DNA of 64,000 nt, taken from assembly GCA_016719385.1 (NCBI GenBank), contig JADJZA010000003.1, forward strand, positions 4,161 through 68,160, in the 5' to 3' direction. This document shows, piece by piece, positions 1 to 64,000 of the stretch. Source of the stretch: Candidatus Neomicrothrix subdominans. GTDB lineage: Bacteria > Actinomycetota > Acidimicrobiia > Acidimicrobiales > Microtrichaceae. The notes beneath the pieces are model-generated. The model had not been told where the DNA came from and ran no database searches. It was given only the letters and a program-made list of their open reading frames with translations. How positions within the stretch are numbered: position 1 is the stretch's first letter; every line of letters begins with the position of its first letter. The position numbers and the translations under genes are program-made.

Positions 1-960
1 AACCATCCTGTTGGTCCCCGTTCGTTCCGGCAGCCAGCCAGAACGTTCGGGGAAGGCCCGTTGCCGGCTGATGCCGGCGGGATGGGACGGAGGGCCCGTA
101 GTAGTTCGAGGCCGGGAAAGCCGGTCGCATGGCGAAGGGGCCCAGTGTGTTCGCAGCCACAATGCTGACCGAGGAGTCCGCTGGTGAATACCGGCGAACC
201 GTTCCCCGACCTCTATGAGGCCGAGTATCGGGTACTCGTGATGCAACAGAAGCTGCACCAATGGGCGATGGCCGATCGTGGCCGTCGTTTCGATGATGTG
301 TTCAACCTCGTCTATGACCCGGCGTTCCTTGTTGTTGCAGGGCGTCGGGTTCGGGGCAACAAGGGGGGACGAACCGCCGGAGTCGACGGGGTGAAACCTG
401 CCTCGATCGTGTTCGGTGTTGAGAAGTTGCTGTCCGGGCTGCGAGATGACCTCAAGGCCCGCCGGTTCACGCCTCAACGGGTGCGGGAGAAGACGATCCC
501 CAAAGCGTCGGGCAAAGTCCGACGTCTGGGGATCCCGACTGTCGCAGACCGGGTCGTTCAGGCCTCGTTGAAGCTGGTGCTCGAGCCGATCTTCGAGGCG
601 GACTTCAAACCATGTTCGTATGGTTTCCGTCCGAAGCGCCGAGCCCAGGACGCTATCGCTGAGATTCATCATCTTGGGTCACCCAACAGGAATTATCATT
701 GGGTGTTCGAGGCAGATATCAAGGCGTGCTTCGATGAGATCGACCACACCGCCCTGATGGGTCGTTTGCGAGACCGCATCGGAGACAAACGGGTTCTGGG
801 CCTGGTGAAGGCGTTCCTGAAAGCTGGTGTCCTCACCGAGGACGGCAGCGCGAAGGCGACGATCACCGGCACCCCACAAGGTGGCATCCTCTCACCGCTG
901 CTGGCCAACATCGCCCTGTCCGTGCTGGACGAGCACTTCACCCAGAAATGGGAAGCACTC
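1..960 (+). mobile_element. Group II intron remnant (domain IV leader plus 5' part of RT ORF); window starts inside it
   Basis: nt ~60-190 match by eye the reverse complement of ~21215-21340 upstream of the intact intron RT (shared gggcccgtagtag..gag.cgggaaagccg..catggcgaaggggccc). RT homology is lost near nt ~960. Confidence 0.6.
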
Positions 961-1512
961 GGCTCAGCGGGGGCACGTCAGAGGCATCGTCGCGCCGGTG
1001 TCAGAGGCCCGTACATGCCCGATGGTCTGCACAGCGCGGCGGTCGGCAACGAACCGGGGGAAGCCCTGGCTTGGACGGCCCTCAAGTGGCGGCCCGACGA
1101 ACCGGTCCGAGTCGCCCACTATTGGAAGGACCCACCCGCCACACTCGATCGACTTGACGCTGTGGCAGGAACGTTCGAGGGCACGGCCCACCCGTGGCTG
1201 GCCGTGATCGCTGGTATGGCAGACCTCTGGCCGCTAGGCGGCCAGGAGGAGAGTGACGTAAGCCCACTGCACCTCTTTTGGGTGCGAGACGATCAGGGGC
1301 GCCGCTCGGTTGACCTGTCGGTACGAAGTGTTCTGAACGCCCAAACCTGGCTCCCCTACCTTGTCGCATTGGGCTCGTTAGCGGCGCTCGATGAGGCGGA
1401 GGTTCGCCAGCTCTGCAACTCGGTGATGTCGGGTGGGATCAACCGGGTGATCGGCGGCCTCTCCGCCGGAGCGCAGCCCTTCTTGACCCTGTACCTCTCG
1501 GCCGAACTCTGA
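184..1512 (+). pseudogene. Truncated group II intron reverse transcriptase with an unrelated C-terminal ~180 aa
   Basis: The first ~260 aa parallel the 19790..21322 RT (RLGIPTVADRVVQASLKLVLEPIFEADF, GTPQGGILSPLLANIALSVLD). After HFTQKWEALG the sequence diverges. I found no YADD motif or maturase region. Confidence 0.6.
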
Positions 1513-1534
1513 TCGGCATTGCAGCGATCCCCGG

Positions 1535-3559
1535 CTAGGCCCGTTTTCCGCACGTAGAGGCCACATGGGGTCGATGTCGGGTTGAGGTTGTGGCGGTCTG
1601 GGTGGGCCGGGTTCGTTGCTATGACTGGGTTCCAGGCCGGGTTGGGTGCCGTTCATGGTCCTTCACGCGGACACGACAGGGAGCGTTTGTGGGGACAACA
1701 TTCGGGTGGGTTTGGACGTTGACGTGCCTGATTCCCGTTGCAATGACAGGCTTGTAGTTTAGGTCGAGTGCTGGTAGTGTGTGGACAACATGTTCACTAA
1801 GCGTGTCACCGTCAAACGGGGCGATAAGACCTACGTGTACCTGAAACTGGTCGAGTCCTACAGAGATGGCGGCCGGGTCCGTCAACGCGTGATCGCCAAT
1901 TTGGGTCGCGAGGACGACCTCAAAGCGTCGGGACAACTCGAAGCGTTGGCAGCATCGTTCGCACGTCTCGAACCGCCGATGGTCGGGGTCCGCCGAGATG
2001 TCGGCGCCCTGCTGATCGTCGCCGACCTCTTGGAGCGTCTCGACCTTCAACGGACCGTTGACCGTCACGTCCCCCAACGCGGGACCGCCATGTTGTCCTG
2101 CGGTGAGGTCATCACAGCACTCATCGCGAACCGGATGTGTGGACCCTCCCCGCTCTATGACGTCGCCGGATGGGCCACCTCGGCTGCGATCCACGAACGC
2201 CTCGGGATCCCCGGGATGCTCCTCAACGACGACCGGCTCGGACGGGCCCTCGAACAGTTCGCGCCGATCTCGGACACTGTCCGTTCCGAGCTGATGCTGA
2301 AGGCGATCGACCGGTTCGGGATCGACGCCGGACGCCTCCATTTGGACCTCACCTGCATCCCGGTCTCCGGCGCCTTCGAGGACTCCACGATGATCGCCAA
2401 AGGGTGGGGACCCACCGGTGTGAAACACCAAACCAAACTGCTGTGCGCTACGAACCCCAAAGGTGTTGCGCTCTACACCCGACCGTTCCCCGGCAACACC
2501 GCCGAACTCTCAGCAATCGCCGACAGCCTCGAGATGATCGCCGCGAACTCCAAACCCGGACTGATCATCTGCGCGGACTCCGCCCTGGGGCACATCAAGA
2601 ACCTGGCCGCCGCCGATCAGGCCGGACTCCGTTTCGTGGTCCCCCTCCGCTCATCGACCGGGTTCCGCGAGAAATTCCTCACCGAGATCGGACCCGACCA
2701 GATGGTCCCCCTCCGATACGTCGCCAAACGCGAAGCCAACCTCCCCACCGGCCAACGCACCCAATACCTGGGGGCCCTCGCACCATTCGACACGATCAAC
2801 CCCGAAACCCAACAACCGTTCAACTGCCGGGTCGCGTACATCTGGTCATCCGAAGAAGCCACCTCAGTCGCCGACGGACGAGAACGCGCGCTCGCCAAAG
2901 CCGAAACGCTGCTCACCAAAGTCCGTAACGGGCTCGGCGGCCGCTACTACAAAACCCAGAAAGACGTCGACAACCGGGTCGCGGTCGTCATCGGCCACAA
3001 AATCAGGCCGTTCCTCACCGTCACCACCAGCACCGAACCCGACACCAACAAACCCACCATCAGCTGGGAACGCAACACCCATGCCATCACCAACACCGCA
3101 CGAACCGATGGCATCTACGCGCTCGCCACCAACATTCCCGGCAACATCACCGCCACCCGGATCCTCAAAATCTACAAAGACCAGCCACTCGTCGAGATCC
3201 GCCACCGAGAAGCCAAAGGCCCCCTCAAAGTCCGGCCGATCTTCCTCCACAACGACGACCGCATCACCGCCATGCTCTCCATCGTCGGGATCGCGCTCCT
3301 CGTCTACGGGCTCATCGAAACCCAACTCCGAACCGCGACCAACAACCAGCCAATCCCCGGCCTCTACCCCGAAAACCGGCCAGCCCTACCCACCGGCCGA
3401 AACACCCTCACCGCGTTCCAAGGACTCGGACTCACCTACACCCACCACGGCATCCGACTCGACCGCCTCACCACCACCCAACGAACCATCCTCAACCACC
3501 TCAACATCACCCCACCATGGGAAGAACAAGACCTCCCCAACTGCGGAAAACGGGGCTAG
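1535..3559 (+). mobile_element. IS1634-family insertion sequence
   Basis: Imperfect 18-bp terminal inverted repeat: ctaggcccgttttccgca (1535-1552) versus tgcggaaaacggggctag (3542-3559). Encloses a single IS1634-type transposase ORF. No target duplication recognised. Confidence 0.6.
1781..3559 (+). CDS. IS1634 family (IS4-like DDE) transposase
   Basis: 592-aa ORF. The N-terminus VTVKRGDKTYVYLKLVESYRDGGRVRQRVIANLGRED is the characteristic IS1634 transposase opening. Confidence 0.75.
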   Translation: MDNMFTKRVTVKRGDKTYVYLKLVESYRDGGRVRQRVIANLGREDDLKASGQLEALAASFARLEPPMVGVRRDVGALLIVADLLERLDLQRTVDRHVPQRGTAMLSCGEVITALIANRMCGPSPLYDVAGWATSAAIHERLGIPGMLLNDDRLGRALEQFAPISDTVRSELMLKAIDRFGIDAGRLHLDLTCIPVSGAFEDSTMIAKGWGPTGVKHQTKLLCATNPKGVALYTRPFPGNTAELSAIADSLEMIAANSKPGLIICADSALGHIKNLAAADQAGLRFVVPLRSSTGFREKFLTEIGPDQMVPLRYVAKREANLPTGQRTQYLGALAPFDTINPETQQPFNCRVAYIWSSEEATSVADGRERALAKAETLLTKVRNGLGGRYYKTQKDVDNRVAVVIGHKIRPFLTVTTSTEPDTNKPTISWERNTHAITNTARTDGIYALATNIPGNITATRILKIYKDQPLVEIRHREAKGPLKVRPIFLHNDDRITAMLSIVGIALLVYGLIETQLRTATNNQPIPGLYPENRPALPTGRNTLTAFQGLGLTYTHHGIRLDRLTTTQRTILNHLNITPPWEEQDLPNCGKRG

Positions 3560-3591
3560 GATTTGCCATCGTCGGACTACGAGGAGGGTCA

Positions 3592-4041
3592 GTGGAAGAC
3601 CTCAGCAGAATTTCTGAGTTCGCGGCCACGCGCCACGACGGGGAGCGCTGGTCGAGCAAGGAACTCGAAGGCACCTGGGCGCTCCTTTGGTGGTATCCGA
3701 AGGCCAGCACGCCGGGATGTGCAGCTGAAGGCCGCGCATTTGCCGACCACGCTCCCGAGTTCGACGAGCAGGGTTGTACCGTGTTTGGCCTCTCACTCGA
3801 TACCCCACAGGACAACCGCTCGTTTCGGGACGAGCACGACATGCCATTTGCGCTGCTCTCCGTGGACAACTTGGTTGCCACAGCGTTCGGAGTGCTGAGG
3901 GCGGTCGACTCGGAGCACGCGGAGCGGCGGAGCTTCCTGGTCCGACCGGACGGGTCTGTGGCCAAGGCCTACAACGTGGCGAACCCCGAGGATCACGCAC
4001 AAGACGTGCTCGACGACTTGGACGACCTCCTGGGTGGCTGA
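3592..4041 (+). CDS. bcp: Peroxiredoxin, Bcp/AhpC-TSA family
   Basis: WWYPKASTPGC peroxidatic Cys motif and overall Bcp-like layout. GTG at 3592 chosen because the ORF upstream overlaps the IS1634 end. Confidence 0.7.
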   Translation: MEDLSRISEFAATRHDGERWSSKELEGTWALLWWYPKASTPGCAAEGRAFADHAPEFDEQGCTVFGLSLDTPQDNRSFRDEHDMPFALLSVDNLVATAFGVLRAVDSEHAERRSFLVRPDGSVAKAYNVANPEDHAQDVLDDLDDLLGG

Positions 4042-5320
4042 CTCGATTGCTAGGTCCGCGCCGCCGGCGAACCAAGTCGAACGATTTTGCATCAGCGTTC
4101 TCGACCACATCCTGGTGATGTCGATCAGCGGGACGGGAGCACATGCGAAGCCGACTGCTCACGCCGTTCGATGGCTGATGAACGACTTGCGCGTCGAGGG
4201 CTTCGATGCGACGGAGAGCGCCGGTTGGATTGATCTCGGAGTCTCGGGCGAACCACCGGAGTTCTGCTTGACGAGTTCGGTTGCCCAGACACGAGACGGT
4301 ATCGACGATGTGGAGGAGGCGTGCCGGACGTTGCTCGGCGTCATCGCCCTGCTGCTCCCCGTATGGACAGCGGAGTCCGAGATCGCCGTTCACGCTGGCG
4401 GGATCGAGGCTGACGGACGCGCTCACATCCTTGTCGGACCATCCGGTGCGGGAAAGTCCACCCTCGTGGCAGCTCTGGCAAGCAGGAAAGCGCCGGTGTT
4501 CGGGGATGAGACCGTCCTCTTGGACCTTGACTCGCTTTCGGTGCGGGGCATCGCCCGCCCCATGGTGCTGGAACCCGAATCTGCCGGGTTCATCCCGGAA
4601 CTTCCCAACGCACCAATCGGATCGGCATTTTTGCCCATCTCTGCGGTCACCAGCCCTGCCGAGGCGAGTCCGCTTGGGCACATCTGGTTTCCCCGATTCG
4701 ACTCAGCGCACAGCGGCGCACCGACAATTCGCTCGCTGAAGCCGGGTCAGGCACTTCTTCGATTTGCGCGTGAGTGTGTCAGTGCGGACGTCGTCGAGGA
4801 GCAAGTGCTCTCGCGGCTCCTCGCGCTTCTGGGCTCGGTCCCGTGTAGCGAGATCGTGCACGGAGACGCCGACCTTGCTGCGATCCGGCTACTGGATCTC
4901 GCCCATTCGCTCGTCAACGAGCTACCAGCCGGGGCGCCTTCGGTTGTGCCTATGAGCATCCCCAGGACATCCGAGCCCACTCGACCGAATTGCACTCGCT
5001 TCGCCTTCGCCACCTCGATTTCGGTACTTCTTGTTGGTGACGAGCTCGTGCTCGCTCAACAGTCGACGCGGCAGGTCGTCGTTCTCAACGACGACGCCGC
5101 AAAGCTGATCCAGGGGGCGACGCCCATTTCCGTTGTGCCTGGAACGCCAGCGTCATCGCTCTTGGAGGAACTCGAAACATGCGGCTTTGCTCGCCGGGTG
5201 GCCGAACCAGGTTCTGGGTTGATCAAGCGGCTTGGCTGGCTGCGCATGTGGGCAGGTTGGCCCACACGTTGGCTTCGAAGCCGTCTCAAGGTCGTCAGAC
5301 TCAAAGCCACTGACTCGTAA
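4034..5320 (+). CDS. HprK-like P-loop kinase fused to a C-terminal PqqD-like (RRE-type) domain
   Basis: VHAGGIEADGRAHILVGPSGAGKSTLVAAL..FGDE resembles the HPr kinase C-terminal fold region. The C-terminal LAQQSTRQVVVLNDDAAKLIQG...LLEELETCGF looks PqqD-like. The GTG start overlaps the bcp stop by 8 nt. Confidence 0.6.
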   Translation: MADSIARSAPPANQVERFCISVLDHILVMSISGTGAHAKPTAHAVRWLMNDLRVEGFDATESAGWIDLGVSGEPPEFCLTSSVAQTRDGIDDVEEACRTLLGVIALLLPVWTAESEIAVHAGGIEADGRAHILVGPSGAGKSTLVAALASRKAPVFGDETVLLDLDSLSVRGIARPMVLEPESAGFIPELPNAPIGSAFLPISAVTSPAEASPLGHIWFPRFDSAHSGAPTIRSLKPGQALLRFARECVSADVVEEQVLSRLLALLGSVPCSEIVHGDADLAAIRLLDLAHSLVNELPAGAPSVVPMSIPRTSEPTRPNCTRFAFATSISVLLVGDELVLAQQSTRQVVVLNDDAAKLIQGATPISVVPGTPASSLLEELETCGFARRVAEPGSGLIKRLGWLRMWAGWPTRWLRSRLKVVRLKATDS

Positions 5321-5354
5321 TCGTGCTCAGCACGGCCCGGCCAGAACACGGTCC

Positions 5355-6359
5355 CTACCAACGGAGTGCATTCGAGTCGGAGATGTGCGCCACCGAAGTG
5401 ACGGTTCCCCGGCGGGTGGCAGCTACTGCCGCTTCGACGACCTGGTGACCATCGTTTCGTAGGTCGTTGCCGAGGAAGCCGTAGAGGGCCACCCTCCATG
5501 CGAGCCAGCCGGGCGACACGCGCAACCGCGATCCGGTCTCGACCACGATGTCCGATATCGGCAGGGACGAACCTCCGTTTGGGTCGGTCAGTGACCCGGC
5601 CTCGCCGTCCACAAGGGCGAGCTCGTCAAACGCCGCCGGTACCCCATTGCGGTCAGCCAGGAACGGCAGCGCTTCGGGTTCCACCAATGTGACACGGCCC
5701 ATTCGAACGATCGGCACCAAGCGAAGACCGATTCCGCGGAATTGGTCGGAGCGAGCAAGGGTCATGCGACCTAACTGACGATTCAAAGCCGCCAGCACCA
5801 GGGGCCTGTCTCCTACCGCCAGCGGTTGAGCGCGTTCATTCCACAATGCCGGCTGCGGGGAGCCGAATCGTTCGAGAGCGAGTCGTTCGGTGAGAACAAA
5901 TCGGACGCTCTCGCCGAGTGGCAGATTCGGGTCCGGTCCCTGGGGAAGAACCGCAGCCAACGCGTCCGCTCCGTCGCGCGTATCGCACAGAACGGACATG
6001 TTGAGATCGCCCACGCGTACCGAAACCGTGTGAACAGCCCCGAGAAACACCGCCTGGGTAAGGGGCGTCACCAGGGTCGCCGGGGGGCGGTAACGATCCG
6101 CTGGCTGCGGGGTGGCAACCACGCTTCCGAGCTGACCGGCCACCAGGGTGACGATCGCCATGGCGCGTTCCGCAGGAACGCCCCCGGTCGTCATCGCAGC
6201 TGCCGCGGCGCCGATCTCCCCATCCGTTCGCTCCAGCTCGTCCGCGGCCCGGAGTTGCAATGGGCCATAGAGGATCGGGAGCGGAAGGCCAGGGTGCCAA
6301 ACGACTGCCTCCGGCCCGAGGTGCGCACACGTGAGCCCGTCGGAGGGTGGCCCAATCAC
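5355..6359 (-). CDS. PqqD-like N-terminal domain protein with a weak kinase-like region that lacks a P-loop
   Basis: N-terminal AHLGPEAVVWHPG...AAADELERTDGEIGAAAAAM resembles PqqD. The GTG at 6359 forms a GTGA overlap with the upstream methyltransferase stop (6356-6358). Similarity to the kinase paralogues is weak and judged by eye. Confidence 0.4.
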   Translation of the reverse strand: MIGPPSDGLTCAHLGPEAVVWHPGLPLPILYGPLQLRAADELERTDGEIGAAAAAMTTGGVPAERAMAIVTLVAGQLGSVVATPQPADRYRPPATLVTPLTQAVFLGAVHTVSVRVGDLNMSVLCDTRDGADALAAVLPQGPDPNLPLGESVRFVLTERLALERFGSPQPALWNERAQPLAVGDRPLVLAALNRQLGRMTLARSDQFRGIGLRLVPIVRMGRVTLVEPEALPFLADRNGVPAAFDELALVDGEAGSLTDPNGGSSLPISDIVVETGSRLRVSPGWLAWRVALYGFLGNDLRNDGHQVVEAAVAATRRGTVTSVAHISDSNALRW

Positions 6360-7388
6360 GTCGGTTTCAGCGCCTCGATCACGATGCCGTCGAGTCGCCA
6401 TTCACGTTGTTTGAGGGGACTGATCCCCGCTCGGACGTTGATGTCGACGAAACCGGCATTGGCGAGGACCTGCCTCCATTCGCCAACCGGAAAGCGAAGG
6501 CACCGCAGCACGGCCAGGCGACTTGGGCCGTCCATGTCGGCCAACGGTCGGTGATCGTCGAGTCCGACGTCTGCAATACACAGTCGCCCACCCGGCCGGA
6601 GCACCCGGCTTGCCTCTGCGAACGCCGAAATATCTGGCAGGAGCAGGCAGAACAGGCCGTTGGCAATCACCCGGTCCATGCAGCGTGAAGCGATCGGGAG
6701 TGACTGTGCCTTCGCCTGGGCAACTCGCGGCGTCCGGCCGGACATGCGGGCCTCCGATGCGAACCGGGCCGCCATCTCGAATGTGAAGTCGATGCCCCAA
6801 CCCAGGGCACCAGCAGACTCCGCGACGGCGAGGTCGAAGCCGGTTCCACAGGCGAGGTCGAGCGCGTTCCCCTTGGGTAACGGGCATCAGCATGAACGGA
6901 TTACCAAGGCCCACGAAGGTCTCGACGACCCCTGGGGGCACGCTGGCCACCAGATCCTCGGGATACCCGCAACGTCGTGCCAACGCTGCGCCCGACTCGA
7001 ACGCTGGCTCCGTCCCCTCGCCGTTGGCCACGCGGGCATGGTGTGCCTGGGTCGGGTGCGCCCGAGTGGCAGCGGGCGGGGCGACGGCGTTGTCCGATGG
7101 ACGCGTCGCCGGGCTGGGCCGTCCGGTCGGCTCGGGGTGAGCGAGGACCCCTCGATACGACCCGACGACGACATCAGCGAGCTTGGGCTCCAACGACGCA
7201 AACATGCCGTGGCTGGGACGCTGGAACAACGAGGCGAGTTCGACGCCCCGGAACGAGTCAGCTTCGCGCTGGCGGGCGGCGAGCTGTTCAAAGTAGTCGT
7301 CCCCTTCTTGCGAAGCGTCCGGGCTGCGAGGGCTCTCCGAAGGTCTGCGGTCCACTCCGAGGTATGTTATCCATCCGTGAGCAGCCAT
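6356..7388 (-). pseudogene. SAM-dependent methyltransferase (ArsM-like), frameshifted or carrying a sequencing error
   Basis: The upstream frame ends CGYPEDLVASVPPGVVETFVGLGNPFMLMPVTQG. A +1 frame continues KGNALDLACGTGFDL...LRPGGRLCIADV (motif I and post-I). The frame change lies in a G-run near 6866-6870. Confidence 0.6.
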
Positions 7389-8573
7389 AAATGGGAAGAC
7401 CTGCTCGGCGCCGAGCCGCTTCGGGTCTCCGACGACCGGGCTTGGCTGAACGTTCCGGGTGGGGCGCTACTGATCGCGGCTCGGCCCCGCCGGCTCGCGT
7501 ACGTTGACGACGTCGGCGCCGAGCTGATTCGACAGCTCTCTTCCGGGGCGGTCCAAGGCCTGGCGCACGATCTGGCCGCAGCCCTCCGGGTGACGCCAGC
7601 CGAGGCCGATGCGTCCATCGGACAGATGGTGGCATCGCTCCACGATGCTGGCCTCGTGAAAGCAGGGCCGTTGTTCGTCGAGGCTTGGGCCGCCAGGGGA
7701 ACGCTCCCGCCAGCGTCCAGGCCGGTGCGCACTCTCAACCCGCCCCTCCCGGTCCTCGGTGACACCCGCGGGCTACTGGCAGGGCCGACCTCAGACAGCG
7801 CCGTGTGCGTGCAGGAGCAGCTCAGGTTCGGGCATCGACTGCCAACCGCAGAGGTGGACTGCAACGGCCTGAAGCTGACCCTCCGATGCTCGGAACCGTT
7901 CGACCCTCTGTTACCCGACCGTGTCGAGAGCAGCGGTGGTCGACCACTACGCCGACGTGAACCCCAGACGACAGCCCACCTGCATCTACTCTCGACGAGT
8001 GCCAGCTCAGACCGGTGGAAGCTCCTCAGCGGCGAAGGACGGTTGATCGGTCAGGGTCGGGACCACCAGGGAGCGTGGCAAGCCCTCGCCTGTGAGCTGG
8101 ACCTCGTCGAGGAGCTGGGCGGGCAACAACCGGCCCCACACTCCTCAGCGAACCTCAGAGTGCTGTCCTGTGCGTCCGGCCCGATGCTGATTCCCGGGAT
8201 CGACGGTGACCGCCTGGTTCGCTTCTCCCGACGCCTAGGCCGCGCTGGCATTTCGGTCGATTGCGGGCATCGTGTGCTCATCAGGAACGCAACCTCGCAG
8301 GAAGGCGTTCCCGGCAACACCCTCGTCCGAACAGGGCCGGATCTGTGGGTTCGACCGGCCGGGATCATCGTGCCGCACCGCCTCCGGAAGGCCATCCCGA
8401 TCGTTGCCGCCCTTGTGGCCTTCGCTGCGATCGACTCGGATTCGGCGGTCGTTCTCGACGTCCTCGTCCGGTTGGTCCGGACGTTCGTCGAGCTGCCCCC
8501 ACTCTTCGTGAACCCGGTCGACGATGACGGAGCCTTCGCTACCGCGATTATCGACAAGCTGGGCCCGGCCTAG
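7377..8573 (+). CDS. PqqD-like N-terminal domain protein with a degenerate HprK-like region
   Basis: LRVSDDRAWLNVPGGALLIAARPRRLAYVDDVGAELIRQL...LHDAGLV is PqqD-like. SGPMLIPGIDGDRLVRFSRRLGRAGISVDCGHRVLI aligns by eye to GQLVLLPAPSGNGKSTLTGAFVAAGWDYLGDEAIGV of 48222..49352, with the P-loop lost. The part of ORF 6660..8573 upstream of 7377 is antisense to the methyltransferase. Confidence 0.5.
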   Translation: MSSHKWEDLLGAEPLRVSDDRAWLNVPGGALLIAARPRRLAYVDDVGAELIRQLSSGAVQGLAHDLAAALRVTPAEADASIGQMVASLHDAGLVKAGPLFVEAWAARGTLPPASRPVRTLNPPLPVLGDTRGLLAGPTSDSAVCVQEQLRFGHRLPTAEVDCNGLKLTLRCSEPFDPLLPDRVESSGGRPLRRREPQTTAHLHLLSTSASSDRWKLLSGEGRLIGQGRDHQGAWQALACELDLVEELGGQQPAPHSSANLRVLSCASGPMLIPGIDGDRLVRFSRRLGRAGISVDCGHRVLIRNATSQEGVPGNTLVRTGPDLWVRPAGIIVPHRLRKAIPIVAALVAFAAIDSDSAVVLDVLVRLVRTFVELPPLFVNPVDDDGAFATAIIDKLGPA

Positions 8574-8619
8574 GCCCTCGTCACAGCCTGGGGCTACCGG
8601 GGTCGCCGTTGCCTGTCGG

Positions 8620-9237
8620 CTACCTGTTCTCGCCGCTGTAGCGGCCACCAGGATTTACTTTCGACTCGGGGGAAAGCCCGAGGGCTGGCCGTCGGTCAAA
8701 CCGGTACTCGGCCTCCGGCCCGTCGCGCTCCACGTAGTGGAGAAATACCTGGAGGTAGTCACCAGCTTCGCGATGCGGGCGGGAATGAGGTATCTCGCGC
8801 CCCTTGACTAGCAGCAGGTCACCCGGGTCAAGCTCGATCCGAACCTTCGCACCGCAAGCGTCTTCCAACTCGAAAGGCCACGGCTCCCCCCAATTCGCTA
8901 GGTGGACGGTGGCGGTGTGCCCGCACGCGTCTCGGTCGCGATGGCGAATCAGCTCGCAAGGCGGACGGTACCACCGCAGATACGAATAGGTCGGCTCTAG
9001 CTCTGTCGCAGCAACTTCACTCAGCGCACCAACAAAACCAGCGCACAACGTGTCGAACGCTGGGTCGCCGTACTTCGCCACCGTGTTGCCGAATGCTGGG
9101 TCGCTGACCAGTTGCCTGCCGGAGTTGAGCGTGTGGGCACACGCAACCAGGAACTGCACCAAACTGGGATCTACTGCGCCCCTCGCCACGACGTAGCCGC
9201 GCTCTCGGTAGCTAGTCGCAGGGTCTGTCCCTCTCAC
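8620..9237 (-). CDS. 2OG-Fe(II) oxygenase-like protein
   Basis: IRHRDRD (HxD) ... DPGDLLLVKGREIPHSRP (distal His) pattern. The GTG start overlaps the upstream stop (GTGA, 9234-9237). Confidence 0.5.
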   Translation of the reverse strand: MRGTDPATSYRERGYVVARGAVDPSLVQFLVACAHTLNSGRQLVSDPAFGNTVAKYGDPAFDTLCAGFVGALSEVAATELEPTYSYLRWYRPPCELIRHRDRDACGHTATVHLANWGEPWPFELEDACGAKVRIELDPGDLLLVKGREIPHSRPHREAGDYLQVFLHYVERDGPEAEYRFDRRPALGLSPESKVNPGGRYSGENR

Positions 9238-9842
9238 CAGCCTGCTCCTGGTTCCTCCGGGGAAGCGAGCCGCCAGGAAGCGTCCCCGACCGGCCCCACG
9301 TACTCAACGCGCAAAACGAGGATGACCGCAGGCGACGTGGACGCGGGTATCCAACGGGAGGAACCTGAAAGCATGACCAACGTGCCCGGCCGCAGTTGCA
9401 TCGAGCCGCTCGATACCTGCCAGTCGCCGGAATCGGGCCAAAGAGATGCATCCAACGCCAGATCGGGTACCTGCGCTATCTCGACGGGGTCCGACCCGGC
9501 GAGCTGGATCACCGCGCACAAGGCACCACCGGAGGAGTAGGCAACTGCTTCCCCGCCCACGACAGTGGTGATGAGGTCGCCCGAGATCCGTGTCAGATCC
9601 GAACCCGACCTCCATTCCACAATGTGTGCAGACGCCTCGGCTACCACATCCTCGATAGCCGCCAAAGGTTCGGCTGGCAACTGGTTGGCTGACCTCCATC
9701 CGGTGGCAGCCTGCAGGTCGATACCCACCAGCAGTTCCGGATCGAAGGTGAAAGTGTGGGCGCTCCTGCCGAACCACCGAAGCTGTTGAACGTCGACAAA
9801 TCCTTGAACCAGGTCGGTCCCGACTGCGAGTTCATCACTCAT
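9234..9842 (-). CDS. Hypothetical protein, possibly cupin-like
   Basis: Coding-like ORF. The ATG at 9842 overlaps the stop of the upstream gene (9835-9837). No motif recognised. Confidence 0.4.
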   Translation of the reverse strand: MSDELAVGTDLVQGFVDVQQLRWFGRSAHTFTFDPELLVGIDLQAATGWRSANQLPAEPLAAIEDVVAEASAHIVEWRSGSDLTRISGDLITTVVGGEAVAYSSGGALCAVIQLAGSDPVEIAQVPDLALDASLWPDSGDWQVSSGSMQLRPGTLVMLSGSSRWIPASTSPAVILVLRVEYVGPVGDASWRLASPEEPGAGW

Positions 9843-10563
9843 CAATGCCCCTTCCGTCGTTCAGAGTCCCGTCAGGCAAGCGACGGGCTGTCACCATCAG
9901 CACACTAGATCCGGGTTGGTCGGTATGGAGCTGCATCGGCAACGCCGCCGGAAGGACGTACCAAAGGTCGGGTCGGAGTTGGGTCTTGACTCCCACCGCG
10001 AGGTCGGTGCGATCGCCCGGGTGCTCGGTGCGGTACTGAAGAACCATCTCGGCCGGGTTTCGCACTTCCAGCTGAACGATCGAATGCTCATCGAGCAGAG
10101 CGAAGACGACCACGGCACTGTTCGGAACCGAAAACCGGGCCGTCGAACCGTCGAGTTGCAAAACCATCCGCTCATTCACCTGCCAGCGAACCTCGGGCAA
10201 CCCGGTGAACGCCGCAAGGTAGTCAGCGAGGCTGACTGCGATTCGGTCGAGAAGCCGCACACGCGATGCCATCGGGGATTCGTCCTCGACCGAACTGCGG
10301 AGCAACGTGGTAGCAACGCCCAGGCGGGCCGACGCCGCTTCCGAGTGGACCGATATCCCGTTGCTGGCGCGAATGAGAGGACGGAGCAGCTCGCCTGTTT
10401 CCTCGGGCAAGCCAGCCACCGCCAATACCGACTCATGGTCGCGGTGCTCGGTAGCACTTCGGAGGCGTTCGGAACCGATGACGTCTCTGGGGATGTTGCG
10501 GCTGGACGTCGGGGTCATAGGGCGGTACGCCTCCTCGTCTGGCTCAAGAAAACGGACTTCCAT
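9835..10563 (-). CDS. Hypothetical protein, possibly cupin-like
   Basis: Coding-like ORF that overlaps the stop of the P4H-like gene (10544). Start ambiguous: ATG 10563 or TTG 10578. Confidence 0.4.
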   Translation of the reverse strand: MEVRFLEPDEEAYRPMTPTSSRNIPRDVIGSERLRSATEHRDHESVLAVAGLPEETGELLRPLIRASNGISVHSEAASARLGVATTLLRSSVEDESPMASRVRLLDRIAVSLADYLAAFTGLPEVRWQVNERMVLQLDGSTARFSVPNSAVVVFALLDEHSIVQLEVRNPAEMVLQYRTEHPGDRTDLAVGVKTQLRPDLWYVLPAALPMQLHTDQPGSSVLMVTARRLPDGTLNDGRGIDE

Positions 10564-11152
10564 GGATCCAGCCGACAAGAACTCGTCGTGTTCCTTGCGT
10601 CACCGGGTGCACCTGGTGCAACAAGAAAGACGGGAATACGATCATCATTCCTTGGTCGACTTGGACGACGTTGCCGGGAAGCATCTCGAGTTCTCCACCG
10701 CGGTACTCATCAGGTTTCGACAGCATGACCACGAAGCTAAGTTTTCGGGTCGACATGGCCCCACCGACGTCCATGTGAGCTGCGAAGTGCCCCTCGTCGT
10801 TGGATGAATACTCCAGGATTCGCGGCAGATCGGATCGGTGAAACCCCTCGAGGCTGAAGTGATACAGCGAAGCATTCAGCTGCGCCAGCCGCTCCAGCAT
10901 CCCAGGGAATAACTCGGTTTGGAGCTGGGAGGTGACCTCGTATTCCACACAGCGGCGCTCCCTGGGGTTGGTCCCGTGGTGGCTGTAGCCGCCGGGAAAC
11001 CCAGGCATAGGGGCACTGGTAGTGACCCTGGCCGGGGTCGGGCGCTCGGCGCATACCCGGTCCACGATGTCCTGGCATCGCTCGCTCGACCAGAGCAGCT
11101 CACGCTGGACGGCGCACAGGTTGGAGTTGGGCTGAATCCCGGTCTGGCTCAT
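10544..11152 (-). CDS. Prolyl 4-hydroxylase-like 2OG-Fe(II) oxygenase
   Basis: HFAAHMD...RKLSFVVMLSKPDEYRGGELEM...GMMIVFPSFLLHQVHPVTQGTRRVLVGWI matches the HxD...H...R signature of the 2OG-FeII_Oxy_3/P4H group. Confidence 0.7.
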   Translation of the reverse strand: MSQTGIQPNSNLCAVQRELLWSSERCQDIVDRVCAERPTPARVTTSAPMPGFPGGYSHHGTNPRERRCVEYEVTSQLQTELFPGMLERLAQLNASLYHFSLEGFHRSDLPRILEYSSNDEGHFAAHMDVGGAMSTRKLSFVVMLSKPDEYRGGELEMLPGNVVQVDQGMMIVFPSFLLHQVHPVTQGTRRVLVGWIHGSPFS

Positions 11153-12033
11153 CAGCGCTCAACCACCAACGGGCTGGAGATGGCACGGCGCCGGACTTCA
11201 GCCCACAGATCGCGCGTCGAGCGTTCGATCTGAAGGCGGAGCCGCCAGCTCAGTTCCGGGCGGGATCGCTCTTTGGCGGGAGCCCACTTGACGTCTGTGC
11301 CGGTCGGACGCTTCGAGTACAACGTGAGTTCGCGCTCGCATTCCGCGGGGTCAGGACGGGGAAGGCCCCACATGGTGGCCAAGGAATCTGCGATGTCCAA
11401 CGGACGATCCACGAGCTGATCGTAGGTCACCACCTTGACCGAGTCGTCCGGCTCGGCGAGAGCAGCCTCGACAGCGCTGGTCCATCGCTCGATCAGAAAT
11501 GAACTGAACCTCGCACGCCCATTCGACGGCTGGTAGGTGCGAACCAAATCAACCCAGGGTGGTGGCTGATAGAGCCAACTTCGGACGGTTGCCGTCGGAG
11601 ACCGCGTGATCAGAACCGAGGGAAGCGACCCGGCGAACGCCGTCCGGATCGTTGGCAACTGGGGGGTACACACGGAGGAGAGCTTCAACACCGCCGGCGC
11701 CTGGGAGGACCGCCACCGCTTGGCCAACCAGCGGACCTGCCCATCGTTGACGGGAACCGGTGCAGGGGATGCCCAAAGGTCAAAGGGGAACGGCGGCTCC
11801 AGTCCGACGATCGATCCCCCCGTTGCCAGCATGCGACAGAGCAGCGTTGAGCCACAACGGGACGTGTGGAAGATCAATGGAGTTCTGGTCGCCCCAGGGA
11901 ACGCTGGCATGTCGCCGATCGGGTCTTCGGCCGCCCCCAACCTGCTGCCATCGACGATGCCGGTTCCATCTGCGCGGGCCATCGAGACCCCTGAAGGCGT
12001 GACCTGCCATGGGAAGGTTGGGTCATCTACCAA
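11152..12033 (-). CDS. Sulfotransferase-like protein
   Basis: IFHTSRCGSTLLCRML resembles the 5'-PSB loop and VLITRSPTATVRSW the 3'-PB motif of PAPS sulfotransferases. The stop overlaps the next start (TGATG at 11150-11154). The TTG start at 12033 is uncertain. Confidence 0.45.
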   Translation of the reverse strand: MVDDPTFPWQVTPSGVSMARADGTGIVDGSRLGAAEDPIGDMPAFPGATRTPLIFHTSRCGSTLLCRMLATGGSIVGLEPPFPFDLWASPAPVPVNDGQVRWLAKRWRSSQAPAVLKLSSVCTPQLPTIRTAFAGSLPSVLITRSPTATVRSWLYQPPPWVDLVRTYQPSNGRARFSSFLIERWTSAVEAALAEPDDSVKVVTYDQLVDRPLDIADSLATMWGLPRPDPAECERELTLYSKRPTGTDVKWAPAKERSRPELSWRLRLQIERSTRDLWAEVRRRAISSPLVVER

Positions 12034-13388
12034 TACCGCGTCTCCGGAGGCGCATCGCCGACGCGTGCATCCGCAATCAGCCCGATAGCAACCAGCTCAT
12101 CGAGCACCTCAGGCGCCCGGGATCGTTCGGCACGAGGAAGCGCCGCGACGAAGTCCCTCCATGCTAGGTAGCGACCGTCTGCGAGCGAAGTCACCAGCTG
12201 GCCAAGGGACTCGGGAAGGTCAAAGACACCACCGTGTGCCGCGATCAAGAATCGGTCGTCGGCGGCTCCATCGACCCACCCGAGACCGAGGCCGAACGAG
12301 CAGGCCACCCAGGGCTCTTGCTCCATCGGGTCGGCAGTGGCACGGAGCAGTGCGATCGGCCCCGCGAAGGGAGGTCTGGATGCACCAAGACGAATCGCCT
12401 GAACGGCGGACTCGAACAAGGTTCCCCCGAGTTCGCCGACAGCAGCGCCGAATGCGTCTGGGTCACCGAGCGAGGGGGTATCCGAGTCCAACGGGCCGTC
12501 GGGATGAAACACAAAGGGCACCCGCATGGCCGGCAGCTGATGGGCGGGCTGTGCCATAGCCTCAAGCACGTCCAGTGGGGACGGCCGAAGAAAGCCAATG
12601 GTCAGGTGAACGGCTAGCGAGTCGGCACAGATGACGTTGTGCCCGATCCCGTGCGGGACGAAAACCCCCTCCCCCACTTTCAGACGGTAGAGGTCTCCGA
12701 CGAGCGGGCCAACCTCGGAGGGGGTGACGGCCCGGTGTGGCGCCGGACCTGATGGTTGATGAAATGACCAGAGTTTCGCCCCCGTGGTCTGTACAACGAT
12801 CACATCGTGATCATCCCAATGTGGGCCAAATCCGCTGGCGGTCCCATCGGCGACATAGGCGTTGATCCGAACGTCCGAATCAGTGACCGTTCGCAGATCG
12901 TCCACCAGACGGCTCCACTTGGGGACGCGGCTATCCACCGAGTTGATGACCAATCCGACGTCAGACCTCACGATGCCAGCCAAGAGCGACGGGTCAAGAG
13001 CCTGGTGCTTTTGGCTCATCACGATCGGTCTGAGGGGGAGATAGTCACCATCCCGGGCCAGCTTGATGGCTGGCGAGTTAGCCGCGATGGCATCGCCGAC
13101 GTTGTTGGCCAGCAGCACTGCGTCCAGCGCATCGTCGGGATCGAGCCAGCTGACGAATTCGGGGTCGCACTCGACGGTGCGCGGGTCGGCGGTCCCCGAC
13201 CGGCGCGCGATCGCGACGAAATCGAAGTCCGGAAAGGCCGCTTGAAGCCGAACCGACGCCGCCCCCCGGGCCCGACCCCGTGCTGCCGCGAGGTCCGCTT
13301 CAAGGCCCTCGGCGGTGGCATCAAGCACCCGGAGGCGGCCGATGTGTTCAGAACCAAGTGTGTTCCACCCAACGTGGAACACACTCAT
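12027..13388 (-). CDS. JmjC / cupin-4 family oxygenase (ribosomal-oxygenase-like protein hydroxylase)
   Basis: NAYVADGTASGFGPHWDDHDVIVVQTTGAKLW...VGEGVFVPHGIGHNVICADSLAVHLTIGF matches the cupin-4 HxD...H core. The ATG at 13388 forms an ATGA overlap with the stop of the upstream gene. Confidence 0.7.
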   Translation of the reverse strand: MSVFHVGWNTLGSEHIGRLRVLDATAEGLEADLAAARGRARGAASVRLQAAFPDFDFVAIARRSGTADPRTVECDPEFVSWLDPDDALDAVLLANNVGDAIAANSPAIKLARDGDYLPLRPIVMSQKHQALDPSLLAGIVRSDVGLVINSVDSRVPKWSRLVDDLRTVTDSDVRINAYVADGTASGFGPHWDDHDVIVVQTTGAKLWSFHQPSGPAPHRAVTPSEVGPLVGDLYRLKVGEGVFVPHGIGHNVICADSLAVHLTIGFLRPSPLDVLEAMAQPAHQLPAMRVPFVFHPDGPLDSDTPSLGDPDAFGAAVGELGGTLFESAVQAIRLGASRPPFAGPIALLRATADPMEQEPWVACSFGLGLGWVDGAADDRFLIAAHGGVFDLPESLGQLVTSLADGRYLAWRDFVAALPRAERSRAPEVLDELVAIGLIADARVGDAPPETRYW

Positions 13389-14029
13389 GTGCTGGTGCAG
13401 GTGACGTGGATGTTGATCGTGGCGGCGTTCGGGAAATCGGTGCAACCGACCCCGGTGGAATTCGGATCAATCGCAATCGTCATCGAGCCCGGGCTCGTCC
13501 AAGTGGTCGGGACCGGCGTGGTCGTGATGAAGTCGCAGATGGGCCCCCCTGGCCCTGATGTGGCGGTCCAGTCGGCGCCGTTGACGGTGCACATCTGGAA
13601 CGGCGGGTCGATGTTGTTGAACGCGATATCGACGTTGAACGGGGAGGATCCGAGCAAGTGATCGTGGACGGTGAAATTGGCGTTGAACGGACCCACCATC
13701 CCGACATAGTTCCCGGTGTTGCTACAGTGAGTGATCCCGAAAAAGTCCATCTGCGACATCCCGGTCACGCAGGTTCCATTGGGCGCATTCGAAACAGCCC
13801 ATGACAGATTGCCGTTGAACGGGCTCGGCGAATAGGTGGCCGCTCCGGCAGCATCCGGTACGAGGGAACCGCCCTCGATCTTGGGCATCGACCACACGAT
13901 CCCGGCAGTGGTTGCGCCCACGGCCGCCTTCCTCAGCATGTCCCGACGCGATTGGCTGCCGTCGCCTGCTTCGGATTCGGATTCGGATTCGGATTCGGCC
14001 TCCAAGCCGGCGTTTTCCGATTCATCCAT
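13385..14029 (-). CDS. Exported protein with a twin-arginine signal preceded by an acidic (SE)n extension; candidate modification substrate
   Basis: MDESENAGLEAESESESESEAGDGSQ-SRRDMLRKAAVGATTAGIVW matches S-R-R-x-F-L-K followed by an h-region. A GAGGGGG Shine-Dalgarno lies 7 nt upstream of the ATG at 14029. The mature part is N/T/P/G-rich with 6 Cys. Confidence 0.6.
   Translation of the reverse strand: MDESENAGLEAESESESESEAGDGSQSRRDMLRKAAVGATTAGIVWSMPKIEGGSLVPDAAGAATYSPSPFNGNLSWAVSNAPNGTCVTGMSQMDFFGITHCSNTGNYVGMVGPFNANFTVHDHLLGSSPFNVDIAFNNIDPPFQMCTVNGADWTATSGPGGPICDFITTTPVPTTWTSPGSMTIAIDPNSTGVGCTDFPNAATINIHVTCTST
13970..13998 (-). repeat. Hexanucleotide repeat (gaatcc)n encoding ESESESESE
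   Basis: The + strand reads ttcggattcggattcggattcggattcgg. Confidence 0.85.
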
Positions 14030-14076
14030 ACTGGAGCCCCCTCGATCGCCAACAGTGAAGGCGCTACAATACGGCA

Positions 14077-15285
14077 GTGAACTCGTCCGGCGCAAGACCA
14101 TTCAGCGCTGGTCCAGAGCTGGTTACGCTGAGCCACGGCGACAAACACTTGATGTTCGGGGCAAACCCGAGGGCATCCTTGGCCACCGATGACCTGGGCC
14201 GCGACATCGCCCGTGCCTTGGTCGGCTGCGACACCGACGCTGCGACTTCGCTTGCTATGAGTCACGGAGCCGGTCAGGAAGCAGCAGGTGTCGTATCAGA
14301 GTTCCAGCAAGTTCTGGAAGCCATCGAAGCCCTCCCGCAGTTGGAGACTGAGGGGTCCGAGTATCAGCCAGGTACCCACATCCGATATCGGCTATTCGAG
14401 AGCGGACAACGGATCTTTGCTGGTTCTGGATTCCCGCTAGCGATCGGATACGGCGCGCGAGGGAGTTGCCTATGGAACCGCCTCGACCTCGACGACCCCG
14501 GAGCACTGCTCATCATAGGCCCACCTCCGCAGCCTCTGAGGATTCGGCTAGCCGGAGTACCTTGGCGCCACGAACTCATCGCAGCCTTGGGCGACCTGCC
14601 GTGGGAATTGGCAGACCACGATCCTGATGATGGCTTTTGGAAGGCCCAACTGCACCTCGTCGGCGGAGTAGTTGGCAGCACCAGAGCCCACCTGTTCTCC
14701 GTGACCGGGCACCTGCTGGGTACCAGCCGGACGGCCGACCCGTTTGTAGCATCGATCCGAGGGTTTCTCGACACCTCCAGGCTCGTCGCTCATCAAGGTC
14801 TCCTAACAATGTATGCGGGGCTGGTTGAGCGCCAATCGGGTCTGATGCTTCTTCCATGGCAAGAGTTCAGCCGACTGTTTCGCTTCGAGCGGCGGCTTCA
14901 ACGGCACGGATGGTCGCTGCTGCGTTCGCAGCGAGTGCTCTTAAGTCAGGACGGTTCGGAGATGTATCGACCTCCGTCGAGCAACGGAGCGCCTGTTGGG
15001 TCTCCTGAACGAGGTCGGCCAACGGCGATTCTCGTCCCAAACCGATTGTCACTCAATGGCCGGGCATTGGTCGCTGCACACTTCGTTCAGCTTCTGGACC
15101 GCGACCGACGCCCCACACCAGCAGCCCGGGCGAAGGTGGCGGAGCTGATGCTCGGGGTCGATCACGTTGGTGTCGACACCGACAGCGATGCGCAACTGGT
15201 GGACGCTGTCGTGGAGATCGGTCGCCAGCTCGATTCGGCATCCTCGGGCTCACTTGCGCAACGCGGTTTTCTCAGTTCCGAGTAG
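14077..15285 (+). CDS. PqqD-like N-terminal domain protein with a degenerate HprK-like region
   Basis: ELVTLSHGDKHLMFGANPRASLATDDLGRDIARALVG is PqqD-like. QSGLMLLPWQEFSRLFRFERRLQRHGWSLLRSQRVLL aligns by eye to the P-loop region of the intact kinases but lacks GxxGxGKS. Confidence 0.45.
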   Translation: MNSSGARPFSAGPELVTLSHGDKHLMFGANPRASLATDDLGRDIARALVGCDTDAATSLAMSHGAGQEAAGVVSEFQQVLEAIEALPQLETEGSEYQPGTHIRYRLFESGQRIFAGSGFPLAIGYGARGSCLWNRLDLDDPGALLIIGPPPQPLRIRLAGVPWRHELIAALGDLPWELADHDPDDGFWKAQLHLVGGVVGSTRAHLFSVTGHLLGTSRTADPFVASIRGFLDTSRLVAHQGLLTMYAGLVERQSGLMLLPWQEFSRLFRFERRLQRHGWSLLRSQRVLLSQDGSEMYRPPSSNGAPVGSPERGRPTAILVPNRLSLNGRALVAAHFVQLLDRDRRPTPAARAKVAELMLGVDHVGVDTDSDAQLVDAVVEIGRQLDSASSGSLAQRGFLSSE

Positions 15286-15313
15286 GCATCGTACCTCCCC
15301 TCTCGCTTCCTTT

Positions 15314-15430
15314 CAGGTGTTATGCCGAATGCGGCATAACACCTGTTATGCCGAGGCCGTGATTATGCCGAATGGCGGGGTGGATGCGTTGGTGGGGGCG
15401 GCGGACGGGGTGACGCGTTCGGCATAATCA
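15314..15430 (-). repeat. Terminal repeat block of a third RIT element (remnant)
   Basis: 32-bp palindrome caggtgttatgccg-aatg-cggcataacacctg (15314-15345) plus ttatgccga/tcggcataa repeats. The layout matches the ends of the other two RITs. It follows the ritC-like stop at 15428-15430. Confidence 0.55.
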
Positions 15431-15463
15431 CAGGTTCTGGTTCTCCTGGCATTTCTGTGATGG

Positions 15464-15697
15464 GTGAGACTGGTTCGTATGGATCGTCGCGATGAGATGG
15501 TTGAGCTGATCGGACGGCTGGGAGACGGGCCGGACGCTGGGATGGCGGCGGTCGCCCAGTTGAAGGACCTGCTGGACGAGGAGCGTCTGGTGCAGGTTGG
15601 CGAGGCTCGCCGGGCGGGTTGGTCGTGGGCGGCTGTCGGGGCCGCGTTTGGTGTCACTCCCCAGGCGGTTCACAGCCGGTTCGCGTGGCTGGTCTGA
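15464..15697 (+). CDS. Small HTH-like protein inside the ISL3 left end
   Basis: 77-aa ORF ending RRAGWSWAAVGAAFGVTPQAVHSRF, which looks like a helix-turn-helix. Convergent with the transposase. Confidence 0.35.
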   Translation: MRLVRMDRRDEMVELIGRLGDGPDAGMAAVAQLKDLLDEERLVQVGEARRAGWSWAAVGAAFGVTPQAVHSRFAWLV

Positions 15698-15704
15698 GAC
15701 GCCC

Positions 15705-16248
15705 TCAGGTCGTCGGCCGGGGTGGCTCCAGGATCGGTCGGGGTTCCCATGGGAGGGTCGTGGTGATGTTCCCGCACGCGAGGTAGATGATGGGGATGAA
15801 CGTGTTGGCGCGGTGGTGTCCGTAGCCCCGGTGGTTGAGCAGCCGGATCTTCGAGTTGGTCCCTTTCGAGGCGTGAGTTCGACAGGCCCAACTCGACCGA
15901 CGCGATGATCCCGGCCTTGTGGTCGCGGACCAGCTGGGACACTTTGACCATCGGCCGGATCCGGGAACGGCACGCGGACGTCAGCCACCGGTCAAGGTAG
16001 GCGGTGGCGTGGGTCGGGTTGTCGAGTTGGTAGAGGCCCCGGAAGCGTTCCTTGAGTTGTTGGGCCCGCCAGATCGAGTGGTGGGCACGCTGGTGACGTT
16101 TCAACACCGCCGCTTGGGCTTCGGTGTGATCGCCCGGTTTCTTCAACAGCGCCCACCGGAGATCGCGGGCGTCGTCGCCCGACAACGGAAGCCCGGTCTT
16201 GGTGAGTTGGGACCAGCGGATCGTTGCTGTGACTGCCTTGTTGAGGTG
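15705..16248 (-). pseudogene. ISL3 transposase, 3' exon-equivalent part, with an additional frameshift
   Basis: HLNKAVTATIRW...DLRWALLKKPGDHTEAQ...YLDRWLTSACRSRIRPMVKVSQLVRDHKAGIIASVELGLSNSRLE. After one extra A near 15868 the +1 frame reads GTNSKIRLLNHRGYGHHRANTFIPIIYLACG...* (stop 15705-15707). Confidence 0.7.
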
Positions 16249-16361
16249 GTGAGATCGGGCCGGAGCGCCCTTCCAGCATTCCGGCTGGCGGGCTTCTCCG
16301 GCCCGTCTCCCGAACCGGACGTGCGGCTTCCACCGCTATGCCGAGTTCGGCATAACGATGA

Positions 16362-16456
16362 TTATGTCGAGTAGACGATTATGTCGAGTAGCGGTCTCGG
16401 CTGTTGGTTTCGCCCTGGTATCACCGGTGGTCGTGGCGGGTCTGCTCGGCATAATC
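16362..16456 (+). repeat. RIT1 left terminal inverted repeat
   Basis: 92/95 identity to the reverse complement of 19658-19752. Contains ttatgtcgagta x2 and an inverted ctcggcataatc. Confidence 0.85.
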
Positions 16457-16519
16457 GTGAGGAACTGAGGGACGCTTCTTGTCGCTGGAACATGGTGTTC
16501 CGGCGGGAGGAGAACGATC

Positions 16520-17752
16520 ATGAACATGCCGTCACCGACTCGTGTGCGTGTCGCGGGCCCGCTTCAGCCCTATGCGGTTGGATTCCGCCAGGAGTTGTCC
16601 CGGTTGGGATACTCGTCGAGCCCGGCTGCGGGCCATCTTCAGTTGATGGAGCATCTGAGCTGCTGGCTGGACGATCACAATCGGGGCCCGGAGGGTCTGA
16701 CAGCGGCCCGGGTTGACGAGTTCTTGGATCATCGTCGCTCGCAGGGCCGGTTGCACCAACAACTCAGCCTGGGCGGGCTGAGCCCGCTGCTGAGTTATCT
16801 TCGTGAGGTGGGGGTGGTGCCGCCACCGGCGTTGCTGGCGTCGACTGGTCCGTTCTCGCAACTGATGGAGGAGTTCGTCGGCTACTTGCGTGATGAGCGT
16901 GGCCTGGCTGAGAACACGGTGGGCAACTACCGGTGCGTCGCCGAGCTGTTCTTGTCAACAACTCGGCTGTGTGGTTCAGGTGAGGGGCGCTCGACCGTGT
17001 CCGATCTTCGTGCTGGCGATGTGATCGGGTTCATGGTGAGCGAGGCGAATAGTCGTAGTGCCGGGTCGCTCAGCAACGTCGCGACCGGACTCCGGGCGTT
17101 CCTGAGGTTCTTGCACCTACAGGGCTTCATGGCCACGTGTTTGGCTACGGCGGTGCCTGCGGCTACCGGTTGGCGTGATGGGGGTCTGTTGTGTCGCGCT
17201 GTCGAATCAGCACAGGTCGCCCAACTCTTGGCGAGCTGTGACCGGCGGACCGGTTCGGGGCGTCGCGACTTCGCGATCCTGACTGTGCTGGCCCGGTTGG
17301 GGTTGCGGGCAGGCGAGGTGGCTGCGCTCGGTGTTGATGACATCGACTGGCGGGCGGGTGAGCTTGTCGTGACCGGCAAGGGCAATCGACGCGATCGGCT
17401 GCCGTTGCCCGTTGACGTGGGACAGGCCATCGCCGACTACTGCGCGCGCGGACGTCGCCACGGTGATTGTCGCAGTCTGTTCCTCCACGCAAGGGGCCCT
17501 TATGTCGGGGTCTCGGGGAGCGCGGTGAGGGAGGTGGTCGCTCGGGCATGTGACCGTGTCGGGGTGCCCCGCATCGGAGCGCATCGGCTGCGACACGCTG
17601 CTGCCACCTCGATGCGCCGGGCCGGTGCGCCACTCTTCGAGATCGCCCAGGTGCTCCGGCATCGTCACTTGCCGACGACCGCGCACTACGCCAGAGACGA
17701 CGTTGCCGCCTTGGCTGTCGTCGCTCGCGGGTGGCTCGGTGGTGACGCATGA
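16520..17752 (+). CDS. ritA: Tyrosine recombinase, RIT subunit A
   Basis: 410 aa with C-terminal HRLRHAAATSM...LRHRHLPTTAHYA (R..HxxR..Y catalytic pattern). ATGA overlap with the next gene. Confidence 0.7.
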   Translation: MNMPSPTRVRVAGPLQPYAVGFRQELSRLGYSSSPAAGHLQLMEHLSCWLDDHNRGPEGLTAARVDEFLDHRRSQGRLHQQLSLGGLSPLLSYLREVGVVPPPALLASTGPFSQLMEEFVGYLRDERGLAENTVGNYRCVAELFLSTTRLCGSGEGRSTVSDLRAGDVIGFMVSEANSRSAGSLSNVATGLRAFLRFLHLQGFMATCLATAVPAATGWRDGGLLCRAVESAQVAQLLASCDRRTGSGRRDFAILTVLARLGLRAGEVAALGVDDIDWRAGELVVTGKGNRRDRLPLPVDVGQAIADYCARGRRHGDCRSLFLHARGPYVGVSGSAVREVVARACDRVGVPRIGAHRLRHAAATSMRRAGAPLFEIAQVLRHRHLPTTAHYARDDVAALAVVARGWLGGDA

Positions 17753-18675
17753 ACTCGCTCTACCAACAAGTTGAGGACTATCTGAGCGTGCGTCGAGCGT
17801 TGGGTTTCAAGCTGGTCGCGCACGGCAACCTGCTGGTCGACTTTGTTGACCAGCTGGACCAGACCGGGACATCGGCACTGACCATCGAGGCCGCTTTGGC
17901 CTGGGCAACCAAACCCCAAGGAGTGCAGCCCTACCGTTGGAAACAACGCCTCACGGTGATCCGCGGGTTCGCCATCTACCTGAACGCACTGGACCCCGCC
18001 ACAGAGGTGCCGCCAGCCGATCTGCTGGCCTACCGGCGTCAACGCCCCACGCCCTACCTGTTCTCCGATGCTGACATCGCGGCGTTGTTGGCTGCCGCCG
18101 GCGACCTCGGCAACGCGCCGCGTGCGGCGACTTACCGCACCTTGTTCGGGCTGATCGCGGCGACGGGGATGCGTTGCGGTGAAGCTCTGGCCCTCGACCG
18201 CGACGATGTCGATCTTGATACCGGTGTGCTCACCATCAGGCTGACGAAGTTCAACAAATCCCGTCGGGTTCCGTTGCATCGCTCCACGCTCGCCGCTGTT
18301 CGCGGCCACCTCGACGAGCGAGACCGGCTCTATCCCCGGCCTGTGCAGCCGAGCTTGTTCGTCTCCACGACCGGCACCAGACTCGCTGACCGGCGTGTAC
18401 GGGCGGTCTTCGCCGACCTCGTCGACCAGTCCGGCCTCAAACCGCGTTTCGGGTCCGGCCGCCCGACGATTCACAGCCTGAGACATAGTTTCGCGGTCGC
18501 CACTCTCCTCGATTGGTATCGCGACGGGGCCGATGTCGCCTCCAGGATGCCGTTGCTGTCCGCTTACCTCGGCCATGTGAGCCCGGCATCGACCTACTGG
18601 TATTTGCAGGCCACACCCGAGCTGCTTTCACTCGCGGCCCAAAGGCTCGAAGCGCCTGTGGGGGTGTGTTCATGA
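17749..18675 (+). CDS. ritB: Tyrosine recombinase, RIT subunit B
   Basis: 308 aa with GMRCGEALAL, HSLRHSFA and LGHVSPASTYWY motifs. Its stop overlaps the ritC start. Confidence 0.7.
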   Translation: MNSLYQQVEDYLSVRRALGFKLVAHGNLLVDFVDQLDQTGTSALTIEAALAWATKPQGVQPYRWKQRLTVIRGFAIYLNALDPATEVPPADLLAYRRQRPTPYLFSDADIAALLAAAGDLGNAPRAATYRTLFGLIAATGMRCGEALALDRDDVDLDTGVLTIRLTKFNKSRRVPLHRSTLAAVRGHLDERDRLYPRPVQPSLFVSTTGTRLADRRVRAVFADLVDQSGLKPRFGSGRPTIHSLRHSFAVATLLDWYRDGADVASRMPLLSAYLGHVSPASTYWYLQATPELLSLAAQRLEAPVGVCS

Positions 18676-19659
18676 GCGCTGTCGCCCCGACCATCGAGTC
18701 GTTCTTCACTGACCGGCTCATCACCCAACGAGATGCCAGCCCGCACACCATTGGCTCCTACCGGGACACGTTTCGTCTACTGCTCGGCTTTGCCCACGAC
18801 CGCACCGGCAAGGCACCGTCACAACTCGATTTCGTCGATCTTGACGCCACGCTCGTCGCAGCCTTTCTGACCCACCTCGAGCGGGATCGACACAACAGCG
18901 TGGCCACCCGAAACGCCCGGCTGTCGGCGATCCGCTCGATGTTCGGCTACGCCGCGCTGCGCCATCCCGAACACGCCGAGCTGATCCGGCGGGTACTTGC
19001 CATGCCAGCCAAACGCTCCGATCAGACCATCGTGTGCTACCTCACCTCGGGCGAGGTCGACGCGCTCCTCGCCGCACCCGACCAGACCACCTGGATCGGA
19101 CGGCGTGACCACGCTTTGCTCCTCGTTGCTGTCCAGACCGGGCTGCGTGTCTCGGAAATCACCGGACTGGTCTGGGGTGCGCGCACCTCGGCGTCGGCGC
19201 TCACGTCCGCTGCCGAGGCAAAGGTCGCAAGCACAGGGCCACACCACTGACTGCTCAAACCGTTGACACGCTCCGGGTGTGGCTCCGCAAAGCTGCGGCA
19301 ATCCCGACGACCCGTTGTTCCCGAGTCGACGAGGTGGGCCGCTCAGTTCCGACGCTGTTGGCTGGCTCACGGCCAAGTACGCGAAAGCGGCAAGCGATGC
19401 CGGCTCGTCGATCGCCAGCAAGCACGTCACCCCACACGTGCTTCGCCACACCGCAGCCATGAATCTGCTCCAAAGCGGGGTCGACGTGTCGGTGATAGCG
19501 CTCTGGCTGGGCCACGAGCACATCCAGACAACCCAGATCTACCTTCACGCCGACCTCGCGCTGAAAGAACGAGCACTCGCCCGCACCGCGCCGGCCAACA
19601 CGGTCGCTGGCCGATACCGACCCGGCGACGCACTCCTTGCCTTCCTCGAAGCCCTCTGA
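18672..19659 (+). pseudogene. ritC: Tyrosine recombinase, RIT subunit C, two frameshifts
   Basis: MSAVAPTIESFFTDRL... runs to ..ITGLVWGA. Frame 2 reads LGVGAHVRCRGKGRKHRATPLTAQTVDTLRVWLRKAA. Frame 3 reads GNPDDPLFPSRRGGPLSSDAV...HVLRHTAAM...LGHEHIQTTQIYLHAD. The intact paralogue is 22921..23913. Confidence 0.7.
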
Positions 19660-19752
19660 TTATGTCGAGCAGACCCGCCACGATCACCGGTGATACCAGG
19701 GCGAACCCAACAGCCGAGACCGCTACTCGACATAATCGTCTACTCGACATAA
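19658..19752 (-). repeat. RIT1 right terminal inverted repeat
   Basis: Reverse complement matches 16362-16456. Overlaps the ritC stop codon. Confidence 0.85.
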
Positions 19753-19789
19753 CCACCGCATCCGGCTCTCCACGAGCCCGTGCCGCTGG

Positions 19790-21217
19790 TCAGGCGGCGA
19801 TGATGGTCTGGTCCCACGGTGTCGGGATCTTCGTTCCGCGGTAGCGGTAACGGGTGATCGGCACTGCTCGGCAATCGAACAGTGAGACACCGTCGTGCTC
19901 TGGCCACCAATTGTTGGCCAGGTAGCGCCGTTTCAGCCACTGCCAGGTGGCACGTTTGTGTTTCCGTCGTAGCCAATGCACGATCCTGAGCCAGGTGAAC
20001 TGGTGCAGGTGAGAAAAGGTTCGACTCGACACGCCGTGCCGGAAGTAGCCGGTCCAGCCCCGCAGCACCTGGTTGATGCGACGGAGCATTTCGGACAGGG
20101 GCTGGTTCGTGCCCATTTTCGTGATCGCCTTCACTTTGGCCCGGATCGAAGCCAGAGACTTCGACGATGGCCAGGTGTAGACGTATCGCTTGTTCGAGCC
20201 CTGTTGGCGTTGCCGCTGGATGCGGAACCCCAGGAAGTCGAACCCCTCGTCGATGTGAGCGGTCAGCGTCTTGTGTTCCGACAGGCGTAAGCCCATCGGA
20301 GCGAGCACCGCTGCAACCTCACCCCGCAGTTCCTTGGCGTGAGCCTCGGTGCCAGCCACCATCACCACGAAGTCGTCGGCATATCGCACGAGACGATATG
20401 TGGCTCCTCCATGGTTGCGGCGGGTGGCCCGCTGGGTTCGGGTGGCCATGTCACGCTCCCAAGCCTCGGCGAAATGATCGTCGAGAACTGATAGCGCAAT
20501 GTTGGCCAGCAACGGCGACAAGATGCCGCCCTGGGGTGTGCCCATCTTGGTGTCCCTGGTGACGCCGTCCTCGGAAAGAACTCCGGCACACAAGAACGCC
20601 TTGATCAACGCCACAACACGACGGTCTCCAATCCGTTCCCGCACCCGACCCAGAAGGGCCCGATGCGAGATCTCGTCGAAGCACGCCTCGATGTCACCTT
20701 CGAGCACCCACTCGTAACGATTGGATGCCAGCATGTGGATCTCAGCGATCGCGTCATGGGGTCGACGAAACGGACGGAACCCGTAGGAACACGGGTGGAA
20801 GTCCGCCTCGAAGATCGGCTCGAGGACCAGCTTCAAGCTGGCCTGCACAACCCGGTCCCGGACCGAAGGGATGCCCAAACGCCGGAGCTTGCCCGACGCC
20901 TTTGGGATCATCTGCTCCTTGACCGGGAGCGGTTCGAAACTGCTGGCTTTGAGCTCCGCTCGCAGCCTGTGCAGCATCGCTTCCCCGAAGACAATGGAAC
21001 GTGCAGTGACGCCATCGACCCCAGCAGATCGTGCTCCTCGATTCCCTCTCACCCGATCCCACGCAACCAACAGAAACGCAGGATCGGCAACAAGGTTAAA
21101 CAGGTCATCGAACCGACGACCGTCGTCGTCGTTTGACCATTGGTGCAGCTTGGTCTGGATACCCAGTACCCGCATCCGAGCCTCATCGAGGCTCGGCCAC
21201 AGATCACCAGTATTCAC
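19790..21217 (-). CDS. Group II intron reverse transcriptase/maturase
   Basis: RT motifs including RYADDFVVMV (YADD) and a maturase X-like C-terminus (LRGWTGYFRH). The GTG at 21217 corresponds to the start of the truncated copy at 184. Confidence 0.8.
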   Translation of the reverse strand: MNTGDLWPSLDEARMRVLGIQTKLHQWSNDDDGRRFDDLFNLVADPAFLLVAWDRVRGNRGARSAGVDGVTARSIVFGEAMLHRLRAELKASSFEPLPVKEQMIPKASGKLRRLGIPSVRDRVVQASLKLVLEPIFEADFHPCSYGFRPFRRPHDAIAEIHMLASNRYEWVLEGDIEACFDEISHRALLGRVRERIGDRRVVALIKAFLCAGVLSEDGVTRDTKMGTPQGGILSPLLANIALSVLDDHFAEAWERDMATRTQRATRRNHGGATYRLVRYADDFVVMVAGTEAHAKELRGEVAAVLAPMGLRLSEHKTLTAHIDEGFDFLGFRIQRQRQQGSNKRYVYTWPSSKSLASIRAKVKAITKMGTNQPLSEMLRRINQVLRGWTGYFRHGVSSRTFSHLHQFTWLRIVHWLRRKHKRATWQWLKRRYLANNWWPEHDGVSLFDCRAVPITRYRYRGTKIPTPWDQTIIAA

Positions 21218-21828
21218 CGGCGCACTCCTGGCATTCCGTCGCATCGACTGCGAACTCGCTGGGCCCCTTCGCCATGTAGACGGCTTTCCCGCCCTCGGAC
21301 TACTACGGGCCCTCCGCCCCAACCCGGAGCCGTCAGCCGACGGTGAGCCTGCCCGCCGACCAGACCGATGCTGGCCGGGAAGGGCGACCCCGAGATGGTT
21401 CCCACGTTCACTGTGTCTCGGTTGACAGGACCGGCGCCCAGCTCTGCCGCTACAGCCTCGCTACCACCGAACCCGCAGCACTGCGGTGATGGCCTCCCCA
21501 CCGACATCAATAATCGGCTTCGGAGTCGACGACCTCCCGAAAGGAGATCACCGTGCACTGTTACCCGGCCCAGATCCGCCAGGTTCGAGCCGGTTCCACG
21601 CTTAAGCGGGTTCAACCACTGGTTCACTCTCGTTACACCTCTCTGTCTCGCTTGCCGGACCCGCTGCCATCTGGCAGTACTGGCTACGCCCCGGCTTTGT
21701 CACCGCTGCTTCCCGCCCTCACCCACACCTCTGGGATCAGGCTGCAGTCAGCTTCACCGATCTGCTACGACAGACCAGCAGGGAGGGTCTCTCACCCTCC
21801 CCCGAACACACAGCGCCTCGTGGCGCAC

Positions 21829-22512
21829 CATGACGACATGGAACGGGTCCCAACAGATCGTCGCGTTGGTGGCTTTGCGGGTCGCTGCGGGGTAGGCGTA
21901 GGCCATGTCCATCGAGACCGCTTCGATCTTCTTGCAGCGTTCCGGGCCGAGCAGCTCGTAGAAGCGTCCGAGGGTGGCAGCGTTCTTGCCTTCCCCGACC
22001 CAGAGGGTCGCACCCGAGGTTTGGTCGACGACGATGGTGAGGAACCGGTGGCCTTTCGCATAGGAGATCTCGTCGACACCGAGGCGGGTGAGCCCGTCGA
22101 AGCGGGCATCGGTGAGCTGCTCGGCAACAACCCGGCTGATGATCGTTGTGACGGTCTCCCAGTCGACCCGTAGTGCGGTTGCGACGGTGGTCCGGTCGGA
22201 TCGTTGGGTCCACCAGGCGACGAGTTGTTCGAACTCGATGGTGTGGCGTGCGCGGGGCCTGGCCCACGGGATGTCCTCGATGACCACCCGGCCACACGAC
22301 CGGCATGAGAGCCTGCGGATCTCTCCTTGGAGAACGGTTTTCATGCCGAAGCAGTCGAGGTGTCGCCAGCGGCGTGTCGAGCGGCTGTGGACCACCCGGG
22401 TGGACCATCCGCACGGGCACCGCAGCAGCGGTCGGGTGTGGCGAATATCGAGGATCACGGTGCCGTTGCCGACGGTCACATTGGTGACGGTGAGTGCGGG
22501 AAGGGCGAGCAT
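21829..22512 (-). pseudogene. ISL3 transposase, 5' part upstream of the intron
   Basis: MLALPALTVTNV...RCPCGWST...FGMKTVLQGEIRRLSCRSCGRV...LGVDEISYAKGHRFLTIVVD...ICWDPFHVVM, then the intron GTGCG. Confidence 0.7.
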
Positions 22513-22709
22513 CTTGTTGAATGAAGTGGTGGCGCGCACGGGCGTGTATCTCCGGGATCGGTTGGCGTAGGAACCGCCGAACCTAGATGCGCGACCCGTG
22601 TACGCCACACAACCACGTTCAACCCGGCGAAGTTCCCTGCAATACCAACAGATTCAGGCTGTTTCCGACCCTTTTCGCTTCACAGAAATGCCAGGAGAAC
22701 CCAGGTTCT

Positions 22710-22809
22710 TGAGGAAGTCGAGGGTGCTGGTGTCGGGCTGGTAGCGGCCGGGGCTGGTGTTGGGTGGTGTGGTCCGGTCGAGGGCTTCTTCTTTGGTGGT
22801 CATGTCGGC
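22710..22809 (-). pseudogene. C-terminal fragment of a third ritC-like recombinase
   Basis: The reverse strand reads ADMTTKEEALDRTTPPNTSPGRYQPDTSTLDFLKNL. This parallels ritC2 QADMTTKQRALELTKPDSTPPGRYQPPDAVLAFLESL. The stop lies across the ISL3 insertion at 15428-15430. Confidence 0.6.
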
Positions 22810-22920
22810 GTGCTATGCCGACATCGGCATAGCACGCACTATGCCGACACCGCGACTATGCCGACCTTTCGGTGGGTGGCTGGTGGTGGCGTGTTGTCCA
22901 GGTGTGTGTGGTCGGCATAG

Positions 22921-23913
22921 TTACAGGCTTTCGAGGAACGCCAGCACTGCGTCGGGGGGCTGGTAGCGCCCTGGCGGTGTTGAGTCTGGTTTGGTCAGCT
23001 CGAGTGCTCTTTGTTTGGTTGTCATGTCGGCCTGCAGGTAGACGTTCGTTGAGCGGAGGTCGGCATGGCCGAGCCAGAGCGCGATGACGGCGGTGTCGAC
23101 TCCGGCTTGGAGGAGTGCCATGGCGCAGCTGTGGCGCAGGGCGTGGGGGTGGAGCCGTTTGTTGCGCAGCGACGGGCACCGGTCGGCGGCCACATCGGCG
23201 TGTTTGCGGACCAATCGCTGGACAGCGTCTGAGCTCAACGGTCGACCTGTGCGGGTCGGGAAGAGCGGTTCACCGGGTTGGCCGCCGCGTTCTGCCATCC
23301 AACCGGCGAGGGTCGCCGCTGTCCCGGTGTTGAGGGGCACGGCTCGTTGCTTGCGGCCTTTGCCGTTCTCGCAGTGGACACTCGCGCCGGTGCCAAGGGT
23401 GACGTTGTCGCAGTTCAACCCGGTGAGCTCGGAGACACGCAGACCGGTTCTGACCGCGACGAGGAGCAGCGACCGGTCTCTGCGGCCTTCCCAACGGTCC
23501 AGGTCGGGTGCGTCAACGAGCGCGTCGATCTCCTCGGCGGTGAGGAACGACACCAGCGCCCGTTCGAAGCGTTTGGGTGGTATTGCCAGGACGCGTTGGA
23601 ACGTTGCTGCGTGTTCGGGGTGCTGTAGGGAGGAGTAGCTGACCAGTGAACGGATAGCGGTCAGACGCAGGTTCCGGGTTCTGGGGCTGTTGTGACGTTC
23701 GGTCTCGAGACTGTCGAGAAAACCGCCGATCAGTGTCTCGTCAAGGTCGGCCCAGTCAAGGCGGGCCGGGGTCTTGCCGGTGTGTTCCTGTGCGTACGTG
23801 AGGAGCATCCGCAACGAATCACGGTAGGAGCCGATCGTTGCCGGGCTTGCGTGTTGTTGCTTGACGAGCCGGTCGGTGAAGAAGCTTTCCAGGGTGGGGG
23901 CGATCAGGCTCAT
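22921..23913 (-). CDS. ritC: Tyrosine recombinase, RIT subunit C
   Basis: Intact ORF with HALRHSCAM...LGHADLRSTNVYLQAD. The ATG at 23913 overlaps the ritB stop (TAATG). Confidence 0.7.
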   Translation of the reverse strand: MSLIAPTLESFFTDRLVKQQHASPATIGSYRDSLRMLLTYAQEHTGKTPARLDWADLDETLIGGFLDSLETERHNSPRTRNLRLTAIRSLVSYSSLQHPEHAATFQRVLAIPPKRFERALVSFLTAEEIDALVDAPDLDRWEGRRDRSLLLVAVRTGLRVSELTGLNCDNVTLGTGASVHCENGKGRKQRAVPLNTGTAATLAGWMAERGGQPGEPLFPTRTGRPLSSDAVQRLVRKHADVAADRCPSLRNKRLHPHALRHSCAMALLQAGVDTAVIALWLGHADLRSTNVYLQADMTTKQRALELTKPDSTPPGRYQPPDAVLAFLESL

Positions 23914-24839
23914 TAGCAAAGCACCTCCCGGTTCAGGTCCATACGGGTGACGGCCAACGCCAACAGTTCGGGGACAGCGGACAAATACCAGTACGTCGAG
24001 CGGGGATCTTCGTGGCCCAAGTAGACCGACAAGGTCGGAAGGAGGGCCTCAACGTCTGCGTCTTCCTGATACCACTTCAACAACGTCCGGACAGCGAACG
24101 TATGTCTGACATCATGAATTCTCGGCCGGATCGACGATCCCGCTCCGACCCCCGAGAGGTCACAGAAGCGTCGGAAGGCCAGCCGGAACGGTTGGTAGAG
24201 CAGCCTGGTGCCCCGCATGGAAACGAAGAATGCTGGTGTCGACGGTTGGAGGCAGAGCCGGTCGCGGGTCTCCGCGTAGTCCGCCAGCGCGGCCATGGTG
24301 GACCCCAGCAGTGGGATGTTGCGGGACTTCCCGAACTTGGCCGTGGAGATGGTGAGGACGGCGTCGTCCCATGCGATGTCGTCGCGGTTCAGCCCGATCA
24401 CCTCGCCGACCCGCATGCCGGTGGCGGCCAGAAGACCGATCACGGTTTCCCAGGTTGCCGCGGGTAGCCGCCAACGACATCGGCGAGTCTCGGCCATGAG
24501 CGCGGCGATGTCCTCGGGGCTGTAGACGAACGGTGGCCGCCACCGCTGATGGTTCGGGATCAGACCGGGCGGTGGGACTTCGGTGCGCTCGTCGAGGGCG
24601 GCCATGTGGCGGGCGAACCCTCGGGCCACCATCATCCGATGGGACCAAACAGTGCTGGTGGGTGATACGTCCGGGGCCTGTGCCCAGGCCAGCGCGGCGG
24701 CCACGGTAACGGTCGGCTCACCGACCGAATCGAGGTAGGCGACAAACCGTGGCAGCAGCCGGTGTGCCTCGACAAGGTCATGGCCGAACGAACGGCGCAG
24801 TGCCAGGTACTCATCTGCGATGTCCGACAAGGCGCTCAT
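23913..24839 (-). CDS. ritB: Tyrosine recombinase, RIT subunit B
   Basis: Parallel to 17749..18675 (GMRVGEVIGL, HDVRHTFA, LGHEDPRSTYWY). ATGA overlap with the ritA stop at 24836-24839. Confidence 0.7.
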   Translation of the reverse strand: MSALSDIADEYLALRRSFGHDLVEAHRLLPRFVAYLDSVGEPTVTVAAALAWAQAPDVSPTSTVWSHRMMVARGFARHMAALDERTEVPPPGLIPNHQRWRPPFVYSPEDIAALMAETRRCRWRLPAATWETVIGLLAATGMRVGEVIGLNRDDIAWDDAVLTISTAKFGKSRNIPLLGSTMAALADYAETRDRLCLQPSTPAFFVSMRGTRLLYQPFRLAFRRFCDLSGVGAGSSIRPRIHDVRHTFAVRTLLKWYQEDADVEALLPTLSVYLGHEDPRSTYWYLSAVPELLALAVTRMDLNREVLC

Positions 24840-25686
24840 CGTCGGGCTCCCGGCCAAGGCTGGGCGACCTGAGCCAACCTGACGAAATCGACTTTGGCGT
24901 AGATGGCGGTGGTGGCCAGATCCCGGTGACGTAACACCTGGCTGACCTCAACCAGTTTGGCTCCATGGGCGAGCAGGTCGGCGGCAAGACCGTGTCGTAG
25001 CCGGTGTGGACCCACCCGATTCACCCCGGCACGACCGCACGCCCGGTAGACAACCTTGGTGAGCAAGCACGCACGGATGGGCACGTGAGGCGCACGCACA
25101 GTCAGGAACACGTGTCGCTCGTTGCTGGCCGGTCGGCCCTGTTGGAGATATCCGACCAGTGCTTGCCCAACATCGGCGGGAATCGGTAGCCGGTCGACAC
25201 GACGGCCCTTGCCCCGCACCATGATCTCTCCGGCACGCCAGTCGATATCGTCCAGCTCCAAACGGGCGACCTCGCACGCGCGAAGCCCGAGACGGGCAAC
25301 GAGCGTCAAGATCGCGAAGTCACGCCGGCCGCCGGACCTGCTCCGATCACAGCCGTCGAGCAACGCCCTCACCTCGACCGGTGACACGCTCTGTGGAATC
25401 CCGGTGTTACGCCAGCCCGCGACGGGAGGCATGGCCGTCCCCAAATCGACCTCGATGATCCGGTCCCAATACAAGAACCGCAGCAACGACCGAAGATCGC
25501 CCGCCTCGCGTTTCGCCGACGCCACGCTGAGGCGACCACACGAATCGAGCAGATAGGTGAACACGTCGGCTGCCTCGAGGCCCTCGGCCCCTGTGCCCCC
25601 AACACGGGCCGCTCGTTCGGTCAGAAAGACCTTGGCCATCCGCACGTAGCGGTCCACCGTCGATGGTGCCAGCCCACGCTCTCTGG
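24836..25686 (-). pseudogene. ritA: Tyrosine recombinase, RIT subunit A, N-terminally truncated
   Basis: The reading frame is open up to the IS3 end (..LTRERGLAPSTVDRYVRMAKVFL). It lacks about 125 N-terminal residues relative to 16520..17752. Confidence 0.65.
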
Positions 25687-26947
25687 TGAGCCCCGCGTTT
25701 CTCGGACAGTGATCTGTGGCAGCCCTTACGCTGCCCGTGCCTTGTCGCGATAGCTGTCATGCACTTCAACCGGTGTCCGGTAACCGATCCCCGAATGAAG
25801 CCTGGAACGATTATACAAATCTCGATCCAATGCGCAATACCCGAAACAGCCTTTCTTCGTGTCGGGAACACTGTCCGATAAACGAACTCGTTCTTCAACG
25901 AAGCAAAAAACGATTCCGCCATAGCATTATCCCAACACACCCCGGTCTTACCCATCGACCCAACCATGTCATTTGACGCAAGGAACGCTTTGAACTCCTC
26001 AGAGGTGTACTGCGCCCCATGATCCGAATGGAATATGGCATTCGACTGAATGCCACCAGCGTCGATCGCGGCCTGCAACGCGTCGGTCACCAGACCGGTG
26101 CGCATATGGTCGGCCATCGCGAACCCGACCACCATCTTCGAGAAACAATCGATCACCGTCGCCAAGTACACCCACCCTTCCCACGTGCGGATATAGGTGA
26201 TATCACCGACCAGCGTCCGCCCGGCTCCGCGGCGGTGAAGTCCCGGTCGACCAAGTCCGCCGTGCTCGGCGTACCGTCAGGGTCGGTCGTTCGCCTGTAT
26301 GGCCTGGGCTGACAGGCAACCATGTCACCCTCGACCATCACCCGACGGACCAGTTCAAGGCGGCAACGATCTTCTTGCGGCCCAGCTCGGCATGGACCCG
26401 ACGGTGCCCGTAGGTGCCATCGGACGCATCGAAGACCTTGCGGACATCGACCGCCAGTTCCTCGCGTCGTTCCGCGGTTGCTGACAGCGGACGTTTCCGC
26501 CAGTCGTAGTAGCCGGACTTCGACACGCCCGCCCACAAACACATCTTGGTGACCGGGTAGTTCGCCTTCTCGCCGTCGATGAACTCGTACTTCGAGATCA
26601 CCGATACTCCTGGGCGAAGAAGGACGCCGCTTTTCCCAAGAACTCGTTTTTCATCCGAAGTTCCCGGTTCTCGGCTTGGAGTTCGCGGAATTGGATACGT
26701 TCGGCTGGGGTCAAAGGGTCCTCCTCGATCGGGTGGGCATCACGGTACTTGTTGACCCACACACCGAGTGTGCCCGGGTTGATGTCCAACTCGTTGGCGA
26801 CCGTGGCGATCGGCCGGGAACCGTCGATCACCATCTTCAGCCTCGGCCTTGAAAGTGTCAGAGTATTTTGTTCGTTTGCGTACCATATTGGATTCCTTTG
26901 TGTCAGTGGATGTTATCAATCACCCACTGTCCGAAATCCTCGGGGCA
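25687..26947 (-). mobile_element. IS3-family insertion sequence, decayed
   Basis: Imperfect terminal inverted repeats: tgagccccgcgtttctcggacagtg (25687-) and cactgtccgaaatcctcggggca (-26947), with TG..CA ends. No matching flanking direct repeat. Confidence 0.65.
25726..26886 (-). pseudogene. IS3 OrfA/OrfB transposase with several frameshifts beyond the usual programmed one
   Basis: OrfA pieces: MVRKRTKYSDTFKAEA / MVIDGSRPIATVANELDINPGTLGVWVNKYR. OrfB pieces: ..DGTYGHRRVHAELG.. / ..DLVDRDFTAAEPG / YLATVIDCFSKMVVGFAM..HSDHGAQYTS..CWDNAMAESFF / YNRSRLHSGIGYRTPVEV. These lie in different frames. Confidence 0.65.
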
Positions 26948-26989
26948 CCCCAGTGGTAGGGGCTCCCTCGTTACCGGACAGATCGCCAG

Positions 26990-27716
26990 CCAACTCAGCT
27001 CCTACTCCTGAGCGTCAACGTCGGCACGGGCGGCGGCGGTGGCGGCCCAGGTACAACGCACCGGGTGTCGCAGGCGGCGGCTATCGAAACGGCGGGTCGG
27101 GTGCGAGCGGAGGCAACAGCGAAGGTGGTGCCGAGGTGGTGGCGGCGCAGCACGCTCAGCGGTCCGAGCATTCTGGTCGTCGCTAGCGGTGGTGGCGGAG
27201 GAAGGGTGGTGGTGGTGGTGGTGGTGGTGGTGGTGGAGGTAATACGGAATACGGGCATCTATCAGCGGCCGGATGGAGGTGAGGGCGGCGACGCCGACAA
27301 CGCCGGAGGCCAGGGCAGCGGCGCCTTCCAGTGTTGGCAAAGCTCAGGGTGGCGCCTCCGGAACGGGGGACGTGGCGGCGGAGCTCGTGGCACGAGCGGA
27401 TCCAACGGGGCTAACGGTTCTAACCAATCGGCTGGCATCGGAGGCGGTGGCGGTGGCGGTGGAGCCGGCAGGTCTGTGACGCTCAATCCCGGCGGTGGTG
27501 GCGGCGGGGGCGGCGGGCTGTACGCCGATGGCAACGGGTCCGGAGGTGTCTCCGGGCACGACGGTGATAATTGCCGGCGGCGGCGCCACCGGCGGCTCGG
27601 GCGCAAACTCCAGCAACACCGCCGGAACACCAGGTGGCGCAGGGTTTGTGAAGGTATTCCTCGACAGCCAGGGCAACAACACACCGGGAGCGTTCTGCAG
27701 CTACCCGCAGCCGTAG
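26990..27716 (+). pseudogene. Glycine-rich repeat protein gene, apparently frameshifted
   Basis: Gly-rich stretches in at least three frames (GGGGGGGAGRSVTLNPGGGGGGGGGLYADGNGSGG). The C-terminal VIIAGGGATGGSGANSSNTAGTPGGAGFVKVFL is in another frame. Confidence 0.3.
27205..27234 (+). repeat. (GGT)10 microsatellite
   Basis: Ten uninterrupted ggt units, read directly. Confidence 0.9.
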
Positions 27717-27764
27717 GTTGCACCTTCACACGTCCGACGTTCTCACGGCGTCGGCGTTGCCTCA

Positions 27765-28940
27765 GTGGCTGGTGGGGCGGTTGCCTACGACGCCGTCACC
27801 GACACGATCCATCGTGTCGGCTCGATGGGCGCCGTCCTCCTGGTCGATGATGAGACCAACCCCGGTCGGCGCGTTCGTCGACGACGTCGCGGCCGCGACC
27901 GGTACGACGCATGGGGGATGCAGAGGCGCTGTGCTCGCGGGCATCGAATCGATGCGCTCACTTGGCTTGCTCGATCGCCGGAGAGCCATTTTGGGTTCAG
28001 CCCGGGCACTGGCTCGCTACTCCAACAGGACGATCTACCAACGAGCAAGCCCACGCCGTGCTCGACCGCTCCATCGTTTTCCGCTCATCGACCAGGCCCT
28101 CCTCGACGACATCGACTCCTTACTTCAAGGACTCGACAACAGCGTTGCCTCCGACGGACAATTTCGACATCTCACCCGGTCCCACCGGCCGAGTTTGCCT
28201 CCAGGCCGCAGAGGAGTGGGACTTCCCAAATCGCGACAATCTCTTTGCTCAGCTGCCTGGTGTCCTGAACGACTTCGCTGCTCGGTCGCACACGTTGGCG
28301 GTACTTCACGCCGGCGCAGTACCGACCGACAGGTCGGCTGAGTTGCCGATCAGCGGTGACTCGGCGTCCGGGAATCCCAACACTGGTCAGAGCGCTCGTT
28401 CAACAGGGGTGCGCCTACCTCGGCGATGAAATGATCGAGTCCGCTCGAACGAACAGAGACCCTCCCCTACCCCAAAGCCGCTGGAACTCGACGAGGAGAG
28501 TTGCCGCGTGTTGGGGCGGTAACCGATCCCACCGCACCTTCACTCATGAAGTTTGCGAAGCGACGCAACCTCGCTTACAGAACCTGCCGGGCGGTGAGCG
28601 AGATCAACTTCCCAGGCTTTCAACCGGGTCATCAACCGGGGTCCCGGCTTGGTCGACGCGGCGCTCGGGCGCTGCTCGGACAAGCGATCAACTAAGCAGG
28701 CCGGAGAGCACGGATTGCGGGCTGTGTGCGAGCTGGCCGAGACCGTCCCGGTCAGTCGCATTGTTCACGGATTCGACCGCTCTGGCTGAACGTCTCCTCG
28801 CCAACATGGCAGTGCGCCAACTCAAGTCTGAGCCGCCGAAGGACGTCTTCAGAACTCCTGTTGGGTTGAAGCAAGCTTGCGCGCGCCCCCTGACGGTCGA
28901 GCGGGGACGGGCTCTTCGGGTGCCGACACATGTTCGTTCT
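27765..28940 (+). pseudogene. Decayed PqqD-HprK-like kinase paralogue (multiple frameshifts)
   Basis: Pieces in three frames parallel 48222..49352: AVAYDAVTDTIHRVGSMGAVLL; VGAFVDDVAAATG...IESMRSLGLLD; EWDFPNRDNLFAQLPGVLNDFAARSHTLAVLHAGAV...ISGDSASG; IPTLVRALVQQGCAYLGDEMI. Confidence 0.55.
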
Positions 28941-29029
28941 CCCGGCACCGCGTTCGCAACTGATCGACGACATAGCGGGCGCCACGGCGGGCGACGCGGT
29001 CGCTAACGTCGGGCCAGGGGGAACAACAC

Positions 29030-30232
29030 ATGAGCAAGCACAACGAGCGGGTCTTCGTGATCGGCGTCGGGATGACCAAGTTTGAGAAGCCCGGAGCCCG
29101 CGAGGGCTGGGACTACCCGCAGATGGTGAAGGAGTCGGGAACCAAAGCGCTCGAGGACGCCGGCATCGGCTACGACCGGATCGAGCAGGTGCACGCCGGC
29201 TACGTGTACGGCGACTCCACCTGCGGTGAGCGGGCGGTCTACGAGCTGGGCATGACCGGCATCCCGATCACCAACGTCAACAACAACTGCTCCACCGGGT
29301 CGACCGCCCTGTACCTGAGCGCCGAGGCGATCCGGGGCGGTCGCGCCGACTGCGTGATGGCGGTGGGCTTCGAAAAGATGCAGCAGGGCTCGTTGGCGAT
29401 CGGCGCGGAGGACCGCGAGCAGCCGCTGATGAAGCACATGATGGCCCTTGGCGAGTTGTACGAGTTCGCCATGCCGCCTGCGCCGTACATGTTCGGTGCG
29501 GCCGGTCGGGAGCACATGGAGAAGTACGGCTCCACGCCGGAGCACTTCGCCAAGATCGGCGAGAAGAACCACCGGCACTCGGCCAACAACCCCTACGCCC
29601 AGTTCCAGGACGTCTACACGCTTCAGGAGATCCTCGACGCCAAGATGGTGTACCCGCTGCTCACCCGGCTGCAGTGCTCCCCCACCTCCGATGGCTCCGG
29701 CGCTGCGGTGCTCGCCAGCGAGGAGTTTGTCGAGGCCAACGACCTGGCGGACCAGGCGATCGAGATCGTCGGGCAGACCATCGTCACCGACCTGGCCAGC
29801 ACGTTCACCGCCGGCACCGCCGCCGCCCTCGTCGGCTACGACATGACCAAGGAGGCCGGCCGCCAGGTGTTCGAGCAGTCCGGCCTGGGCATCGACGACT
29901 TCCAGGTGATCGAGCTGCATGACTGCTTCTCGACCAACGAGCTGCTCACCTACGAGGCGTTCGGCCTGGCCGCTGAGGGCGAAGGCCACAAGCTGATCGA
30001 CAACGACGACACCACCTACGGCGGCCGCTGGGTGGTCAACCCCTCCGGCGGGCTGATCTCCAAGGGCCACCCGCTGGGCGCCACCGGCCTGGCCCAGAGC
30101 TCAGAACTGGTCTGGCAACTGCGCGGCACCGCCGAAGCACGGCAGGTCGACGACGTCACGGCCGGCCTGCAACACAACATCGGCCTGGGCGGCGCCGCCG
30201 TCGTCACCGCCTACCAGCGCGCCGACCGCTGA
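29030..30232 (+). CDS. SCP-x type thiolase / lipid-transfer protein (thiolase superfamily)
   Basis: [15 protein letters not shown]...[11 protein letters not shown]...[16 protein letters not shown]...HNIGLGGA, 400 aa. Confidence 0.75.
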
Positions 30233-30246
30233 CAAGGAGCCACACC

Positions 30247-30542
30247 ATGCCCACGATCGACGGCGCACTCCGCGCCACCGCCCGCCGCATCCCCGACGCC
30301 GAAGCGCTCAAGTTTGGCCAGGTCGAGTTGAACTATGCCCAACTCGATGAGGCGGTCGACCGCGCCGCCCGTGCCCTGGCAGGCCTCGGCGTCGCCAAGG
30401 GCGACCGGGTGGCGCTGATGTCGACGATGCGTTGATCCTCTACACGACGGGGGCGACCGGCAAACCGAAGGGTGCCCTGTTCGACCACCACCGCATCATG
30501 TGGGTGGGCGTCAACGTCATCGCCACCTGCGGCATGCGAGTG
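30247..30542 (+). pseudogene. Acyl-CoA synthetase (AMP-binding) 5' fragment with an internal deletion
   Basis: The N-terminus RIPDAEALKFGQVELNYAQLDEAVDRAARALAGLGVAKGDRVALMS jumps, out of frame, to DDALILYTTGATGKPKGALFDH. It then stops at the duplication boundary 30543. Confidence 0.6.
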
Positions 30543-30743
30543 GAGGCAGTCCTCCATTTGTCGCACGACCGTCGTGGCGTACCCCCGGTCGGGATCGGTC
30601 GACCTCACCAGCGTGCTCCGGCCGGTCTGCGCTTTCCTCAGCGGTTGACACGTCCGACCGCCAGAGCCCAGCTCAGCAGGCTTGACCGTCACTGCCCGTT
30701 CGTATGGTGAATCAACCCACCCAGCGATTCGGAGGCATATGCC

Positions 30744-31214
30744 ATGACGATGGCCGAGCACGAACGGTACCATCTTCACCAGCAGCTCGAAGAAGTACTC
30801 GACGAGCGAGGAGCCAACACCATGATGGAACTGCTTCCACCCGTGGGATGGGCCGACGTCACCACCAAACGCGACCTCGACCAACTCGAAGAACGCATGG
30901 ACCTGCGCTTTCAGAACGTGGACCTCCGATTCGACAACGTCGACTCGCGGCTGGACGAAATTTCCGAAATCGCAGGTCTCCGTTTCAACCAGGCCACCGA
31001 AAACACAAATCTCCGCTTCAACCAGGCCGCCGACAGCACAAATCTTCGTTTCGACAAGGCCGCCGAAAGCACGAATCTCCGCTTTGAGAAGGTCGAGAAA
31101 CGAATCGACGCACAAGCCGACCGGATCATCAGCAAGCTTCTGACAATCCTGGTGCCCATCATCGCGGTGGCCGTAGCGTTCTTGACGGCCATGTCGGTGT
31201 GGGGCCCAGGCTGA
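30744..31214 (+). CDS. Tail-anchored coiled-coil repeat protein (DUF1640-like architecture), paralogue 1
   Basis: GGAGG lies 9 nt upstream of the ATG. N-domain ..RYHLHQQLEEVLDERGANTMMELLPPVGWADVTTKRDLDQLEERM, four 11-aa xxNLRFxQAAx units, C-terminal TM LLTILVPIIAVAVAFLTAMSVW. Confidence 0.7.
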   Translation: MTMAEHERYHLHQQLEEVLDERGANTMMELLPPVGWADVTTKRDLDQLEERMDLRFQNVDLRFDNVDSRLDEISEIAGLRFNQATENTNLRFNQAADSTNLRFDKAAESTNLRFEKVEKRIDAQADRIISKLLTILVPIIAVAVAFLTAMSVWGPG

Positions 31215-31481
31215 TCACCGAGTCCACCGGCGGGCCACATCGACACGCGATGCCAGCGGCTCACGGTGGTGGCCACCTTGGTCACGATCGCCACAACACA
31301 CCCGTCATCACGCTCGACGATCAGGTCCACCTCATGGTCGCCCCGGTGGGTTCGGAGATGACCGACCGACGCTTCACGAACTGCAGCGGAACGACCGCCT
31401 GCACCTGGCCCCCTTCACCCGCATCGAAGTGCAGGAGTTCCACCGGGGCGGTATGCCATTCCTGTGGGCTAACTTCCACAC

Positions 31482-31718
31482 ATGCGTTTGCACATAACAT
31501 TGGACGACGAACTTGTCGAAGAGCTCGACCGTCGCCGGGACTCGCCAACGAAGCGCGTACATCGAAGCAGCGGTGCGCCAGACCCTCGACGACGAACGAC
31601 GTTGGGACGATGTGGAATCGGCCCTCGGCTCCCTCGCCGATTCGGGGCACGCATGGGACGACGACCCGGCCACATGGGTCGCGCACAACGTGAAGCCGAC
31701 AGCCGGCGCACCGGATAG
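31482..31718 (+). pseudogene. vapB: RHH (CopG/VapB-like) antitoxin with a scrambled middle (-2 and -1 nt deletions)
   Basis: Compared with copy 42578..42817: cgtcgccggg versus cgtcgcgccggg, and gggtcgcgc versus gggtgcgcgc. About 47 codons are read out of frame. Both termini are preserved. Confidence 0.65.
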
Positions 31719-32098
31719 TGGCCCGCCTACTCCTCGACTCGACCGTGCTCATCGACGCGCTTCGAGGGCGCCCGGCCGCCGACCGGGTCGCCGGCTTGCG
31801 ACGCCTGGGAACTCAGCCGTGGGTGTGCGCCATCTCGGTCGAGGAGATCTGGCGTGGGCTCCACCCCGACGAGGAAAACCATGCGGTAAGACTGTTTCGC
31901 GGCCTTCGATTGGCCCCGCTCGGCGTCCCCGAAGGCCGCCTCGCCGGAACCTGGCGCCGCGACTTTGCCGCAGCGGGAACCACACTGCACCAGGCCGACT
32001 GTCTCATCGCTGCGGCAGCAGTTGGGATCTCTGCTTCCCTGGCCACCGCAAACGTGCAGGACTTCCCCATGAGCGAGGTCCGGGTCGAAGCCTGGTAG
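31718..32098 (+). CDS. vapC: PIN-domain toxin VapC
   Basis: LLLDSTVLIDAL...ISVEEIWRGL...ADCLIAAAAV...LATANVQDF places the acidic residues as in PIN domains. Directly follows the RHH ORF. Confidence 0.7.
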   Translation: MARLLLDSTVLIDALRGRPAADRVAGLRRLGTQPWVCAISVEEIWRGLHPDEENHAVRLFRGLRLAPLGVPEGRLAGTWRRDFAAAGTTLHQADCLIAAAAVGISASLATANVQDFPMSEVRVEAW

Positions 32099-32257
32099 CG
32101 CTGCTTCGCTTGGCATCGACTCGTTGAGACTCCTCACCGTGTCACAACCAAGCGCCAGTCCACCGAACCCGTGCGAGCTGTCCTGTGGCCGAGGATCGGC
32201 CCCTGGTCGCCGTGCAGCAGCGATGCAGGACGAGGCTGAGCGGGCGCAAACGCACCT

Positions 32258-32557
32258 TCAAGATCCTCCCGGCGCCACTATCTGGCCGGGACGGCCGCCT
32301 TGGCGGCCAGGTACAGACCAGCCGGAGAAAAACTCTGCGCCATTCGAGAATCGAATCGTGCCGGACTCGGAATCGACCGTCACTTCGCAGAACGCCGGGT
32401 AGTCCTCCAGCAACCAGCCGAAGTCAGATCCGGTCAGCCAATCCTCCAGGTCGATGACCTTCACCGATCCATCATCAAACGTCAGCTCGGTCACGTAACG
32501 AGACAGCACCCGCACATCGGTCACGTCGACCAGCACGTACTCGTCAGTGCCCATCAT
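32258..32557 (-). CDS. DUF2442-like protein (C-terminus altered by an A-run frameshift relative to copy 43386..43661)
   Basis: VTDVRVLSRYVTELTFDDGSVKVIDLEDWL...GTIRFSNGAEF. Copy 1 has gagaaaaactc where copy 2 has gagaaaactc. Confidence 0.5.
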   Translation of the reverse strand: MMGTDEYVLVDVTDVRVLSRYVTELTFDDGSVKVIDLEDWLTGSDFGWLLEDYPAFCEVTVDSESGTIRFSNGAEFFSGWSVPGRQGGRPGQIVAPGGS

Positions 32558-32757
32558 CCCATCCCCTTCTCATCGGCCGTCGCCTCGATCCAGCATTTCC
32601 TCCACCGTACCTGGGAAGGCGTGGTCAAGGGTTGCTGAGCTGGCTGAAGCCGAGCAGTCGATCCTGGACGGTGACGTCGTAGCTGGCGGGTCGATGGGGA
32701 GATCGCCACTGCCGCTCTCGGGCAGGTTGAGCGCCAATCAGCTGTCGGGACCAGTGC

Positions 32758-34260
32758 TCACGGGCCCAGCAGAGCAGCAGGCACCACCGCCACGCCGTCT
32801 TCGGGGCGGCGGTAGGCGTAGCGCCCTGAGGTCACCACCACGGCGTCGAGCAGGTCGTCACCCAACCGGTCACGAAGCCAACGGAGGTGCACGGTGTCGT
32901 CCTGGCTCACGGTGGTCGCCAGCTTGGTCTCGATCGCCGCAATGCGCCCGTCATCGCGTTCGACGATCAGGTCCACCTCATGGTCGCCGCGGTGGGTTCG
33001 GAGATGTCCAACCGACGCTTCCGCGCGCTGCGCGTACGTGCGGACCCCCAGGGTGACCAGCGACTCGAACAACGCCCCCAGCAACGATCCGTCCTGTGGT
33101 CGAGGCACCGGCCCCTGGTCGCCGTGCAGCAGCGATGCAGGTCCGAGACCGAGCAGGGTAGTGGCCAGCGCCGGATCTGTCAGGTGGTGCTTGGGAGCGG
33201 CTGCGAGCTGACGCAGGTGGCTCTGGGTGGGTTGCCAACCCGGGAGCGGATCGAGGATGAACAGCCGTTCCAGCATGCTTCTGTACGGTTCGGTGGTGCT
33301 GCGGGCGGGCTTGTTGCCCTCCCCCGGTGTTGCGGCATCCCTGATCTTCTCGTAGGAGGCAACGCTTGAGGTCGCAGCAGCGTACGCAGCCATCCAACGC
33401 CGCAGCGTCGCCCCCCTTCGGACCCTGAGTCCCGCCTCCACCATGTCGCGATCCACCACGCGATCCACGTAGCCGCTCAGCTGCGCGCGCCGCACCCGAT
33501 GTGGCAGTCCCCGAATGCCAGGAAAGCCCGAACCGCAGATCTCTTCGACGTACTCCGGCAGCCCAACCGATGTCTCGCCGGACACCTCCGGTTGGGTGCC
33601 GGTCAGGATGGCGACGAGGGAGACCGTCGGAGAACTCAGGCCACGTTCGGTGTGGCTGAGTGGGCGCATGCGCACCATCAAGATCCTTCCGGCGCCACTG
33701 TGGCTGAACGACGAAGCCGAGCCGGTGAGCAGAAACTGGCCCGGAGCCGCACCGGCGTCCAACGCCCGCCGGACCACATCCCAGGGCACCGCCCGACTGT
33801 CGGGGTCGATCGCCAACCGCTTCGGGGTACCCGACGGCCACCCCGGTTTCGGGCCGAACACCGATGGCCTCGTCGCCCAGATAGTCCCAACCGGCCGCCA
33901 CGAACGCACAGGTGATCGTCGACTTGCCGTCCCCCAATGGGGTGGGCAACAACACCACCTCGCCCTCGGGCGAACGGACCACACCGGTGTGCAGCGCCGC
34001 ACAGCTGTGAGTCCACACCGCATACTCGCTGACCACCGACGTGAGCTGACGCAGGCGGGGCCCCAGGCTGAGGAACTTCAACTCGTAGTCGGTGACGAGC
34101 ACCAACTGCCCGTCGCCGTCCTCATGGGCGTCGAAGAACATCGTCGGCTTCTCGCCGACGGTTCCTGTGCCCAGGAACTCGTCCAGCGTGTCGAGCAGCT
34201 TCGGGTCGGGCCGCGGAACGCGATGTTGTAGTCGATCACCGGGTGGACGGCACCGATCGC
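32758..34260 (-). pseudogene. Chimera: N-terminally truncated DUF4143-type ATPase joined to an HprK-like kinase fragment
   Basis: The ATPase part is near-identical to 44207..45499 from WDVVRRA onward. Upstream it continues as ..KRLAIDPDSRAV and, in another frame, VVLLPTPLGDGKSTITCAFVAAGWDYLGDEAIGVRP. These are paralogous to 48222..49352. Confidence 0.6.
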
Positions 34261-34277
34261 CACATCGTCGACCGCCG

Positions 34278-34622
34278 CTACCGGTGGGTCCCAGGGTTTG
34301 GCCCTGAGCCAAGGAGTTCGACCATTTTTGGCACTTCGTCACTCGCAATGGCCCACACCTGCTCAGAGTCGACCCGGTGGTAGTGGTGGGCGAGAACGAT
34401 ACGCAGCCTCGCAATGTCGCGCCAGGCAACTCTCGGAAAATCCGCTGCCGTATCGTCGGCGATAACGTTCGCTGCCTCGCCGATGATCTCAAGAAGCCGT
34501 TCAGCTGCACGCTGGAGGATCGTGTTCGCCATGAACTCCTCGTGACCTCGGCGCACGATCTGAGCCAGTTCGGCTGCCGCCTCGAGCATGTCGGCGATGC
34601 GCTGCATGTCGCTGCGACTCAC
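34278..34622 (-). CDS. hepT: HepT-like HEPN toxin (DUF86)
   Basis: IIGEAANVI..., RDIARLRIVLAHHYHRVD (Rx4-6H-like). 4-nt overlap with the upstream MNT gene. Confidence 0.65.
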   Translation of the reverse strand: MSRSDMQRIADMLEAAAELAQIVRRGHEEFMANTILQRAAERLLEIIGEAANVIADDTAADFPRVAWRDIARLRIVLAHHYHRVDSEQVWAIASDEVPKMVELLGSGPNPGTHR

Positions 34623-34912
34623 AGGCCAACCGCCTCGCGACGGATGTGATCATCGCGTTCCTTGAGACCCCCGGCGGAAACCACGTCAACCGGGCAATCG
34701 AGGATGCTCTCCAACTCGTCCTGCAGGTGGAGCAGATCAAACAGCGAGCTGTCCGTCGCGAACTCGACCAAGAAGTCGATATCGCTCCCCTCGCCATCAT
34801 CGCCGCGGGCGACCGATCCGAAAATGGCCACGGACGTGCCTCGGTGCCGCCGGACCGCGGCCGCAATCGCGTCCCGGTTCTCTTCGACCAACTTGCGCCT
34901 CGGGCCCATCAC
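34619..34912 (-). CDS. mntA: MntA-like minimal nucleotidyltransferase antitoxin
   Basis: VAIFGSVARGDDGEGSDIDFLVEF matches the GSxxRG...DxD NTase motif. 97 aa. Confidence 0.7.
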   Translation of the reverse strand: MMGPRRKLVEENRDAIAAAVRRHRGTSVAIFGSVARGDDGEGSDIDFLVEFATDSSLFDLLHLQDELESILDCPVDVVSAGGLKERDDHIRREAVGL

Positions 34913-34977
34913 GTCAGGATACCGCGGGCAAGCGCCCTGGCAGCTCGGATTCGAGGAGCAGCATCAGCCAGAATGAC

Positions 34978-35561
34978 GTGGCCCCGCTGTACCACGCTGC
35001 CGAGCTGTGCCTGATGTTGATGCCCGGCACGCTGATCGGCGCCAAGCACGTGGTGCTCGGCAGCTTCGATCCCACCGAGGTGCTCGACACGATGTGTCCG
35101 AGCACATCACGATGTTCTTCGGCGTGGCAACGATGTTCCAGTTTCTGCTGGCCGCCGTCCGACCTCGCCGACCGCGACTTGACCGCCTGGCGCACCGGCC
35201 TCTTTGGCGCATCGCCGACGCCGACGGCAACAACATCAAACCGGGCGACACCGGCGAGATGCTGCTGCGCGGCGAGACGATCATGAAGAACTACCGGAAC
35301 AAACCGGAGGAGACCGCCGTCACCATCGTCGACGGCTGGCTGCACACCGGCGACCTCGCCCGGCTCGACCCTGACGGGTACATGACCCTCACCGACCGCA
35401 TCAAGGACACGATCACCCTCCCCCAGGTACAGGAGTTCTGTCGGGAACGCCTCTCGCACTACAAGGTGCCCCACGACCTGATCGTCCGTCCGATCCCCCG
35501 CAACCCTTCCGGCAAGATCATGGAGCCCGTCATCCGCTCGGAGATGGCCGACGCCGACTGA
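34978..35561 (+). pseudogene. Acyl-CoA synthetase 3' fragment, several frameshifts and a deletion
   Basis: APLYHAAELCLMLMPGTLIGAKHVVLGSFDP / EHITMFFGVATMFQFLL / SDLADRDLTAWRTGLFGASP / GEMLLRGETIMKNYRNKPEETA..WLHTGDLARLDPDGYMTLTDRIKD^TITLPQVQEF..YKVP..RNPSGKI. Confidence 0.6.
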
Positions 35562-35674
35562 GTGAGGAGCCAACGCTTCGCCAAGGTCGAGGAACGAATC
35601 GACGCCAGTGAACGGAATCTCTCCGAGATGGCCAGGGCCTGGGCAGAGTGAGTAGCGAATCGGGACTATCTCCG

Positions 35675-35866
35675 CTACAGAACTTCTGCCTGCGTGGCAC
35701 CGGCAGCACTACTTCGGTGCCAGGACTTCTTCGCACCTGCAGCTGCGCTGAAGTGGCCAAGACCAACGCTTAACTCGGCCACCTGCAGAAACTCCTCTGC
35801 TTTGGCCAAGTGTGCGCGGGCCTCAGCGAGCGGGCTCATGCGTGGGCTGGTGCCGAGGAACGCCAA
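35675..35866 (-). pseudogene. HEPN-like fragment downstream of the NTase gene
   Basis: SPLAEARAHLAKAEEFLQVAELSVGLGHFSAAA resembles a HEPN N-terminal helix. The ORF then runs into unrelated sequence. Confidence 0.35.
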
Positions 35867-36473
35867 GGTCGCACTCCCCGATCAAATGGATACCGTCTCG
35901 GCGTACCTCGTCAACCAACCGTTCGCCGTTCGCATCCAACCGAGCAAACTCCGCCTCCGACAGGTCAACGATGGAGCACGGATTGCCCGTCCAGCTCCGG
36001 ACGGCCTCCGTCAGTTCATCCACCTGGGAATCCCATTGATCGCCACCATCTGCGGTATCCGGCCGGATCACGAAAAGATCAATATCGCTGGCGGCCCCTC
36101 CGTCTCCCCGCGCAACCGAGCCGAAGAGCCATGCCCCACTCGGCGGGTATTCCCACCGACGGAGGCGATCCTTCAACTGCGCAATCAGTCGACTCCGCAT
36201 ACCGGCCAGCGCCCGGATGCTGCTGGTCGCAAGGTGTTGCTCGTTGAGGGTGTAGAGCTTCGACGGAGGATGATCCTCCACGAGGACGATGCCATGCTCC
36301 GCTAGATACCGCAGGGCGAGGCTGGTTCCCTTTTGACTGAGCCGACCGTTCGAGAGGGCGGCCACCTTCCTTCCTAACAACGGCACGTAGGTGCTCGCCA
36401 GTACTTCCAAGACGACCCCTCGCAACCATCTCATCGGCTGAGCGACCGGAACCGCTTCCGGCTCTGGCGGCAT
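35823..36473 (-). CDS. Winged-helix + nucleotidyltransferase domain protein
   Basis: LFGSVARGDGGAASDIDLFVI NTase motif after a wHTH-like N-terminus (GTSLALRYLAEHGIVLVE). Confidence 0.6.
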   Translation of the reverse strand: MPPEPEAVPVAQPMRWLRGVVLEVLASTYVPLLGRKVAALSNGRLSQKGTSLALRYLAEHGIVLVEDHPPSKLYTLNEQHLATSSIRALAGMRSRLIAQLKDRLRRWEYPPSGAWLFGSVARGDGGAASDIDLFVIRPDTADGGDQWDSQVDELTEAVRSWTGNPCSIVDLSEAEFARLDANGERLVDEVRRDGIHLIGECDLGVPRHQPTHEPAR

Positions 36474-36513
36474 CTACAGCACGGCCGTCCAAGCGGAGGC
36501 CCGACCCGACATC

Positions 36514-37131
36514 TCAGCCTGAACGGTCGAGCGCGCCGTCGAGCAATGCGGACCACTGGGCGATGATCGGTGCGCGGCGTTGGCGGTCGTCGCCGAGCAG
36601 GTTGGCCAGCCCCAGGCCTCGTGCCATGTCGAGGATCCCCTGGATCAGCGGCCGTACCCCCGCCTCCTGCTCGTCGACGCCGAGCAACTGGACGGTGGCC
36701 CGGTGTACCTGACGGCCGATCCGTGTCTCGAGGATGACGACCCGTTCGCGCAGCTGCGGCTCCGCAGCCGAGGCCACCCACAGGGCCAGGGCCGCCCGGA
36801 ACAACTCACCGGTGTGCATGTCCACCACCAGTTGCACCACGTTGCGAGTGGAGATCGGATCGTCGCCGTGATCCTCGATGTAGCGGCGGATCTCCCCGGT
36901 GCGGGCTTCGGTCATGTGTTCGACCGCAGCGATGAAGAGGTCCTCGCGGGTGGGGAAATGGCGCTGTGCCGCCCTCCTGGACACCCCGCGCCGCTCGGCC
37001 ACCACCGTCACCGTGTTGCCCGACCAGCCCACCTCGGCAAGAGAGCCGACGGCGGCCTCCAACAACGCCAGGCGGGTCGCCCGGCTTCGATCCTGCTTCG
37101 GGCCCTTCAGCGAAGGTTCAGTGTAGGTCAC
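36514..37131 (-). CDS. TetR family transcriptional regulator
   Basis: RSRATRLALLEAAVGSLAEVGWSGNTVTVVAERRGVSRRAAQRHFPTREDLF is a TetR HTH. Confidence 0.8.
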   Translation of the reverse strand: MTYTEPSLKGPKQDRSRATRLALLEAAVGSLAEVGWSGNTVTVVAERRGVSRRAAQRHFPTREDLFIAAVEHMTEARTGEIRRYIEDHGDDPISTRNVVQLVVDMHTGELFRAALALWVASAAEPQLRERVVILETRIGRQVHRATVQLLGVDEQEAGVRPLIQGILDMARGLGLANLLGDDRQRRAPIIAQWSALLDGALDRSG

Positions 37132-37923
37132 TCAGCCCAGCGTGGTGGCCGCCGCTCCAGACGCGATGCGATGCCTTCCTGGGCATTCTCCGACGAGAAC
37201 AACGCAGCGGACCTCTCGATCAGCCGCTCCGCATCGGAATCGAACGTTGCGAGGATCCGGTGGGTGGCGAGCTGTTTGGAGGCGGCCAGGCCCTGCGGCG
37301 AACACTTCCGGAACGACGCCGCCAACCCGGCGACCGCCTCGTCGGGATCCTCGGTTGCGATCGTGACCAGCCCGATACGTTCCGCCTCGGCAGCGTCGAA
37401 ACGGTCGCCGGTGAGGTAGTACCGCGACGCCGCCCGGTCGGTCAGGCGGGCCAACACCGTCAGCGAGATCACCGCGGGCGACAGGCCCAGCCGGGCCTTG
37501 GTGAGCGCAAAACTCGACGTCAACCCGGCGACGGAGACGTCGCAGGCCGCAAAACAGTCCCAGACCGCCCGCACGAACGTTGCCCTCCACCTTGGCCACC
37601 ACCGGCTTGTCCAGCTCGACGATCTGGCGCAACAACGCCACCAGACGCGCCACCCCCTTGGCCGGTCCGCCCTCGCGTGCACCCTCGGCGAGGTCGGCAC
37701 CGGCACAGAACGTGTTGGACGTGTGGGTCAGCACGACGGCGCGGACGGTGTCGTCGGCCTCGATGTCGCGAAGATGCCCGGCGAGTTCTCCGACCAGCCG
37801 GGAACTCAACGCATTGCGGTTCTCCGGCGAATCCAACGTGAGCGTGGCAATCCGGTCGGCGTCGTGACGAAGCACGAGCGGCGCCTCGGCTGAGGACGGG
37901 TCGGTGCTTGGGGAGGTGTCCAT
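37128..37923 (-). pseudogene. Enoyl-CoA hydratase/isomerase, frameshift in a T4 run (or sequencing error)
   Basis: ..LTLDSPENRNALS...FCAGADL...KPVVAKVEGNVRAGGLGLF changes frame to AACDVSVAGLTSSFALTKARLGLSPAV. The run is aaaa on the + strand near 37551-37554. Confidence 0.65.
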
Positions 37924-38920
37924 CAGTACGACTTTGGCAGGCCCAGGCTGTGCTGGGCGACGAAGTTGAGGATCATCTCCCGACTGACCGGCGCGATGAG
38001 CGACAGCTTGGATGCTGCGATAAGTGCGCCCAGCCCGTATTCGCTGGCCAGGCCGTTGCCACCCAGAGTCTGCACCGCCTGATCGACCGCCCGGGGTGCC
38101 GGCCTCACCGGCCGCGTGCTTCGCCATGTTGGCCGCCTCACCCGCACCCATGTGGTCGCCCTGGTCGTACAACGTCGCGGCCTTCTGCATCATCAGCTTC
38201 GCCAATTGCACCTCGATGTGGGCCTGCGCGAGCGGGTGCGCAACGCCTTGATGGGATCCGATCGGTTTGTCGCGCCACACCACCCGCTCCTTCGCGTACT
38301 CGGTGGCCACCCCGAGCGCGTAGCGAGCCATGCCGACCGCAAACGCCGAGGCCATGATCCGTTCCGGGTTGAGCCCCGCAAACAGCTGGTCGATCGCCGC
38401 GTCCTCGGCGCCCACCAGCGCGTCGGCGGGCAGCCGGACGTCATCGAGAAACACGCTGAACTGCCGATCGGCGCTGATGATGTCCATCTCGATCTTGGTG
38501 TACTCCAGCCCGGCGGCGCCGGTGGGCACGACGAAGAGCACCGGCTTGAGGGCGCCGGTGGTCGAGTCCTCGGTTCGGGCCACCACCAGCACGTTGCTGG
38601 CGACGTCGACGCCGGAGATGTAGGTCTTGGCACCGTTGAGTATCCAGTCGTCGCCGTCGCGACGGGCGGTGGTGGTGATGCGGTGCGGCGCCGAACTCCT
38701 CCTCGACGATCGCCAGCTCGTACATGCCGCCGCCACCGCCGCCGTACTCGGTGGGCAGGTTGATCCCCAGGTACCCGAGCTTGCCCGCCTCGGCGTACAG
38801 CTCGGACATGTCACCTCCGGCGCGGGCCTTGGTGACCATGTAGTCGTAGCCGTAGGAGCCACCCAGCTGGGCGACCGCCTGACGAAGCGCCATCTGTTCG
38901 GCTGTTTCGGCAAAGCTCAT
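37923..38920 (-). pseudogene. Acyl-CoA dehydrogenase with an internal deletion and a frameshift
   Basis: N-terminus MSFAETAEQMALRQ...GINLPTEYGGGGGGMYELAIVEEE. It then jumps to ..RDGDDWILNGAKTYISG... The C-terminal QAVQTLGGNGLASEYGL..SREMILNFVAQ lies in a third frame. About 150 nt too short for the family. Confidence 0.6.
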
Positions 38921-40353
38921 GCGTTCTCCTCAGCGACGACGGCAAGCACGACGCCCACCTCGACCTGTCGTTGTTCGGTGACGTCTACTTCGGTGATCGT
39001 GCCGGTGACCGGCGCGTAGATCTGGTGCTGCATCTTCATCGCCTCCAGCCACATCAGCGGCTGCCCGGCGACGACCTCGTCGTCCGCGGCGACCGCGATG
39101 CGCACGATCGAACCCGGCATGGGCGCCAACAGCGACCCCGGAGCGCTCTGGTCGTCCGCGCTGGGGAACCGGCTGGCCGTCTCCAGCGCAACGGGTCCGA
39201 GCGGGGAGTCGACGTACACGAGGCGCCCGTCTGTCGCAGCATCCCCGTAGATGGCGACCTCGAAGCGGCGCTGCACGCCGGCGGTTCGCAGCACCACCCG
39301 ATCGGGAGCCATCGAGACGAGTTCCACGGCATCGAAGGCGTCGGCTTGCAGTCCATCCCGCGTGACCCGGCAGAACACGTCGATGCGTCGATCGTGTCGG
39401 TCCGGCTCGGCCGTCCCGGCCACCGTCCTGTCGAGGAGGTGGAACGACTTGTGCTGGGGTTGGGACACGACGTTGCGCCAGCCGCTCGGCAGGCCCGCCA
39501 GCACGGTTGCGGCACGCTGGTTGTCTGCCGCCAGCGCGAGGGCGCCCGCAAGGGCCGACAGCGACGTGGCCTCCTCGTCGGCGAGCGGTACGCTGAGCGC
39601 TGGCAGCTCATGACGGTCGAGGAAGGCCGTGTCTGTGTCGCCAGCCTGGAACGCCGGGTGATCCAGGATTCTCACGAGCAGTGCCCGGTCGGTGCGGACG
39701 CCGTGAATGGCGGCGTTGCGGAGCGCCGCAGCCAGGCGGCGGGTGGTCTCGGTGCGGGTGGGGGCCCAGGCGATGAGCTTGGCCAGCATCGGGTCGTAGT
39801 GGGTGCCGACGACCGAGGCGTCCTCAACGCCGCTGTCGAGGCGGATGCCCGAGCTGCCGCCGACGTCGAAGCCGGGCGGCAGCTTGAATTCGGTGGCCAC
39901 ACCCGGCACGGCAAAGCGATGCAGCGTGCCGCTTTGGGGCTGGTAGTTCTCGGCCGGTTCCTCCGCGTACAGCCGCACCTCAATCGCATGCCCGGCGGTC
40001 GACGGCGGGTGTTCGTCGAGGGTGCCGCCGTCGGCCACGTTCAGATGGAGTGCGACTAGGTCGGTGCCGGTGGTCACCTCGGTGACCGGGTGTTCCACCT
40101 GGAGGCGGGTGTTCATCTCCAGGAAGTAGAACCTCCCCGACTCATCGGCGAGAAACTCGGCCGAGGCGAGCTCGACCTCGTCGGCCAGCGACGCCAGATC
40201 GCCCACGACGCGCATCCCCCGACCACCGCCCCCCGACGACGCCTTGATCAGCACGGGAAGGTCGGCGTCGGTGATCCCGTCGGGGTCCAGCCGATCGAGC
40301 ACGGGCACGCCGGCTTCTGCCATCAGCGCCTTCGCCTCGGCCTTGGAGCCCAT
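38917..40353 (-). pseudogene. Acyl-CoA carboxylase alpha (biotin carboxylase + BCCP) remnant
   Basis: GSKAEAKALMAEAGVPV..LIKASSGGGGRGMRVV..^FLADESGRFYFLEMNTRLQVEHPVTE...MWLEAMKMQHQI. The N-terminal domain and part of the ATP-grasp are missing. Confidence 0.65.
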
Positions 40354-41480
40354 CTGGTTGGCCAGCTGAATGAACTGGGCGGCCCTTGTGCTCCTCGCTG
40401 AAGGGCACTCCCCGTGCTTTGGCCAGAATGCCGACGGGATAGCCATGGAGCTGCGCATCAGCCGGTGACCAGCGACGACCCGTAGAGGCCTTGAACTCGT
40501 CGACGTCCGACCCCGTCGCCGTCTTCATCAGCGGCGGGCCCGCCAGACCGATCATCGGCAGCCGGTTGGTCAACGCGATCTCGTTGGCCCGCAGCACCTT
40601 CTTGAGGATCCACGGGTTGCTCGCACCGCCCCGCACCGTCGGGTCGCTGGCGCTGGCGCTGGCGCTGGCGCTGATCATGGCTTCCACGCCGGACACAACT
40701 CCGATGCCGGTGACCACGCTGGCGCCGACGGCGTAGTCGCTCACCCAGGCGGCCAGCGCCGACTGCTCGAGGAACGGCGAGTCCTCGTCCAACAGCAACT
40801 CGATGCGTTCGCGCACCGGCAGCTTGCCCCGGCTGCGATGCCGCTCGACGTACTTGGGGCCGCCCCCACCTACCGCGGTGGCCTGCTCGGCGTCGAGGTC
40901 GGCCCCGTCGGTATCGGTGTCGATGACCAGGAGTGAGATGCCGTGTGCCCCGGCGCCGCCGGTGCGCACCGCCGCGGTGGCGTAGCTGGCGCACCCCGGA
41001 GGTGGTGAACGTCTTCGCCCCGTTGACCAGGTAGTGGTCGCCGTCGCGGACCGCGGTGGTGCGGATGCCCGCCACGTCTGACCCAGCGCGTCGAGATCGT
41101 CGATCCACCGGCCGAAGGGGCTATGGCGGGCCGGACCGCCGACGAGGCATCGGTCACCCGTCCGGTCACCACCACGTCGGATCCGGCGTTGAGCGCCGTC
41201 GCGATTCCAAACGCCCCCAGGTAGGCGTTGGCGGCGAGCGGGGACCCGTACCCCAGCTCGTCGGCCCGACCCAAGAGGCGGTCGCCTTCGACGTGGGCGT
41301 TCTCGGCCGTGACCCCGAGACGTTTCGACAGCTCACGCAGCCGGTCCGCCAGCCCGGCCGGGTTGAGCCCACCGGCGTTGACGACGATCTTGACGCCAGC
41401 GTCCATCGCCAGGCCGAGGCAGTCCTCCATTTGTCGCACGACCGTCGTGGCGTACCCCCGGTCGGGATCGGTCGACCTCA
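40354..41480 (-). pseudogene. Mosaic of fused fragments: AtuA-like (DUF1446), acyl-CoA dehydrogenase, carboxyltransferase beta
   Basis: DPDRGYATTVVRQMEDCLGLAMDAGVKIVVNAGGLNP..ANAYLGAFGIATAL..VVVTGRVTDAS; IRTTAVRDGDHYLVNGAKTFTTSG..RTGGAGAHGISLLVID; KYVERHRSRGKLPVRERIELLLDEDSPFLE..NRLPMIGL^..HGYPVGILA..AAQFIQLANQ. Confidence 0.55.
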
Positions 41481-41613
41481 CCAGCGTGCACGAGTCGGTC
41501 GGCGCTTTCCTCAGGGGTTGGCACGTCCGACCGTCAGAGCCCAGCTCGGCTTGGCTGTCACTGCCCGTCCGTATGGTGAATCAACCCCACCCATCGATTC
41601 GGAGGCACATGCC

Positions 41614-42150
41614 ATGACGATGACCGAGGACGACCGGTACCATCTCCACCAGCAGCTCGAAGAAGCACTCGACGAACGAGGAGCCAACACCATGATGGAA
41701 CTGCTTCCACCCGTGGGATGGGCCGACGTCACCACCAAACGCGACCTCGACCAACTCGAGGAACGCATGGACCTGCGCTTTCAGAACGTGGACCTCCGCT
41801 TCGACAACGTCGACTCGCGGCTGGACGAGATTTCCGAAAACACAAGTCTCCGCTTGAACCAGGCCGCCGAAACCACCAACCTCCGTTTCGACCAGGCCGC
41901 CGAAAGCACCAACCTCCGTTTCGACCAGGCCGCCGAAAGCACCAACCTCCGTTTCGACCAGGCCGCCGAAAGCACCAACCTCCGCTTCAACCAGGCCGCC
42001 GAAAGCACCAACCTCCGCTTTGAGAAGGTCGAGAAACGAATCGACGCACAAGCCGACCGGATCATCAGCAAGCTTCTGACAATCCTGGTGCCCATCATCG
42101 CGGTAGCCGTAGCGTTCTTGACAGCCATGTCGGTGTGGGGCCCAGGCTGA
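41614..42150 (+). CDS. Tail-anchored coiled-coil repeat protein, paralogue 2 (six 11-aa units)
   Basis: Near-identical to 30744..31214 but with 6 rather than 4 33-nt units (41836-42033). GGAGG lies 9 nt upstream of the ATG. Confidence 0.7.
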   Translation: MTMTEDDRYHLHQQLEEALDERGANTMMELLPPVGWADVTTKRDLDQLEERMDLRFQNVDLRFDNVDSRLDEISENTSLRLNQAAETTNLRFDQAAESTNLRFDQAAESTNLRFDQAAESTNLRFNQAAESTNLRFEKVEKRIDAQADRIISKLLTILVPIIAVAVAFLTAMSVWGPG

Positions 42151-42577
42151 TCACCGAGTCCACCGGCGGGCCACATCAACACGCGATGCCAACGCTCCCG
42201 GCGGGGCGAGCAGCGTGACCACCCCGGCACCCAACGCCAGCGCCACAACACGCCCGTCATCGCACTCGACGATCAGGTCCACCTCATGGTCGCCCCGGTG
42301 GGTTCGGAGATGACCGACCTACGCTTCTGCGACCCGCGCGTAAGTCAGGAAAGCCCGAACCGCAGATCTCCACGACGTACTCCTGTGATTACCCGGGCTG
42401 AACGATGAAGCCGAGCCGGTGAGCAGAAATGGCACCGCAGCAGCTCGGGCGCGGCGACCACCGCTCACGAACTGCAGCGGAACGACCGCCTGCACCTGGC
42501 CCCGGCCCCTCCACCCGCATCGAAGTGCAGAAGTTCCACCGGGGCGGTATGCCATTCCTGTGGGCTAACTTCCACAC

Positions 42578-42817
42578 ATGCGTTTGCACATAACATTGGA
42601 CGACGAACTTGTCGAAGAGCTCGACCGTCGCGCCGGGACTCGCCAACGAAGCGCGTACATCGAAGCAGCGGTGCGCCAGACCCTCGACGACGAACGACGT
42701 TGGGACGATGTGGAATCGGCCCTCGGCTCACTCGCCGATTCGGGGCACCCATGGGACGACGACCCGGCCACATGGGTGCGCGCACAACGTGAAGCCGACA
42801 GCCGGCGCACCGGATAG
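42578..42817 (+). CDS. vapB: RHH (CopG/VapB-like) antitoxin
   Basis: MRLHITLDDELVEELDRRAGTRQRSAYIEAAVRQTL looks like ribbon-helix-helix. Directly precedes the PIN gene. Confidence 0.7.
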   Translation: MRLHITLDDELVEELDRRAGTRQRSAYIEAAVRQTLDDERRWDDVESALGSLADSGHPWDDDPATWVRAQREADSRRTG

Positions 42818-43197
42818 TGGCCCGCCTACTCCTCGACTCGACCGTGCTCATCGACGCGCTTCGAGGGCGCCCGGCCGCCGACCGGGTCGCCGGCTTGCGA
42901 CGCCTGGGAACTCAGCCGTGGGTATGCGCCATCTCGGTCGAGGAGATCTGGCGTGGGCTCCACCCCGACGAGGAAACCCATGCGGTGAGGCTTTTTCGCG
43001 GCCTTCGATTGGCTCCGCTCGGCGTCCCCGAAGGCCGCCTCGCCGGAACCTGGCGCCGCGACTTTGCCGCAGCGGGAACCACACTGCACCAGGCCGACTG
43101 TCTCATCGCTGCGGCAGCAGTTGGGATCTCTGCTTCCCTGGCCACCGCAAACGTGCAGGACTTCCCCATGAGCGAGGTCCGGGTCGAAGCCTGGTAG
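42817..43197 (+). CDS. vapC: PIN-domain toxin VapC
   Basis: Nearly identical to 31718..32098. Confidence 0.7.
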   Translation: MARLLLDSTVLIDALRGRPAADRVAGLRRLGTQPWVCAISVEEIWRGLHPDEETHAVRLFRGLRLAPLGVPEGRLAGTWRRDFAAAGTTLHQADCLIAAAAVGISASLATANVQDFPMSEVRVEAW

Positions 43198-43385
43198 CGC
43201 TGCTTCGCTTGGCATCGACTCGTTGAGACTCCTCACACCGTGTGACGCAACCGCGTCATGTCCACCGAACCCGTGCGAAGCTGTCCTGTGGCCGAGGGAT
43301 CGGCCCCTGGTCGCCGTGCAGCAGCGATGCAGGACGAGGCTGAGCGGGCGCAAACGCACCTTCAAGATCCTCCCGGCGCCACTAT

Positions 43386-43661
43386 CTAGGCCGGGACGGC
43401 CGCCTTGGCGGCCAGGTACAGACCAGCCGGAGAAAACTCCGCGCCATTCGAGAATCGAATCGTGCCGGACTCGGAATCGACCGCCACTTCGCAGAACGCC
43501 GGGTAGTCCTCCAGCAACCAGCCGAAGTCAGGTCCGGTCAGCCAATCCTCCAGGTCGATGACCTTCACCGATCCATCATCAAACGTCAGCTCGGTCACGT
43601 AACGAGACAGCACCCGCACATCGGTCACGTCGACCAGCACGTACTCGTCAGTGCCCTTCAT
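43386..43661 (-). CDS. DUF2442-like protein
   Basis: 91-aa ORF, a duplicate of 32258..32557 with a different C-terminus. Confidence 0.5.
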   Translation of the reverse strand: MKGTDEYVLVDVTDVRVLSRYVTELTFDDGSVKVIDLEDWLTGPDFGWLLEDYPAFCEVAVDSESGTIRFSNGAEFSPAGLYLAAKAAVPA

Positions 43662-43861
43662 CCCATCCCCTTCTCATCGGCCGTCGCCTCGATCCAGCAT
43701 TTCCTCCAGCGTACCTGGGAAGGCGTGGTCAAGGGTTGCATGGAATGCCATGGTCGCCAGCGAACGATGCGACTAGAGCAAATCTTGAACCTCTCGCAAT
43801 ACCTTCGGCGGCAACCGGCCAGCAAGCATCTGAGCCGGGGTGTCGTGTGACACGACTACGT

Positions 43862-44130
43862 CACGTCCACCGAGTCCGTGCGAACCGTCCGCAACAACGT
43901 CTCCGACATCATTTGTCGCGTGCAGCAGCAGCACGAACGGATGGTCATCACCAAGACGGCGCTCCGGCGGCTGTGCTGATCAGCCGCGAAGACCTGGACT
44001 CGATGGAGGAGGCGCTCCGCGACACGGGCACTGCGGGAGCGGCTCCCCGAGGCAGTCGCCGGCTGCGGCGATCGCATTCATCACGGGACCGTGGCCGATA
44101 ACCCCCAGCGAGTCGGGGGTCTCCTTCGTA
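43862..44130 (+). pseudogene. Phd/YefM-RelE remnant (internal deletion fusing antitoxin and toxin pieces)
   Basis: STESVRTVRNNVSDIICRVQQQHERMVITK..AAVLISREDLDSMEEAL, then ERLPEAVA..ITGP.ADNPQRVGG. Parallels the intact pair 53785..54326. Confidence 0.5.
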
Positions 44131-44206
44131 GCTGGCGGGTCGATGGGGAGATCGCCACTGCCGCTCCCGGGCAGGTTGAGCGCCAATCAGCTGTCGGGAC
44201 CAGTGC

Positions 44207-45499
44207 TCACGGGCCCAGCAGAGCCGCAGGCACCACCGCCACGCCGTCTTCGGGGCGGCGGTACGCGTAGCGCCCCGAGGTCACCACCACGGCGTCGAGC
44301 AGGTCGTCACCCAACCGGTCACGAAGCCAGCGAAGGTGCACGGTGTCGTCCTGGCTCACGGTGGTCGCCAGCTTGGTCTCGATCGCCACAATGCGCCCGT
44401 CATCGCGTTCGACGATCAGGTCCACCTCATGGTCGCCGCGGTGGGTTCGGAGATGTCCAACCGACGCTTCCGCGCGCTGCGCGTACGTGCGGACCCCCAG
44501 GGTGACCAGCGACTCGAACAACGCCCCCAGCAACGATCCGTCCTGTGGTCGAGGCACCGGCCCCTGGTCGCCGTGCAGCAGCGATGCAGGTCCGAGACCG
44601 AGCAGGGTTGTGGCCAGCGCCGGATCGGTCAGGTGGTGCTTGGGAGCGGCTGCGAGCTGACGCAGGTGGCTCTGGGTGGGTTGCCAAGCCGGGAGCGGAT
44701 CGAGGATGAACAGCCGTTCCAGCATGTTTCTGTACGGTTCGGTGGTGCTGCGGGCGGGCTTGTTGCCCTCCCCCGGCGTTGCCGCATCCCTGATTTTCTC
44801 GTAGGAGGCAACGCTTGAGGTCGCAGCGGCGTACGCAGCCATCCAACGCCGCAGCGCCGCCTCCTTTCGGACCCTGAGTCCCGCCTCCACCATGTCGCGA
44901 TCCACCACGCGGTCCACGTAGCCGCGCAACTGCGCGCGCCGCACCCGTTGTGGCAGTCCCCGAATGCCGGGAAAGCCCGAACCGCAGATCTCCTCGACGT
45001 ACTCCGGCAGCCCAACCGATGTCTCGCCGGACACATCGGGTTGGGTGCCGGTCAGGATGGCGGCGAGGGAGACCGTCGGAGAACTCAGGCCACGTTCGGC
45101 GAGGATGAGTGGGCGCATGCGCACCTTCAAGATCCTTCCGGCGCCACTATGACTACCCGGGCTGAACGACGAAGCCGAGCCGGTAAGCAGAAACTGGCCC
45201 GGAGGCGCACCGGCGTCCACCGCCCGCCGGACAACATCCCAGGTCATCGGCAGGTGTTGCCACTCGTCGATCAGCACCGGCCCGGTGCCCCGCAAGTTCC
45301 GCGCGGCGGCCACCGCTTCACGAACTGCAGGATCCTCCATAAGGAAGGTCCTGGTGGCACGCTCCGCTGCCGTGGCGCTCTTGCCCACGCCCTTGGCACC
45401 CTCGAGTGAGATGGCGGCCGCTCCTGTGAACAGCTCGTCCAGCTCTCCGTCGACGGTCCGGGGCAGGTAGTGCTCAGCAGCGAGGGAGTGCGAACTCAC
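44207..45499 (-). CDS. AAA-type ATPase with DUF4143-like C-terminal domain
   Basis: ISLEGAKGVGKSATA (Walker A), VLIDEWQ (Walker B). The C-terminus HLRTHRGDHEVDLIVERDDGRIVAIETK is restriction-endonuclease-like, as in DUF4143 proteins. Confidence 0.65.
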   Translation of the reverse strand: MSSHSLAAEHYLPRTVDGELDELFTGAAAISLEGAKGVGKSATAAERATRTFLMEDPAVREAVAAARNLRGTGPVLIDEWQHLPMTWDVVRRAVDAGAPPGQFLLTGSASSFSPGSHSGAGRILKVRMRPLILAERGLSSPTVSLAAILTGTQPDVSGETSVGLPEYVEEICGSGFPGIRGLPQRVRRAQLRGYVDRVVDRDMVEAGLRVRKEAALRRWMAAYAAATSSVASYEKIRDAATPGEGNKPARSTTEPYRNMLERLFILDPLPAWQPTQSHLRQLAAAPKHHLTDPALATTLLGLGPASLLHGDQGPVPRPQDGSLLGALFESLVTLGVRTYAQRAEASVGHLRTHRGDHEVDLIVERDDGRIVAIETKLATTVSQDDTVHLRWLRDRLGDDLLDAVVVTSGRYAYRRPEDGVAVVPAALLGP

Positions 45500-45500
45500 A

Positions 45501-45591
45501 GCGTCTACGCTACAGTTCCGGCGCGTCCTACGCTACAGTTCCGGCGCGTCCTACGCTACAGTTCCGGCGCGTCCTACGCTACAGTTCCGGC
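45501..45591. repeat. Four tandem copies of a 23-bp unit gcgtcctacgctacagttccggc
   Basis: Read directly. The first unit lacks one c. A partial fifth unit follows. Begins 2 nt upstream of the ATPase start codon. Confidence 0.9.
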
Positions 45592-45753
45592 GCGTCCAGG
45601 CTACGACCTCTTCGGCGAGATCCAGCAGAACGAGCGCTATCCCCATCTCGCGAGACCGAAGCCGGCCGTGGCGGCATCTACAGCACGGGGGCCGAGTGAG
45701 CAGCGAATCGGGACTATCTCCGTTGCAGAACTTCTTTCTGCGTCGCAGCAGCA

Positions 45754-46281
45754 CTACTTCGGTGCCAGGACTTCTTTCGCACCTGCAGCTGCGTTGAAGT
45801 GGCCAAAAGCAGCTCTGAACTCCGCCTCCGACAGGTCAACGATGGAGCACGGATTGCCCGTCCAGCTCCGGACGGCCTCCGTCAGTTCATCCACCTGGGC
45901 ATCCCATTGATCTCCCCCATCTGCGGTATCCGGCCGGATCACGAAAAGATCAATATCGCTGGCGACCCCTCCGTCTCCCCGCGCAACCGAGCCGAAGAGC
46001 CATGCCCCACTCGGCGGGTACTCCCACCGACAGAGACGATCCTTCAATTGCGCAATCAGTTGACTCCGCATACCGGCCAGCGCCCGGATGCCGCTGGTCG
46101 CAAGGTGTTGCTCGTTGAGGGTGTAGAGCTTCGACGGAGGGTGATCCTCGACGAGGACGATGCCATGCTCCGCTAAATGCCGCAGGGCGAGGCTGGTTCC
46201 CTTTTGACTGAGCCGACCGTTCGAGAGGGCGGCCACCTTCCTTCCTGATAACGGCACGTACGTGCTCGCCAGTACTTCCAA
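45754..46281 (-). pseudogene. wHTH-NTase gene fused by deletion to a HEPN fragment
   Basis: Same as 35823..36473 up to ..IVDLSEAEF, then continues ..GHFNAAAGAKE, which corresponds to the HEPN fragment 35675..35866. Confidence 0.5.
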
Positions 46282-46393
46282 GACGACCCCTCCTCACCAT
46301 CTCATCGGCTGAGCGACCGGAACCGCTTCCGGCTCTGGCGGCATCTACAGCACGGCCGCCCAGGCGGAGGCCCGACCCGACGCCGACGGCTAC

Positions 46394-46726
46394 ATGACCC
46401 TCACCGACCGCATCAAGGACATGATCATCGCCGGTGGGCACAACGTGTACTCGATCGAAGTGGAGAACGCCCTGGCAGCGCACCCCGCCGCGACCGACTG
46501 CGCCATCGTGGCGAGGCCGCACCCCACCTACGGCGAGAGCATCGTCGCAATCGTCACCCCGGTCGAGGGTACAACGATCACCCTCCCCCAGGTTCAGGAG
46601 TTCTGACGGGAACGCCTCTCGCACTACAAGGTGCCCCACGACCTGATCGTCCGGCCCATCCCCCGCAACCCGTCCGGCAAAATCATGAAGCACGTCATCA
46701 GAACCGAGATGGCCGACGAAGGCTGA
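46394..46726 (+). pseudogene. Second acyl-CoA synthetase C-terminal fragment with an in-frame stop
   Basis: MTLTDRIKDMIIAGGHNVYSIEVENALAAHP...TITLPQVQEF*RERLSHYKVPHDL. TGA replaces the TGT seen at the same place in copy 34978..35561. Confidence 0.6.
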
Positions 46727-46803
46727 TCGGCGACGCTCACCTACCTCCGGTGCCTGGGGATTTGCCGGGTGTGATGCCCGACCCCGTGGGCTAATCTGAG
46801 CAC

Positions 46804-47043
46804 ATGCGTCTGCACATATCGTTGGACGGCGACCTCGTCACAGAGCTCGACCGGCGCGCCGGGACCCGCCAACGAAGCGCCTACATCGAGGCGGCACTTC
46901 GTCAGGCGCTCGAGGACGACCCGCGTTGGGAGGATGTGGAATCGGCCCTCGGTTCACTTCCCGATTCGGGGCACGCCTGGGATGACGACCCGGCCACATG
47001 GGTGCGCGCACAACGTGAAGCCGACGGCCGGCGCGCCGGATAA
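46804..47043 (+). CDS. vapB: RHH (CopG/VapB-like) antitoxin, diverged third copy
   Basis: MRLHISLDGDLVTELDRRAGTRQRSAYIEAALRQAL. Confidence 0.65.
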   Translation: MRLHISLDGDLVTELDRRAGTRQRSAYIEAALRQALEDDPRWEDVESALGSLPDSGHAWDDDPATWVRAQREADGRRAG

Positions 47044-47423
47044 TGGCGCGACTGCTGCTCGACTCGACCGTGCTCATCGACGCTCTTCGAGGCCGTCCGG
47101 CCGCCGATCGAGTCGCCGGATTGCGACGCCTGGGAACTCAACCATGGGTGTGCGCCATCTCGGTCGAGGAGATCTGGCGCGGGCTCCACTCTGAGGAGGA
47201 AGCCCACGCTGTGCGGCTGTTCCGCGGCCTTCGGTTGGCACCGCTCGGCGTTCCCGAAGGCCGCCTCGCCGGGACGTGGCGTCGCGACTTTGCCGCAGCG
47301 GGGACCACCCTGCACCAAGCCGACTGCCTCATCGCTGCGGCCGCAGTTGGAATCTCGGCTTCCCTCGCCACAGCGAACGTGCAGGACTTCCCCATGAGCG
47401 AGCTGCGGGTCGAAGCCTGGTAG
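47043..47423 (+). CDS. vapC: PIN-domain toxin VapC, third copy
   Basis: 126 aa, collinear with the other two VapC copies and differing at a few residues. Confidence 0.7.
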   Translation: MARLLLDSTVLIDALRGRPAADRVAGLRRLGTQPWVCAISVEEIWRGLHSEEEAHAVRLFRGLRLAPLGVPEGRLAGTWRRDFAAAGTTLHQADCLIAAAAVGISASLATANVQDFPMSELRVEAW

Positions 47424-47758
47424 AGGAGAACTCGTTCTGCGCAGCAAGCGGCCTGTCTGCGGTCCAGCACGTCGCAACTCCTTCAGCTTTGGCCAAGTGT
47501 GCGCGGGCCTCAGCGAGCGGGCTCATGCTTGGGCTGGCGCCGAGGGACGCCAAGCAGGCTCCACTTTCATGGCGGGCACGATGCGATCAGCACAAACTCG
47601 CGCAGGAAAGCGAGCCCGACGGGGATGATCTTCCCCTCAGTTTCGTTGTCCCAACTCACTCGTAGGGTGACCTCGTTGCATCCTCCTCAAACGGGAAGTT
47701 GCCCGGTCGCAGGCCCCGGAGGCCTTGCCCCACGTCAAGCGACCATGGGAGGTAGGCC

Positions 47759-48169
47759 GTGTCTATCACCAACGAGGACCGCTACAATCTGCAGGAACGA
47801 GCCAACGAGCTGTTGGGAAAGAAGGAGGGCACGACCTTGATGGAACTGCTCCCACCGGTCGGTTGGGCCGATGTTGCAACCAAGAACGACCTCGACGTCC
47901 AGACCGCCTTGCTCGATGCCAAGCTCTCGCTGCTCCGCTCCGACCTCGACACCCAGCTCTCCGGGCTTCGGTCGGACCTCGAGCGCAAGACCTCCGGGCT
48001 TCGTTCTGACCTCGAGCACAAGACGTCCGGGCTTCGGTCTGATTTTCAAGCGGAACTGGAGTCAGGACTCCGTCGGCTCGAGAGCAGGATGTTCACAGCG
48101 TTCCTGACAATGATCGGTGTGCTGGCCACGATGGCGGCGCTCCTGGTCGCCGTCCTTCTGCAGGCCTAG
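47759..48169 (+). CDS. Tail-anchored coiled-coil repeat protein, paralogue 3
   Basis: GTG start preceded by GGGAGG. MSITNEDRYNLQERANELLGKKEGTTLMELLPPVGWADVATKNDLD, 11-aa (T/L)SGLRSDLExK units, TM FLTMIGVLATMAALLVAVLL. Confidence 0.65.
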   Translation: MSITNEDRYNLQERANELLGKKEGTTLMELLPPVGWADVATKNDLDVQTALLDAKLSLLRSDLDTQLSGLRSDLERKTSGLRSDLEHKTSGLRSDFQAELESGLRRLESRMFTAFLTMIGVLATMAALLVAVLLQA

Positions 48170-48221
48170 AACGCAACACCGCTTGGTCGCAGCGACAGGC
48201 GTCGGCAGCTTGTCTCTGGGG

Positions 48222-49352
48222 TTATGGGCGCGGAGTACTGACAAGCGCGACCGCCCGGTGGGCGTTGCCATGGGTCAGCCGCTCGACCGGAACCGTTGCG
48301 GCCAGATCACACACGGCGTCCAGCGCCGCCTGCCCGGCCCGGGCCAAATTGAGCGTGTTGGCCAGCAACTCGACCACGGCCTCGTGGGGTTCCAACCGCT
48401 GCAACGTCGCCTCGGCACCCTCCTCGTAGGTGGGCAGCACCACCCTGTTCACCGGTCCGACGTCACCGTCAAGACGAACGACATCAGCGTTGATTTCGGC
48501 CGGGTCGAGATCGCCGCCGTCGCTCTCGGGCAGGTTGAGCACCGCCCGGCTGGACGCATCGATCGCCAGCCGCTTGGGGTAGCCCACCGCCATCCCGGAT
48601 CCGGGCCGCACGCCGATCGCCTCATCGCCCAGGTAGTCCCAGCCGGCGGCCACAAAAGCGCCGGTCAGCGTCGACTTGCCGTTGCCCGACGGTGCGGGCA
48701 GCAGCACCAGCTGTCCATCCGGCGAGCGCACGGCCCCGGCGTGGAACGCAGCGCAACTGTGGGTCCACACTGCGTACTCGTTGACCACCGACGTCAGCTG
48801 GCGCAGGCACGCCTCCCGGCTGGGAAAGCGCCACTCGTAATCGGTGACGAGCACCAGCTCGCCCTCGGGGGTCTCGTGGACATCGAAGAACATGGTCGGC
48901 TTCTCGGCGTCGGTCCCCGTGCCGAGGAACGTGTCGAGGGCCTCCAGCACCTCGGTCTGCGGGCCCCGCAGCGCAATGTTGTGATCGATCACCGGGTGGA
49001 CTCTGCCGGTCACCGCTCCCCCGGTCACCGCGCCGTCGGCCGCCTCCTCGGTCGAACCGGCCGGCGGCTTCGGAGCGTCGAATGGCTCGTCCCGGCCGAT
49101 GAGCCCCAGCTCGGTGAGCATGGCCAGCCCTGCGGACACGTCGGCGGCGACGTTTGCCCGGTCGATGCCGGCATCCTCAGCCCAGGCGGTGACCGCAGCA
49201 TCGACGTCGCCCTCGCCGTCGCAGGCGGCCAGCAGCGTGCCGGCGGTGGCGTTGAGCTGGTGGGCGGTTTCGGTGATCAGGTCGTAGGCGATCGCCCGCT
49301 CGCCCATCGGTGACAACAGCACGCCGGGGGAACGCTCGGGAAAGGGAGGCAC
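48222..49352 (-). CDS. PqqD-like domain fused to an intact HprK-like P-loop kinase
   Basis: RAIAYDLITETAHQLNATAGTLLAACDG...LAMLTELGLI is PqqD-like. FHAGAVRSPDGQLVLLPAPSGNGKSTLTGAFVAAGWDYLGDE is kinase-like. Start uncertain: GTG 49352 or ATG 49307. Confidence 0.6.
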   Translation of the reverse strand: MPPFPERSPGVLLSPMGERAIAYDLITETAHQLNATAGTLLAACDGEGDVDAAVTAWAEDAGIDRANVAADVSAGLAMLTELGLIGRDEPFDAPKPPAGSTEEAADGAVTGGAVTGRVHPVIDHNIALRGPQTEVLEALDTFLGTGTDAEKPTMFFDVHETPEGELVLVTDYEWRFPSREACLRQLTSVVNEYAVWTHSCAAFHAGAVRSPDGQLVLLPAPSGNGKSTLTGAFVAAGWDYLGDEAIGVRPGSGMAVGYPKRLAIDASSRAVLNLPESDGGDLDPAEINADVVRLDGDVGPVNRVVLPTYEEGAEATLQRLEPHEAVVELLANTLNLARAGQAALDAVCDLAATVPVERLTHGNAHRAVALVSTPRP

Positions 49353-49362
49353 CCGTTCGAGG

Positions 49363-50079
49363 TTAGTTGTCCTCTGGGCGGGCCCCGGAAGGCGGCCGCA
49401 CACGAGGCACCACAACCGCCGTCATCACCAGGAGCGAAGCGGTGAGGCCCATCGCCGACAGCATCACCGCCACCACCACGCTCTGGCGCATGATCACCCG
49501 CGACAACGGCAGCGCGATCAGCACCTGCGCGACGACGACCACCGCCCAGCCGGCCCTCGACAGCGTGGCGCGACGAAATCCGTCGACGAGCGGCGCGGCC
49601 ACCACGACCCCGATGGCGCTGACCGTGGCCAGCGCCGTGCCCCATCCCGCGGAGCCCACCCACACCGGGCCGAGGACGGCCACCCCCAGCGCGACGGTGC
49701 CCGCCGGACCAACCGGGCGGCGCGTGACGGCCAACGCCAGCGCCAACGGGGCGAGCACGGCACCCGCCGCCAGGGCAGGCTCGGTATCGGGGACCGAGGC
49801 CCACACACCGACCAGGCTGACGACAGCCAGCGGCGCCGCCCACTCCTCCAGCGGATGCGGCCGGGTGGGGTCGTCCGACCAGGCCACCACCAGCGCAGCG
49901 GCCACCAGCCACGGCCACCGTCGAGGGTCGTTCCAAGCACCGAGGACGGCTCCGGTCAGCCCGGCCAGCGCCACCAGGCGACGCTGCACGAACGACGGGG
50001 CAAACCGGGTTGTGGCGGCAAGCAACAGCCCCGCCCCCACCGCCCACGCCGCCAGCACCAGGTGATAGCGCTCGACCAC
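49363..50079 (-). CDS. Polytopic integral membrane protein
   Basis: 238 aa of alternating hydrophobic segments (at least 6 predicted by eye). Confidence 0.5.
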   Translation of the reverse strand: MVERYHLVLAAWAVGAGLLLAATTRFAPSFVQRRLVALAGLTGAVLGAWNDPRRWPWLVAAALVVAWSDDPTRPHPLEEWAAPLAVVSLVGVWASVPDTEPALAAGAVLAPLALALAVTRRPVGPAGTVALGVAVLGPVWVGSAGWGTALATVSAIGVVVAAPLVDGFRRATLSRAGWAVVVVAQVLIALPLSRVIMRQSVVVAVMLSAMGLTASLLVMTAVVVPRVRPPSGARPEDN

Positions 50080-50302
50080 GTCTCAGCGGCCCAGCCACAG
50101 GTTTTCGGCGACGCTGAACAGCACGACGACCGCGACGAAGCTCACCACGCACACCAGCACGTACAGCCCCGCGGTCTTCAGCCTGCGAAGCCCGCTCGAC
50201 AACCACGGCGGCGTCGTCCGCCTCGCTTCCCGACCGCCGGGTGCATCTTCTCCAACCGGCATGGATCGGACCCTACTCCGGCAGCCGCGTACCCTCTCCG
50301 GG

Positions 50303-51432
50303 GTGACGCGCATCTTCTTGTCGGCCCCCGACGTTCGCCAGCCCGAAAAAGACCTGCTGATGGCGGCAGTCGACTCGGGATGGGCGGCACCCGCCGGGCC
50401 CGACCTGGCCGCATTCGAAACCGAGATCGCCGCGGTCACCGGCGTCGATCACGCAGTGGCACTCTCCAGCGGCACCGCTGCGCTGCACCTGGCGTTGCAC
50501 GCCCTGGGGGTCGGCCCCGGCGACGAGGTCATCGTGTCGACGTTCACGTTCGCCGCCTCGGCCAACGCGGTATCCTACGTGGGCGCCACGCCCGTGTTCG
50601 TCGACTCCTCGGCCGACGACTGGAACCTCGACCCCGAACTGCTCGAGCGGGCGCTGGCGGAGCGGGCTGCGGTTGGCCGGCTGCCGGCCGCCGTGATCTC
50701 GGTCGACCTGTACGGCCAGCCCGCCGACTACCGACGGATCGAACCGATCTGCGAGCGCTACGGCGTGCCGCTCATCGAGGACGCCGCCGAGGCGCTCGGC
50801 TCGTCACTCGCCGGGCGGCCGGGTGGATCGTTCGGCAGGGTGGCCGCGCTGTCGTTCAACGGCAACAAGCTGATCACCACGTCCGGCGGCGGCATGCTGG
50901 TCGGCGCCGACGAGGCGCTGATCGAACGGGCGAGGTTTTTGTCCACGCAGGCCAAGGAGCCCGCCCCCACTACGAGCATCACGAGATCGGTTTCAACTAC
51001 CGGCTGTCCAACCTGCTGGCCGCGTTCGGCCGAGGTCAGCTGTCCACTTTGGACGAGCGGATCGCCCGGCGACGCTGGTACTTCGACCGCTACGTCGAAG
51101 TACTGGGCGACGTCGATGGGGTGACCTTCCAGCCCGAGATCGACGAGGGGTTCTGCAACCGCTGGCTGACCTGCGCGCTGATCGACCCTGCGCTGGCGGG
51201 CTTCAGCTCCGCCGACCTGCGCGAGCACCTGGACGGCGATGACATCGAGTCCCGCCCCACCTGGAAGCCGATGCACCAGCAGCGCTCGTTTGCCGGCGTT
51301 CCGACCGTGCTCAACGGCACGTCCGACCGGCTGTTCGACCACGGCATCTGCCTGCCCAGCGGCAGCGGCATGACCGACGGCGACTTCGACCGGGTGCTCA
51401 CCTCGATCGGCGTGTTCCTCAACCGCGCCTGA
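50303..51432 (+). pseudogene. DegT/DnrJ/EryC1/StrS-family sugar aminotransferase, frameshift in a C-run (or sequencing error)
   Basis: IFLSAPDV...FETEIAAVTGVDHAVALSSGTAALHLAL...SFNGNKLITTSGGGML..FLSTQAKEPAP shifts to HYEHHEIGFNYRLSNLLAAFGRGQL. The shift is at gcccccac near 50960. Confidence 0.65.
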
Positions 51433-51467
51433 ACTATCTCGGGAAACCAAACTTTTGCGATAATCCG

Positions 51468-51496
51468 TTGACGGTCGAACGCCTGTTCGGTACCAT
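51468..51496 (+). promoter_or_regulatory. Putative sigma-A type promoter
   Basis: TTGACG, 17-nt spacer, TACCAT, in a locally lower-GC stretch about 175 nt upstream of 51671. Confidence 0.3.
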
Positions 51497-51670
51497 GGTG
51501 TGTAGGTCATCGCAGGACCGGTCAATCTCGTCGGGTGGGGAGACGCACGGGATACGCAGGCCGCGATGATTGAGGTGTTGTCCAAGCGGACGCTTGGGGC
51601 GGCGCCGTCCACGTACGAAGAGCGACTCTCGTTGTGGGGTTGCTGGCTCCTTTGGGGGAGGTGAACATCC

Positions 51671-53317
51671 ATGGTCGAAACGACGGTGACCAACGGCGCG
51701 GGAGGCACGGCGGCACAAGGCTCCGCACGCACGGCGAAACGTGCCGGAGGAGACGTTGGGGCACGAGACGCTGGGACACGAGACGCCGGGGCACGAGACG
51801 CCGGGGCACGAGACGCTGGGACACGAGACGCTGGGACACGAGACGCTGGCTGTCTGTGTGGGGGCCTCACGGTCGACTCGGGCGTGTCGGAGTTGGACGT
51901 CGGGGCGTTGAAGGCCGAGATCGCTGCGCTCTCCAGGGTGGACGCGTTGGTGGTTGCCCGCCGTTCGGCGGTGGTTACCGAGTTGGCTCGTCGTGACGGG
52001 GATGTGGCCGAGCAGCTGCGCAGATCCGGCAACATGTCGTCTCGCCAGGCTCGTAAGGCGGCGAAGACCGCCCAGGGTTTGGCACACTTGCCAAAGACCC
52101 GCGAGGCGTTGGAACGCGGCGAGATCGGTGCCGGGCAGGCCGAGGCGTTGGCGTCTCGGATGGACAAGCCCGAACAGGCCCGCAACGTCCGAAACAACGA
52201 GGACTCACTGTTGGAGAAGGCCAAGTCCCAAGACGTCGACGAGTTCGCTCGCACCATGCGCCAGGAAGACATTGCCGGGTCACCCGATCACGGCAACACC
52301 CACGCCCAACGCCAGCGGCAGGCCCGGAAGGCGTCGACGTGGATCGACGGCGACACCGGCATGCATCTGCTGTTTGCCGAGTTCGATCCGATCACCGGCG
52401 CCCGCATCTCCACCCAACTGGCCACGATGGTCGACCAACTGTGGCGGGCCGAACACCTACCCGGCGCCGCCCGCCGCAACAAACGGGCGGTCGCCCAACG
52501 ACGCGCCGATGCCCTCGAAGCGCTCATCTGCCGCAACACCACCAAGAACGCCGGCACCACGACCGGCACCACCGACGCCCGGAGCAACGGTGACGTCCGG
52601 TGCGACGGCACCAGCAACGGCACCAGCAACGGCACCAGCACCGGCAACGGGACCAGCACGCCCGGCGGTGCGACGTCGACGCCCGAGGAACACCCTGCTC
52701 CGGCCGACGCGCCCGCCGGTCAGCCGAGCTTCGACTTCGGTCCCACCGGCGACACCGGTCCCACCGGCGACACAGCTGGTCCCACTCCCCAACCCACCAA
52801 GCACGATGATCCCGGCCCGGCACCAGTAGTGCCGGCGCCCAACCCGACCCAACTGATGGTCATCGCCAACTACGACGCGCTCCGTCAGGCTCTCGCCGGG
52901 GGATCGCTGCCCGACGGCACCCCGCTGTCCGCCGAAGCGGTCGCCAAGCTGGCCTGCGACGCCGAACTCCTCCCCGCCATCTTCGACACGAACGCCCAAC
53001 CGCTCTGGCTGGGCCGCACACAACGCCTCGCCACCCCCGCCCAACGAGCCGCCGTCACCGCCCGCGACCGCGGCTGCATCGGCTGCGCCACCGCCGCCGA
53101 ATGGTGCCAAGTCCACCACATCACCTGGTGGTCTCAACACGGCACCACCGATCTCGACAACCTCTGCTTGTTGTGCTCCAAACACCACCACCTCGTCCAC
53201 GAACACAACCTGAAGATCGTCCCAACCCCAAATGGACCCAAAATCCACACCGGAGGAACTCACCCGCCACCGCAGCGCTCAGCAACCGACCCCAGACCAA
53301 CGCACATCGCTGCCTAA
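51671..53317 (+). CDS. HNH endonuclease with DUF222-like N-terminal region (REP13E12-type)
   Basis: C-terminal RDRGCIGC...CQVHHITWW..GTTDLDNLCLLCSKHHHLVH. N-terminal DAGTR/DAGAR repeats come from 15-bp tandem units (about 51755-51845). Confidence 0.7.
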   Translation: MVETTVTNGAGGTAAQGSARTAKRAGGDVGARDAGTRDAGARDAGARDAGTRDAGTRDAGCLCGGLTVDSGVSELDVGALKAEIAALSRVDALVVARRSAVVTELARRDGDVAEQLRRSGNMSSRQARKAAKTAQGLAHLPKTREALERGEIGAGQAEALASRMDKPEQARNVRNNEDSLLEKAKSQDVDEFARTMRQEDIAGSPDHGNTHAQRQRQARKASTWIDGDTGMHLLFAEFDPITGARISTQLATMVDQLWRAEHLPGAARRNKRAVAQRRADALEALICRNTTKNAGTTTGTTDARSNGDVRCDGTSNGTSNGTSTGNGTSTPGGATSTPEEHPAPADAPAGQPSFDFGPTGDTGPTGDTAGPTPQPTKHDDPGPAPVVPAPNPTQLMVIANYDALRQALAGGSLPDGTPLSAEAVAKLACDAELLPAIFDTNAQPLWLGRTQRLATPAQRAAVTARDRGCIGCATAAEWCQVHHITWWSQHGTTDLDNLCLLCSKHHHLVHEHNLKIVPTPNGPKIHTGGTHPPPQRSATDPRPTHIAA

Positions 53318-53332
53318 GGACAGGTCAACCCG

Positions 53333-53694
53333 CTGACGATCACCGAAGACGACCGCCACCATCTACACCAACAGCTCGCAGGAGCGCTGGATCAACGAGG
53401 GGCCACCACGATGATGGAACTGCTCCCACCGGTGGGATGGGCCGACGTCGCCCCAAACGCGACCTCGACCAGCTCGAGGAACGCATGGACCTGCGGATTG
53501 ACAAGGTCGAGCACAGCATGAACCTCCGCTTCGACAAGGTAACGGAAAGCATAGATCTGCGCTTCGACGCAACCGTCTCGAGTTTCCATGCCGACCTTGC
53601 GGAGTCGGGTCGTCGGATGCAGGGCGTGTTCCTCACGGCAATCGTCGCTGCCACCAGCCTTCTCGCTGCGCTCTCGGTGTTCGGGCCCAAGTGA
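53333..53694 (+). pseudogene. Tail-anchored coiled-coil repeat protein, paralogue 4, start lost and frameshifted
   Basis: LTITEDDRHHLHQQLAGALDQRGATTMMELLPPVGWADVA, then a 1-nt gap (gccccaaacgc versus accaccaaacgc), then KRDLDQLEERMDLRIDKV...TM. CTG replaces the ATG. Confidence 0.55.
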
Positions 53695-53784
53695 CCCGCA
53701 GTCTCCGAAGCGATCAAGTTCCTCAGACGTTGACGCAGTATCGGCGACGTTGACCAGCCCCATGCTACGTGACACAATTGTGTC

Positions 53785-54054
53785 ATGGCGACTGAATCGG
53801 TGCGATCCGTGCGCAACAACTTCTCCGATGTCATCGGACGGGTGCAGCAGCATCACGAACGGGTGACCATCACCAAAAACGGTGAGCCCGCAGCCGTACT
53901 CATCAGCCCCGAGGACCTCGATTCGATGGAGGAAACGCTCACCATCCTGTCGGAGCCCGGTGCCCGGGCCGAGCTGGCGGAAGCCGAGCAGTCGATCCTC
54001 GATGGTGATGTCGTCGCTGGCGCCGACGCCATCGCTGCCCTCCGTCAAAGGTGA
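53785..54054 (+). CDS. Phd/YefM family antitoxin
   Basis: SVRSVRNNFSDVIGRVQQHHERVTITKNGEPAAVLISPEDLDSMEETL. Confidence 0.75.
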   Translation: MATESVRSVRNNFSDVIGRVQQHHERVTITKNGEPAAVLISPEDLDSMEETLTILSEPGARAELAEAEQSILDGDVVAGADAIAALRQR

Positions 54055-54326
54055 CCGAGGGTAGCTACAACGTCGTGCTTTCGCGTCCCGCGGCACGAGC
54101 GCTCGAAGAACGGCTTCCTGAGGCGGTTGCAGTTGCGGCGATCGACTTCATCAACGGTCCGCTGTCCGACAATCCGCAACGAGTTGGAGGCCCGCTGCAT
54201 GGCGAGCTCGAAGGCTGTCGAAGCGCCAGACGAGGCACCTACCGAATCGTGTACCGCATCGATGAGACGAAACATGCGGTGTTCGTTCTGCGGATCGCCC
54301 ATCGCCGGGACGTGTACTCGACGTAG
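54051..54326 (+). CDS. RelE/ParE family toxin
   Basis: 4-nt overlap with the antitoxin. ..RSARRGTYRIVYRIDETKHAVFVLRIAHRRDVY. Confidence 0.7.
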   Translation: MTEGSYNVVLSRPAARALEERLPEAVAVAAIDFINGPLSDNPQRVGGPLHGELEGCRSARRGTYRIVYRIDETKHAVFVLRIAHRRDVYST

Positions 54327-54364
54327 AGCCCCCACTCATGCTTTCGGCGTGCGGCCCCACCGGA

Positions 54365-55468
54365 TCAGCGCAACTGCGGCCTGATAACACCGATGAGTGA
54401 CGCCAGGGCGTCCCGGCGGCGCAGCGATCTGTCCTCCAGATGGGCCTTGGATGGCCAGGCGAGGGCGGTGAGGTAGGCCGCACGATCACGAAGCGACATC
54501 TCCCGGGCCACGTCCAGCTTGGCCCGACCCAGGCTGGAGCCCTCCCGCCGATGCCGCTCAACCATCACGACCTCGTCGGGGTCCAACCGGTAACCGGCCC
54601 GCCACTCCGTCCACGCCGGAACCTTGACGCCGAGTCGCTCGGCGACCAGGTCGACCGCCATCGCCAGCACGGCGCCGCCGCGCCACAGCGCCGCCTCGGG
54701 GGCGACCACCTCCGGGGCGAGGCCGCCGTTGGCCAGGTAACCGGCCAGGTCGCGCAGGTTCATCAGCGCCGGCTGGGGCGACCCCAACAGCAGGTGATAC
54801 GCCGAGTGCAGCAGGCGGTGGGTCGGGCTGAGCGCTCCGAAGCTCACCCCGCCGATCTCGAAATGATCCGGGTGGGCGAAGAGCCGTTCGAGGGGGATGC
54901 GATGCCCGAAGACTCCGTCGGCCGGCGTGCGATGCAGGTCGAACTCGACTCCGTCGGGAAGGGTGGGGGTGACCGACTTGGCGAACCGCCGGTCGAAGCC
55001 CCTGCGCCGCTCCGCCCACGGCAGCGTGCCTCCCATCGCCGTGAGGACCGCGACCGCCCGGTCGATGTCCCGCGCCGCCACCAGCAGGTCCACGTCGGCG
55101 AACGTACGCACCGACGGGTCGAGCGCATCGAGATGGGCGATCGCCGGGCCCTTGATCACCAAGTGCTCGATGCCGCCGGCCGCATCGAAGGCGTCGCGCA
55201 CCTCCAGCAGCCGGACCTCCAGCTGAATGCACCACAGCAGGGCACCGTGCTGGCGCTCCACCAAGTCGGCCTCGAGCTCCGGCGACAACTCGACATCGCC
55301 GGACGCAGCGGCGGCCAGCAGCGGCCCAATCAGCCGGGTCTGTTGCAGCCGACCGGCAAAACCCGCCTGGTCGCTGTCCGGGGGGAGTTCGATGCCCGGC
55401 GCCCCGGGCAGGCCCCAGCCGGCGATGGCTCGAAGCGCGGCCTCGGTGGCATCGACCGGCGCGGTCAC
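54365..55468 (-). CDS. Uncharacterised nucleotidyltransferase family protein (NTP_transf_5-like)
   Basis: HLVIKGPAIAHL..TFADVDLLVAARDIDRAVAVL...FDLHRTP pattern. 4-nt overlap with the upstream PqqD gene. Confidence 0.55.
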   Translation of the reverse strand: MTAPVDATEAALRAIAGWGLPGAPGIELPPDSDQAGFAGRLQQTRLIGPLLAAAASGDVELSPELEADLVERQHGALLWCIQLEVRLLEVRDAFDAAGGIEHLVIKGPAIAHLDALDPSVRTFADVDLLVAARDIDRAVAVLTAMGGTLPWAERRRGFDRRFAKSVTPTLPDGVEFDLHRTPADGVFGHRIPLERLFAHPDHFEIGGVSFGALSPTHRLLHSAYHLLLGSPQPALMNLRDLAGYLANGGLAPEVVAPEAALWRGGAVLAMAVDLVAERLGVKVPAWTEWRAGYRLDPDEVVMVERHRREGSSLGRAKLDVAREMSLRDRAAYLTALAWPSKAHLEDRSLRRRDALASLIGVIRPQLR

Positions 55469-55767
55469 GTGAGGCCCGCCGGGGCGACGGCCTGCTCGAC
55501 CGCCTCGATCAGCTGCGCGTCGACCAACGAATCGACTGCGGCCTGCACCTCGGCCACCCGTATCTCGCCCAGCTCGGGCCAGAGCTCACCGATTCGCTCG
55601 GTCAGCTCGTCGGCCGAGGCCGCCTCATCGAGCACCAGCCAGACGAAGAGGGCCGACCCCTCGATGCCCACCGTGTCCCGCCCCGACGCACCGACCCACG
55701 CCCGGCCGTGCAGGGCACGAAACACCATGCCGTGAACACGCTGGTAGCGAAGAGGGGGGGCTGACAC
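55465..55767 (-). CDS. PqqD family (RRE-type) protein
   Basis: 100 aa. ..GIEGSALFVWLVLDEAASADELTERIGELWPELG...VQAAVDSLVDAQLI. Confidence 0.55.
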   Translation of the reverse strand: MSAPPLRYQRVHGMVFRALHGRAWVGASGRDTVGIEGSALFVWLVLDEAASADELTERIGELWPELGEIRVAEVQAAVDSLVDAQLIEAVEQAVAPAGLT

Positions 55768-55781
55768 TCAACGGATCATAT

Positions 55782-56618
55782 TCACTTGGGGATCATGTTG
55801 AACTCGTCGGGGTTCGGTCCGTTCCGCTGGTCCCGGTCGAGGCCCGTGATCCGGGCCATCTCGTCGTCGGTCAAGTCGACGTCGAAGATGTCGAAGTTCT
55901 CCGCCACCCGGCTGGGCGTCACCGACTTGGGGAAGATGATGTCGCCCCGCTGGATGTGCCAGCGCAGCGTCACCTGGGCGGCGGTCTTGTGGTGGGCCTT
56001 CCCGATCTCGATCAGCGTGTCGTCGTCGAGCACCTTGCCCTGGGCGATCGGCGACCAGGCCTCGGTGGCGATGCCGCGCTCGGCGTTGGCGGCGCGCACG
56101 TCGTCCTGGACGAAGTACGGATGCACCTCGATCTGGTTGACCGACGGCGCCGTGTCGGTCTCGTCCGCCAGCCGCCTCAGGTGAGCGGGCTGGAAGTTGG
56201 ACACGCCGATCGAGCGGCAGCGGCCGGTCGCCTTGATCTCCTCCATCGCCCGCCACGTCTCGACAAAGTCGCCGACGTCGGGCATCGGCCAATGGATGAG
56301 GAACAGATCGAGCGCGTCGACGCCGAGGTCGTTGATCGTGGTTTCGAACGACGCCAGCGCGTCGTCGCGGCCGTGGTGGGAGTTGTTGAGCTTGCTGGTG
56401 ACGAACACCTCGGAGCTGTCCCCGCCGAAGTGCCGCAGCGCCTCCCCCACCTGGGCCTCGTTGCCGTACATCTGAGCGGTATCGATGTGGCGATACCCGG
56501 CGCGCAGCGCCGTCAGCGTGACGTCGACGGTGTCGGCCGGGTCGATCTGGAACACCCCGAAGCCCAGCTGAGGAATCTGCACCCCGTCGTTGAGGGTGAT
56601 GTTGGGGACCGTGCTCAT
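55782..56618 (-). CDS. Aldo/keto reductase
   Basis: IPQLGFGVFQ...GYRHIDTAQMYGNE...LFLIHWP...IGVSNF...QIEVHP...IPKS. Confidence 0.8.
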   Translation of the reverse strand: MSTVPNITLNDGVQIPQLGFGVFQIDPADTVDVTLTALRAGYRHIDTAQMYGNEAQVGEALRHFGGDSSEVFVTSKLNNSHHGRDDALASFETTINDLGVDALDLFLIHWPMPDVGDFVETWRAMEEIKATGRCRSIGVSNFQPAHLRRLADETDTAPSVNQIEVHPYFVQDDVRAANAERGIATEAWSPIAQGKVLDDDTLIEIGKAHHKTAAQVTLRWHIQRGDIIFPKSVTPSRVAENFDIFDVDLTDDEMARITGLDRDQRNGPNPDEFNMIPK

Positions 56619-56742
56619 CAGAGGGGTTTCCTTTGCGGGTCGGGGGCCAGCGTCTGTACCCGACGCAGTGACCTCCCAAACGGTGCCGGCGCAGCGCACG
56701 GAGCGAGATCGCCGACCGGGTCACCTCCCACCGTTGGCCGGT

Positions 56743-57531
56743 TCAGGTCGCCGACCTACCCAGCTTCCAGTAGCCCCGAACCGTTGCCTGGGATCGGGTG
56801 AGCCCACGCCCGTCGAACAGGTGGGTGCGGATGCGCTGCATCGCCGCCGCCTCGCCGGCCACCCACACCACCGCCGGCATCGCGCCAAGGCTCTCGATCG
56901 CCTCGACCATCGCCGTCCCTGGAGCCGCCCCCTCCGGAAGGTCGAGCCAGCGGAGCGTCGTCGCCGGACCGGCGTGCAGTTCCAATCGGACGGCGGGGTC
57001 GCTGACCTCGATCAGCACCGTGACGGGCAGGGTTGGGGGCATCGCCTCGAGGAGCTGATCGATGGCGGGGATAGCGGTCTCGTCCCCGGCGAGCAGGTAC
57101 GAAGAAACGCCGGTCTGAATCTCGTAGCCCCGGCCGGGCCCCGAGACCGCCACCTCGTCCCCGGGCGTGGCCGATGCCGCCCAGCCGGAGGCCGCGCCCT
57201 CGCCGTGGGCGACGACGTCGATGGTCAGCTCGCCCGCCTCGGGATCGTGGCGGCGAGGCGTAAACGTGCGGATCGGGGCCCGCGACCCGTCCGACAGCTC
57301 GAACTGGTTGCCCGTCCACGTGGGCAGCTCCAACCGGCCGTCAGCCTGCGGCAACAGCAGACGCACCGACGCCGCCGGCTCGTCGATCGCCAGCCCATCG
57401 AGCTCGGGCCCGGCGAGGACGACGCGCGTCATGCGAGGGGTCAGCGGCGCGATCCGATCGACGGCGACCAGCCGGAACTGCGGCGGCTCCCGACGCAGTG
57501 GCGCTTTCGGGTCGGATTGGCGGGCACTCAC
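56743..57531 (-). CDS. Siderophore-interacting protein / FAD-binding ferric reductase family
   Basis: FRLVAVDRIAPLTPRMTRVVLAG...RTFTPRR...GPGRG...LLAGDETAIPAI...VWVAGEAAAMQRIR. Confidence 0.7.
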   Translation of the reverse strand: MSARQSDPKAPLRREPPQFRLVAVDRIAPLTPRMTRVVLAGPELDGLAIDEPAASVRLLLPQADGRLELPTWTGNQFELSDGSRAPIRTFTPRRHDPEAGELTIDVVAHGEGAASGWAASATPGDEVAVSGPGRGYEIQTGVSSYLLAGDETAIPAIDQLLEAMPPTLPVTVLIEVSDPAVRLELHAGPATTLRWLDLPEGAAPGTAMVEAIESLGAMPAVVWVAGEAAAMQRIRTHLFDGRGLTRSQATVRGYWKLGRSAT

Positions 57532-57636
57532 GGCGCAACTCTGTCAGAGACGGCGACCTGGAACGCAGCACCCGGCCGGTATGATCTGCAACAACGGGCC
57601 AACGAAGTCTTGGGAAGGAAGGAGGGCACCACCTTG

Positions 57637-57954
57637 ATGGAGCTGCTTCCCCCGGTTGGATGGGCAGACGTCGCTACCAAGCGCGATATCGATGCGCTCG
57701 ACCTCAATTTCCGCCGGATCGACGACCAGTTCAAGCGCGTTGACGAACGGTTCAAGCACATCGATGAGCAGTTCAAGCGCGTCGACGGACGATTTGACCG
57801 GCTTGAGTCACAGATCGATGAGCGAATCGACGCTCGATTCGACGCGTTCAACGCCAGCGTGCAGACCGACCTTCGCAGGATGCAGGCGGTGCTGTTGGGC
57901 ACGATGACAACGCTCGCCGTCGCGATCACCGGCATCATCTCCATCGCTACCTGA
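57637..57954 (+). CDS. Tail-anchored coiled-coil repeat protein, paralogue 5 (N-terminal extent uncertain)
   Basis: Family homology (RYDLQQRANEVLGRKEGTTL) extends upstream to about 57580 with no ATG/GTG start. The first usable start is ATG 57637 (MELLPPVGW), 8-11 nt after AAGGAGGG. Heptad FKRVDxx repeats, C-terminal TM. Confidence 0.5.
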   Translation: MELLPPVGWADVATKRDIDALDLNFRRIDDQFKRVDERFKHIDEQFKRVDGRFDRLESQIDERIDARFDAFNASVQTDLRRMQAVLLGTMTTLAVAITGIISIAT

Positions 57955-57996
57955 ACTCGAGCACCTGAAACACGGCGACGAGGAGGCCCTGACCCC

Positions 57997-58800
57997 TCAC
58001 CCGCGGAAGTTGGGCGACCGCTTCTCGCGGTGGGACGCCAACCCCTCTCGCGCGTCGGGACCGCCAAACCCGTAGAACTCGGCGTACAACGATGCATCGA
58101 AAGCGGGGCCGGCCGACCGGTAATGGTGGTTGAGCGTGTGCTTGGTGAACGCGATCGCCTCGGCGGACCCGGCGGCGAGGTCGACGGCGATGCTCATCGC
58201 CTCGTCTTGCACGGCGTCGTCGTCGACGCACAGCGACACCAGCCCGATGCGTTCGGCCTCCTCGCCGCTGAGCGGACGGTTGGTCAGCAGGTAGTACTTG
58301 GCCTTCGCCATGCCGCACAGCAGCGGCCAAGCAACCGCCGCATGGTCGCCGGCCGCCACGCCGAGCCGGGTGTGCCCATCGATGATCTTGGCGGACCGGC
58401 CCACCACCGACACGTCGGCGAGCAACGCCGCCACCAGCCCCGCACCAACCGCGGGGCCATGGATGGCCGACACGACCGGCTTGGAGCAGTCGATGATGCC
58501 CCACACCAGGTCTCGGGCCTCGGTCAGCACCCGGCTGCGCACCTCCCGGTCCGACATGATCGAGTCGAGCAACTCGAAGCTGCCGCCCGCCGAGAACCCC
58601 TTGCCCGCGCCGCGGATCAGCGCCACCCGCGTGTCGGGATCACGGTCGATCACCCGCCACACGTCGGCCAGGCTGCGGTGGGCGTCGGCGTCCACGGCGT
58701 TGAGGCCGGGCGCATCCAACGTGAGCCGCAGCACCCCGTCGGAAGGTCGGTCCACGCCGAAGCCGCTGAAGTTGCCGTAACGATCGTCGTCGGTGGTCAC
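57997..58800 (-). CDS. Enoyl-CoA hydratase/isomerase family protein
   Basis: [11 protein letters not shown]...GKGFSAGG...[17 protein letters not shown]. Confidence 0.75.
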
Positions 58801-58942
58801 AGTCCGAGTCTCGCGCCGGGGCCGGCCTCGCCGTCACAGGCCGGGCGTATCATTCAAGGCGTTGCGGCGACCCTGCGAGGCACCGCCCGGTCGCAGGCTC
58901 CGGAGGCCTTGCCCAACGTCCGACGACCATGGGGGCAGACCG

Positions 58943-59233
58943 ATGTCCATCACCAACGAGGATCGCTACAATCTGCAGCAACGATCCAACGAACTGCTGG
59001 GCAAGAAGGAGGGCGCAACCTTGATGGAACTGCTCCCACCGGTCGGCTGGGCGGACGTCGCCACCAAGACGGACCTCGAAGCTCAGACAGCCCTGCTTCG
59101 GTCTGAGTTTCGGGCCGACCTCGAGTCAAGCCTTCGTCAGCTCGAGAGCAAAATGTTCACCGCATTCCTCACCGTCATCGGCGTGTTGGCCACCATGGCG
59201 GGGCTCCTCGTAGCCGTGCTGCTGCGCTCATAG
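58943..59233 (+). CDS. Tail-anchored coiled-coil repeat protein, paralogue 6 (short core)
   Basis: MSITNEDRYNLQQRSNELLGKKEGATLMELLPPVGWADVATKTDLE...FLTVIGVLATMAGLLVAVLL. The upstream leader is similar to that of 47759. Confidence 0.65.
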   Translation: MSITNEDRYNLQQRSNELLGKKEGATLMELLPPVGWADVATKTDLEAQTALLRSEFRADLESSLRQLESKMFTAFLTVIGVLATMAGLLVAVLLRS

Positions 59234-60640
59234 CCCTCGAACGGGCGCGTGGCGGGGCCACGGACGGGCCTGTTCGAGGATGCGGGCCAGGCGCAACGGC
59301 ACCGCGTCCCGGTGGCGCCCGGCGATGATCTGGAGGCCCACCGGCAAGCCGTCGGCGGTCAGGCCAGCCGGCACCGAGATGGCCGGGTTCCAACACAGGT
59401 TGGCCGGCATCGTGTAGGGCGTCGCCATGCCCATGGCCACCTCCCGCCCGTCGATCACGGTCGGCGGCGGTCCCTTGTCGGCGAACGCCGGCACCGCCGT
59501 CGTCGGGCACAGCACCACGTCCACCTCGTCGAACAGGGCTGCCATGTGGGCCTGGAGTTGCTCGCGCAGCCGAAGGATCTCGGCGTAGCGCGCCATCCCC
59601 AGCTTCTCGGTCGCCTCGAGGCCGCGTCGCACGAAGGGCGTCAGCTCGTCGGCCAGCTGGGGCCACATGCCCGGCTCCAGGCTGAGCCACAGGTCGGCGG
59701 CCCCGGCCTGGAACCACAGGCGGACCGGATCGCCCAGATCGACCTCGCCGTCATCGAGGATCAACCCGGCGTGCTCGGCCAGCTCCTCGGTCACCGCCTG
59801 GCACAGGGCCGCCACCTCGGGATCGGTCACCCCGAACCCCAGGTCGGGCGACCAGCGGGCACGCAACCCGCCGGTGGCCAGCGAGTCGATCAGCTCGGCG
59901 TAGCGGAGCTCGGTGGCGGGGAGCGAGAGGCGGTCGCGGTCGTCGGGCCCGGCCACCGCGTCCAGGTGGCGCGCCGACTCGGCGACCGTGGTGGTGAGCA
60001 ACCCCACCACGGCGGTCTGCGAGCCGCTGGGCCCCTCGAGCGGGATGCGCCCGTGGCTGGGTTTCATCCCGACCAGCCCGCTGAACGAGGCGGGAATGCG
60101 GGTGGACCCGCCGCCGTCCGATGCGGTCGACACCGGCACCAACCCGGCCGCCACCGCAGCGGCCGAACCGCCGCTCGACCCACCCGGCGTGCGGCCCTCG
60201 CCCCACGGGCTGGTCGTCACCCCGAAGGCCAAGGTGCGGGTGAAGCTGAGCGTCCCGAACTCCGGCGCCGCCGTCTTGCCCACCGGCACCCCACCGGCGG
60301 CGCGCAGGCGGGCGACGTGGATCGAGTCCTCGGCCACCGGCCCACGGTCGGCGTACACGACCGAGCCATGCGTGGTGGGCATGCCGGCGCAGTTCTCCAA
60401 GTCCTTCACGCCGAACGGCACGCCGGCGAACGGCCCGGGGTCCTCCCCGTTGGCCACCAGATCGTCGACGCGATCGGCGGCCCGCGTGGCCGCATCGGCA
60501 TCGACGTGAACGAAGGCGTTGAGCGCGCTGTTACCTGCGTCGATGCGGGCCAGGCAGTCCTCGACCACCTCGCGGGCGGACCGCTCGCCCGACCGGACGG
60601 TATCGGCGATCTCGATGGCCGTTGGCCGTGTTTCCCCCAT
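59228..60640 (-). CDS. Amidase (amidase-signature family)
   Basis: GGSSGGSAAAVAAG signature within a 470-aa ORF. Confidence 0.8.
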   Translation of the reverse strand: MGETRPTAIEIADTVRSGERSAREVVEDCLARIDAGNSALNAFVHVDADAATRAADRVDDLVANGEDPGPFAGVPFGVKDLENCAGMPTTHGSVVYADRGPVAEDSIHVARLRAAGGVPVGKTAAPEFGTLSFTRTLAFGVTTSPWGEGRTPGGSSGGSAAAVAAGLVPVSTASDGGGSTRIPASFSGLVGMKPSHGRIPLEGPSGSQTAVVGLLTTTVAESARHLDAVAGPDDRDRLSLPATELRYAELIDSLATGGLRARWSPDLGFGVTDPEVAALCQAVTEELAEHAGLILDDGEVDLGDPVRLWFQAGAADLWLSLEPGMWPQLADELTPFVRRGLEATEKLGMARYAEILRLREQLQAHMAALFDEVDVVLCPTTAVPAFADKGPPPTVIDGREVAMGMATPYTMPANLCWNPAISVPAGLTADGLPVGLQIIAGRHRDAVPLRLARILEQARPWPRHAPVRGL

Positions 60641-60701
60641 GAGCGCTCCCCCGTCGATCGTGCGCCACAGCCTGCCAGACCGCGACGGCCGTTCCCACCG
60701 C

Positions 60702-61373
60702 TCAGAGGTAACGGTCCCCCGGTTGGCGGGTTCGCATCACCTCGGCCGGCGAGCCCCACGCCACCACGCGGTCGGGCAGGCTGCGGGTGAGCACGGCGCC
60801 CGCTCCCAACACCGAGTCGTCCCCGATCGTCAGGCCATGACGAACGATCGCCCCCATCGCCACCGCGGCCGCCCGGCCGATGCTCACCGTGCCGCCGGTG
60901 AGCGCACCCGGGCCCAGGCTGGACCCGGCGGCCATCGTGGCGTCGTGGTCCAGATTGGCCTGAGCTCCGAGCAGGGCGTGGACGTCGATGGCCGCCTGTG
61001 GACCGATCGACGCCCCCGCCAGCACGACCGCACCATCGCCGATCCGGGCCGACGCTGCCACCGACGCCGTCGGGTGAACGACCGCGACAAACGCCAGGCC
61101 AGGAACCGTGCGGGCGAGCCGCTCGGCGACGACCAGCCGGGTGTGGTTGTCGCCGACACCGATGACCACGCCGTCGATCCGGCCCTCGCTCCACCAGGGG
61201 GCGACCGCATCGGTGCCACCGACGACAGGAACGCCCAGCACGGTGCTGGTCGATGCACCACCCGCCGACCCGGCTGCGCCGTCATCGACGACGGCGACCA
61301 CCTCGAGGGTCGAACCCGCCTGGGCCGCATCGACGACGCAGGATGCGTGGCCCGAACCCCCGACGATCATCAC
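60702..61373 (-). CDS. NeuD/PglD-like sugar acetyltransferase (hexapeptide repeat)
   Basis: MIVGGSGHASCVVD... N-domain, then left-handed beta-helix repeats (IGDGAVVLAGASIG..IDVHALLGAQANLDHDATM). Start trimmed to avoid an Arg/Trp-rich leader. Confidence 0.6.
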   Translation of the reverse strand: MMIVGGSGHASCVVDAAQAGSTLEVVAVVDDGAAGSAGGASTSTVLGVPVVGGTDAVAPWWSEGRIDGVVIGVGDNHTRLVVAERLARTVPGLAFVAVVHPTASVAASARIGDGAVVLAGASIGPQAAIDVHALLGAQANLDHDATMAAGSSLGPGALTGGTVSIGRAAAVAMGAIVRHGLTIGDDSVLGAGAVLTRSLPDRVVAWGSPAEVMRTRQPGDRYL

Positions 61374-61512
61374 CCGACGCACCCACCAACCGTAGAACAC
61401 GTCGTGAGGGTGAGGCCCCACGTCCAAAAATGTCCCACGCCATCCGTACGCTGATCTCCCAGCCCAGCGATGCGGCCCAATCGCCCGCTCACGAGTCCGA
61501 CCAGGAGGACCG

Positions 61513-61986
61513 ATGAGCATCACCAATGAGGACCGCTACGATCTACAGGCGAAAGCCAACCACGTTGTGGGACGGAAGGAGGGCACCACGCTGATGGAAC
61601 TGCTCCCTCCAGTGGGCTGGGCCGACGTCGCCACGAAACGTGACCTCGACCAGCTTGAAGCACGCCTGATCGCCCAGTTCGAACGACGCTTCGTCGGCAT
61701 CGACCATCGATTTGTGGGCATCGACCAGCGATTTGTGGGCATCGACCAACGGTTCGAACGCGTCGACCAACAATTTGAACGCGTCGACGATCGATTCGAT
61801 CGGGTCGACCAACAATTTGAACGCGTCAACGACCGATTCGATCGGGTCGACCAGACGCTGACGACGGCGCTGGCGGAACAGACAGCGGCCTTCCAGACCG
61901 AGCTGCGCAAGATGTACGGCGTACTGTTGAGTGCCATGGTGGCGTTGGCCACGCTGGTCGCGGCGATCGTGGCCCTCAGCAGCTGA
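61513..61986 (+). CDS. Tail-anchored coiled-coil repeat protein, paralogue 7
   Basis: AGGAGG 4 nt upstream of the ATG. MSITNEDRYDLQAKANHVVGRKEGTTLMELLPPVGWADVATKRDLDQLE, heptads RFVGIDx/FERVDxx, TM LLSAMVALATLVAAIVAL. Confidence 0.7.
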   Translation: MSITNEDRYDLQAKANHVVGRKEGTTLMELLPPVGWADVATKRDLDQLEARLIAQFERRFVGIDHRFVGIDQRFVGIDQRFERVDQQFERVDDRFDRVDQQFERVNDRFDRVDQTLTTALAEQTAAFQTELRKMYGVLLSAMVALATLVAAIVALSS

Positions 61987-62033
61987 CAGCACCGTCCGAG
62001 CGAACGAGCGGCGTCTGCGTCCACAATGGGGAC

Positions 62034-62804
62034 ATGAACCGCAGCGACCTCCTCGACCAATTCGATCTCACCGGCCGCACCGCCATCGTCACCGGCGGCA
62101 GCCGGGGCATCGGCCGGGCGATCGCAGGCGGATTTGCCGCGCTCGGCGCCAACGTGGTGATCGCCAGCCGCAAGGGCGACGCCTGCAGCGCCGCCGCCGA
62201 GGAGATCAACGCCGCAGGGGGCTCGGCGGTCGGCGTGGCCGCTCACCTGGGCCACCTCGAGGACGGCCCGGTCGTCGTCGAGGCCGCCGTCGAGGCGTTT
62301 GGCGGCATCGACATCGTCGTCAACAACGCCGCCAACGCACTGGCCCAACCGCTGGGTGACATCACGCCCGAGGCATGGGAGAAGTCGTTCTCGACCAACC
62401 TGCGGGGCCCGGTGTTCCTCGTCCAGGAGGCGCTCCCCCACCTGCGGGCATCCGCCCACCCGGCGATCATCAACATGGTCACCGCCGGCATCTACACCGG
62501 AGGCGGCTGGATGTCGATGTACCTGGCCGCCAAGTCGGCGATGGCGTTCTTCACCCGCTCGATGGCGATGGAGCTCGCCGGCGACAACATCCGCGTCAAC
62601 GCCATCGCCCCGGGCACGGTGGCCACCGACATGGTGCGCAACAACCCCGACGAGGTGCAGCAGGCGATGGTGGACGCCCAGCTGATCAAACGCATGGCCG
62701 ATCCCGACGAGATGGTGCCGGCGGCGGCGTTTCTGGCCTCGGACGCCTCGTCGTTCATGACCGGCCAGGTGATGGTGCTCGACGGCGGCATGACCAACCA
62801 CTGA
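62034..62804 (+). CDS. SDR family oxidoreductase
   Basis: TGGSRGIGRAIA, NNAA and YxxxK (YLAAK) motifs. Confidence 0.8.
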   Translation: MNRSDLLDQFDLTGRTAIVTGGSRGIGRAIAGGFAALGANVVIASRKGDACSAAAEEINAAGGSAVGVAAHLGHLEDGPVVVEAAVEAFGGIDIVVNNAANALAQPLGDITPEAWEKSFSTNLRGPVFLVQEALPHLRASAHPAIINMVTAGIYTGGGWMSMYLAAKSAMAFFTRSMAMELAGDNIRVNAIAPGTVATDMVRNNPDEVQQAMVDAQLIKRMADPDEMVPAAAFLASDASSFMTGQVMVLDGGMTNH

Positions 62805-62899
62805 CCGCCAGGGCACCCAGATCCCCGATCAGCGACGTCGCCACGCCGAGCCGGGCCGAACCCTCCATCGGGACGGCGGGCTGGGTCACACTGGTGGCC

Positions 62900-63730
62900 A
62901 TGAACAGCGAGAGCTCCACGTCGGTCGACGCCAGCCGTCCCGCATTCGGCTACCAGGCGGCGCTCGACACCGTCCGCGACTGGGCCGAGCGGCTGGCGGT
63001 CGCCGCCGAATCGGCGCCGCTCGACACCCCGGTGCCCAGCTGTCCCGGGTGGGACCTGGGCAAGCTGGTGCGCCACACCGGCCGGGTGCACCGCTACGTC
63101 GCCGCCCTGGTCGCCCAGCGGGCGACCGAAGCACCGGCCCGGGACCTCGTCGACTTCGGGTGCCCCGCCGACGACGGCGAGCCGTCGGCGTGGATCGCCT
63201 GGTACCGCAGCGGGGCCGAACAGCTCCTGGCCGTGTTCGACGACACCACACCCGACACGCCGATGTGGTCCTGGGGAGACGATCAACACGCCACCTTCTG
63301 GGCCCGCCGGATGGCCCACGAGACCGTGATCCACGCGGTCGACGCCCACCTGGCGGTCGGGACGGAAACGGCCATCGACCCCACGGTCGCCGTCGACGGC
63401 CTGGACGAACTGCTCGAGATCCGGCGCACCTCCCCGACCTTTACCCAACTCGAGGAGCCGTTCGCCGGCGCCGGCACCGTGCACCTGCACGCCACCGACG
63501 ACTCGCTGGCCCCGGGCCACGGCGAATGGATGATCACCTTCGGGCCCCACGGGTACGACTCGAGCCACGGCCACGGCAAGGGCGACGTGGCGGTCAAGGC
63601 GTCCGCAGCCACGCTGGAACTGCTTACCCTGGGACGCGCAAGCGCCGAGACCGCAGAGCACCACGGCGCTCAGATCTTTGGCGACCGGGACGTCCTCGAC
63701 CGGTGGCTGGCGGGGATGACGTTCACGTGA
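62900..63730 (+). CDS. Maleylpyruvate isomerase-family mycothiol-dependent enzyme (DinB-like, TIGR03083-type)
   Basis: PSCPGWDLGKLVRHTG..., FWARRMAHETVIHAVDA. ATG at 62900, in frame within the longer ORF 62375..63730. Confidence 0.6.
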   Translation: MNSESSTSVDASRPAFGYQAALDTVRDWAERLAVAAESAPLDTPVPSCPGWDLGKLVRHTGRVHRYVAALVAQRATEAPARDLVDFGCPADDGEPSAWIAWYRSGAEQLLAVFDDTTPDTPMWSWGDDQHATFWARRMAHETVIHAVDAHLAVGTETAIDPTVAVDGLDELLEIRRTSPTFTQLEEPFAGAGTVHLHATDDSLAPGHGEWMITFGPHGYDSSHGHGKGDVAVKASAATLELLTLGRASAETAEHHGAQIFGDRDVLDRWLAGMTFT

Positions 63731-64000
63731 TCGCCACCCGGAACGCCCCGCGGTGAACACGAGCGGGGACGTCGAACAGCCACCGGGGACCAGGCCCGGC
63801 CCGCAACCGGGGCGTTCGAGCATCGAGCCCCTTCCCACCGTCGGATCGCCGGCGCTGGCCCGCCGCCGACGGATGCGACACCGCCTCGTGGCGCTCGGCG
63901 CCTGGGTGGTGCTCATCGTCGCCGCCCAGGTGGCGATCCAGCGAAGCGGCAAGGGAACGGTCGAGGCGCTCTCCGACGCGGTCGAGGTGGCCCGCGGCGC

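Follow-up and report, generated by a model that had tools for sequence, protein, structure and literature searches.

A foreign gene island of the sludge bacterium Candidatus Microthrix subdominans looks like an undescribed route of protein modification before export

Introduction

Haft's "HPr-rel-A system" consists of TIGR04352 (HprK_rel_A), TIGR04353 (PqqD_rel_X) and NTP_transf_5. The tailoring sets of lasso peptides include the HprK-like kinases PadeK, ThcoK and SyanK, the Fe/2OG hydroxylase CanE, the O-methyltransferase StspM and putative sulfotransferases, next to a discrete PqqD-like B1 RRE; the substrates of the kinases, the hydroxylase and the methyltransferase are ribosomal precursors in linear form, prior to their export (PMC8498205). 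Protein or peptide side chains are hydroxylated by the ribosomal oxygenases YcfD/RoxA, NO66 and MINA53, by JmjC–RRE fusions and by BpmG/PbsQ of biphenomycin-type RiPPs (PMC12710340; PMC12257519). Such fusions of JmjC (PF08007) with an RRE have been reported, and bacterial homologues occur in RiPP-like contexts (PMC12710340). The bufferins are MNIO-modified RiPPs whose precursors, long and fold-competent, carry a general export signal (a Sec signal peptide), are modified in the cytoplasm and leave by the general pathway (PMC11626156). In this study, we compared a gene island of Candidatus Microthrix subdominans with these systems.

Results

The island of ~12 kb occupies positions 3592–15285 of a 64,000-nucleotide stretch of DNA, which we call the window. 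A sequence-only reading had placed thirteen tightly packed genes here between an IS1634 copy and RIT, ISL3 and intron debris. This was borne out by gene calls made independently on six metagenome contigs of 99.9% identity, which agree with the map of 13 real genes, and by the flanks: an IS1634-type transposase lies on the left at 1781–3559, and the other flanking elements are ISL3 fragments, two RIT trios and group II intron reverse transcriptases. The spacing between the genes is −20 to +47 bp (g01 and g02 overlap by 8 bp), and the seven genes from g12 to g06 overlap stop to start in a translationally coupled operon. Judging from its GC3 of ~0.70 compared with 0.85–0.94 in native genes, the island is foreign, probably acquired horizontally; no close copy was found in the GTDB species-representative genomes, where the best match is 29% identical.

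As had been proposed, g02 (4034–5320, plus strand) is an HprK-like kinase with an intact P-loop (GPSGAGKST) and a C-terminal PqqD-like domain. It belongs to the HprK lineage of peptide and protein kinases and joins the P-loop enzyme to an RRE-like domain. The kinase domain (approximately residues 90–295) matches TIGR04352 (E = 1.2e-17) and a custom family HMM (1.9e-58), and the kinase core of the AF2 model (pLDDT 70–94) was matched by Foldseek to PEPCK and HprK/P. The PqqD/RRE-like domain (approximately residues 320–400) aligned with the PqqD profile at an hhalign P of 1.1e-4. A representative search returned 2305 distant relatives, every one at most 38% identical to g02, and some of them share its kinase–PqqD architecture. 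Although g02 is a clear relative of the TIGR04352 kinase of the HPr-rel-A system, its score of 63.9 bits is below the family cut-off of 200, and the island lacks NTP_transf_5 but has three oxygenases and a Tat protein in addition. A textbook-like copy of that system is present elsewhere in the window (PqqD–HprK fusion at 48222–49415, NTP_transf_5 at 54365–55468, PqqD at 55465–55767), and the locus L007 has its canonical four-gene form. Two metagenome contigs carry a 2OG-oxygenase::HprK-like fusion with PqqD as the adjoining gene. In the locus L009 and, loosely, in L093, HprK-related kinases with PqqD have sugar and glycosyltransferase genes around or next to them.

Three further proteins, g03 (5355–6359, minus strand), g05 (7377–8573, plus) and g13 (14077–15285, plus), had been read as kinase paralogues with degenerate P-loops and N-terminal PqqD-like domains, which would bring the number of such domains in the island to four. 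The N-terminus of g05 (residues 25–118) scored 22.0 bits (E = 2e-4) against Pfam PqqD, which has a gathering score of 23.4, and matched a custom PqqD profile at 1.9e-8 (hhalign P = 8e-7). The similarity between g05 and g13 (2e-10 by phmmer) indicates that they are paralogues, and through this paralogy an RRE-like domain is plausible also for g13, the N-terminus of which gave an hhalign P of 0.065. The domain proposed for g03, a 334-aa orphan with no match in Pfam or NCBIfam, was not supported (P = 0.54). Of the four proposed domains, those at the C-terminus of g02 and the N-terminus of g05 are therefore the two with support. The P-loop is degenerate in g05 (PGIDGDRLV) and g13 (PWQEFSRLF) and missing from g03, residues 108–205 of which match the HprK-related kinase N-domain with 12.9 hmmsearch bits, a score reached by 0 of 1000 shuffles. 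When the P-loop region was aligned by a three-sequence profile, the hhalign score was 29.7, whereas none of 120 column shuffles exceeded 20.2. These shuffle-controlled signals, weak and at the profile level, lend modest support to the view that the three are degenerate kinases; none of them has BLAST-level similarity to g02. The AF2 model of g13 had a pLDDT of 32.6, too low to be of use, and a word-index search found no g05 homologue outside Microthrix.

The JmjC/cupin-4 and P4H-like oxygenases of the sequence-only reading were recovered as g11 (12027–13388, minus) and g09 (10544–11152, minus). The former matches JmjC_2 (PF08007; 6.6e-15) and, in the PDB, NO66/MINA53/YcfD (2.5e-9), with ~30% identity at most to any relative; the latter, of the P4H/PKHD type, matches 2OG-FeII_Oxy_3 (7.6e-15) and the Fe2+-dependent dioxygenase family (1.9e-18). 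As in the JmjC–RRE fusions, the JmjC_2 domain of g11 is followed by a C-terminal winged-helix domain, which is weakly PqqD-like (P = 0.0037) and common to the "mid" proteins of related loci (P = 5.7e-7). In contrast to the described hydroxylases, g11 has no MNIO or radical-SAM partner and is linked to an HprK-like kinase and a Tat protein.

Ribosomal proteins and EF-Tu are the kind of target modified by YcfD/NO66 and bacterial prolyl hydroxylases. Since ribosomal oxygenases are the nearest relatives of g11 with a solved structure and g09 resembles YbiX/PKHD-type hydroxylases, the hydroxylases and the kinase could serve such a housekeeping target; g12 would then only share the transcript, as a secreted protein with a selection of its own. 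This is quite improbable in our view, as the island is foreign and without a close copy in the species representatives, such a combination of enzymes would look strange in a modifier of housekeeping proteins, and the g12-first gene order kept in the divergent metagenomic locus L093 argues for a dedicated substrate.

The third proposed oxygenase (HxD..H), the 205-aa g06 (8620–9237, minus; the last gene of the operon), had no Pfam profile match and no PDB sequence match, but residues H99, D101, R102, H151 and R153 are invariant across five homologues of 22–38% identity; we read it as a putative Fe(II)/2OG oxygenase from a family not described before (HRDR...H.R). A 2OG oxygenase gene lies beside its homologue in L093 (1e-38) and also beside that on a Cupriavidus plasmid (36% identity). 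On the plasmid, the pair is preceded by a "TEMSPG"-repeat protein. More distant relatives (22–26% identity) occur in small-molecule-type contexts (Xenorhabdus and Pantoea plasmids), beside MFS transporters, ferritin-like proteins and sterol-desaturase genes.

The predicted ArsM-like methyltransferase, g04 (6356–7355, minus), stood as a family assignment for the intact allele (333 aa; 2.6e-22 to 9e-32 against the arsenite methyltransferase family), but the window copy is frameshifted by a 2-bp deletion at 6863 that is absent from all six other contigs. The sulfotransferase call for g10 (11152–12033, minus) is weak: the protein carries a PAPS-loop-like SRCGSTLL segment, but its matches to Stf0 (E = 0.032, residues 53–74) and Sulfotransfer_3 (E = 0.02, residues 181–228) are both under the cut-off, and there was no match in the PDB. 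The first gene of the island, g01 (3592–4041, plus), codes for an AhpC/Bcp protein, a Bcp/PrxQ-type peroxiredoxin (1.6e-25 against Pfam AhpC-TSA; 3.8e-19 against NCBIfam thiol peroxidase). The two proteins listed earlier as unknowns are still without a family match: g07 (9234–9842, minus; 202 aa) in Pfam, NCBIfam, PADLOC and PDB, while g08 (9835–10563, minus; 242 aa, or 227 aa in most gene calls) likewise gave no match.

Small molecules are common substrates of ArsM-like methyltransferases and sulfotransferases. Together with the neighbourhoods of the distant g06 relatives and of the kinases beside sugar genes, this is in favour of an island tailoring a lipid, sugar or xenobiotic, in which the PqqD-like parts would be winged-helix domains of a generic kind and g12 would be exported as a binding or accessory protein unrelated to the tailoring. 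We find this fairly unlikely. JmjC_2/ROX and P4H-type enzymes are protein hydroxylases, the island has neither a scaffold-forming enzyme nor a transporter, and the adjacency of g12 and the JmjC gene, with overlapping codons, is kept in the divergent locus L093. The characterised members of the HprK family phosphorylate proteins or peptides (PMC8498205).

No match to Asn_synthase, transglutaminase, radical SAM, YcaO or LanC was found in any large window ORF scanned, which agrees with the earlier claim that a known RiPP core enzyme is missing from the window, and no dedicated protease or transporter was found in the island. The comparison with lasso tailoring made in that reading held: the HprK-lineage kinase, 2OG hydroxylase, SAM methyltransferase and possible sulfotransferase are of the same kinds, and PqqD/RRE domains are present. 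However, the island has no lasso cyclase, no B2 protease and no short precursor, for which there is no room because the intergenic gaps are at most 47 bp; its RREs are fused to kinase and kinase-like proteins, and its candidate substrate is a 214-aa Tat-signal protein.

Co-conservation was found for the Tat protein, JmjC, g06-like, P4H-like and HprK-like kinase genes. The L093/L092 locus has a divergently transcribed HprK-like kinase (without a full PqqD domain), then a g12-like Tat protein (2.7e-13), JmjC, g06-like, g09-like (2.6e-32), a 2OG paralogue and a "mid" protein. A Microthrixaceae contig (L010/L091) has JmjC, "mid", a kinase–PqqD fusion and a PqqD–kinase-like gene, all overlapping. 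For g03, g04, g05, g07, g08, g10 and g13, the syntenic loci contain nothing detectably related, and the island is a conserved unit only in part.

One could also see here the remains of a conventional RiPP cluster, for example of a lasso peptide, whose cyclase, protease and precursor were lost in IS/RIT traffic and whose tailoring genes are non-functional cargo. The mobile elements at the flanks, the g04 frameshift, an IS inserted between g05 and g06 in the metagenome contig L003, the P-loop lost from three kinase-like proteins and the enzyme types, known from lasso tailoring (PMC8498205), would fit such decay. Nevertheless, all ORFs other than g04 are intact, with one dominant allele each across more than 100 contigs; L093 and L010 keep intact overlapping ORFs at ~30–38% protein identity to the island, with lasso genes absent and the Tat protein conserved instead; and no Asn-synthase or transglutaminase fragments were present among the ORFs scanned. 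We thus regard a decayed cluster as unlikely.

The first gene of the operon, g12 (13385–14029, minus), codes for a protein of 214 aa (~160 aa when mature) with the Tat motif SRRDMLRK. Its own score against TIGR01409 (15.0 bits) is under the cut-off of 16.7, but that of its L093 homologue (18.1) is above it, in keeping with the Tat signal noted earlier. The two proteins, located at the same position in their loci, are 33% identical, with a peak in the Tat and early mature region (~51% in residues 25–67 compared with ~30% elsewhere). The 90% cluster of g12 holds 44 distinct member sequences, and at least 15 alleles have appreciable frequency (58, 26, 23, 17, 11, 7, 7, 6, 6, 6, 5, 4, 4... contigs per allele), whereas the neighbouring proteins have one dominant allele each on 113–175 contigs. 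Of the island proteins compared, g12 alone is multi-allelic in the population. About 8 of its positions vary, and an indel is among the changes; apart from two sporadic ones (residues 141 and 160), all of the variation falls in a hypervariable patch of 23 residues (96–118).

The point polymorphisms of g12, which are A-to-G at the first base of AAC codons with one N/H/D site, and the reverse-transcriptase genes at 184–1512 and 19790–21322 bring to mind DGR-type targeted mutagenesis of g12, to which the island would be accessory. This is highly improbable: the whole window contains no template-repeat copy of the variable region, the 19790–21322 reverse transcriptase is of the group II intron type (RVT_1+GIIM), that at 184–1512 is a partial RVT_1 match, and the variable positions are few and include an indel.

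Discussion

Gene order, co-conservation and variability lead us to infer that g12 is the candidate substrate of the island. The reading that we prefer, with a probability of about 0.45, is that the island is an RRE-assisted operon set which modifies the product of its own first gene, g12, before this is exported in folded form by the general Tat pathway. Docking on g12 would be the task of the RRE-type domains of g02 and g05, probably also of g13, and perhaps of the winged-helix tail of g11; the likely site is the signal and N-terminal region of g12, where conservation is unusually high. Side chains of g12 would be hydroxylated by the three Fe(II)/2OG oxygenases, with conserved X-Pro-Gly and Asn/Asp sites as candidates, and the kinase g02 would then decorate the hydroxyl groups, as would the sulfotransferase-like g10 and the methyltransferase g04 in the elaborated Microthrix version. 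In this scheme g03, g05 and g13 would be catalytically dead kinase-fold scaffolds, and the peroxiredoxin g01 may clear peroxide released by uncoupled oxygenase turnover.

The absence of a protease and transporter from the island fits the use of the general Tat pathway. The concept proposed for g12 resembles that of the bufferins, in which a long precursor undergoes modification in the cytoplasm and leaves without a dedicated transporter, but the enzymes are entirely different (neither MNIO nor DUF2063 occurs), a Tat signal takes the place of the Sec signal, and mature g12 has ~160 aa. Because g04 is frameshifted and an IS interrupts the L003 copy, parts of the island may be dispensable or decaying. 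The product would be a protein that is secreted or sits at the cell surface and is subject to diversifying selection, and the island looks like an undescribed route by which a protein is chemically modified prior to export.

Organization and Origin of the Island

The thirteen genes of the island (g01-g13) occupy positions 3592-15285, and gene calls made independently on six metagenome contigs, 99.8-99.9% identical to this stretch, place their boundaries identically. The genes are packed at intergenic distances of -20 to +47 bp. Seven of them (g12, g11, g10, g09, g08, g07, and g06) form a single operon on the minus strand in which stop and start codons overlap, while g01/g02 and g04/g03 are coupled as pairs.

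The left boundary of the island is set by an IS1634-type transposase (1781-3559). Its right flank contains an ISL3 fragment, a RIT tyrosine-recombinase trio, a group II intron reverse transcriptase, another ISL3, and a second RIT. Each of the two RIT elements (16520-19660 and 22921-25657) consists of three consecutive tyrosine recombinases, the group II intron reverse transcriptase/maturase is located at 19790-21322, and a further RVT_1 reverse-transcriptase ORF at 184-1512. Together with the two ISL3 fragments, these elements make up a dense mobile-element junkyard. The GC content at third codon positions (GC3) is ~0.64-0.77 in the island versus 0.85-0.94 in the native-looking genes farther along the window, and no close copy of g11 was found in the GTDB species-representative genomes, where the best match was 29% identical. 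Because of the GC3 offset, the mobile-element borders, and the lack of a close g11 copy in these genomes, we conclude that the island is foreign and strain- or species-variable.

The window derives from the metagenome-assembled genome (MAG) IPN02, and every island protein is found in public collections under Candidatus Microthrix (Neomicrothrix) subdominans. An exact match to the g09 protein is indexed in 294 blocks of a metagenome collection, which indicates that the island is abundant. In the copy of the island from one metagenome (L003), an extra DDE_Tnp_1 transposase of 276 aa (12616-13605) is inserted between the g05 and g06 equivalents, and therefore IS elements are still active inside the island. 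Downstream of g13, at 15464-15697(+), there is an HTH-like ORF of 72-77 aa ending with '...GWSWAAVGAAFGVTPQAVHSRF...'. Eight SNPs relative to the other contigs are grouped at 15569-15733, far more densely than in the island proper.

Oxygenases and Other Enzymes of the Island

The g11 protein scored 55.2 bits against JmjC_2 (PF08007; gathering score 22) and matched ribosomal oxygenases of the PDB at 2.5e-9. Its HxD...H iron triad (HWDDHD...GH) is kept in L010, the locus of its best homologue. We firmly predict that g11 is a JmjC_2 enzyme akin to the ribosomal oxygenases NO66, MINA53, and YcfD. Equally firm predictions from sequence are those of g09 as a P4H/PKHD-type 2OG-Fe(II) oxygenase (56.1 bits against PF13640; gathering score 27), g04 as an ArsM-like methyltransferase, and g01 as a Bcp-type peroxiredoxin. 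In this window and MAG only, g04 (6356-7355, minus strand) is frameshifted by a 2-bp deletion at 6863; the gene is intact (333 aa) in six of six other contigs. The deletion may reflect true variation between strains or a mistake in the assembly.

The g06 protein matched no profile. The residues H99, D101, R102, H151, and R153 (HRDR...H.R) are invariant in its five homologues (22-38% identity), and it is by this motif only that g06 is a putative oxygenase. The matches of the g06 profile to polyubiquitin entries of the PDB were artefacts, as no stretch passed. The sequence-only reading had also listed a sulfotransferase-like protein, g10. This is a weak call: two sulfotransferase matches fall where expected, toward the N- and the C-terminus, both below threshold (15.6 of 27 and 14.2 of 22 bits), and g10 matched nothing in NCBIfam. 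The g07 and g08 proteins matched nothing in Pfam, NCBIfam, or PADLOC, and the PDB sequence searches with g06, g07, g08, g10, and the g12 family gave no match. It should be noted that a reading of the island as a defence system was rejected, since PADLOC gave P-loop noise for the kinase g02 and left the other nine proteins unmatched.

An HprK-Related Kinase and PqqD-Like Domains

The g02 protein matched TIGR04352 with E=1.2e-17 and 63.9 bits, without reaching the trusted cut-off of 200, and an HMM of 89 relatives that are stand-alone proteins gave 1.9e-58. An exhaustive representative search gave 2305 relatives, all distant and related in the kinase domain only, none of them exceeding 38% identity, and the word-index homology search found no match of g02 or g05 outside Microthrix. 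The kinase core of the AF2 model has a pLDDT of 70-94 and is matched by Foldseek to PEPCK and HprK/P. With H120, S137, G140, K141, and D158 conserved, the protein has the Walker A motif GxSGxGKS/T as well as the His and Asp expected of such kinases. Both the sequence and the model firmly predict an HprK-related P-loop kinase of the HprK/PEPCK fold.

Four PqqD-like domains had been proposed from the sequence alone, and the profile comparisons sustain two of them. The N-terminus of g05 scored 22.0 bits against PqqD (PF05402; gathering score 23.4), 1.9e-8 with a custom profile, and P=8e-7 with hhalign. The C-terminus of g02 (hhalign P=1.1e-4) is modeled as beta-beta-beta followed by alpha with a pLDDT of ~55-61, and the same order of kinase and C-terminal PqqD is present in the g02 relatives P0040, P0055, P0133, and P0161, as well as in L010. 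These comparisons make PqqD/RRE domains probable at both positions. Such a domain at the N-terminus of g13 (P=0.065) is plausible by paralogy with g05 only (2e-10), and for the N-terminus of g03 there is no support (P=0.54).

A kinase-like region with a degenerate P-loop had been ascribed to g03, g05, and g13, and the shuffle controls lend this modest support. In g03, residues 108-205 scored 12.9 bits against the N-domain of HprK-related kinases, and none of 1000 shuffles scored as high. The joint profile of g13, g05, and g03 places 'LLTMYAGLVERQSGLMLLPWQEFSRLF' over the family pattern 'lHAGaVe.dGrAvlL.GpSGsGKSTL' with an hhalign score of 29.7 versus a maximum of 20.2 among 120 column shuffles. 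The AF2 model of g13 from a four-row alignment was unusable (pLDDT 32.6). A P-loop is absent from all three proteins, and they would be non-catalytic because the Walker A Lys and Ser/Thr are missing.

A Hypervariable, Putative Tat-Signal Protein Heads the Operon

The first gene of the operon, g12, encodes an acidic N-terminal stretch, the twin-arginine motif SRRDMLRK, and a mature part of ~160 residues in which Thr, Gly, Pro, Asn, and Ser are abundant. The protein scored 15.0 bits against TIGR01409 (cut-off 16.7), and its homologue in the metagenome locus L093 exceeded the cut-off with 18.1 bits. The two homologues share ~51% identity over residues 25-67, which comprise the Tat signal and the early mature part, versus ~30% elsewhere. 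A search of plasmids gave no g12 match.

In the public collection, the 90% cluster of g12 has 44 members, and its alleles are carried by 58, 26, 23, 17, 11, 7, 7, 6, 6, 6, 5, 4, 4... contigs. Meanwhile, the other island proteins have one dominant allele apiece (113-175 contigs) plus rare singletons. Nearly all g12 variation falls in residues 96-118 (13678-13742), and most nucleotide differences within the island genes, over 12.4 kb that are otherwise ~99.9% identical, are found there. The patch consists of a loop, MD[F/V][F/Y/I][L/-]G[IT/D/H/N]HC, and Asn/Asp switches at 107, 116, and 118. The point changes are adenine-biased: A is replaced by G at the first position of AAC codons, which turns Asn into Asp at 107, 116, and 118. 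One site varies among N, H, D, and IT and includes an in-frame indel. A diversity-generating retroelement (DGR) was rejected as the cause of this variation because blastn (word size 7) revealed no template repeat in the window. Conserved enzymes beside a variable product gene are the pattern expected of a modified, exported product under diversifying selection.

A Core of Five Genes Is Conserved in Other Loci

A genome scan with g11 gave 80 loci, and 79 of these share the JmjC gene only. The targeted HMM scans showed that L010 alone shares more. This best g11 match is a 4.3-kb contig of a Microthrixaceae MAG with four genes, the first three of which overlap stop-to-start: a JmjC gene (29-31% identical over the full length), a gene for a 404-aa protein of a family that we call 'mid', a kinase gene with an intact P-loop and a C-terminal PqqD domain, and the start of a PqqD-kinase-like gene. 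The metagenome scan added two close relatives of L010 (L090 and L091) and the L093/L092 locus of ~62-64% GC. The latter encodes, in order, a divergently transcribed HprK-like kinase (TIGR04352, 2.2e-16), the g12-like Tat protein (33% identity), a JmjC protein, a g06-like protein (38% identity, 1e-38), a g09-like 2OG oxygenase (2.6e-32), a further 2OG-like paralogue, and a 'mid' protein. From the gene content and order of the L093/L092 and L010-type loci, the Tat protein, the JmjC protein, g06, the P4H-like oxygenase, and the HprK-like kinase make up the conserved core. Co-conservation of the gene set, proposed as a test of the sequence-only reading, thus extends to these five genes; relatives of g03, g04, g05, g07, g08, g10, and g13 were not detectable in L010- or L093-type loci.

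The JmjC and 'mid' proteins have in common a C-terminal domain of ~80 aa (hhalign P=5.7e-7), which is weakly PqqD-like (P=0.0037). This agrees with the published PF08007-RRE fusions, whose bacterial homologues occur in RiPP-like contexts (PMC12710340). No counterpart of the 'mid' family of L010 and L092 was detectable among g03, g05, g07, g08, and g13.

Three further arrangements were observed. In the JGI metagenomes 3300043331 and 3300056388, a gene for a 536-aa 2OG-FeII_Oxy_3::HprK-like kinase fusion (P0155) directly follows the gene for a 195-aa PqqD-family protein; this arrangement is independent evidence that a 2OG oxygenase, an HprK-like kinase, and PqqD act together. An operon on the Cupriavidus oxalaticus plasmid NZ_CP038639.1 from sewage sludge (5130-9145) begins with a gene of ~15 'TEMSPG' repeats, followed by those for a 428-aa 2OG-like protein, an FkbM methyltransferase, a g06-family protein, and a 2OG-Fe(II) oxygenase. 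It may be an analogous system of repeat-protein hydroxylation. The metagenome contig JAESGR010000971.1 (3-11164) carries three large ORFs of about 680-900 aa in an unusual arrangement: each of the first two contains two or three distinct matches to the JmjC proteins, and those of the third are weaker and split.

Comparison with Known Systems

The sequence-only reading had found no known RiPP core enzyme, and the profile searches bear this out. Pfam and NCBIfam scans, which covered the genes of the island and every large ORF in the 64 kb of the window, gave no Asn-synthetase-like lasso cyclase (Asn_synthase), no transglutaminase-like leader protease (B/B2), and no radical SAM, YcaO, or LanC enzyme. 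What they did give was transposases, recombinases, fatty-acid/CoA metabolism genes, an amidase, and similar functions. No gene for a short precursor peptide was found between the island genes, where the gaps do not exceed 47 bp, and the sole extra small ORF is the HTH-like one.

The enzyme repertoire of the island is closest to the lasso-peptide tailoring sets (PMC8498205). However, lasso-peptide clusters have a cyclase, a protease, and a short precursor, and none of the three was found in the island; of the lasso features searched for, only a probable PqqD-like RRE was recognized, in g05 and g02. The g02 kinase is related to HPr-rel-A (Haft's TIGR04352) but falls far below the family cut-off, and the NTP_transf_5 protein of that system is missing from the island. 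Bufferin precursors bear a general export signal (PMC11626156) and are a precedent for an exported precursor, but their enzymes are unrelated to those of the island.

A separate, native-looking PqqD/HprK locus (GC3 0.85-0.9) lies at 48-56 kb of the same window. It encodes a 397-aa protein with an N-terminal PqqD (PF05402, 6e-9) fused to HprK_rel_A (1.9e-20) at 48222-49415(-), a truncated LegC/PseC-type sugar aminotransferase at 50261-51124(+), an NTP_transf_5 nucleotidyltransferase (1.9e-23) at 54365-55468(-), and a stand-alone PqqD-like protein of 100 aa at 55465-55767(-). By its sequence, this locus resembles the canonical HPr-rel-A system more closely than the island does. The native part of the window also contains two DUF4143 paralogues ~10 kb apart, at 32758-34023(-) and 44207-45499(-), the latter also matching AAA_14.

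Proposed Function of the Island

Overall, the earlier observation was largely real, with partial HMM support and with corrections for the PqqD count, the sulfotransferase call, and the g04 frameshift. As everything said here on function, we infer that the island directs RRE-assisted modification of a ribosomal product, and we place it outside every described class because of its differences from the lasso sets, HPr-rel-A, and bufferins. In the mechanism that we propose, the RRE-type domains of g02 and g05, probably that of g13, and possibly the tail of g11 would dock on g12. The JmjC, P4H-like, and g06 oxygenases would hydroxylate g12 side chains, for which the conserved Pro in X-Pro-Gly contexts and Asn/Asp are the obvious candidate sites. 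The hydroxyl groups would be decorated by the kinase and, in the Microthrix version, likewise by the sulfotransferase-like g10 and the methyltransferase, while the peroxiredoxin g01 would limit peroxide damage. The folded, modified g12 would then exit via the Tat pathway, and this would account for the lack of a protease and a transporter in the island.

We give a probability of about three in ten to the tentative reading that this is an RRE-guided maturation class not previously described. Its substrate would be a ~17-kDa, population-hypervariable Tat-exported protein, matured by three-oxygenase hydroxylation, O-phosphorylation, and, in Microthrix, sulfation/methylation, with dead kinase-fold RRE scaffolds and with Tat replacing protease and transporter. 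If this is true, leader/RRE-guided chemistry is not limited to short peptides that have class-defining cyclases but includes whole, folded proteins exported by Tat, and enzymes so far regarded as accessory tailoring would suffice for it. A role would also be assigned to the new g06-type oxygenase family, found on proteobacterial plasmids as well, and to the dead-kinase RRE fusions. Conserved enzymes beside one multi-allelic first gene offer a reusable genome-mining rule for RiPP-like protein substrates. Microthrix is one of the chief agents of bulking and foaming in wastewater plants. Its surface properties, phage interactions, or competition could plausibly involve a secreted protein that differs between strains and is heavily decorated.

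Follow-up and report, generated by a model that had tools for sequence, protein, structure and literature searches.

The genome of the sludge bacterium Ca. Microthrix subdominans carries an accessory island that spans about 11.7 kb (positions 3592-15285 of the window, that is, of the whole 64-kb stretch of DNA that was analysed), with mobile elements on its flanks and a seven-gene operon at its core. The island is likely to produce a ribosomally synthesised, post-translationally modified and exported protein, with RiPP-like logic extended to a folded domain. The candidate substrate is the product of the first gene, g1. In current annotation, all seven genes of the operon carry hypothetical or generic labels.

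The operon occupies positions 8620-14029 of the minus strand. Direct reading of the sequence and the ORF calls place seven ORFs where the first-pass annotation had put them, and gene calling carried out independently on over ten metagenome contigs recovered the same genes. Of the six start-on-stop overlaps described in that annotation, four are certain: ATGA at the g1/g2 junction (13388-13385), TGATG with a 1-nt overlap at g3/g4 (11154-11150), an 8-nt overlap at g5/g6 (9835-9842), and GTGA at g6/g7 (9237-9234). The remaining two are probable and depend on the choice of the start codon. The TAG stop of g2 (12029-12027) and the TTG start of g3 at 12033 give a 7-nt overlap. This start is favoured by a GGAG 8 nt upstream of it and by the alignment of residues 1-17 with the ortholog from locus L008; some gene callers prefer ATG at 11982, leaving a gap of 44 nt after g2. 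For g5, ATG at 10563 yields a 20-nt overlap with g4 and a protein of 242 aa, and ATG at 10518, preceded by GAGGAGG, yields a 25-nt gap and 227 aa; the gene callers are divided. A consensus scan of the minus strand found no promoter-like or terminator-like sites inside the operon, which is weak evidence. Tight gene overlaps are frequent in operons of high-GC actinobacteria, and thus the packing by itself is unremarkable. What goes beyond chance is the retention of the gene set in other loci.

Profile search produced 155 relatives of g1, which belong to an unannotated family of at least 155 representative clusters. They share the RR signal with a longer conserved N-terminal motif, a beta-sandwich core that is variable and rich in Asn, Gly and Cys, the motif GIDPPF(Q/N)xC and a C-terminal cysteine. 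For family members matching along most of their length, contexts of at least 5 kb were recovered at seven loci, one of them in the window. The precursor gene directly adjoins a JmjC gene in all of them, and thus in six of the six other loci, with a start/stop overlap kept in five loci; the first-pass annotation had tied its scheme to co-occurrence of the genes elsewhere, and this co-occurrence was found. Genes similar to g4 and g7, and genes for PqqD-like and HprK-like proteins, sulfotransferases and methyltransferases, are observed near precursors of this family. In both L007 and L008, a JmjC_2 gene follows the g1 homolog with a 4-nt overlap, and homologs of g4, g7 and a 402-aa protein of the island are present; L008 additionally contains homologs of g3 and of the methyltransferase. 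Remote members of the family, in L040, L046, L047 and L048, are accompanied by the same module. L040 has two precursors, two JmjC genes and one JmjC-like gene, three g4-like genes and one g7-like gene, together with a fusion of sulfotransferase, methyltransferase and PqqD, a separate PqqD protein and a pair of HprK-like proteins. The gene order in L047 is a divergent PqqD-like gene, precursor, JmjC (10-nt overlap), and then g7-like and g4-like genes. In L048, JmjC and the precursor overlap by 4 nt and are followed by PqqD-like and HprK-like genes. Conservation of the set holds for g1, g2, g3, g4 and g7 and does not extend to g5 and g6.

The enzymatic assignments made in the first-pass annotation were upheld, at different levels of support. 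g2 (12027-13388, minus strand; 453 aa) is a JmjC/cupin-4 Fe(II)/2OG oxygenase, matching Pfam JmjC_2 with 55 bits (cutoff 22, E 6e-15). Its triad H190-D192...H250 is conserved in the alignment of relatives. Profile matches in PDB are NO66 (2e-17), MINA53 (3e-12), YxbC and YcfD, and the nearest solved relatives, NO66, MINA53 and YcfD, are all hydroxylases of protein side chains. g4 (10544-11152, minus strand; 202 aa) is a PKHD/P4H-type Fe(II)/2OG oxygenase: it matches 2OG-FeII_Oxy_3 with 56 bits (cutoff 27, E 7.6e-15) and the NCBIfam PRK05467 models, and its PDB matches include the PKHD hydroxylases 3dkq and PiuC and the prolyl 4-hydroxylase 6iuq. g7 (8620-9237, minus strand; 205 aa) is a third oxygenase of the Fe(II)/2OG type, with the triad H99-D101...H151 invariant in three orthologs; these match 2OG-FeII_Oxy_2 weakly over the same region (E 0.17, 0.027, 0.0007). 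g7 also matches phrog_2954 (E 4.5e-33) and has orthologs in L007, L008, L040, L046 and L047. The g3 protein (11152-12033, minus strand; 293 aa) is sulfotransferase-like judging by the conserved PAPS-loop motif R59-C-G-S-T63 and sub-threshold matches to Sulfotransfer_3 and Stf0. Its L008 ortholog matches Sulfotransfer_3, Sulfotransfer_1 and Stf0, and a gene of L046 listed with Sulfotransfer_3 is a weak relative (BLASTP E 3e-7, 26% identity). The two proteins left as unknowns in the first-pass annotation are orphans, lineage-specific additions to the operon. For g5 (9835-10563, minus strand), nothing was found in Pfam, NCBIfam, PADLOC or PHROGs, and counterparts are absent from L007, L008, L040, L046 and L047. 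For g6 (9234-9842, minus strand; 202 aa), the same searches gave a single, chance-level match to GYF_2.

The g1 gene (13385-14029, minus strand; 214 aa) is preceded by the ribosome-binding site GAGGGGG and supported by family alignments. Its product consists of a Tat-type signal or leader (approximately residues 1-70), disordered in the AF2 model, and an all-beta core of 144 residues with six cysteines, which is covered by no family of Pfam or NCBIfam. The model was built from an alignment of 41 sequences and has a mean pLDDT of 73, with 75-93 for most of the core. The twin-arginine motif S-R-R-D-M-L-R-K (residues 27-34; 13928-13951, minus strand) is followed by the h-region AAVGATTAGIVWSM, which is mildly hydrophobic (mean Kyte-Doolittle hydropathy 1.29). 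R28 and R29 are conserved in at least 90% of the 41 family members. The TAT-signal models TIGR01409 and TIGR02811 each match 5 of 26 relatives, and one relative is named a Tat-signal protein by NCBI. These features argue for the Tat signal proposed by the first-pass annotation.

It is doubtful that this N-terminus is mainly a RiPP-style leader for PqqD-like proteins, removed by a protease, with export or release independent of Tat. RRE proteins usually bind leaders, g1 of the window scores below the cutoffs of the TAT-signal models, and the conserved block runs about 30 residues past a normal Tat signal (W-x-x-P-x-I-E-G-L-S-x-x-P-D-Y-A-x-A-A). However, g1 has the consensus S/T-R-R-x-(F/L/M)-L-K with its h-region, several relatives are recognised by TIGR01409, and neither a transporter nor a leader protease was found among the gene calls of the island. 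Moreover, protein P0124 shares with the g1 family only this N-terminal region. Since P0124 resides in an unrelated genomic context, the motif is not exclusive to the module, fitting a general export signal.

The operon is flanked by conserved partners that the first-pass annotation had not mentioned, namely PqqD-like proteins, an HprK-like P-loop protein and a SAM-dependent methyltransferase; the wider g1 family and a hypervariable patch in g1 were also absent from it. The divergent gene at 14077-15285 (plus strand) encodes the 402-aa PqqD-like (RRE-type) protein with orthologs in L007 and L008. It is aligned by hhalign (95.7%) with a 472-aa protein of L040 whose PqqD domain is bona fide (37 bits). 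The convergent gene at 7377-8573 (plus strand) encodes its 398-aa paralog (92%), whose N-terminal PqqD-like domain is borderline (E 1e-4, 23.0 bits, Pfam cutoff 23.4; lasso_PqqD_Strm weak). The methyltransferase gene (6356-7355, minus strand; Methyltransf_11/25/31) is frameshifted in the window, where 2 nt near 6862 are deleted in comparison with eight contigs, and encodes 333 aa in other contigs; homologs are found in L008, L046 and, within the fusion, L040. Its stop is overlapped by the start of a gene for a 334-aa protein (5355-6359, minus strand), which had no family match in profile searches and is possibly a distant, poorly aligned relative of the 402/398-aa family. The 428-aa product of the gene at 4034-5320 (plus strand) is an HprK-related P-loop protein, a putative kinase (NCBIfam TIGR04352 HprK_rel_A, E 1.2e-17, 63.9 bits, equivalog cutoff 200 bits), with homologs in L040, L043, L046 (fused to PqqD/ScmC) and L048. 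The start of this gene is overlapped by a gene for a 149-aa AhpC/TSA-type redoxin (3592-4041, plus strand; PF00578 and PF08534), not seen in the related loci.

We infer that g1 is the substrate, and propose the following order of steps. The g1 protein would be translated in the cytoplasm, and its conserved N-terminal region, made up of the twin-arginine signal and the motif W-x-x-P-x-(I/V)-E-G...P-D-Y-A-x-A-A, would be recognised by the 402- and 398-aa PqqD-like proteins. Side chains of the core would be hydroxylated by g2, g4 and g7; g3, the methyltransferase and the HprK-like protein would then add sulfate, methyl and possibly phosphate. The finished beta-sandwich protein, possibly already folded, would exit via the Tat pathway. 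Modification would have to precede export, because all proposed cofactors (2OG/Fe, PAPS, SAM, ATP) are cytoplasmic.

It is unlikely that the enzymes instead serve the synthesis or tailoring of a small molecule, for example an amino-acid derivative carrying hydroxyl, sulfate or methyl groups, with g1 as an exported accessory, for example a binding protein or receptor. In favour of this reading, 2OG oxygenases, sulfotransferases and methyltransferases frequently tailor small molecules, some enzymes of the PKHD type, to which g4 belongs, have substrates that are unclear or are not proteins, and g1 is predicted to be a folded domain and its conservation exceeds that of the enzymes. On the other hand, no scaffold-building enzyme (NRPS, PKS, ATP-grasp, terpene synthase etc.) was found in the seven loci, the solved relatives nearest to g2 are protein hydroxylases throughout, the precursor-JmjC overlap is retained, and the PqqD/RRE and HprK-like partners, typical of peptide-modifying systems (matches to TIGR04352, ScmC/ScmD and lasso PqqD), indicate a peptide substrate.

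Several observations count against modification of g1 in a RiPP-like manner. Identity of g1 to its relatives in L007 and L008 is 46-47%, compared to about 30% for the enzymes, which is unusual for a RiPP substrate. The core of approximately 145 residues, predicted to fold by itself, is far above the usual size of RiPP cores, and its fold may block access of the enzymes. The borderline PqqD and sub-threshold sulfotransferase matches, the score of g1 below the TAT-signal cutoffs, the presence of the leader motif in P0124 outside the module and the frameshift of the methyltransferase in the MAG also belong here.

Ten contigs from ten samples are identical over positions 8500-15400 (6.9 kb) apart from a 137-bp patch in g1 (13608-13744, minus strand). 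The 15 protein variants differ only within this patch, with the exception of one P160S. The variable codons are 96-100, 107, 116, 118 and 141. All changes are non-synonymous, many are transversions, adenine is among the coding-strand alleles at most variable positions, and N116 occurs in three states (AAC, GAC, CAC). Exported targets of diversity-generating retroelements (DGR) with Tat signals exist, e.g. the Tat-lipoprotein LdtA of Legionella, and have similar short patches of extreme, adenine-biased variation; however, it is very improbable that a DGR writes the g1 patch in trans, with the variable loop being also chemically modified, as no template repeat was found in the 64 kb even with mismatches allowed at adenines, the only reverse transcriptase of the window is that of a group II intron (QGGILSP/YADD motifs, maturase domain), none was seen in L007, L008, L040, L046 and L047, about 20 other adenines of the patch are invariant, and the variation is sparse, includes 3-nt indels and is located in the middle of the gene rather than at its C-terminal end.

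Parts of the proposed modification-then-export pathway resemble known systems. JmjC-type Fe/2OG oxygenases adjacent to RiPP precursor genes, with RRE partners and tailoring hydroxylation, are known from the curacozole (CzlI, PMC11575548) and biphenomycin (BpmG/PbsQ, PMC12257519) pathways. However, both pathways have short peptide precursors with classical leaders and class-defining cyclodehydratases, MNIO or rSAM enzymes, whereas the island combines a beta-sandwich core of about 145 residues with a Tat signal as the leader and contains no known class-defining enzyme. In bufferins and other MNIO-modified RiPPs with signal peptides, a general-secretion signal replaces the classical leader, some precursors are protein-sized, and modification has to precede export (PMC11626156, PMC12452194). 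Bufferins rely on Sec signals and on an MNIO enzyme paired with a DUF2063 protein, and their heterocycles derive from Cys, unlike the Tat-type signal, three families of 2OG oxygenases and sulfotransferase-like, methyltransferase and HprK-like proteins of the island. Pairing of a PqqD-like domain with an HprK-like P-loop protein is also observed in the HprK-related kinase A/PqqD system (TIGR04352/TIGR04353) and in SynChlorMet (ScmC/ScmD), and clusters of this kind, with kinase and sulfotransferase tailoring of lasso peptides, also contain sulfotransferases (PMC8498205). However, the island proteins score well under the equivalog cutoffs (64 vs 200 bits), and the island encodes neither a lasso cyclase or protease nor a radical SAM enzyme or a nucleotidyltransferase. 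Finally, the ribosomal oxygenases NO66, MINA53 and YcfD/RoxA, which hydroxylate protein side chains, are the best sequence matches of g2 among solved structures and share its HxD...H triad, but those are stand-alone genes acting on ribosomal proteins, whereas g2 is start/stop-coupled to the gene of a secreted protein.

As the association of the small secreted protein with these enzymes is found again in distant relatives, the g1 family probably represents previously undescribed proteins that are chemically modified in the cell and then exported.

All seven minus-strand open reading frames proposed in the first-pass annotation, named here g1 to g7, are present at exactly the coordinates it gave (8620-14029). 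Their products match exactly the proteins MBK9296536-MBK9296542 of a Candidatus Microthrix (Neomicrothrix) subdominans MAG, and all are annotated as hypothetical or in generic terms. The start-on-stop overlap claimed for every junction is certain at four of the six, namely g1/g2 (ATGA, 13388-13385), g3/g4 (TGATG, 11154-11150), g5/g6 (8 nt, 9835-9842) and g6/g7 (GTGA, 9237-9234), and depends on the choice of start at the other two. At g2/g3, the g2 stop codon TAG (12029-12027) and a TTG start of g3 at 12033 overlap by 7 nt. This TTG is preferred over the ATG at 11982, because GGAG lies 8 nt upstream and the 17 residues gained align with the ortholog in locus L008. The g5 start differs between gene callers, being either 10563 (242 aa, 20-nt overlap with g4) or 10518 (227 aa, 25-nt gap). 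No promoter-like or terminator-like sites were observed on the coding strand within the block, which is weak evidence in an actinobacterium. Because genes often overlap in high-GC operons, the packing by itself is unexceptional.

The Tat-type signal ascribed to g1, the candidate precursor, was recovered: SRRDMLRK is followed by a mildly hydrophobic h-region AAVGATTAGIVWSM (hydropathy 1.29), and the arginine pair is conserved at 90% or more in the family alignment. Among the TAT-signal HMMs, g1 itself yields a weak match to formate_TAT only (E 0.006). Such models are the only ones that match its relatives, each in 5 of 26; the best of the TIGR01409 matches has E 4e-5. The core of the family is covered by no Pfam or NCBIfam model. 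Upstream of the arginine pair, the acidic n-region contains (Glu-Ser)x4 encoded by (GAATCC)x4 at 13973-13996, constant in the 15 variants of g1 found in metagenomes.

Word-indexed searches gave two g1 homologs only (46-47% identity), and for the family of the neighbouring 402-aa protein almost nothing but the protein itself. The g1 family was exposed only by a full HMMER profile search, which retrieved 155 relatives at E <= 1e-3. Among the 149 matches in which features were scored, RR is located close to the N-terminus in 142, the extended motif RR...[W/F]xxPx[I/L/V]xG is seen in 135, P-D-Y-A-x-A in 117, and a cysteine within the last 13 residues in 124. In the family alignments A8 and A9, the N-terminal ~60 residues form a conserved block, and the core varies strongly except for GIDPPFxxC and the C-terminal cysteine. 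Gly, Thr, Ser and Asn are abundant in the core, where GIDPPF(Q/N)xC is frequent. At the sequence level, the family consists of a conserved leader and a variable core, as in RiPP precursor families. The AF2 model of g1 made from a 41-sequence alignment has a mean pLDDT of 73. Its N-terminal ~70 residues are disordered save the signal helix, and residues 71-214 form an all-beta core of ~145 residues, mostly at pLDDT 75-93, predicted to be a beta-sandwich. An earlier model from 4 sequences was discarded (pLDDT 46). Foldseek comparison of the g1 model with PDB and BFVD produced no confident relative (best TM ~0.3-0.4); the best matches, WSSV VP26/VP28 at TM about 0.3-0.4, are regarded as non-informative.

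The assignment of g2 to the JmjC oxygenases proved correct: it matches Pfam JmjC_2 (E 6e-15, 55.3 bits with a cutoff of 22), and the iron triad HxD...H, here H190-x-D192...H250, is invariant in the alignment. The closest matches in the PDB are protein hydroxylases, namely NO66, MINA53, a Rhodothermus cupin-4 protein, YxbC and YcfD. Within the public assembly collection searched, 198 blocks contain the g2 protein. A scan with the g2-type alignment found 26 loci that share nothing but the JmjC gene, and thus g2-like enzymes occur also outside the module. Four or five tandem g2-like paralogs occupy 10.8 kb of an Aquihabitans sp. MAG (DATAGR010000226.1, positions 1-10854), among them an 896-aa ORF that contains two JmjC domains; a g1-like gene was not detected there.

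The g4 product, described earlier as P4H-like, matches 2OG-FeII_Oxy_3 (E 7.6e-15, 56.1 bits with a cutoff of 27), and PKHD hydroxylases as well as a prolyl 4-hydroxylase are among its PDB matches. Since it stays below the NCBIfam equivalog cutoffs, g4 is not a YbiX/PiuC ortholog. No family scores above threshold for g7. Its identification as a third oxygenase is borne out by the triad H99-x-D101...H151, invariant in three orthologs, and by the same weak match to 2OG-FeII_Oxy_2 in all three. It also matches phrog_2954 (E 4.5e-33) and, more weakly, phrog_3531, both labelled "ferrochelatase" in PHROGs; as the HxD...H triad is conserved, this label is probably wrong for the g7 family. The matches suggest that phages carry g7-type oxygenases under mislabelled PHROGs.

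The g3 product is called sulfotransferase-like on weaker grounds than the other enzymes. The R-C-G-S-T loop, the counterpart of the PAPS-binding 5'-PSB loop, is conserved, and the domain matches, to Sulfotransfer_3 and Stf0, are sub-threshold (15.6 and 14.2 bits; cutoffs 27 and 22). The L008 ortholog (21.7 bits) matches three sulfotransferase families, and BLAST links g3 weakly to a gene of L046 that is listed with Pfam Sulfotransfer_3 (E 3e-7, 26% identity). PDB sequence and profile searches with g3, g7 and the 402-aa family returned chance matches only. The orphans g5 and g6 have no match in Pfam, NCBIfam, PADLOC or PHROGs, nor, by hhalign, among all other families of the related loci, and are unlike each other. 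PADLOC assigned no defence system.

The operon is flanked by further candidate partners. The divergent gene at 14077-15285 encodes the 402-aa protein, and its convergent paralog at 7377-8573 a 398-aa protein whose match to PqqD, the domain type of RiPP recognition elements, is just below the cutoff (23.0 bits vs 23.4). The PqqD domain is clear in proteins of loci L040 and L046, and hhalign connects the 402-aa protein (95.7%) to a 472-aa L040 protein that itself has PqqD at 37 bits. A methyltransferase gene (6356-7355), start/stop-coupled to the gene of a 334-aa protein, has a 2-nt deletion near 6862 relative to all eight other contigs and is thus frameshifted in this MAG, being either a pseudogene or an assembly error. 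The 428-aa product of 4034-5320, a gene coupled to a redoxin gene, is an HprK-related P-loop protein. It matches TIGR04352 (HprK-related kinase A) at E 1.2e-17 and 63.9 bits, and is a homolog rather than a member of that family, since the equivalog cutoff is 200 bits. At larger distances on the minus strand, 34 kb from the operon, there is a second fusion of PqqD (E 6e-9) with an HprK-like domain (48222-49415), and near position 33 kb of the window a weaker HprK-like ORF (32981-34618). These ORFs may belong to further peptide-modification loci.

A transposase borders the unit of operon and flanking partner genes on one side. On the other, an ISL3 fragment is accompanied by three tandem tyrosine recombinases (about 16520-19700) and by a group II intron with its reverse transcriptase (19790-21322). 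No relative was found when the g1 alignment was run against 185,579 species-representative genomes of GTDB, and a metagenome scan recovered a single fragment; the absence from species representatives fits a strain-variable accessory island. The insertion-sequence content around it is polymorphic between samples: the element at 1540-3553 is absent from L005, and in L003 the stretch downstream of g7, before the 398-aa gene is reached, contains an additional DDE_Tnp_1 element.

Whether the gene set co-occurs elsewhere is a test of the modify-then-export scheme of the first-pass annotation, which had named a lack of co-occurrence among its refuting conditions. A g1-like gene adjoins a JmjC gene in the window and in loci L007, L008, L040, L046, L047 and L048. 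In L007 and L008, the two homologs at 46-47% identity each overlap the JmjC gene that follows by 4 nt. The genes g4, g7 and that of the 402-aa protein have homologs in both loci, and in L008 so do g3 and the methyltransferase gene. L047 has the same layout as the window: a divergent PqqD-like gene, the precursor, JmjC (10-nt overlap), g7-like and g4-like genes. In L048, JmjC overlaps the precursor by 4 nt, and PqqD-like and HprK-like genes follow. L046 contains g7-like, JmjC, PqqD/ScmC fusion, Sulfotransfer_3, precursor, JmjC, PqqD, methyltransferase and two g4-like genes. L040 has two precursors, two JmjC and one JmjC-like gene, three g4-like and one g7-like gene, a sulfotransferase-methyltransferase-PqqD fusion, the 472-aa PqqD protein and two HprK-like genes. 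The L040 precursors (3456-4061 and 10001-10579) are divergent, about 30% identical, and the JmjC and PKHD-type genes are duplicated, which suggests that each precursor has its own enzyme set. Comparison of the seven loci therefore gives a conserved set of precursor, JmjC, PqqD-like, g4-type and g7-type genes, to which genes for a sulfotransferase, a methyltransferase or an HprK-like protein are frequently added. The one exception among the contexts of g1 relatives is P0124 (locus L045, 10001-10573, NCBI MEM7091965.1, an Actinomycetota MAG). It resembles g1 in the extended Tat-type N-terminus only (RR...VWSAPKIEGLSLRPEYAAAAS) and has unrelated neighbours, and thus this motif is used beyond the modification module.

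These data are most economically read as an extension of RiPP-like logic to a protein. Cytoplasmic enzymes using Fe/2OG, PAPS, SAM and ATP would modify g1 under the guidance of PqqD-like proteins, and the Tat pathway would then export the matured, possibly folded product. Comparative genomics supports the modify-then-export scheme of the first-pass annotation; that g1 is the substrate, which of its residues would be modified, whether export depends on Tat and what the product does are inferences. The description that fits best is a variant of the precursor-plus-tailoring-enzyme (RiPP-like) type of system. As in RiPP clusters, the precursor gene lies beside modifying enzymes across lineages. 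However, a RiPP product is usually a peptide, with a core under about 10 kDa and unstructured before modification, whereas the g1 core of ~145 residues exceeds peptide size and is predicted to be folded, and the system contains no known class-defining enzyme. There are precedents for JmjC hydroxylases encoded beside RiPP precursors (PMC11575548, PMC12257519) and for RiPP precursors with signal peptides, some of them protein-sized (PMC11626156, PMC12452194). Literature searches found no description of a Tat-signal RiPP precursor with this enzyme set.

Over 8500-15400 (6.9 kb), ten contigs, each from a different sample, have the sequence of the window save within 13608-13744 (g1 codons 96-141); the sole difference outside this segment occurs in a contig of 1.8x coverage. 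In the 15 variants, differences are limited to residues 96-100, 107, 116, 118 and 141, and one P160S. Codons 96-100 occur as TTTTTCGGGATCACT (FFGIT), TTTTTCGGGAAT (FFGN), TTTTTCGGGCAT (FFGH), GTTTTCGGGCAT (VFGH), TTTTTTTTGGGGGAT (FFLGD), TTTTATTTGGGGGAT (FYLGD) and TTTATTTTGGGGGAT (FILGD). The further variable sites are N107D, N116D, N118D and D141A, with N116H in the low-coverage fragment L009, and the same N-to-D change recurs on several distinct 96-100 haplotypes. The changes in the ten contigs are non-synonymous without exception; L009 has one synonymous change in addition. The patch coincides with the most indel-rich region of the family alignment and maps, in the AF2 model, to a beta-hairpin formed by strands 93-96 and 99-102.

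The cause of this variation may be targeted mutagenesis or strong diversifying selection. Most changes involve a coding-strand adenine and many are transversions. The pattern is similar to what a diversity-generating retroelement (DGR) produces. However, many adenines in the patch never vary and some of the changes are 3-nt indels; no template repeat was found in the 64-kb window, adenine-tolerant matching included, and the only reverse transcriptase there is of the group II intron type. This argues against a DGR acting locally on g1, and the patch does not qualify as a DGR target.

Taken jointly, these observations allow a reading that we consider tentative and rather unlikely as a whole. The g1 family would be a new class of ribosomally made, enzyme-decorated proteins with the Tat signal as leader. 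In the Ca. Microthrix member, the exposed hairpin 96-118 would be actively diversified in wastewater populations worldwide, via targeted mutagenesis or extreme diversifying selection, and would serve as a specificity loop (e.g. in phage, receptor or kin recognition) and also be the site or neighbour of the modifications.

If the modify-then-export scheme is right, precursor-plus-tailoring-enzyme logic would extend beyond peptides to a folded protein domain exported via Tat, and the use of Tat would be explained, because export has to follow cytoplasmic maturation. It would also add to the catalogue an unannotated family whose sequence clusters, at least 155 in number, are all "hypothetical" in databases, and provide a candidate substrate for three uncharacterised 2OG-oxygenase families, a divergent sulfotransferase and an HprK-like kinase. 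With zero divergence in its surroundings, the patch makes an unusually clear natural case for studies of targeted diversification. As the host is among the principal causes of bulking and foaming in sludge, a secreted or surface protein that is modified and has a fast-changing loop would be of practical interest; the loop could serve strain tracking or bear on phage interactions.

What the first reader, a model, noticed from the sequence alone, without database searches (positions are those of the whole stretch)
30744..61986. Seven-member family of small tail-anchored proteins with a conserved N-domain and hypervariable repeat cores
Copies lie at 30744, 41614, 47759, 53333 (pseudogene), 57637, 58943 and 61513, all on the + strand. 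They share an N-domain ((M)SITNEDRY.LQ...E.LG.KEGTTLMELLPPVGWADVATK.DLD) and a single C-terminal TM helix. The central coiled-coil core differs in both motif and length:
- 11-mers xxNLRFxQAAE
- 11-mers TSGLRSDLExK
- heptads FKRVDxx and RFVGIDx
- almost no core in 58943
Most copies have strong SD sequences. The layout (conserved N-terminus, variable tandem repeats, membrane tail) recalls DUF1640-type proteins and, by architecture only, the Borrelia Bdr paralogue family. Seven copies in about 31 kb, each beside unrelated genes, is striking and unexplained.
Basis: partly seen in the sequence, partly recalled or inferred. Interest (0 to 1): 0.75.

Follow-up and report, generated by a model that had tools for sequence, protein, structure and literature searches.

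The report
Tail-anchored coiled-coil stalk protein family
Seven clustered genes in a Candidatus Microthrix chromosome encode small membrane-anchored stalk proteins with a shared head and a repeat-built stalk of very different lengths; the family is large and uncharacterised, resembles the DUF1640/MCUR1 type, and its function is unknown.

Summary
Seven same-strand paralogues lie at 30.7-62 kb: six are intact and one (53333) is a pseudogene. Each has five parts:
- a 30-residue two-helix head
- an almost invariant LPPVGWADVATKxDL neck
- a stalk of tandem 7- or 11-residue repeats
- an ELR-type juxtamembrane motif
- a C-terminal TM helix with 0-2 residues after it

The similarity is not a recent DNA duplication, apart from the c1/c2 pair. 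Synonymous sites between subfamilies are saturated (dS about 1-1.7, dN/dS 0.1-0.4). The head profile finds about 3,900 protein clusters, in Acidimicrobiia, Nitriliruptoria and other Actinomycetota.

VATKxD matches the published beta-layer motif that starts the trimeric stalk of DUF1640 membrane proteins. However, Pfam PF07798 is not reached and the heads are not detectably homologous. I therefore call it a DUF1640-like variant, not a member.

Alleles in public assemblies differ by whole repeat units (134/145/156/178 aa; 143/150/157/164 aa). No partner gene recurs. The head is absent from phage, plasmid and viral collections.

The most likely role is a cytoplasm-facing membrane scaffold whose reach is set by repeat number; this is inferred, not shown. 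Interest is moderate.

The parts
30744..31214 (+). c1, 156 aa, subfamily A. Head aa 1-30; neck LPPVGWADVTTKRDL (beta-layer position from nt 30858); 11-residue repeats xxNLRFxQAAE; TM aa 132-156 (nt 31137-31211).
   Evidence: HMM E 9.8e-30; 33 nt x3.2 at 30977-31081
41614..42150 (+). c2, 178 aa, recent duplicate of c1 with two more 11-residue units. TM aa 154-178 (nt 42073-42147). Stalk about 115 aa.
   Evidence: dS 0.07; 33 nt x5.7, 93% matches, 41834-42020
47759..48169 (+). c3, 136 aa (GTG start), subfamily B. VATKND beta-layer motif from nt 47873; 11-residue repeats TSGLRSDLExK; TM aa 111-136.
   Evidence: (33 nt x2.5 at 47959-48042); identical protein listed in 195 index blocks of public assemblies
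53333..53694 (+). c4, subfamily A pseudogene. CTG in place of a start codon; 1-nt deletion after codon 40 (GTC GCC [A]CC). The C-terminal part (KRDLDQLEERMDLRIDKVE...SVFGPK) continues in the +2 frame to the stop at 53694.
   Evidence: (same lesion in 7 loci from other assemblies)
Heptads (Q/R)FKRVD(E/G); beta-layer from nt 57670; TM nt 57880-57951.
   Evidence: (21 nt x3.3 at 57719-57787)
58943..59233 (+). c6, 96 aa, subfamily B (83% identical to c3) lacking a 40-aa repeat block. Stalk only about 32 aa. TM aa 71-94.
   Evidence: (AF2 pLDDT 88.5: H5-19, H21-30, loop 31-35, H36-95)
61513..61986 (+). c7, 157 aa. Heptads RF(V/E/D)x(I/V)Dx, about 10 copies. Beta-layer VATKRD from nt 61627; TM nt 61912-61983.
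   Evidence: 100% identical protein P0001 on 255 contigs, Ca. Microthrix subdominans; 21 nt x7.3 at 61700-61853

Best explanation
**What the genes encode.** They are old paralogues of one protein family. Each product is a small tail-anchored membrane protein whose N-terminus faces the cytoplasm. From N to C it has:
- a two-helix head of about 30 residues
- a rigidly conserved neck, LPPVGW-AD-VATKxDL, whose VATKxD fits the N-capping beta-layer motif that nucleates parallel trimeric coiled coils in DUF1640 and related proteins
- a coiled-coil stalk of in-frame tandem heptads (a = F, d = V/I) or hendecads
- a conserved (F)xxELRxx juxtamembrane turn
- one TM helix that ends the protein

**How the stalk varies.** Stalk length changes by gain or loss of whole 21-nt or 33-nt units. 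It runs from about 32 aa (about 5 nm) in c6 to about 115 aa (about 17 nm) in c2, among paralogues and among alleles in the population.

**Relation to known families.** It is an actinobacterial counterpart of DUF1640/CCDC90-like proteins, either an analogue or a very distant homologue.

**Most likely role.** It probably acts as a membrane-anchored scaffold or spacer that presents three heads at a set distance from the inner face of the membrane.

**Shown versus inferred.** Shown here: family membership, domain order, protein-level conservation, repeat-unit polymorphism, taxonomic range, and absence of a fixed partner gene. Inferred: trimeric state, beta-layer formation, N-in topology, and the scaffold function.
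For: **Family size and range**
- Seven HMM-significant copies in the window.
- 3,144 hits in the word-index search.
- 3,941 clusters at 50% identity with E<=1e-3, and 2,052 with E<=1e-10.
- 427 loci in GTDB species representatives, all listed titles Actinomycetota and mostly Acidimicrobiia.

**Protein-level selection**
- dN/dS 0.1-0.4 with dS 0.9-1.7 between subfamilies.
- All synonymous codons are used inside the invariant LPPVGWADVATK peptide.

**Architecture across 219 non-redundant members**
- The head is 38 residues long before the motif in 191 of 219.
- 188 of 219 have a C-terminal hydrophobic 19-mer, with a median of 3 residues after it.
- K/R count is 1.9 before the TM against 0.6 after it.
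- Best repeat period is 7 or 14 residues in 64 members and 11 residues in 29.

**Structure and beta-layer**
- AF2 model of c6: helix-turn-helix head, a loop at PPVG, then one long helix through the TM.
- The published consensus [aliphatic]-A-T-K-[polar]-[DE] sits at the start of the DUF1640 stalk (PMC4786415).
- The only PDB sequence hits are sub-threshold matches of ATKxD[IL] to three-chain entries 6h9l and 7o92.
- hhalign against 32 genuine bacterial PF07798 proteins gives probability 93.9% and score 39.5, collinear over head, neck and stalk start. The maximum over 30 column shuffles is 24.9.

**Unit-wise length alleles**
- c2 type: 134, 145, 156 and 178 aa.
- c7 type: 143, 150, 157 and 164 aa.
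- Ca. M. parvicella paralogue: 105 against 112 aa.

**Age of the loci**
- The c3, c4 and c7 positions are syntenic in other Microthrixaceae.
Against: - No direct evidence for oligomeric state, topology, expression or any partner.
- Pfam PF07798 is not reached (13.5 against 33.5 bits, c3 only). It is not among the 25 most frequent families for 59 relatives.
- Head-only profile comparison with DUF1640 is at noise level (score 9.5; shuffles reach up to 12.1). The hhalign signal therefore rests on the ATK motif plus coiled coil.
- c1 and c2 carry VTTK instead of VATK.
- The AF2 monomer cannot show a beta-layer, and the neck has the lowest pLDDT (66).
- Foldseek against the PDB finds nothing.
- Some single-contig length alleles could be repeat collapse in short-read assemblies.
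- The scaffold function is an analogy with MCUR1/CCDC90B, not a result.
Confidence: 0.55

Rival explanations
1. Cargo of mobile or defence islands. On this reading it is a membrane effector or accessory protein of toxin-antitoxin (TA) or abortive-infection systems, or an XhlA/holin-like lysis factor.
For: - Four of seven copies adjoin TA modules: c1 and c2 are followed by vapBC, c3 follows vapBC, and c4 is followed by phd-parE.
- c1 and c2 sit at the edge of a TA-rich cassette inside a broken AMP-binding gene.
- Foreign loci also show this: L087 has a member followed by vapBC, and L092 has a PemK module upstream.
- Among 79 small neighbours in foreign loci there are 4 PIN, 2 PemK and 2 RHH proteins.
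- Weak XhlA hits occur in 8 of 59 relatives.
- phrog_6701 matches the c7 stalk plus TM at E 2.7e-13.
Against: - No neighbour family recurs in more than 6 of 75 loci, and neighbour orientation is random.
- Most members have metabolic or housekeeping neighbours.
- No PADLOC model matches beyond coiled-coil noise.
- The head is absent from 50,697 phage records, 72,556 plasmids and the IMG/VR contigs.
- The c3, c4 and c7 positions are syntenic across genera, so they are stable chromosomal loci.
- PHROG matches never include the head.
Confidence: 0.1
2. Membrane-tethered regulator. On this reading the head is a degenerate helix-turn-helix or anti-sigma-like domain that binds DNA or a transcription factor and holds it at the membrane.
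For: - Weak, recurrent hits of the head to DUF3489 (6 of 34 members, best E 0.005), zf-HC2 anti-sigma N-domain (5 of 34, best E 0.09) and HTH_DeoR (E 0.014-0.1).
- The AF2 model has three consecutive helices.
Against: - All hits are far below the curated thresholds.
- There are no zinc ligands.
- The 'third helix' is the stalk itself, and its conserved ATKxDL is fully accounted for by the beta-layer motif.
- Foldseek finds no HTH fold.
- No regulator or sigma-factor partner gene recurs nearby.
Confidence: 0.1
3. Amphipathic 11-mer repeat proteins of the apolipoprotein, phasin or perilipin kind that coat lipid or PHA inclusions. Microthrix stores lipids. The TM helix would act as an anchor.
For: Weak hits to Apolipoprotein (c3 E 3e-4; 9 of 59 relatives), Phasin (c5 E 0.0055) and TIGR01837. 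Three copies have 11-residue repeats.
Against: - Paralogues with the same head and tail use canonical a/d heptads (RFxxVDx).
- The hendecads have only 2-4 hydrophobic positions per 11 residues, which is a narrow core stripe rather than a broad lipid-binding face.
- The family is spread over many Acidimicrobiia and Nitriliruptoria not known for lipid storage.
- All the hits are below threshold and typical of coiled-coil noise.
Confidence: 0.07
4. The resemblance among copies is only recent DNA duplication or gene conversion of one gene, with no independent protein-level constraint.
For: c1 and c2 are a recent duplicate (dS 0.07) inside a segmental duplication. c3 and c6 share 58 nt of upstream sequence.
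Against: - dS is 0.9-1.7 between subfamilies with dN/dS 0.1-0.4.
- Synonymous codons vary freely within the invariant peptide.
- There are thousands of homologues in other genomes.
- Orthologues are syntenic in other genera.
Confidence: 0.02

Closest known systems
DUF1640 / CCDC90-like (Pfam PF07798): bacterial DUF1640 proteins, human MCUR1 and CCDC90B
   Same: - Same domain order: short helical head, [aliphatic]-A-T-K-[polar]-[DE] beta-layer at the start of the stalk, coiled-coil stalk, single C-terminal TM.
- Same small size in bacteria (83-100 aa against 96-178 aa here).
- Collinear hhalign match, probability 93.9%.
- Similar AF2 secondary-structure layout.
   Different: - The head sequence is unrelated at detectable level (FDTHKFVxxLxxAGFxxxQAEA against xxxRHxLYxRLEEVLGxxEATTLMEHLPPVGW).
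- A PPVGW break separates head and stalk.
- The Pfam threshold is not met.
- The stalk is built of long tandem repeats with copy-number polymorphism.
- The family is restricted to Actinomycetota, whereas the PF07798 proteins retrieved here that carry a source name are mostly Pseudomonadota, with one Acidobacteriota.
Beta-layer (alpha/beta) coiled coils: Thermosinus Tcar0761, the DUF3782 stalks, trimeric autotransporter stalks (Hartmann et al. 2016, PMC4786415)
   Same: The ATKxD[IL] motif is followed by a coiled coil. The best PDB sequence matches are to repeated MATKEDIEAL / MATKHDIAQL segments of three-chain entries 6h9l and 7o92.
   Different: There is one beta-layer motif per protein, at the neck, rather than arrays of nonads. 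The protein is tail-anchored and cytoplasmic rather than a surface adhesin or a nuclease stalk.
Borrelia Bdr paralogue family
   Same: A multi-copy family of small proteins with a conserved N-terminus, a central tandem-repeat region of variable copy number (from my own knowledge of the Bdr literature, not checked here) and association with the inner membrane. Function is also unknown (PMC10016077).
   Different: No sequence similarity (no Pfam hit at E<=1). Bdr genes are on cp32 prophage plasmids of Borrelia, whereas these are chromosomal in Actinomycetota and absent from the phage and plasmid collections.
Mycoplasma pneumoniae DUF16 family (PF01519; MPN010)
   Same: A multi-copy paralogue family with a coiled-coil core. 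MPN010 has an N-terminal beta-layer. Weak hits are seen here (c1 E 0.001; 13 of 59 relatives).
   Different: Hits are below threshold (19-20 against 40 bits). DUF16 proteins have no C-terminal TM anchor (from my own knowledge, not checked here).
DUF7310 (PF23991) coiled-coil region; XhlA (PF10779)
   Same: Heptad-type relatives match DUF7310 (37 of 59, best 40.2 bits against a cut-off of 40). XhlA shares the 'coiled coil plus C-terminal TM' layout.
   Different: The matches cover only the repeat stalk. None of the window copies matches DUF7310 at E<=1. There is no phage-lysis context.

Membership tests
DUF1640 / CCDC90-like (PF07798) | Scores at or above the Pfam gathering threshold (33.5 bits) for PF07798 | tested here: not met
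   Only c3 hits, at 13.5 bits, E 0.066. PF07798 is not among the 25 most frequent families for 59 relatives at E<=0.1.
DUF1640 / CCDC90-like (PF07798) | Beta-layer motif [aliphatic]-A-T-K-[polar]-[DE] at the start of the C-terminal stalk | tested here: met
   VATK(R/N/T)D in c3, c5, c6 and c7; VTTKRD in c1 and c2. In the 219 relatives selected as containing GW followed by the motif, the residues are V 218, A 218, T 219 and K 201 / R 17. Motif definition from PMC4786415.
DUF1640 / CCDC90-like (PF07798) | Head domain homologous to the DUF1640 head | tested here: not met
   Head-only hhalign score 9.5, probability 0.4%, within the range of column-shuffled controls (up to 12.1).
DUF1640 / CCDC90-like (PF07798) | Overall profile-profile similarity to genuine PF07798 proteins | tested here: inconclusive
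   hhalign A1 against A5: probability 93.9%, score 39.5, against shuffles of at most 24.9. The signal comes from the motif and the stalk start.
DUF1640 / CCDC90-like (PF07798) | Single C-terminal TM helix after the stalk | tested here: met
   KD19 2.05-2.71 with 0-2 residues after it in all six intact copies; 188 of 219 relatives.
DUF1640 / CCDC90-like (PF07798) | Homotrimeric coiled-coil stalk | not testable with these tools
   Only monomer AF2 was available. It needs multimer prediction or biophysics.
Borrelia Bdr | Sequence homology to Bdr proteins | tested here: not met
   No Borrelia family among Pfam or NCBIfam hits at E<=1.
Borrelia Bdr | Carried on Borrelia plasmids or cp32 prophages | tested here: not met
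   Chromosomal contigs of Ca. Microthrix. The head is absent from the plasmid, phage and IMG/VR collections.
Tail-anchored membrane proteins (operational class) | Single TM at the extreme C-terminus, no N-terminal signal peptide, positive charge on the N-side | tested here: met
   (sequence-based only). The N-terminus is a polar helix. Membrane insertion itself was not tested.
XhlA (PF10779) / phage lysis accessory | Pfam threshold and location in a lysis cassette | tested here: not met
   Best E 6e-4, with no window copy at E<=1. No phage genes adjacent.

The most novel reading that the evidence does not exclude
The family could be a set of length-adjustable, trimeric 'molecular rulers' on the cytoplasmic face of the membrane. 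On this reading the invariant head and neck dock one conserved cellular partner, and repeat-unit gain or loss (heptad or hendecad) tunes the distance at which that partner is held. A genome would keep a graded series of stalk lengths (here about 5 to 17 nm), and populations would keep length alleles under selection. That would be a bacterial case of function encoded in coiled-coil length, and would also give the DUF1640/MCUR1 type a testable mechanism.
Probability: 0.15. Interest if true: 0.7.

Novelty: new variant of a known kind. Interest (0 to 1): 0.45.

Why it matters
- The family has thousands of members, yet no model in the Pfam or NCBIfam copies used here covers its head and its function is unknown.
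- It occurs in multiple copies in Ca. Microthrix, the main bulking and foaming filament of activated sludge, and across the poorly studied Acidimicrobiia.
- It extends the head / beta-layer / stalk / TM design of DUF1640 (MCUR1, CCDC90B) to a new head domain.
- It offers a natural series of stalk lengths and two repeat periodicities on one scaffold. That is useful for coiled-coil structural work and for asking what such anchored stalks do.
- It does not overturn anything known.

Tried and rejected
- **Family libraries.** Pfam, NCBIfam, PHROGs and PADLOC scans of the six intact copies gave no curated family. They gave only coiled-coil noise: DUF16, Apolipoprotein, Exonuc_VII_L, Phasin, JetC, LmuB.
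- **Solved structures.** The PDB profile search gave only sub-threshold ATK-motif hits. Foldseek of the AF2 model against the PDB gave nothing with E<1.
- **Mobile collections.** tblastn of c7 and of the head against phages and plasmids, and a head-pattern scan of IMG/VR, found no match.
- **Partner gene.** BLAST clustering of all ORFs within 2.5 kb in 75 foreign loci gave only antisense-frame artefacts of the repeats, plus an SDR (short-chain dehydrogenase) in 6 loci. Neighbour orientation is random.
- **Regulatory signals.** The upstream-region alignment shows no motif shared by all copies. Promoter and terminator scans were uninformative. The leader shared by c3 and c6 has no significant RNA structure (z -0.5 and +0.2). 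Rfam and tRNA scans of the window found nothing.
- **HTH or anti-sigma head.** Only weak DUF3489, zf-HC2 and DeoR hits. Kept as a low-probability rival.
- **Literature.** DUF1640 mentions in phage and Liberibacter papers are loose coiled-coil annotations and not informative. Adlakha et al. 2019 (Structure 27:464) could not be read.
- **Not done.** No far-neighbour control for TA enrichment, so I claim no enrichment. The genome-wide copy number in this strain could not be counted, because no Microthrix genome record was among the 80 listed loci of the genome scan. At least one further paralogue exists elsewhere in the species: P0453, locus tag WAX12_07960.
Full report

Translating from the seven stated starts gives seven related products. 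The repeat finder independently groups the seven 5' regions as one family of 124-nt segments, at 62-95% identity (D2). A profile HMM built from diverse N-domains finds exactly these seven when run on the six-frame translation of the whole window (E 1e-18 to 5e-30). All are on the + strand, and none lies in 1-30 kb.

Six copies are intact. In c4 (53333) a CTG stands where the start codon should be. It also has a single-base deletion (GTC GCC [A]CC) just after WADVA, and the rest of the protein continues in the +2 frame to 53694. Loci fetched from other assemblies of the species carry the same lesion. The missing base is an A between C's, not a change in the length of an existing homopolymer, so I accept it as a pseudogene.

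Two corrections apply:
- c5 does not start at 57637. That ATG is Met28 of the conserved head. The head sequence is intact upstream, and other assemblies call a 145-aa product from TTG 57517.
- c1 and c2 are a young pair (dS 0.07) inside a roughly 5.5 kb segmental duplication, 30.5-36 kb against 41.4-47.5 kb.

**2. Source and family**

c7 is 100% identical to a hypothetical protein of Candidatus Microthrix (Neomicrothrix) subdominans that is seen on 255 contigs. The surrounding genes are ordinary chromosomal genes.

The family is large:
- 3,144 hits in the word-index search.
- 3,941 clusters at 50% identity with E<=1e-3, and 2,052 with E<=1e-10, for the 58-residue head profile.
- 427 loci encoding PPVGWADV among GTDB species representatives. 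All listed record titles are Actinomycetota: Microthrixaceae, Iamiaceae, Acidimicrobiaceae, other Acidimicrobiia, Nitriliruptoria and unclassified Actinomycetota.

The head is not found in 50,697 phage records, 72,556 plasmids or the IMG/VR viral contigs.

**3. Protein-level conservation, not DNA duplication**

Between subfamilies the N-domain has dS 0.9-1.7 (near saturation) and dN/dS 0.1-0.4. The subfamilies are A (c1, c2, c4), B (c3, c6), c5 and c7. Inside the invariant peptide LPPVGWADVATK the seven copies and 76 foreign genes use all synonymous codons.

**4. Anatomy**

An alignment of 59 members and statistics on 219 non-redundant members give one plan:
- Residues 1-30 form two helices. 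AF2 on c6 gives pLDDT 88.5, with H5-19 and H21-30.
- Residues 31-36 are LPPVGW, a loop with the lowest confidence.
- From residue 39 comes V-A-T-K-x-D-L.
- Next comes a repeat core.
- Then comes a conserved (F)xxELRxx motif and a terminal hydrophobic helix.

Across the 219 members the head is exactly 38 residues in 191. A C-terminal hydrophobic 19-mer is present in 188, with a median of three residues after it. K/R residues are enriched on the N-side (1.9 against 0.6), which, together with the lack of a signal peptide, argues for an N-in tail anchor.

In the window the distance from motif to TM is 32 aa (c6), 70 (c5), 72 (c3), 93 (c1), 95 (c7) and 115 (c2). If helical, that is about 5 to 17 nm.

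The cores are true tandem repeats at DNA level. The units are 33 nt in c1, c2 and c3, and 21 nt in c5 and c7. Family-wide, the best repeat period is 7 or 14 residues in 64 members and 11 in 29. The heptads RFxxVDx place F at a and V/I at d, with R at g and D at e, which is a canonical coiled-coil pattern read directly from the sequence.

**5. Link to known structures**

Hartmann et al. (eLife 2016, PMC4786415) define the N-capping beta-layer consensus [aliphatic]-A-T-K-[polar]-[DE]. [quoted passage not shown] V-A-T-K-(R/H/Q/N/T)-D in the same position here fits that consensus.

The best PDB sequence matches of the head profile are not significant (E 0.66 and 2.8). They are exactly the ATKxD[IL] segments of 6h9l and 7o92, each an entry with three chains.

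To test membership I retrieved genuine bacterial PF07798 proteins, using a bait sequence written from memory. Nearly all listed hits carry the precomputed PF07798 label. I then aligned 32 of them. The results were:
- hhalign of the two profiles gives probability 93.9% and score 39.5. It is collinear from helix 1 through the motif, and 90.6% with the full-length alignment.
- Thirty column-shuffled controls reach at most 24.9, and the reversed profile scores 11.7.
- With the motif and stalk removed, the heads alone score 9.5, which is noise.
- The Pfam model itself is not reached (13.5 against 33.5 bits).
- An AF2 model of a genuine DUF1640 protein shows a similar layout: a short helix, a turn, then a long helix to the C-terminus.

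I conclude that the architecture and neck motif are the same, that common ancestry of the head is unproven, and that the family should not be filed as PF07798. Precomputed labels on relatives (PF23991 DUF7310, PF27276 MJ0349, PF27742 CTXL_M) are weak or faint and fall on the coiled coil.

**6. Hypervariable cores in populations**

- c2-type alleles in public assemblies are 134, 145, 156 and 178 aa. They are identical outside the array and differ by whole 11-residue units. One 160-aa variant has a different deletion. The 145-aa allele is on five contigs, including a 48.8 kb MAG contig. The 156-aa cluster has 59 member sequences.
- c1 and c2 in the window differ by exactly two units.
- c7-type alleles at 87% identity or more are 143, 150, 157 and 164 aa, in steps of one heptad. 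Orthologues in sister species are 104, 115, 122, 129, 136 and 143 aa.
- A Ca. M. parvicella paralogue exists as 105 and 112 aa, differing by one AEIAGVR unit.

Some single-contig variants may be assembly collapse. The well-supported alleles show that the phenomenon is real.

At the syntenic c7 position, upstream of SDR and MDMPI genes, another Microthrixaceae genome carries a member with seven 11-residue units (MEQGIRGDMAK) instead of heptads.

**7. Genomic context**

No partner gene was found:
- In 75 independent foreign loci, no neighbour family recurs in more than six.
- Neighbour orientation is random: 41 upstream on the same strand, 33 upstream on the opposite strand, 39 downstream same, 38 downstream opposite.
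- The small neighbours are a mixture. They include 4 PIN, 2 PemK, 2 RHH, 4 glyoxalase, YbaB/RecR and CrgA proteins.

In the window four copies adjoin TA modules. c1 and c2 sit at the edge of a TA-rich cassette lying between fragments of an AMP-binding gene. I did not run a control, so I claim no enrichment.

Clustering is a family trait. Fifteen of 79 foreign 8-kb loci hold two or three members, some in tandem, and always on the same strand. For 16 extra copies, the chance of this is about 1.5e-5 if orientation were random. That points to an origin by local tandem duplication.

The c3 (next to PqqD), c4 (between DegT and NTP_transf_5) and c7 (next to SDR and MDMPI) positions are conserved in other Microthrixaceae. 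The cluster is therefore old and vertically inherited. The species has at least one more paralogue outside the window (P0453).

**8. Mechanism**

The best-supported reading is an N-in, tail-anchored, probably trimeric stalk protein. Its conserved neck caps and nucleates the coiled coil. Its length is set by repeat number, and it presents a small conserved head to the cytoplasm.

By analogy with MCUR1/CCDC90B, which the literature treats as inner-membrane scaffolds, I favour a scaffold or spacer role, but this is inference. The rivals (TA or defence cargo, tethered regulator, lipid-inclusion coat) each rest on sub-threshold hits or partial context, and are listed with their tests.

**9. Verdict**

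The finding is a real and correctly described feature. It is a large, uncharacterised actinobacterial family that is a new variant of the DUF1640-type design. It shows notable paralogue clustering and repeat-unit length polymorphism. Interest is moderate (0.45).

Noticed in passing
window 30247-35561 and 41416-46606: c1 and c2 each sit at the left edge of a roughly 4.7 kb cassette rich in toxin-antitoxin genes: family gene, vapBC, DUF2442, AAA_14/DUF4143 ATPase, then HepT/MNT or NTP_transf_2. The cassette lies between N- and C-terminal fragments of an AMP-binding (acyl-CoA synthetase) gene. The broken gene plus cassette is duplicated at 90-99% identity, with a rearranged right end. This looks like an island that was inserted and then segmentally duplicated.
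   Followed up: partly
window 31258-31375, 32904-33021, 42210-42327, 44353-44470: A 118-nt repeat in four copies (77-91% identity). Two copies lie inside the 3' part of the DUF4143 ATPase genes, and two lie immediately downstream of c1 and c2. It is probably a rearrangement scar.
   Followed up: no
window 45501-45604: A 23-nt tandem repeat (GCGTCCTACGCTACAGTTCCGGC, 4.6 copies, 96% matches) lies directly upstream of the AAA_14/DUF4143 gene (44207-45499, - strand). Purpose unknown.
   Followed up: no
window 51750-51849: A 15-nt tandem repeat (6.7 copies, 92% matches) lies at or just before the 5' end of the DUF222-domain gene (51671 or 51884 to 53317). If translated it would encode a pentapeptide repeat.
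   Followed up: no
window 47825-47842, 57622-57639, 59009-59026, 61579-61596 (approximate): In c3, c5, c6 and c7 the codons for (K/R)KEG(T/A)TLM read AAGGAGGG...ATG. That is a perfect Shine-Dalgarno sequence 10-11 nt before Met28 (MELLPPVGW). An internal start could produce a head-less isoform, and several public gene calls begin there (P0038, P0054, P0433, P0437). It may be coincidence.
   Followed up: no
window 26338-26834 (- strand): Two short ORFs with transposase N-terminal domains (HTH_Tnp_1 and HTH_21). They look like an IS3-type remnant about 4 kb upstream of the first family copy.
   Followed up: partly
window 47701-47758 and 58885-58942: c3 and c6 share about 58 nt of upstream sequence (84% identity over 213 nt including the 5' CDS), with a GC-rich palindrome. 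The predicted RNA structure is no better than shuffles (z -0.5 and +0.2).
   Followed up: yes
L030:3188-4336; L011:4001-4555; L008:4001-4411: Related Microthrixaceae keep family members at syntenic positions. L030 has two members between DegT and NTP_transf_5, where the window has a DUF222 gene, the c4 pseudogene and phd/parE. The member at the c7 position in L011 has an 11-residue repeat core instead of heptads.
   Followed up: partly
c7 residues 47-154 (window 61651-61974): Phage protein families of unknown function, phrog_6701 (E 2.7e-13) and phrog_12015 (E 1.6e-10), match the heptad stalk; the phrog_6701 match also runs into the TM helix. Neither matches the head. Their members could not be inspected.
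   Followed up: no
window 33824-34123 and 48576-48875: A 300-nt stretch at 77% identity links the region upstream of the DUF4143 ATPase gene to the interior of the PqqD-domain gene (48222-49352, - strand). Not explained.
   Followed up: no
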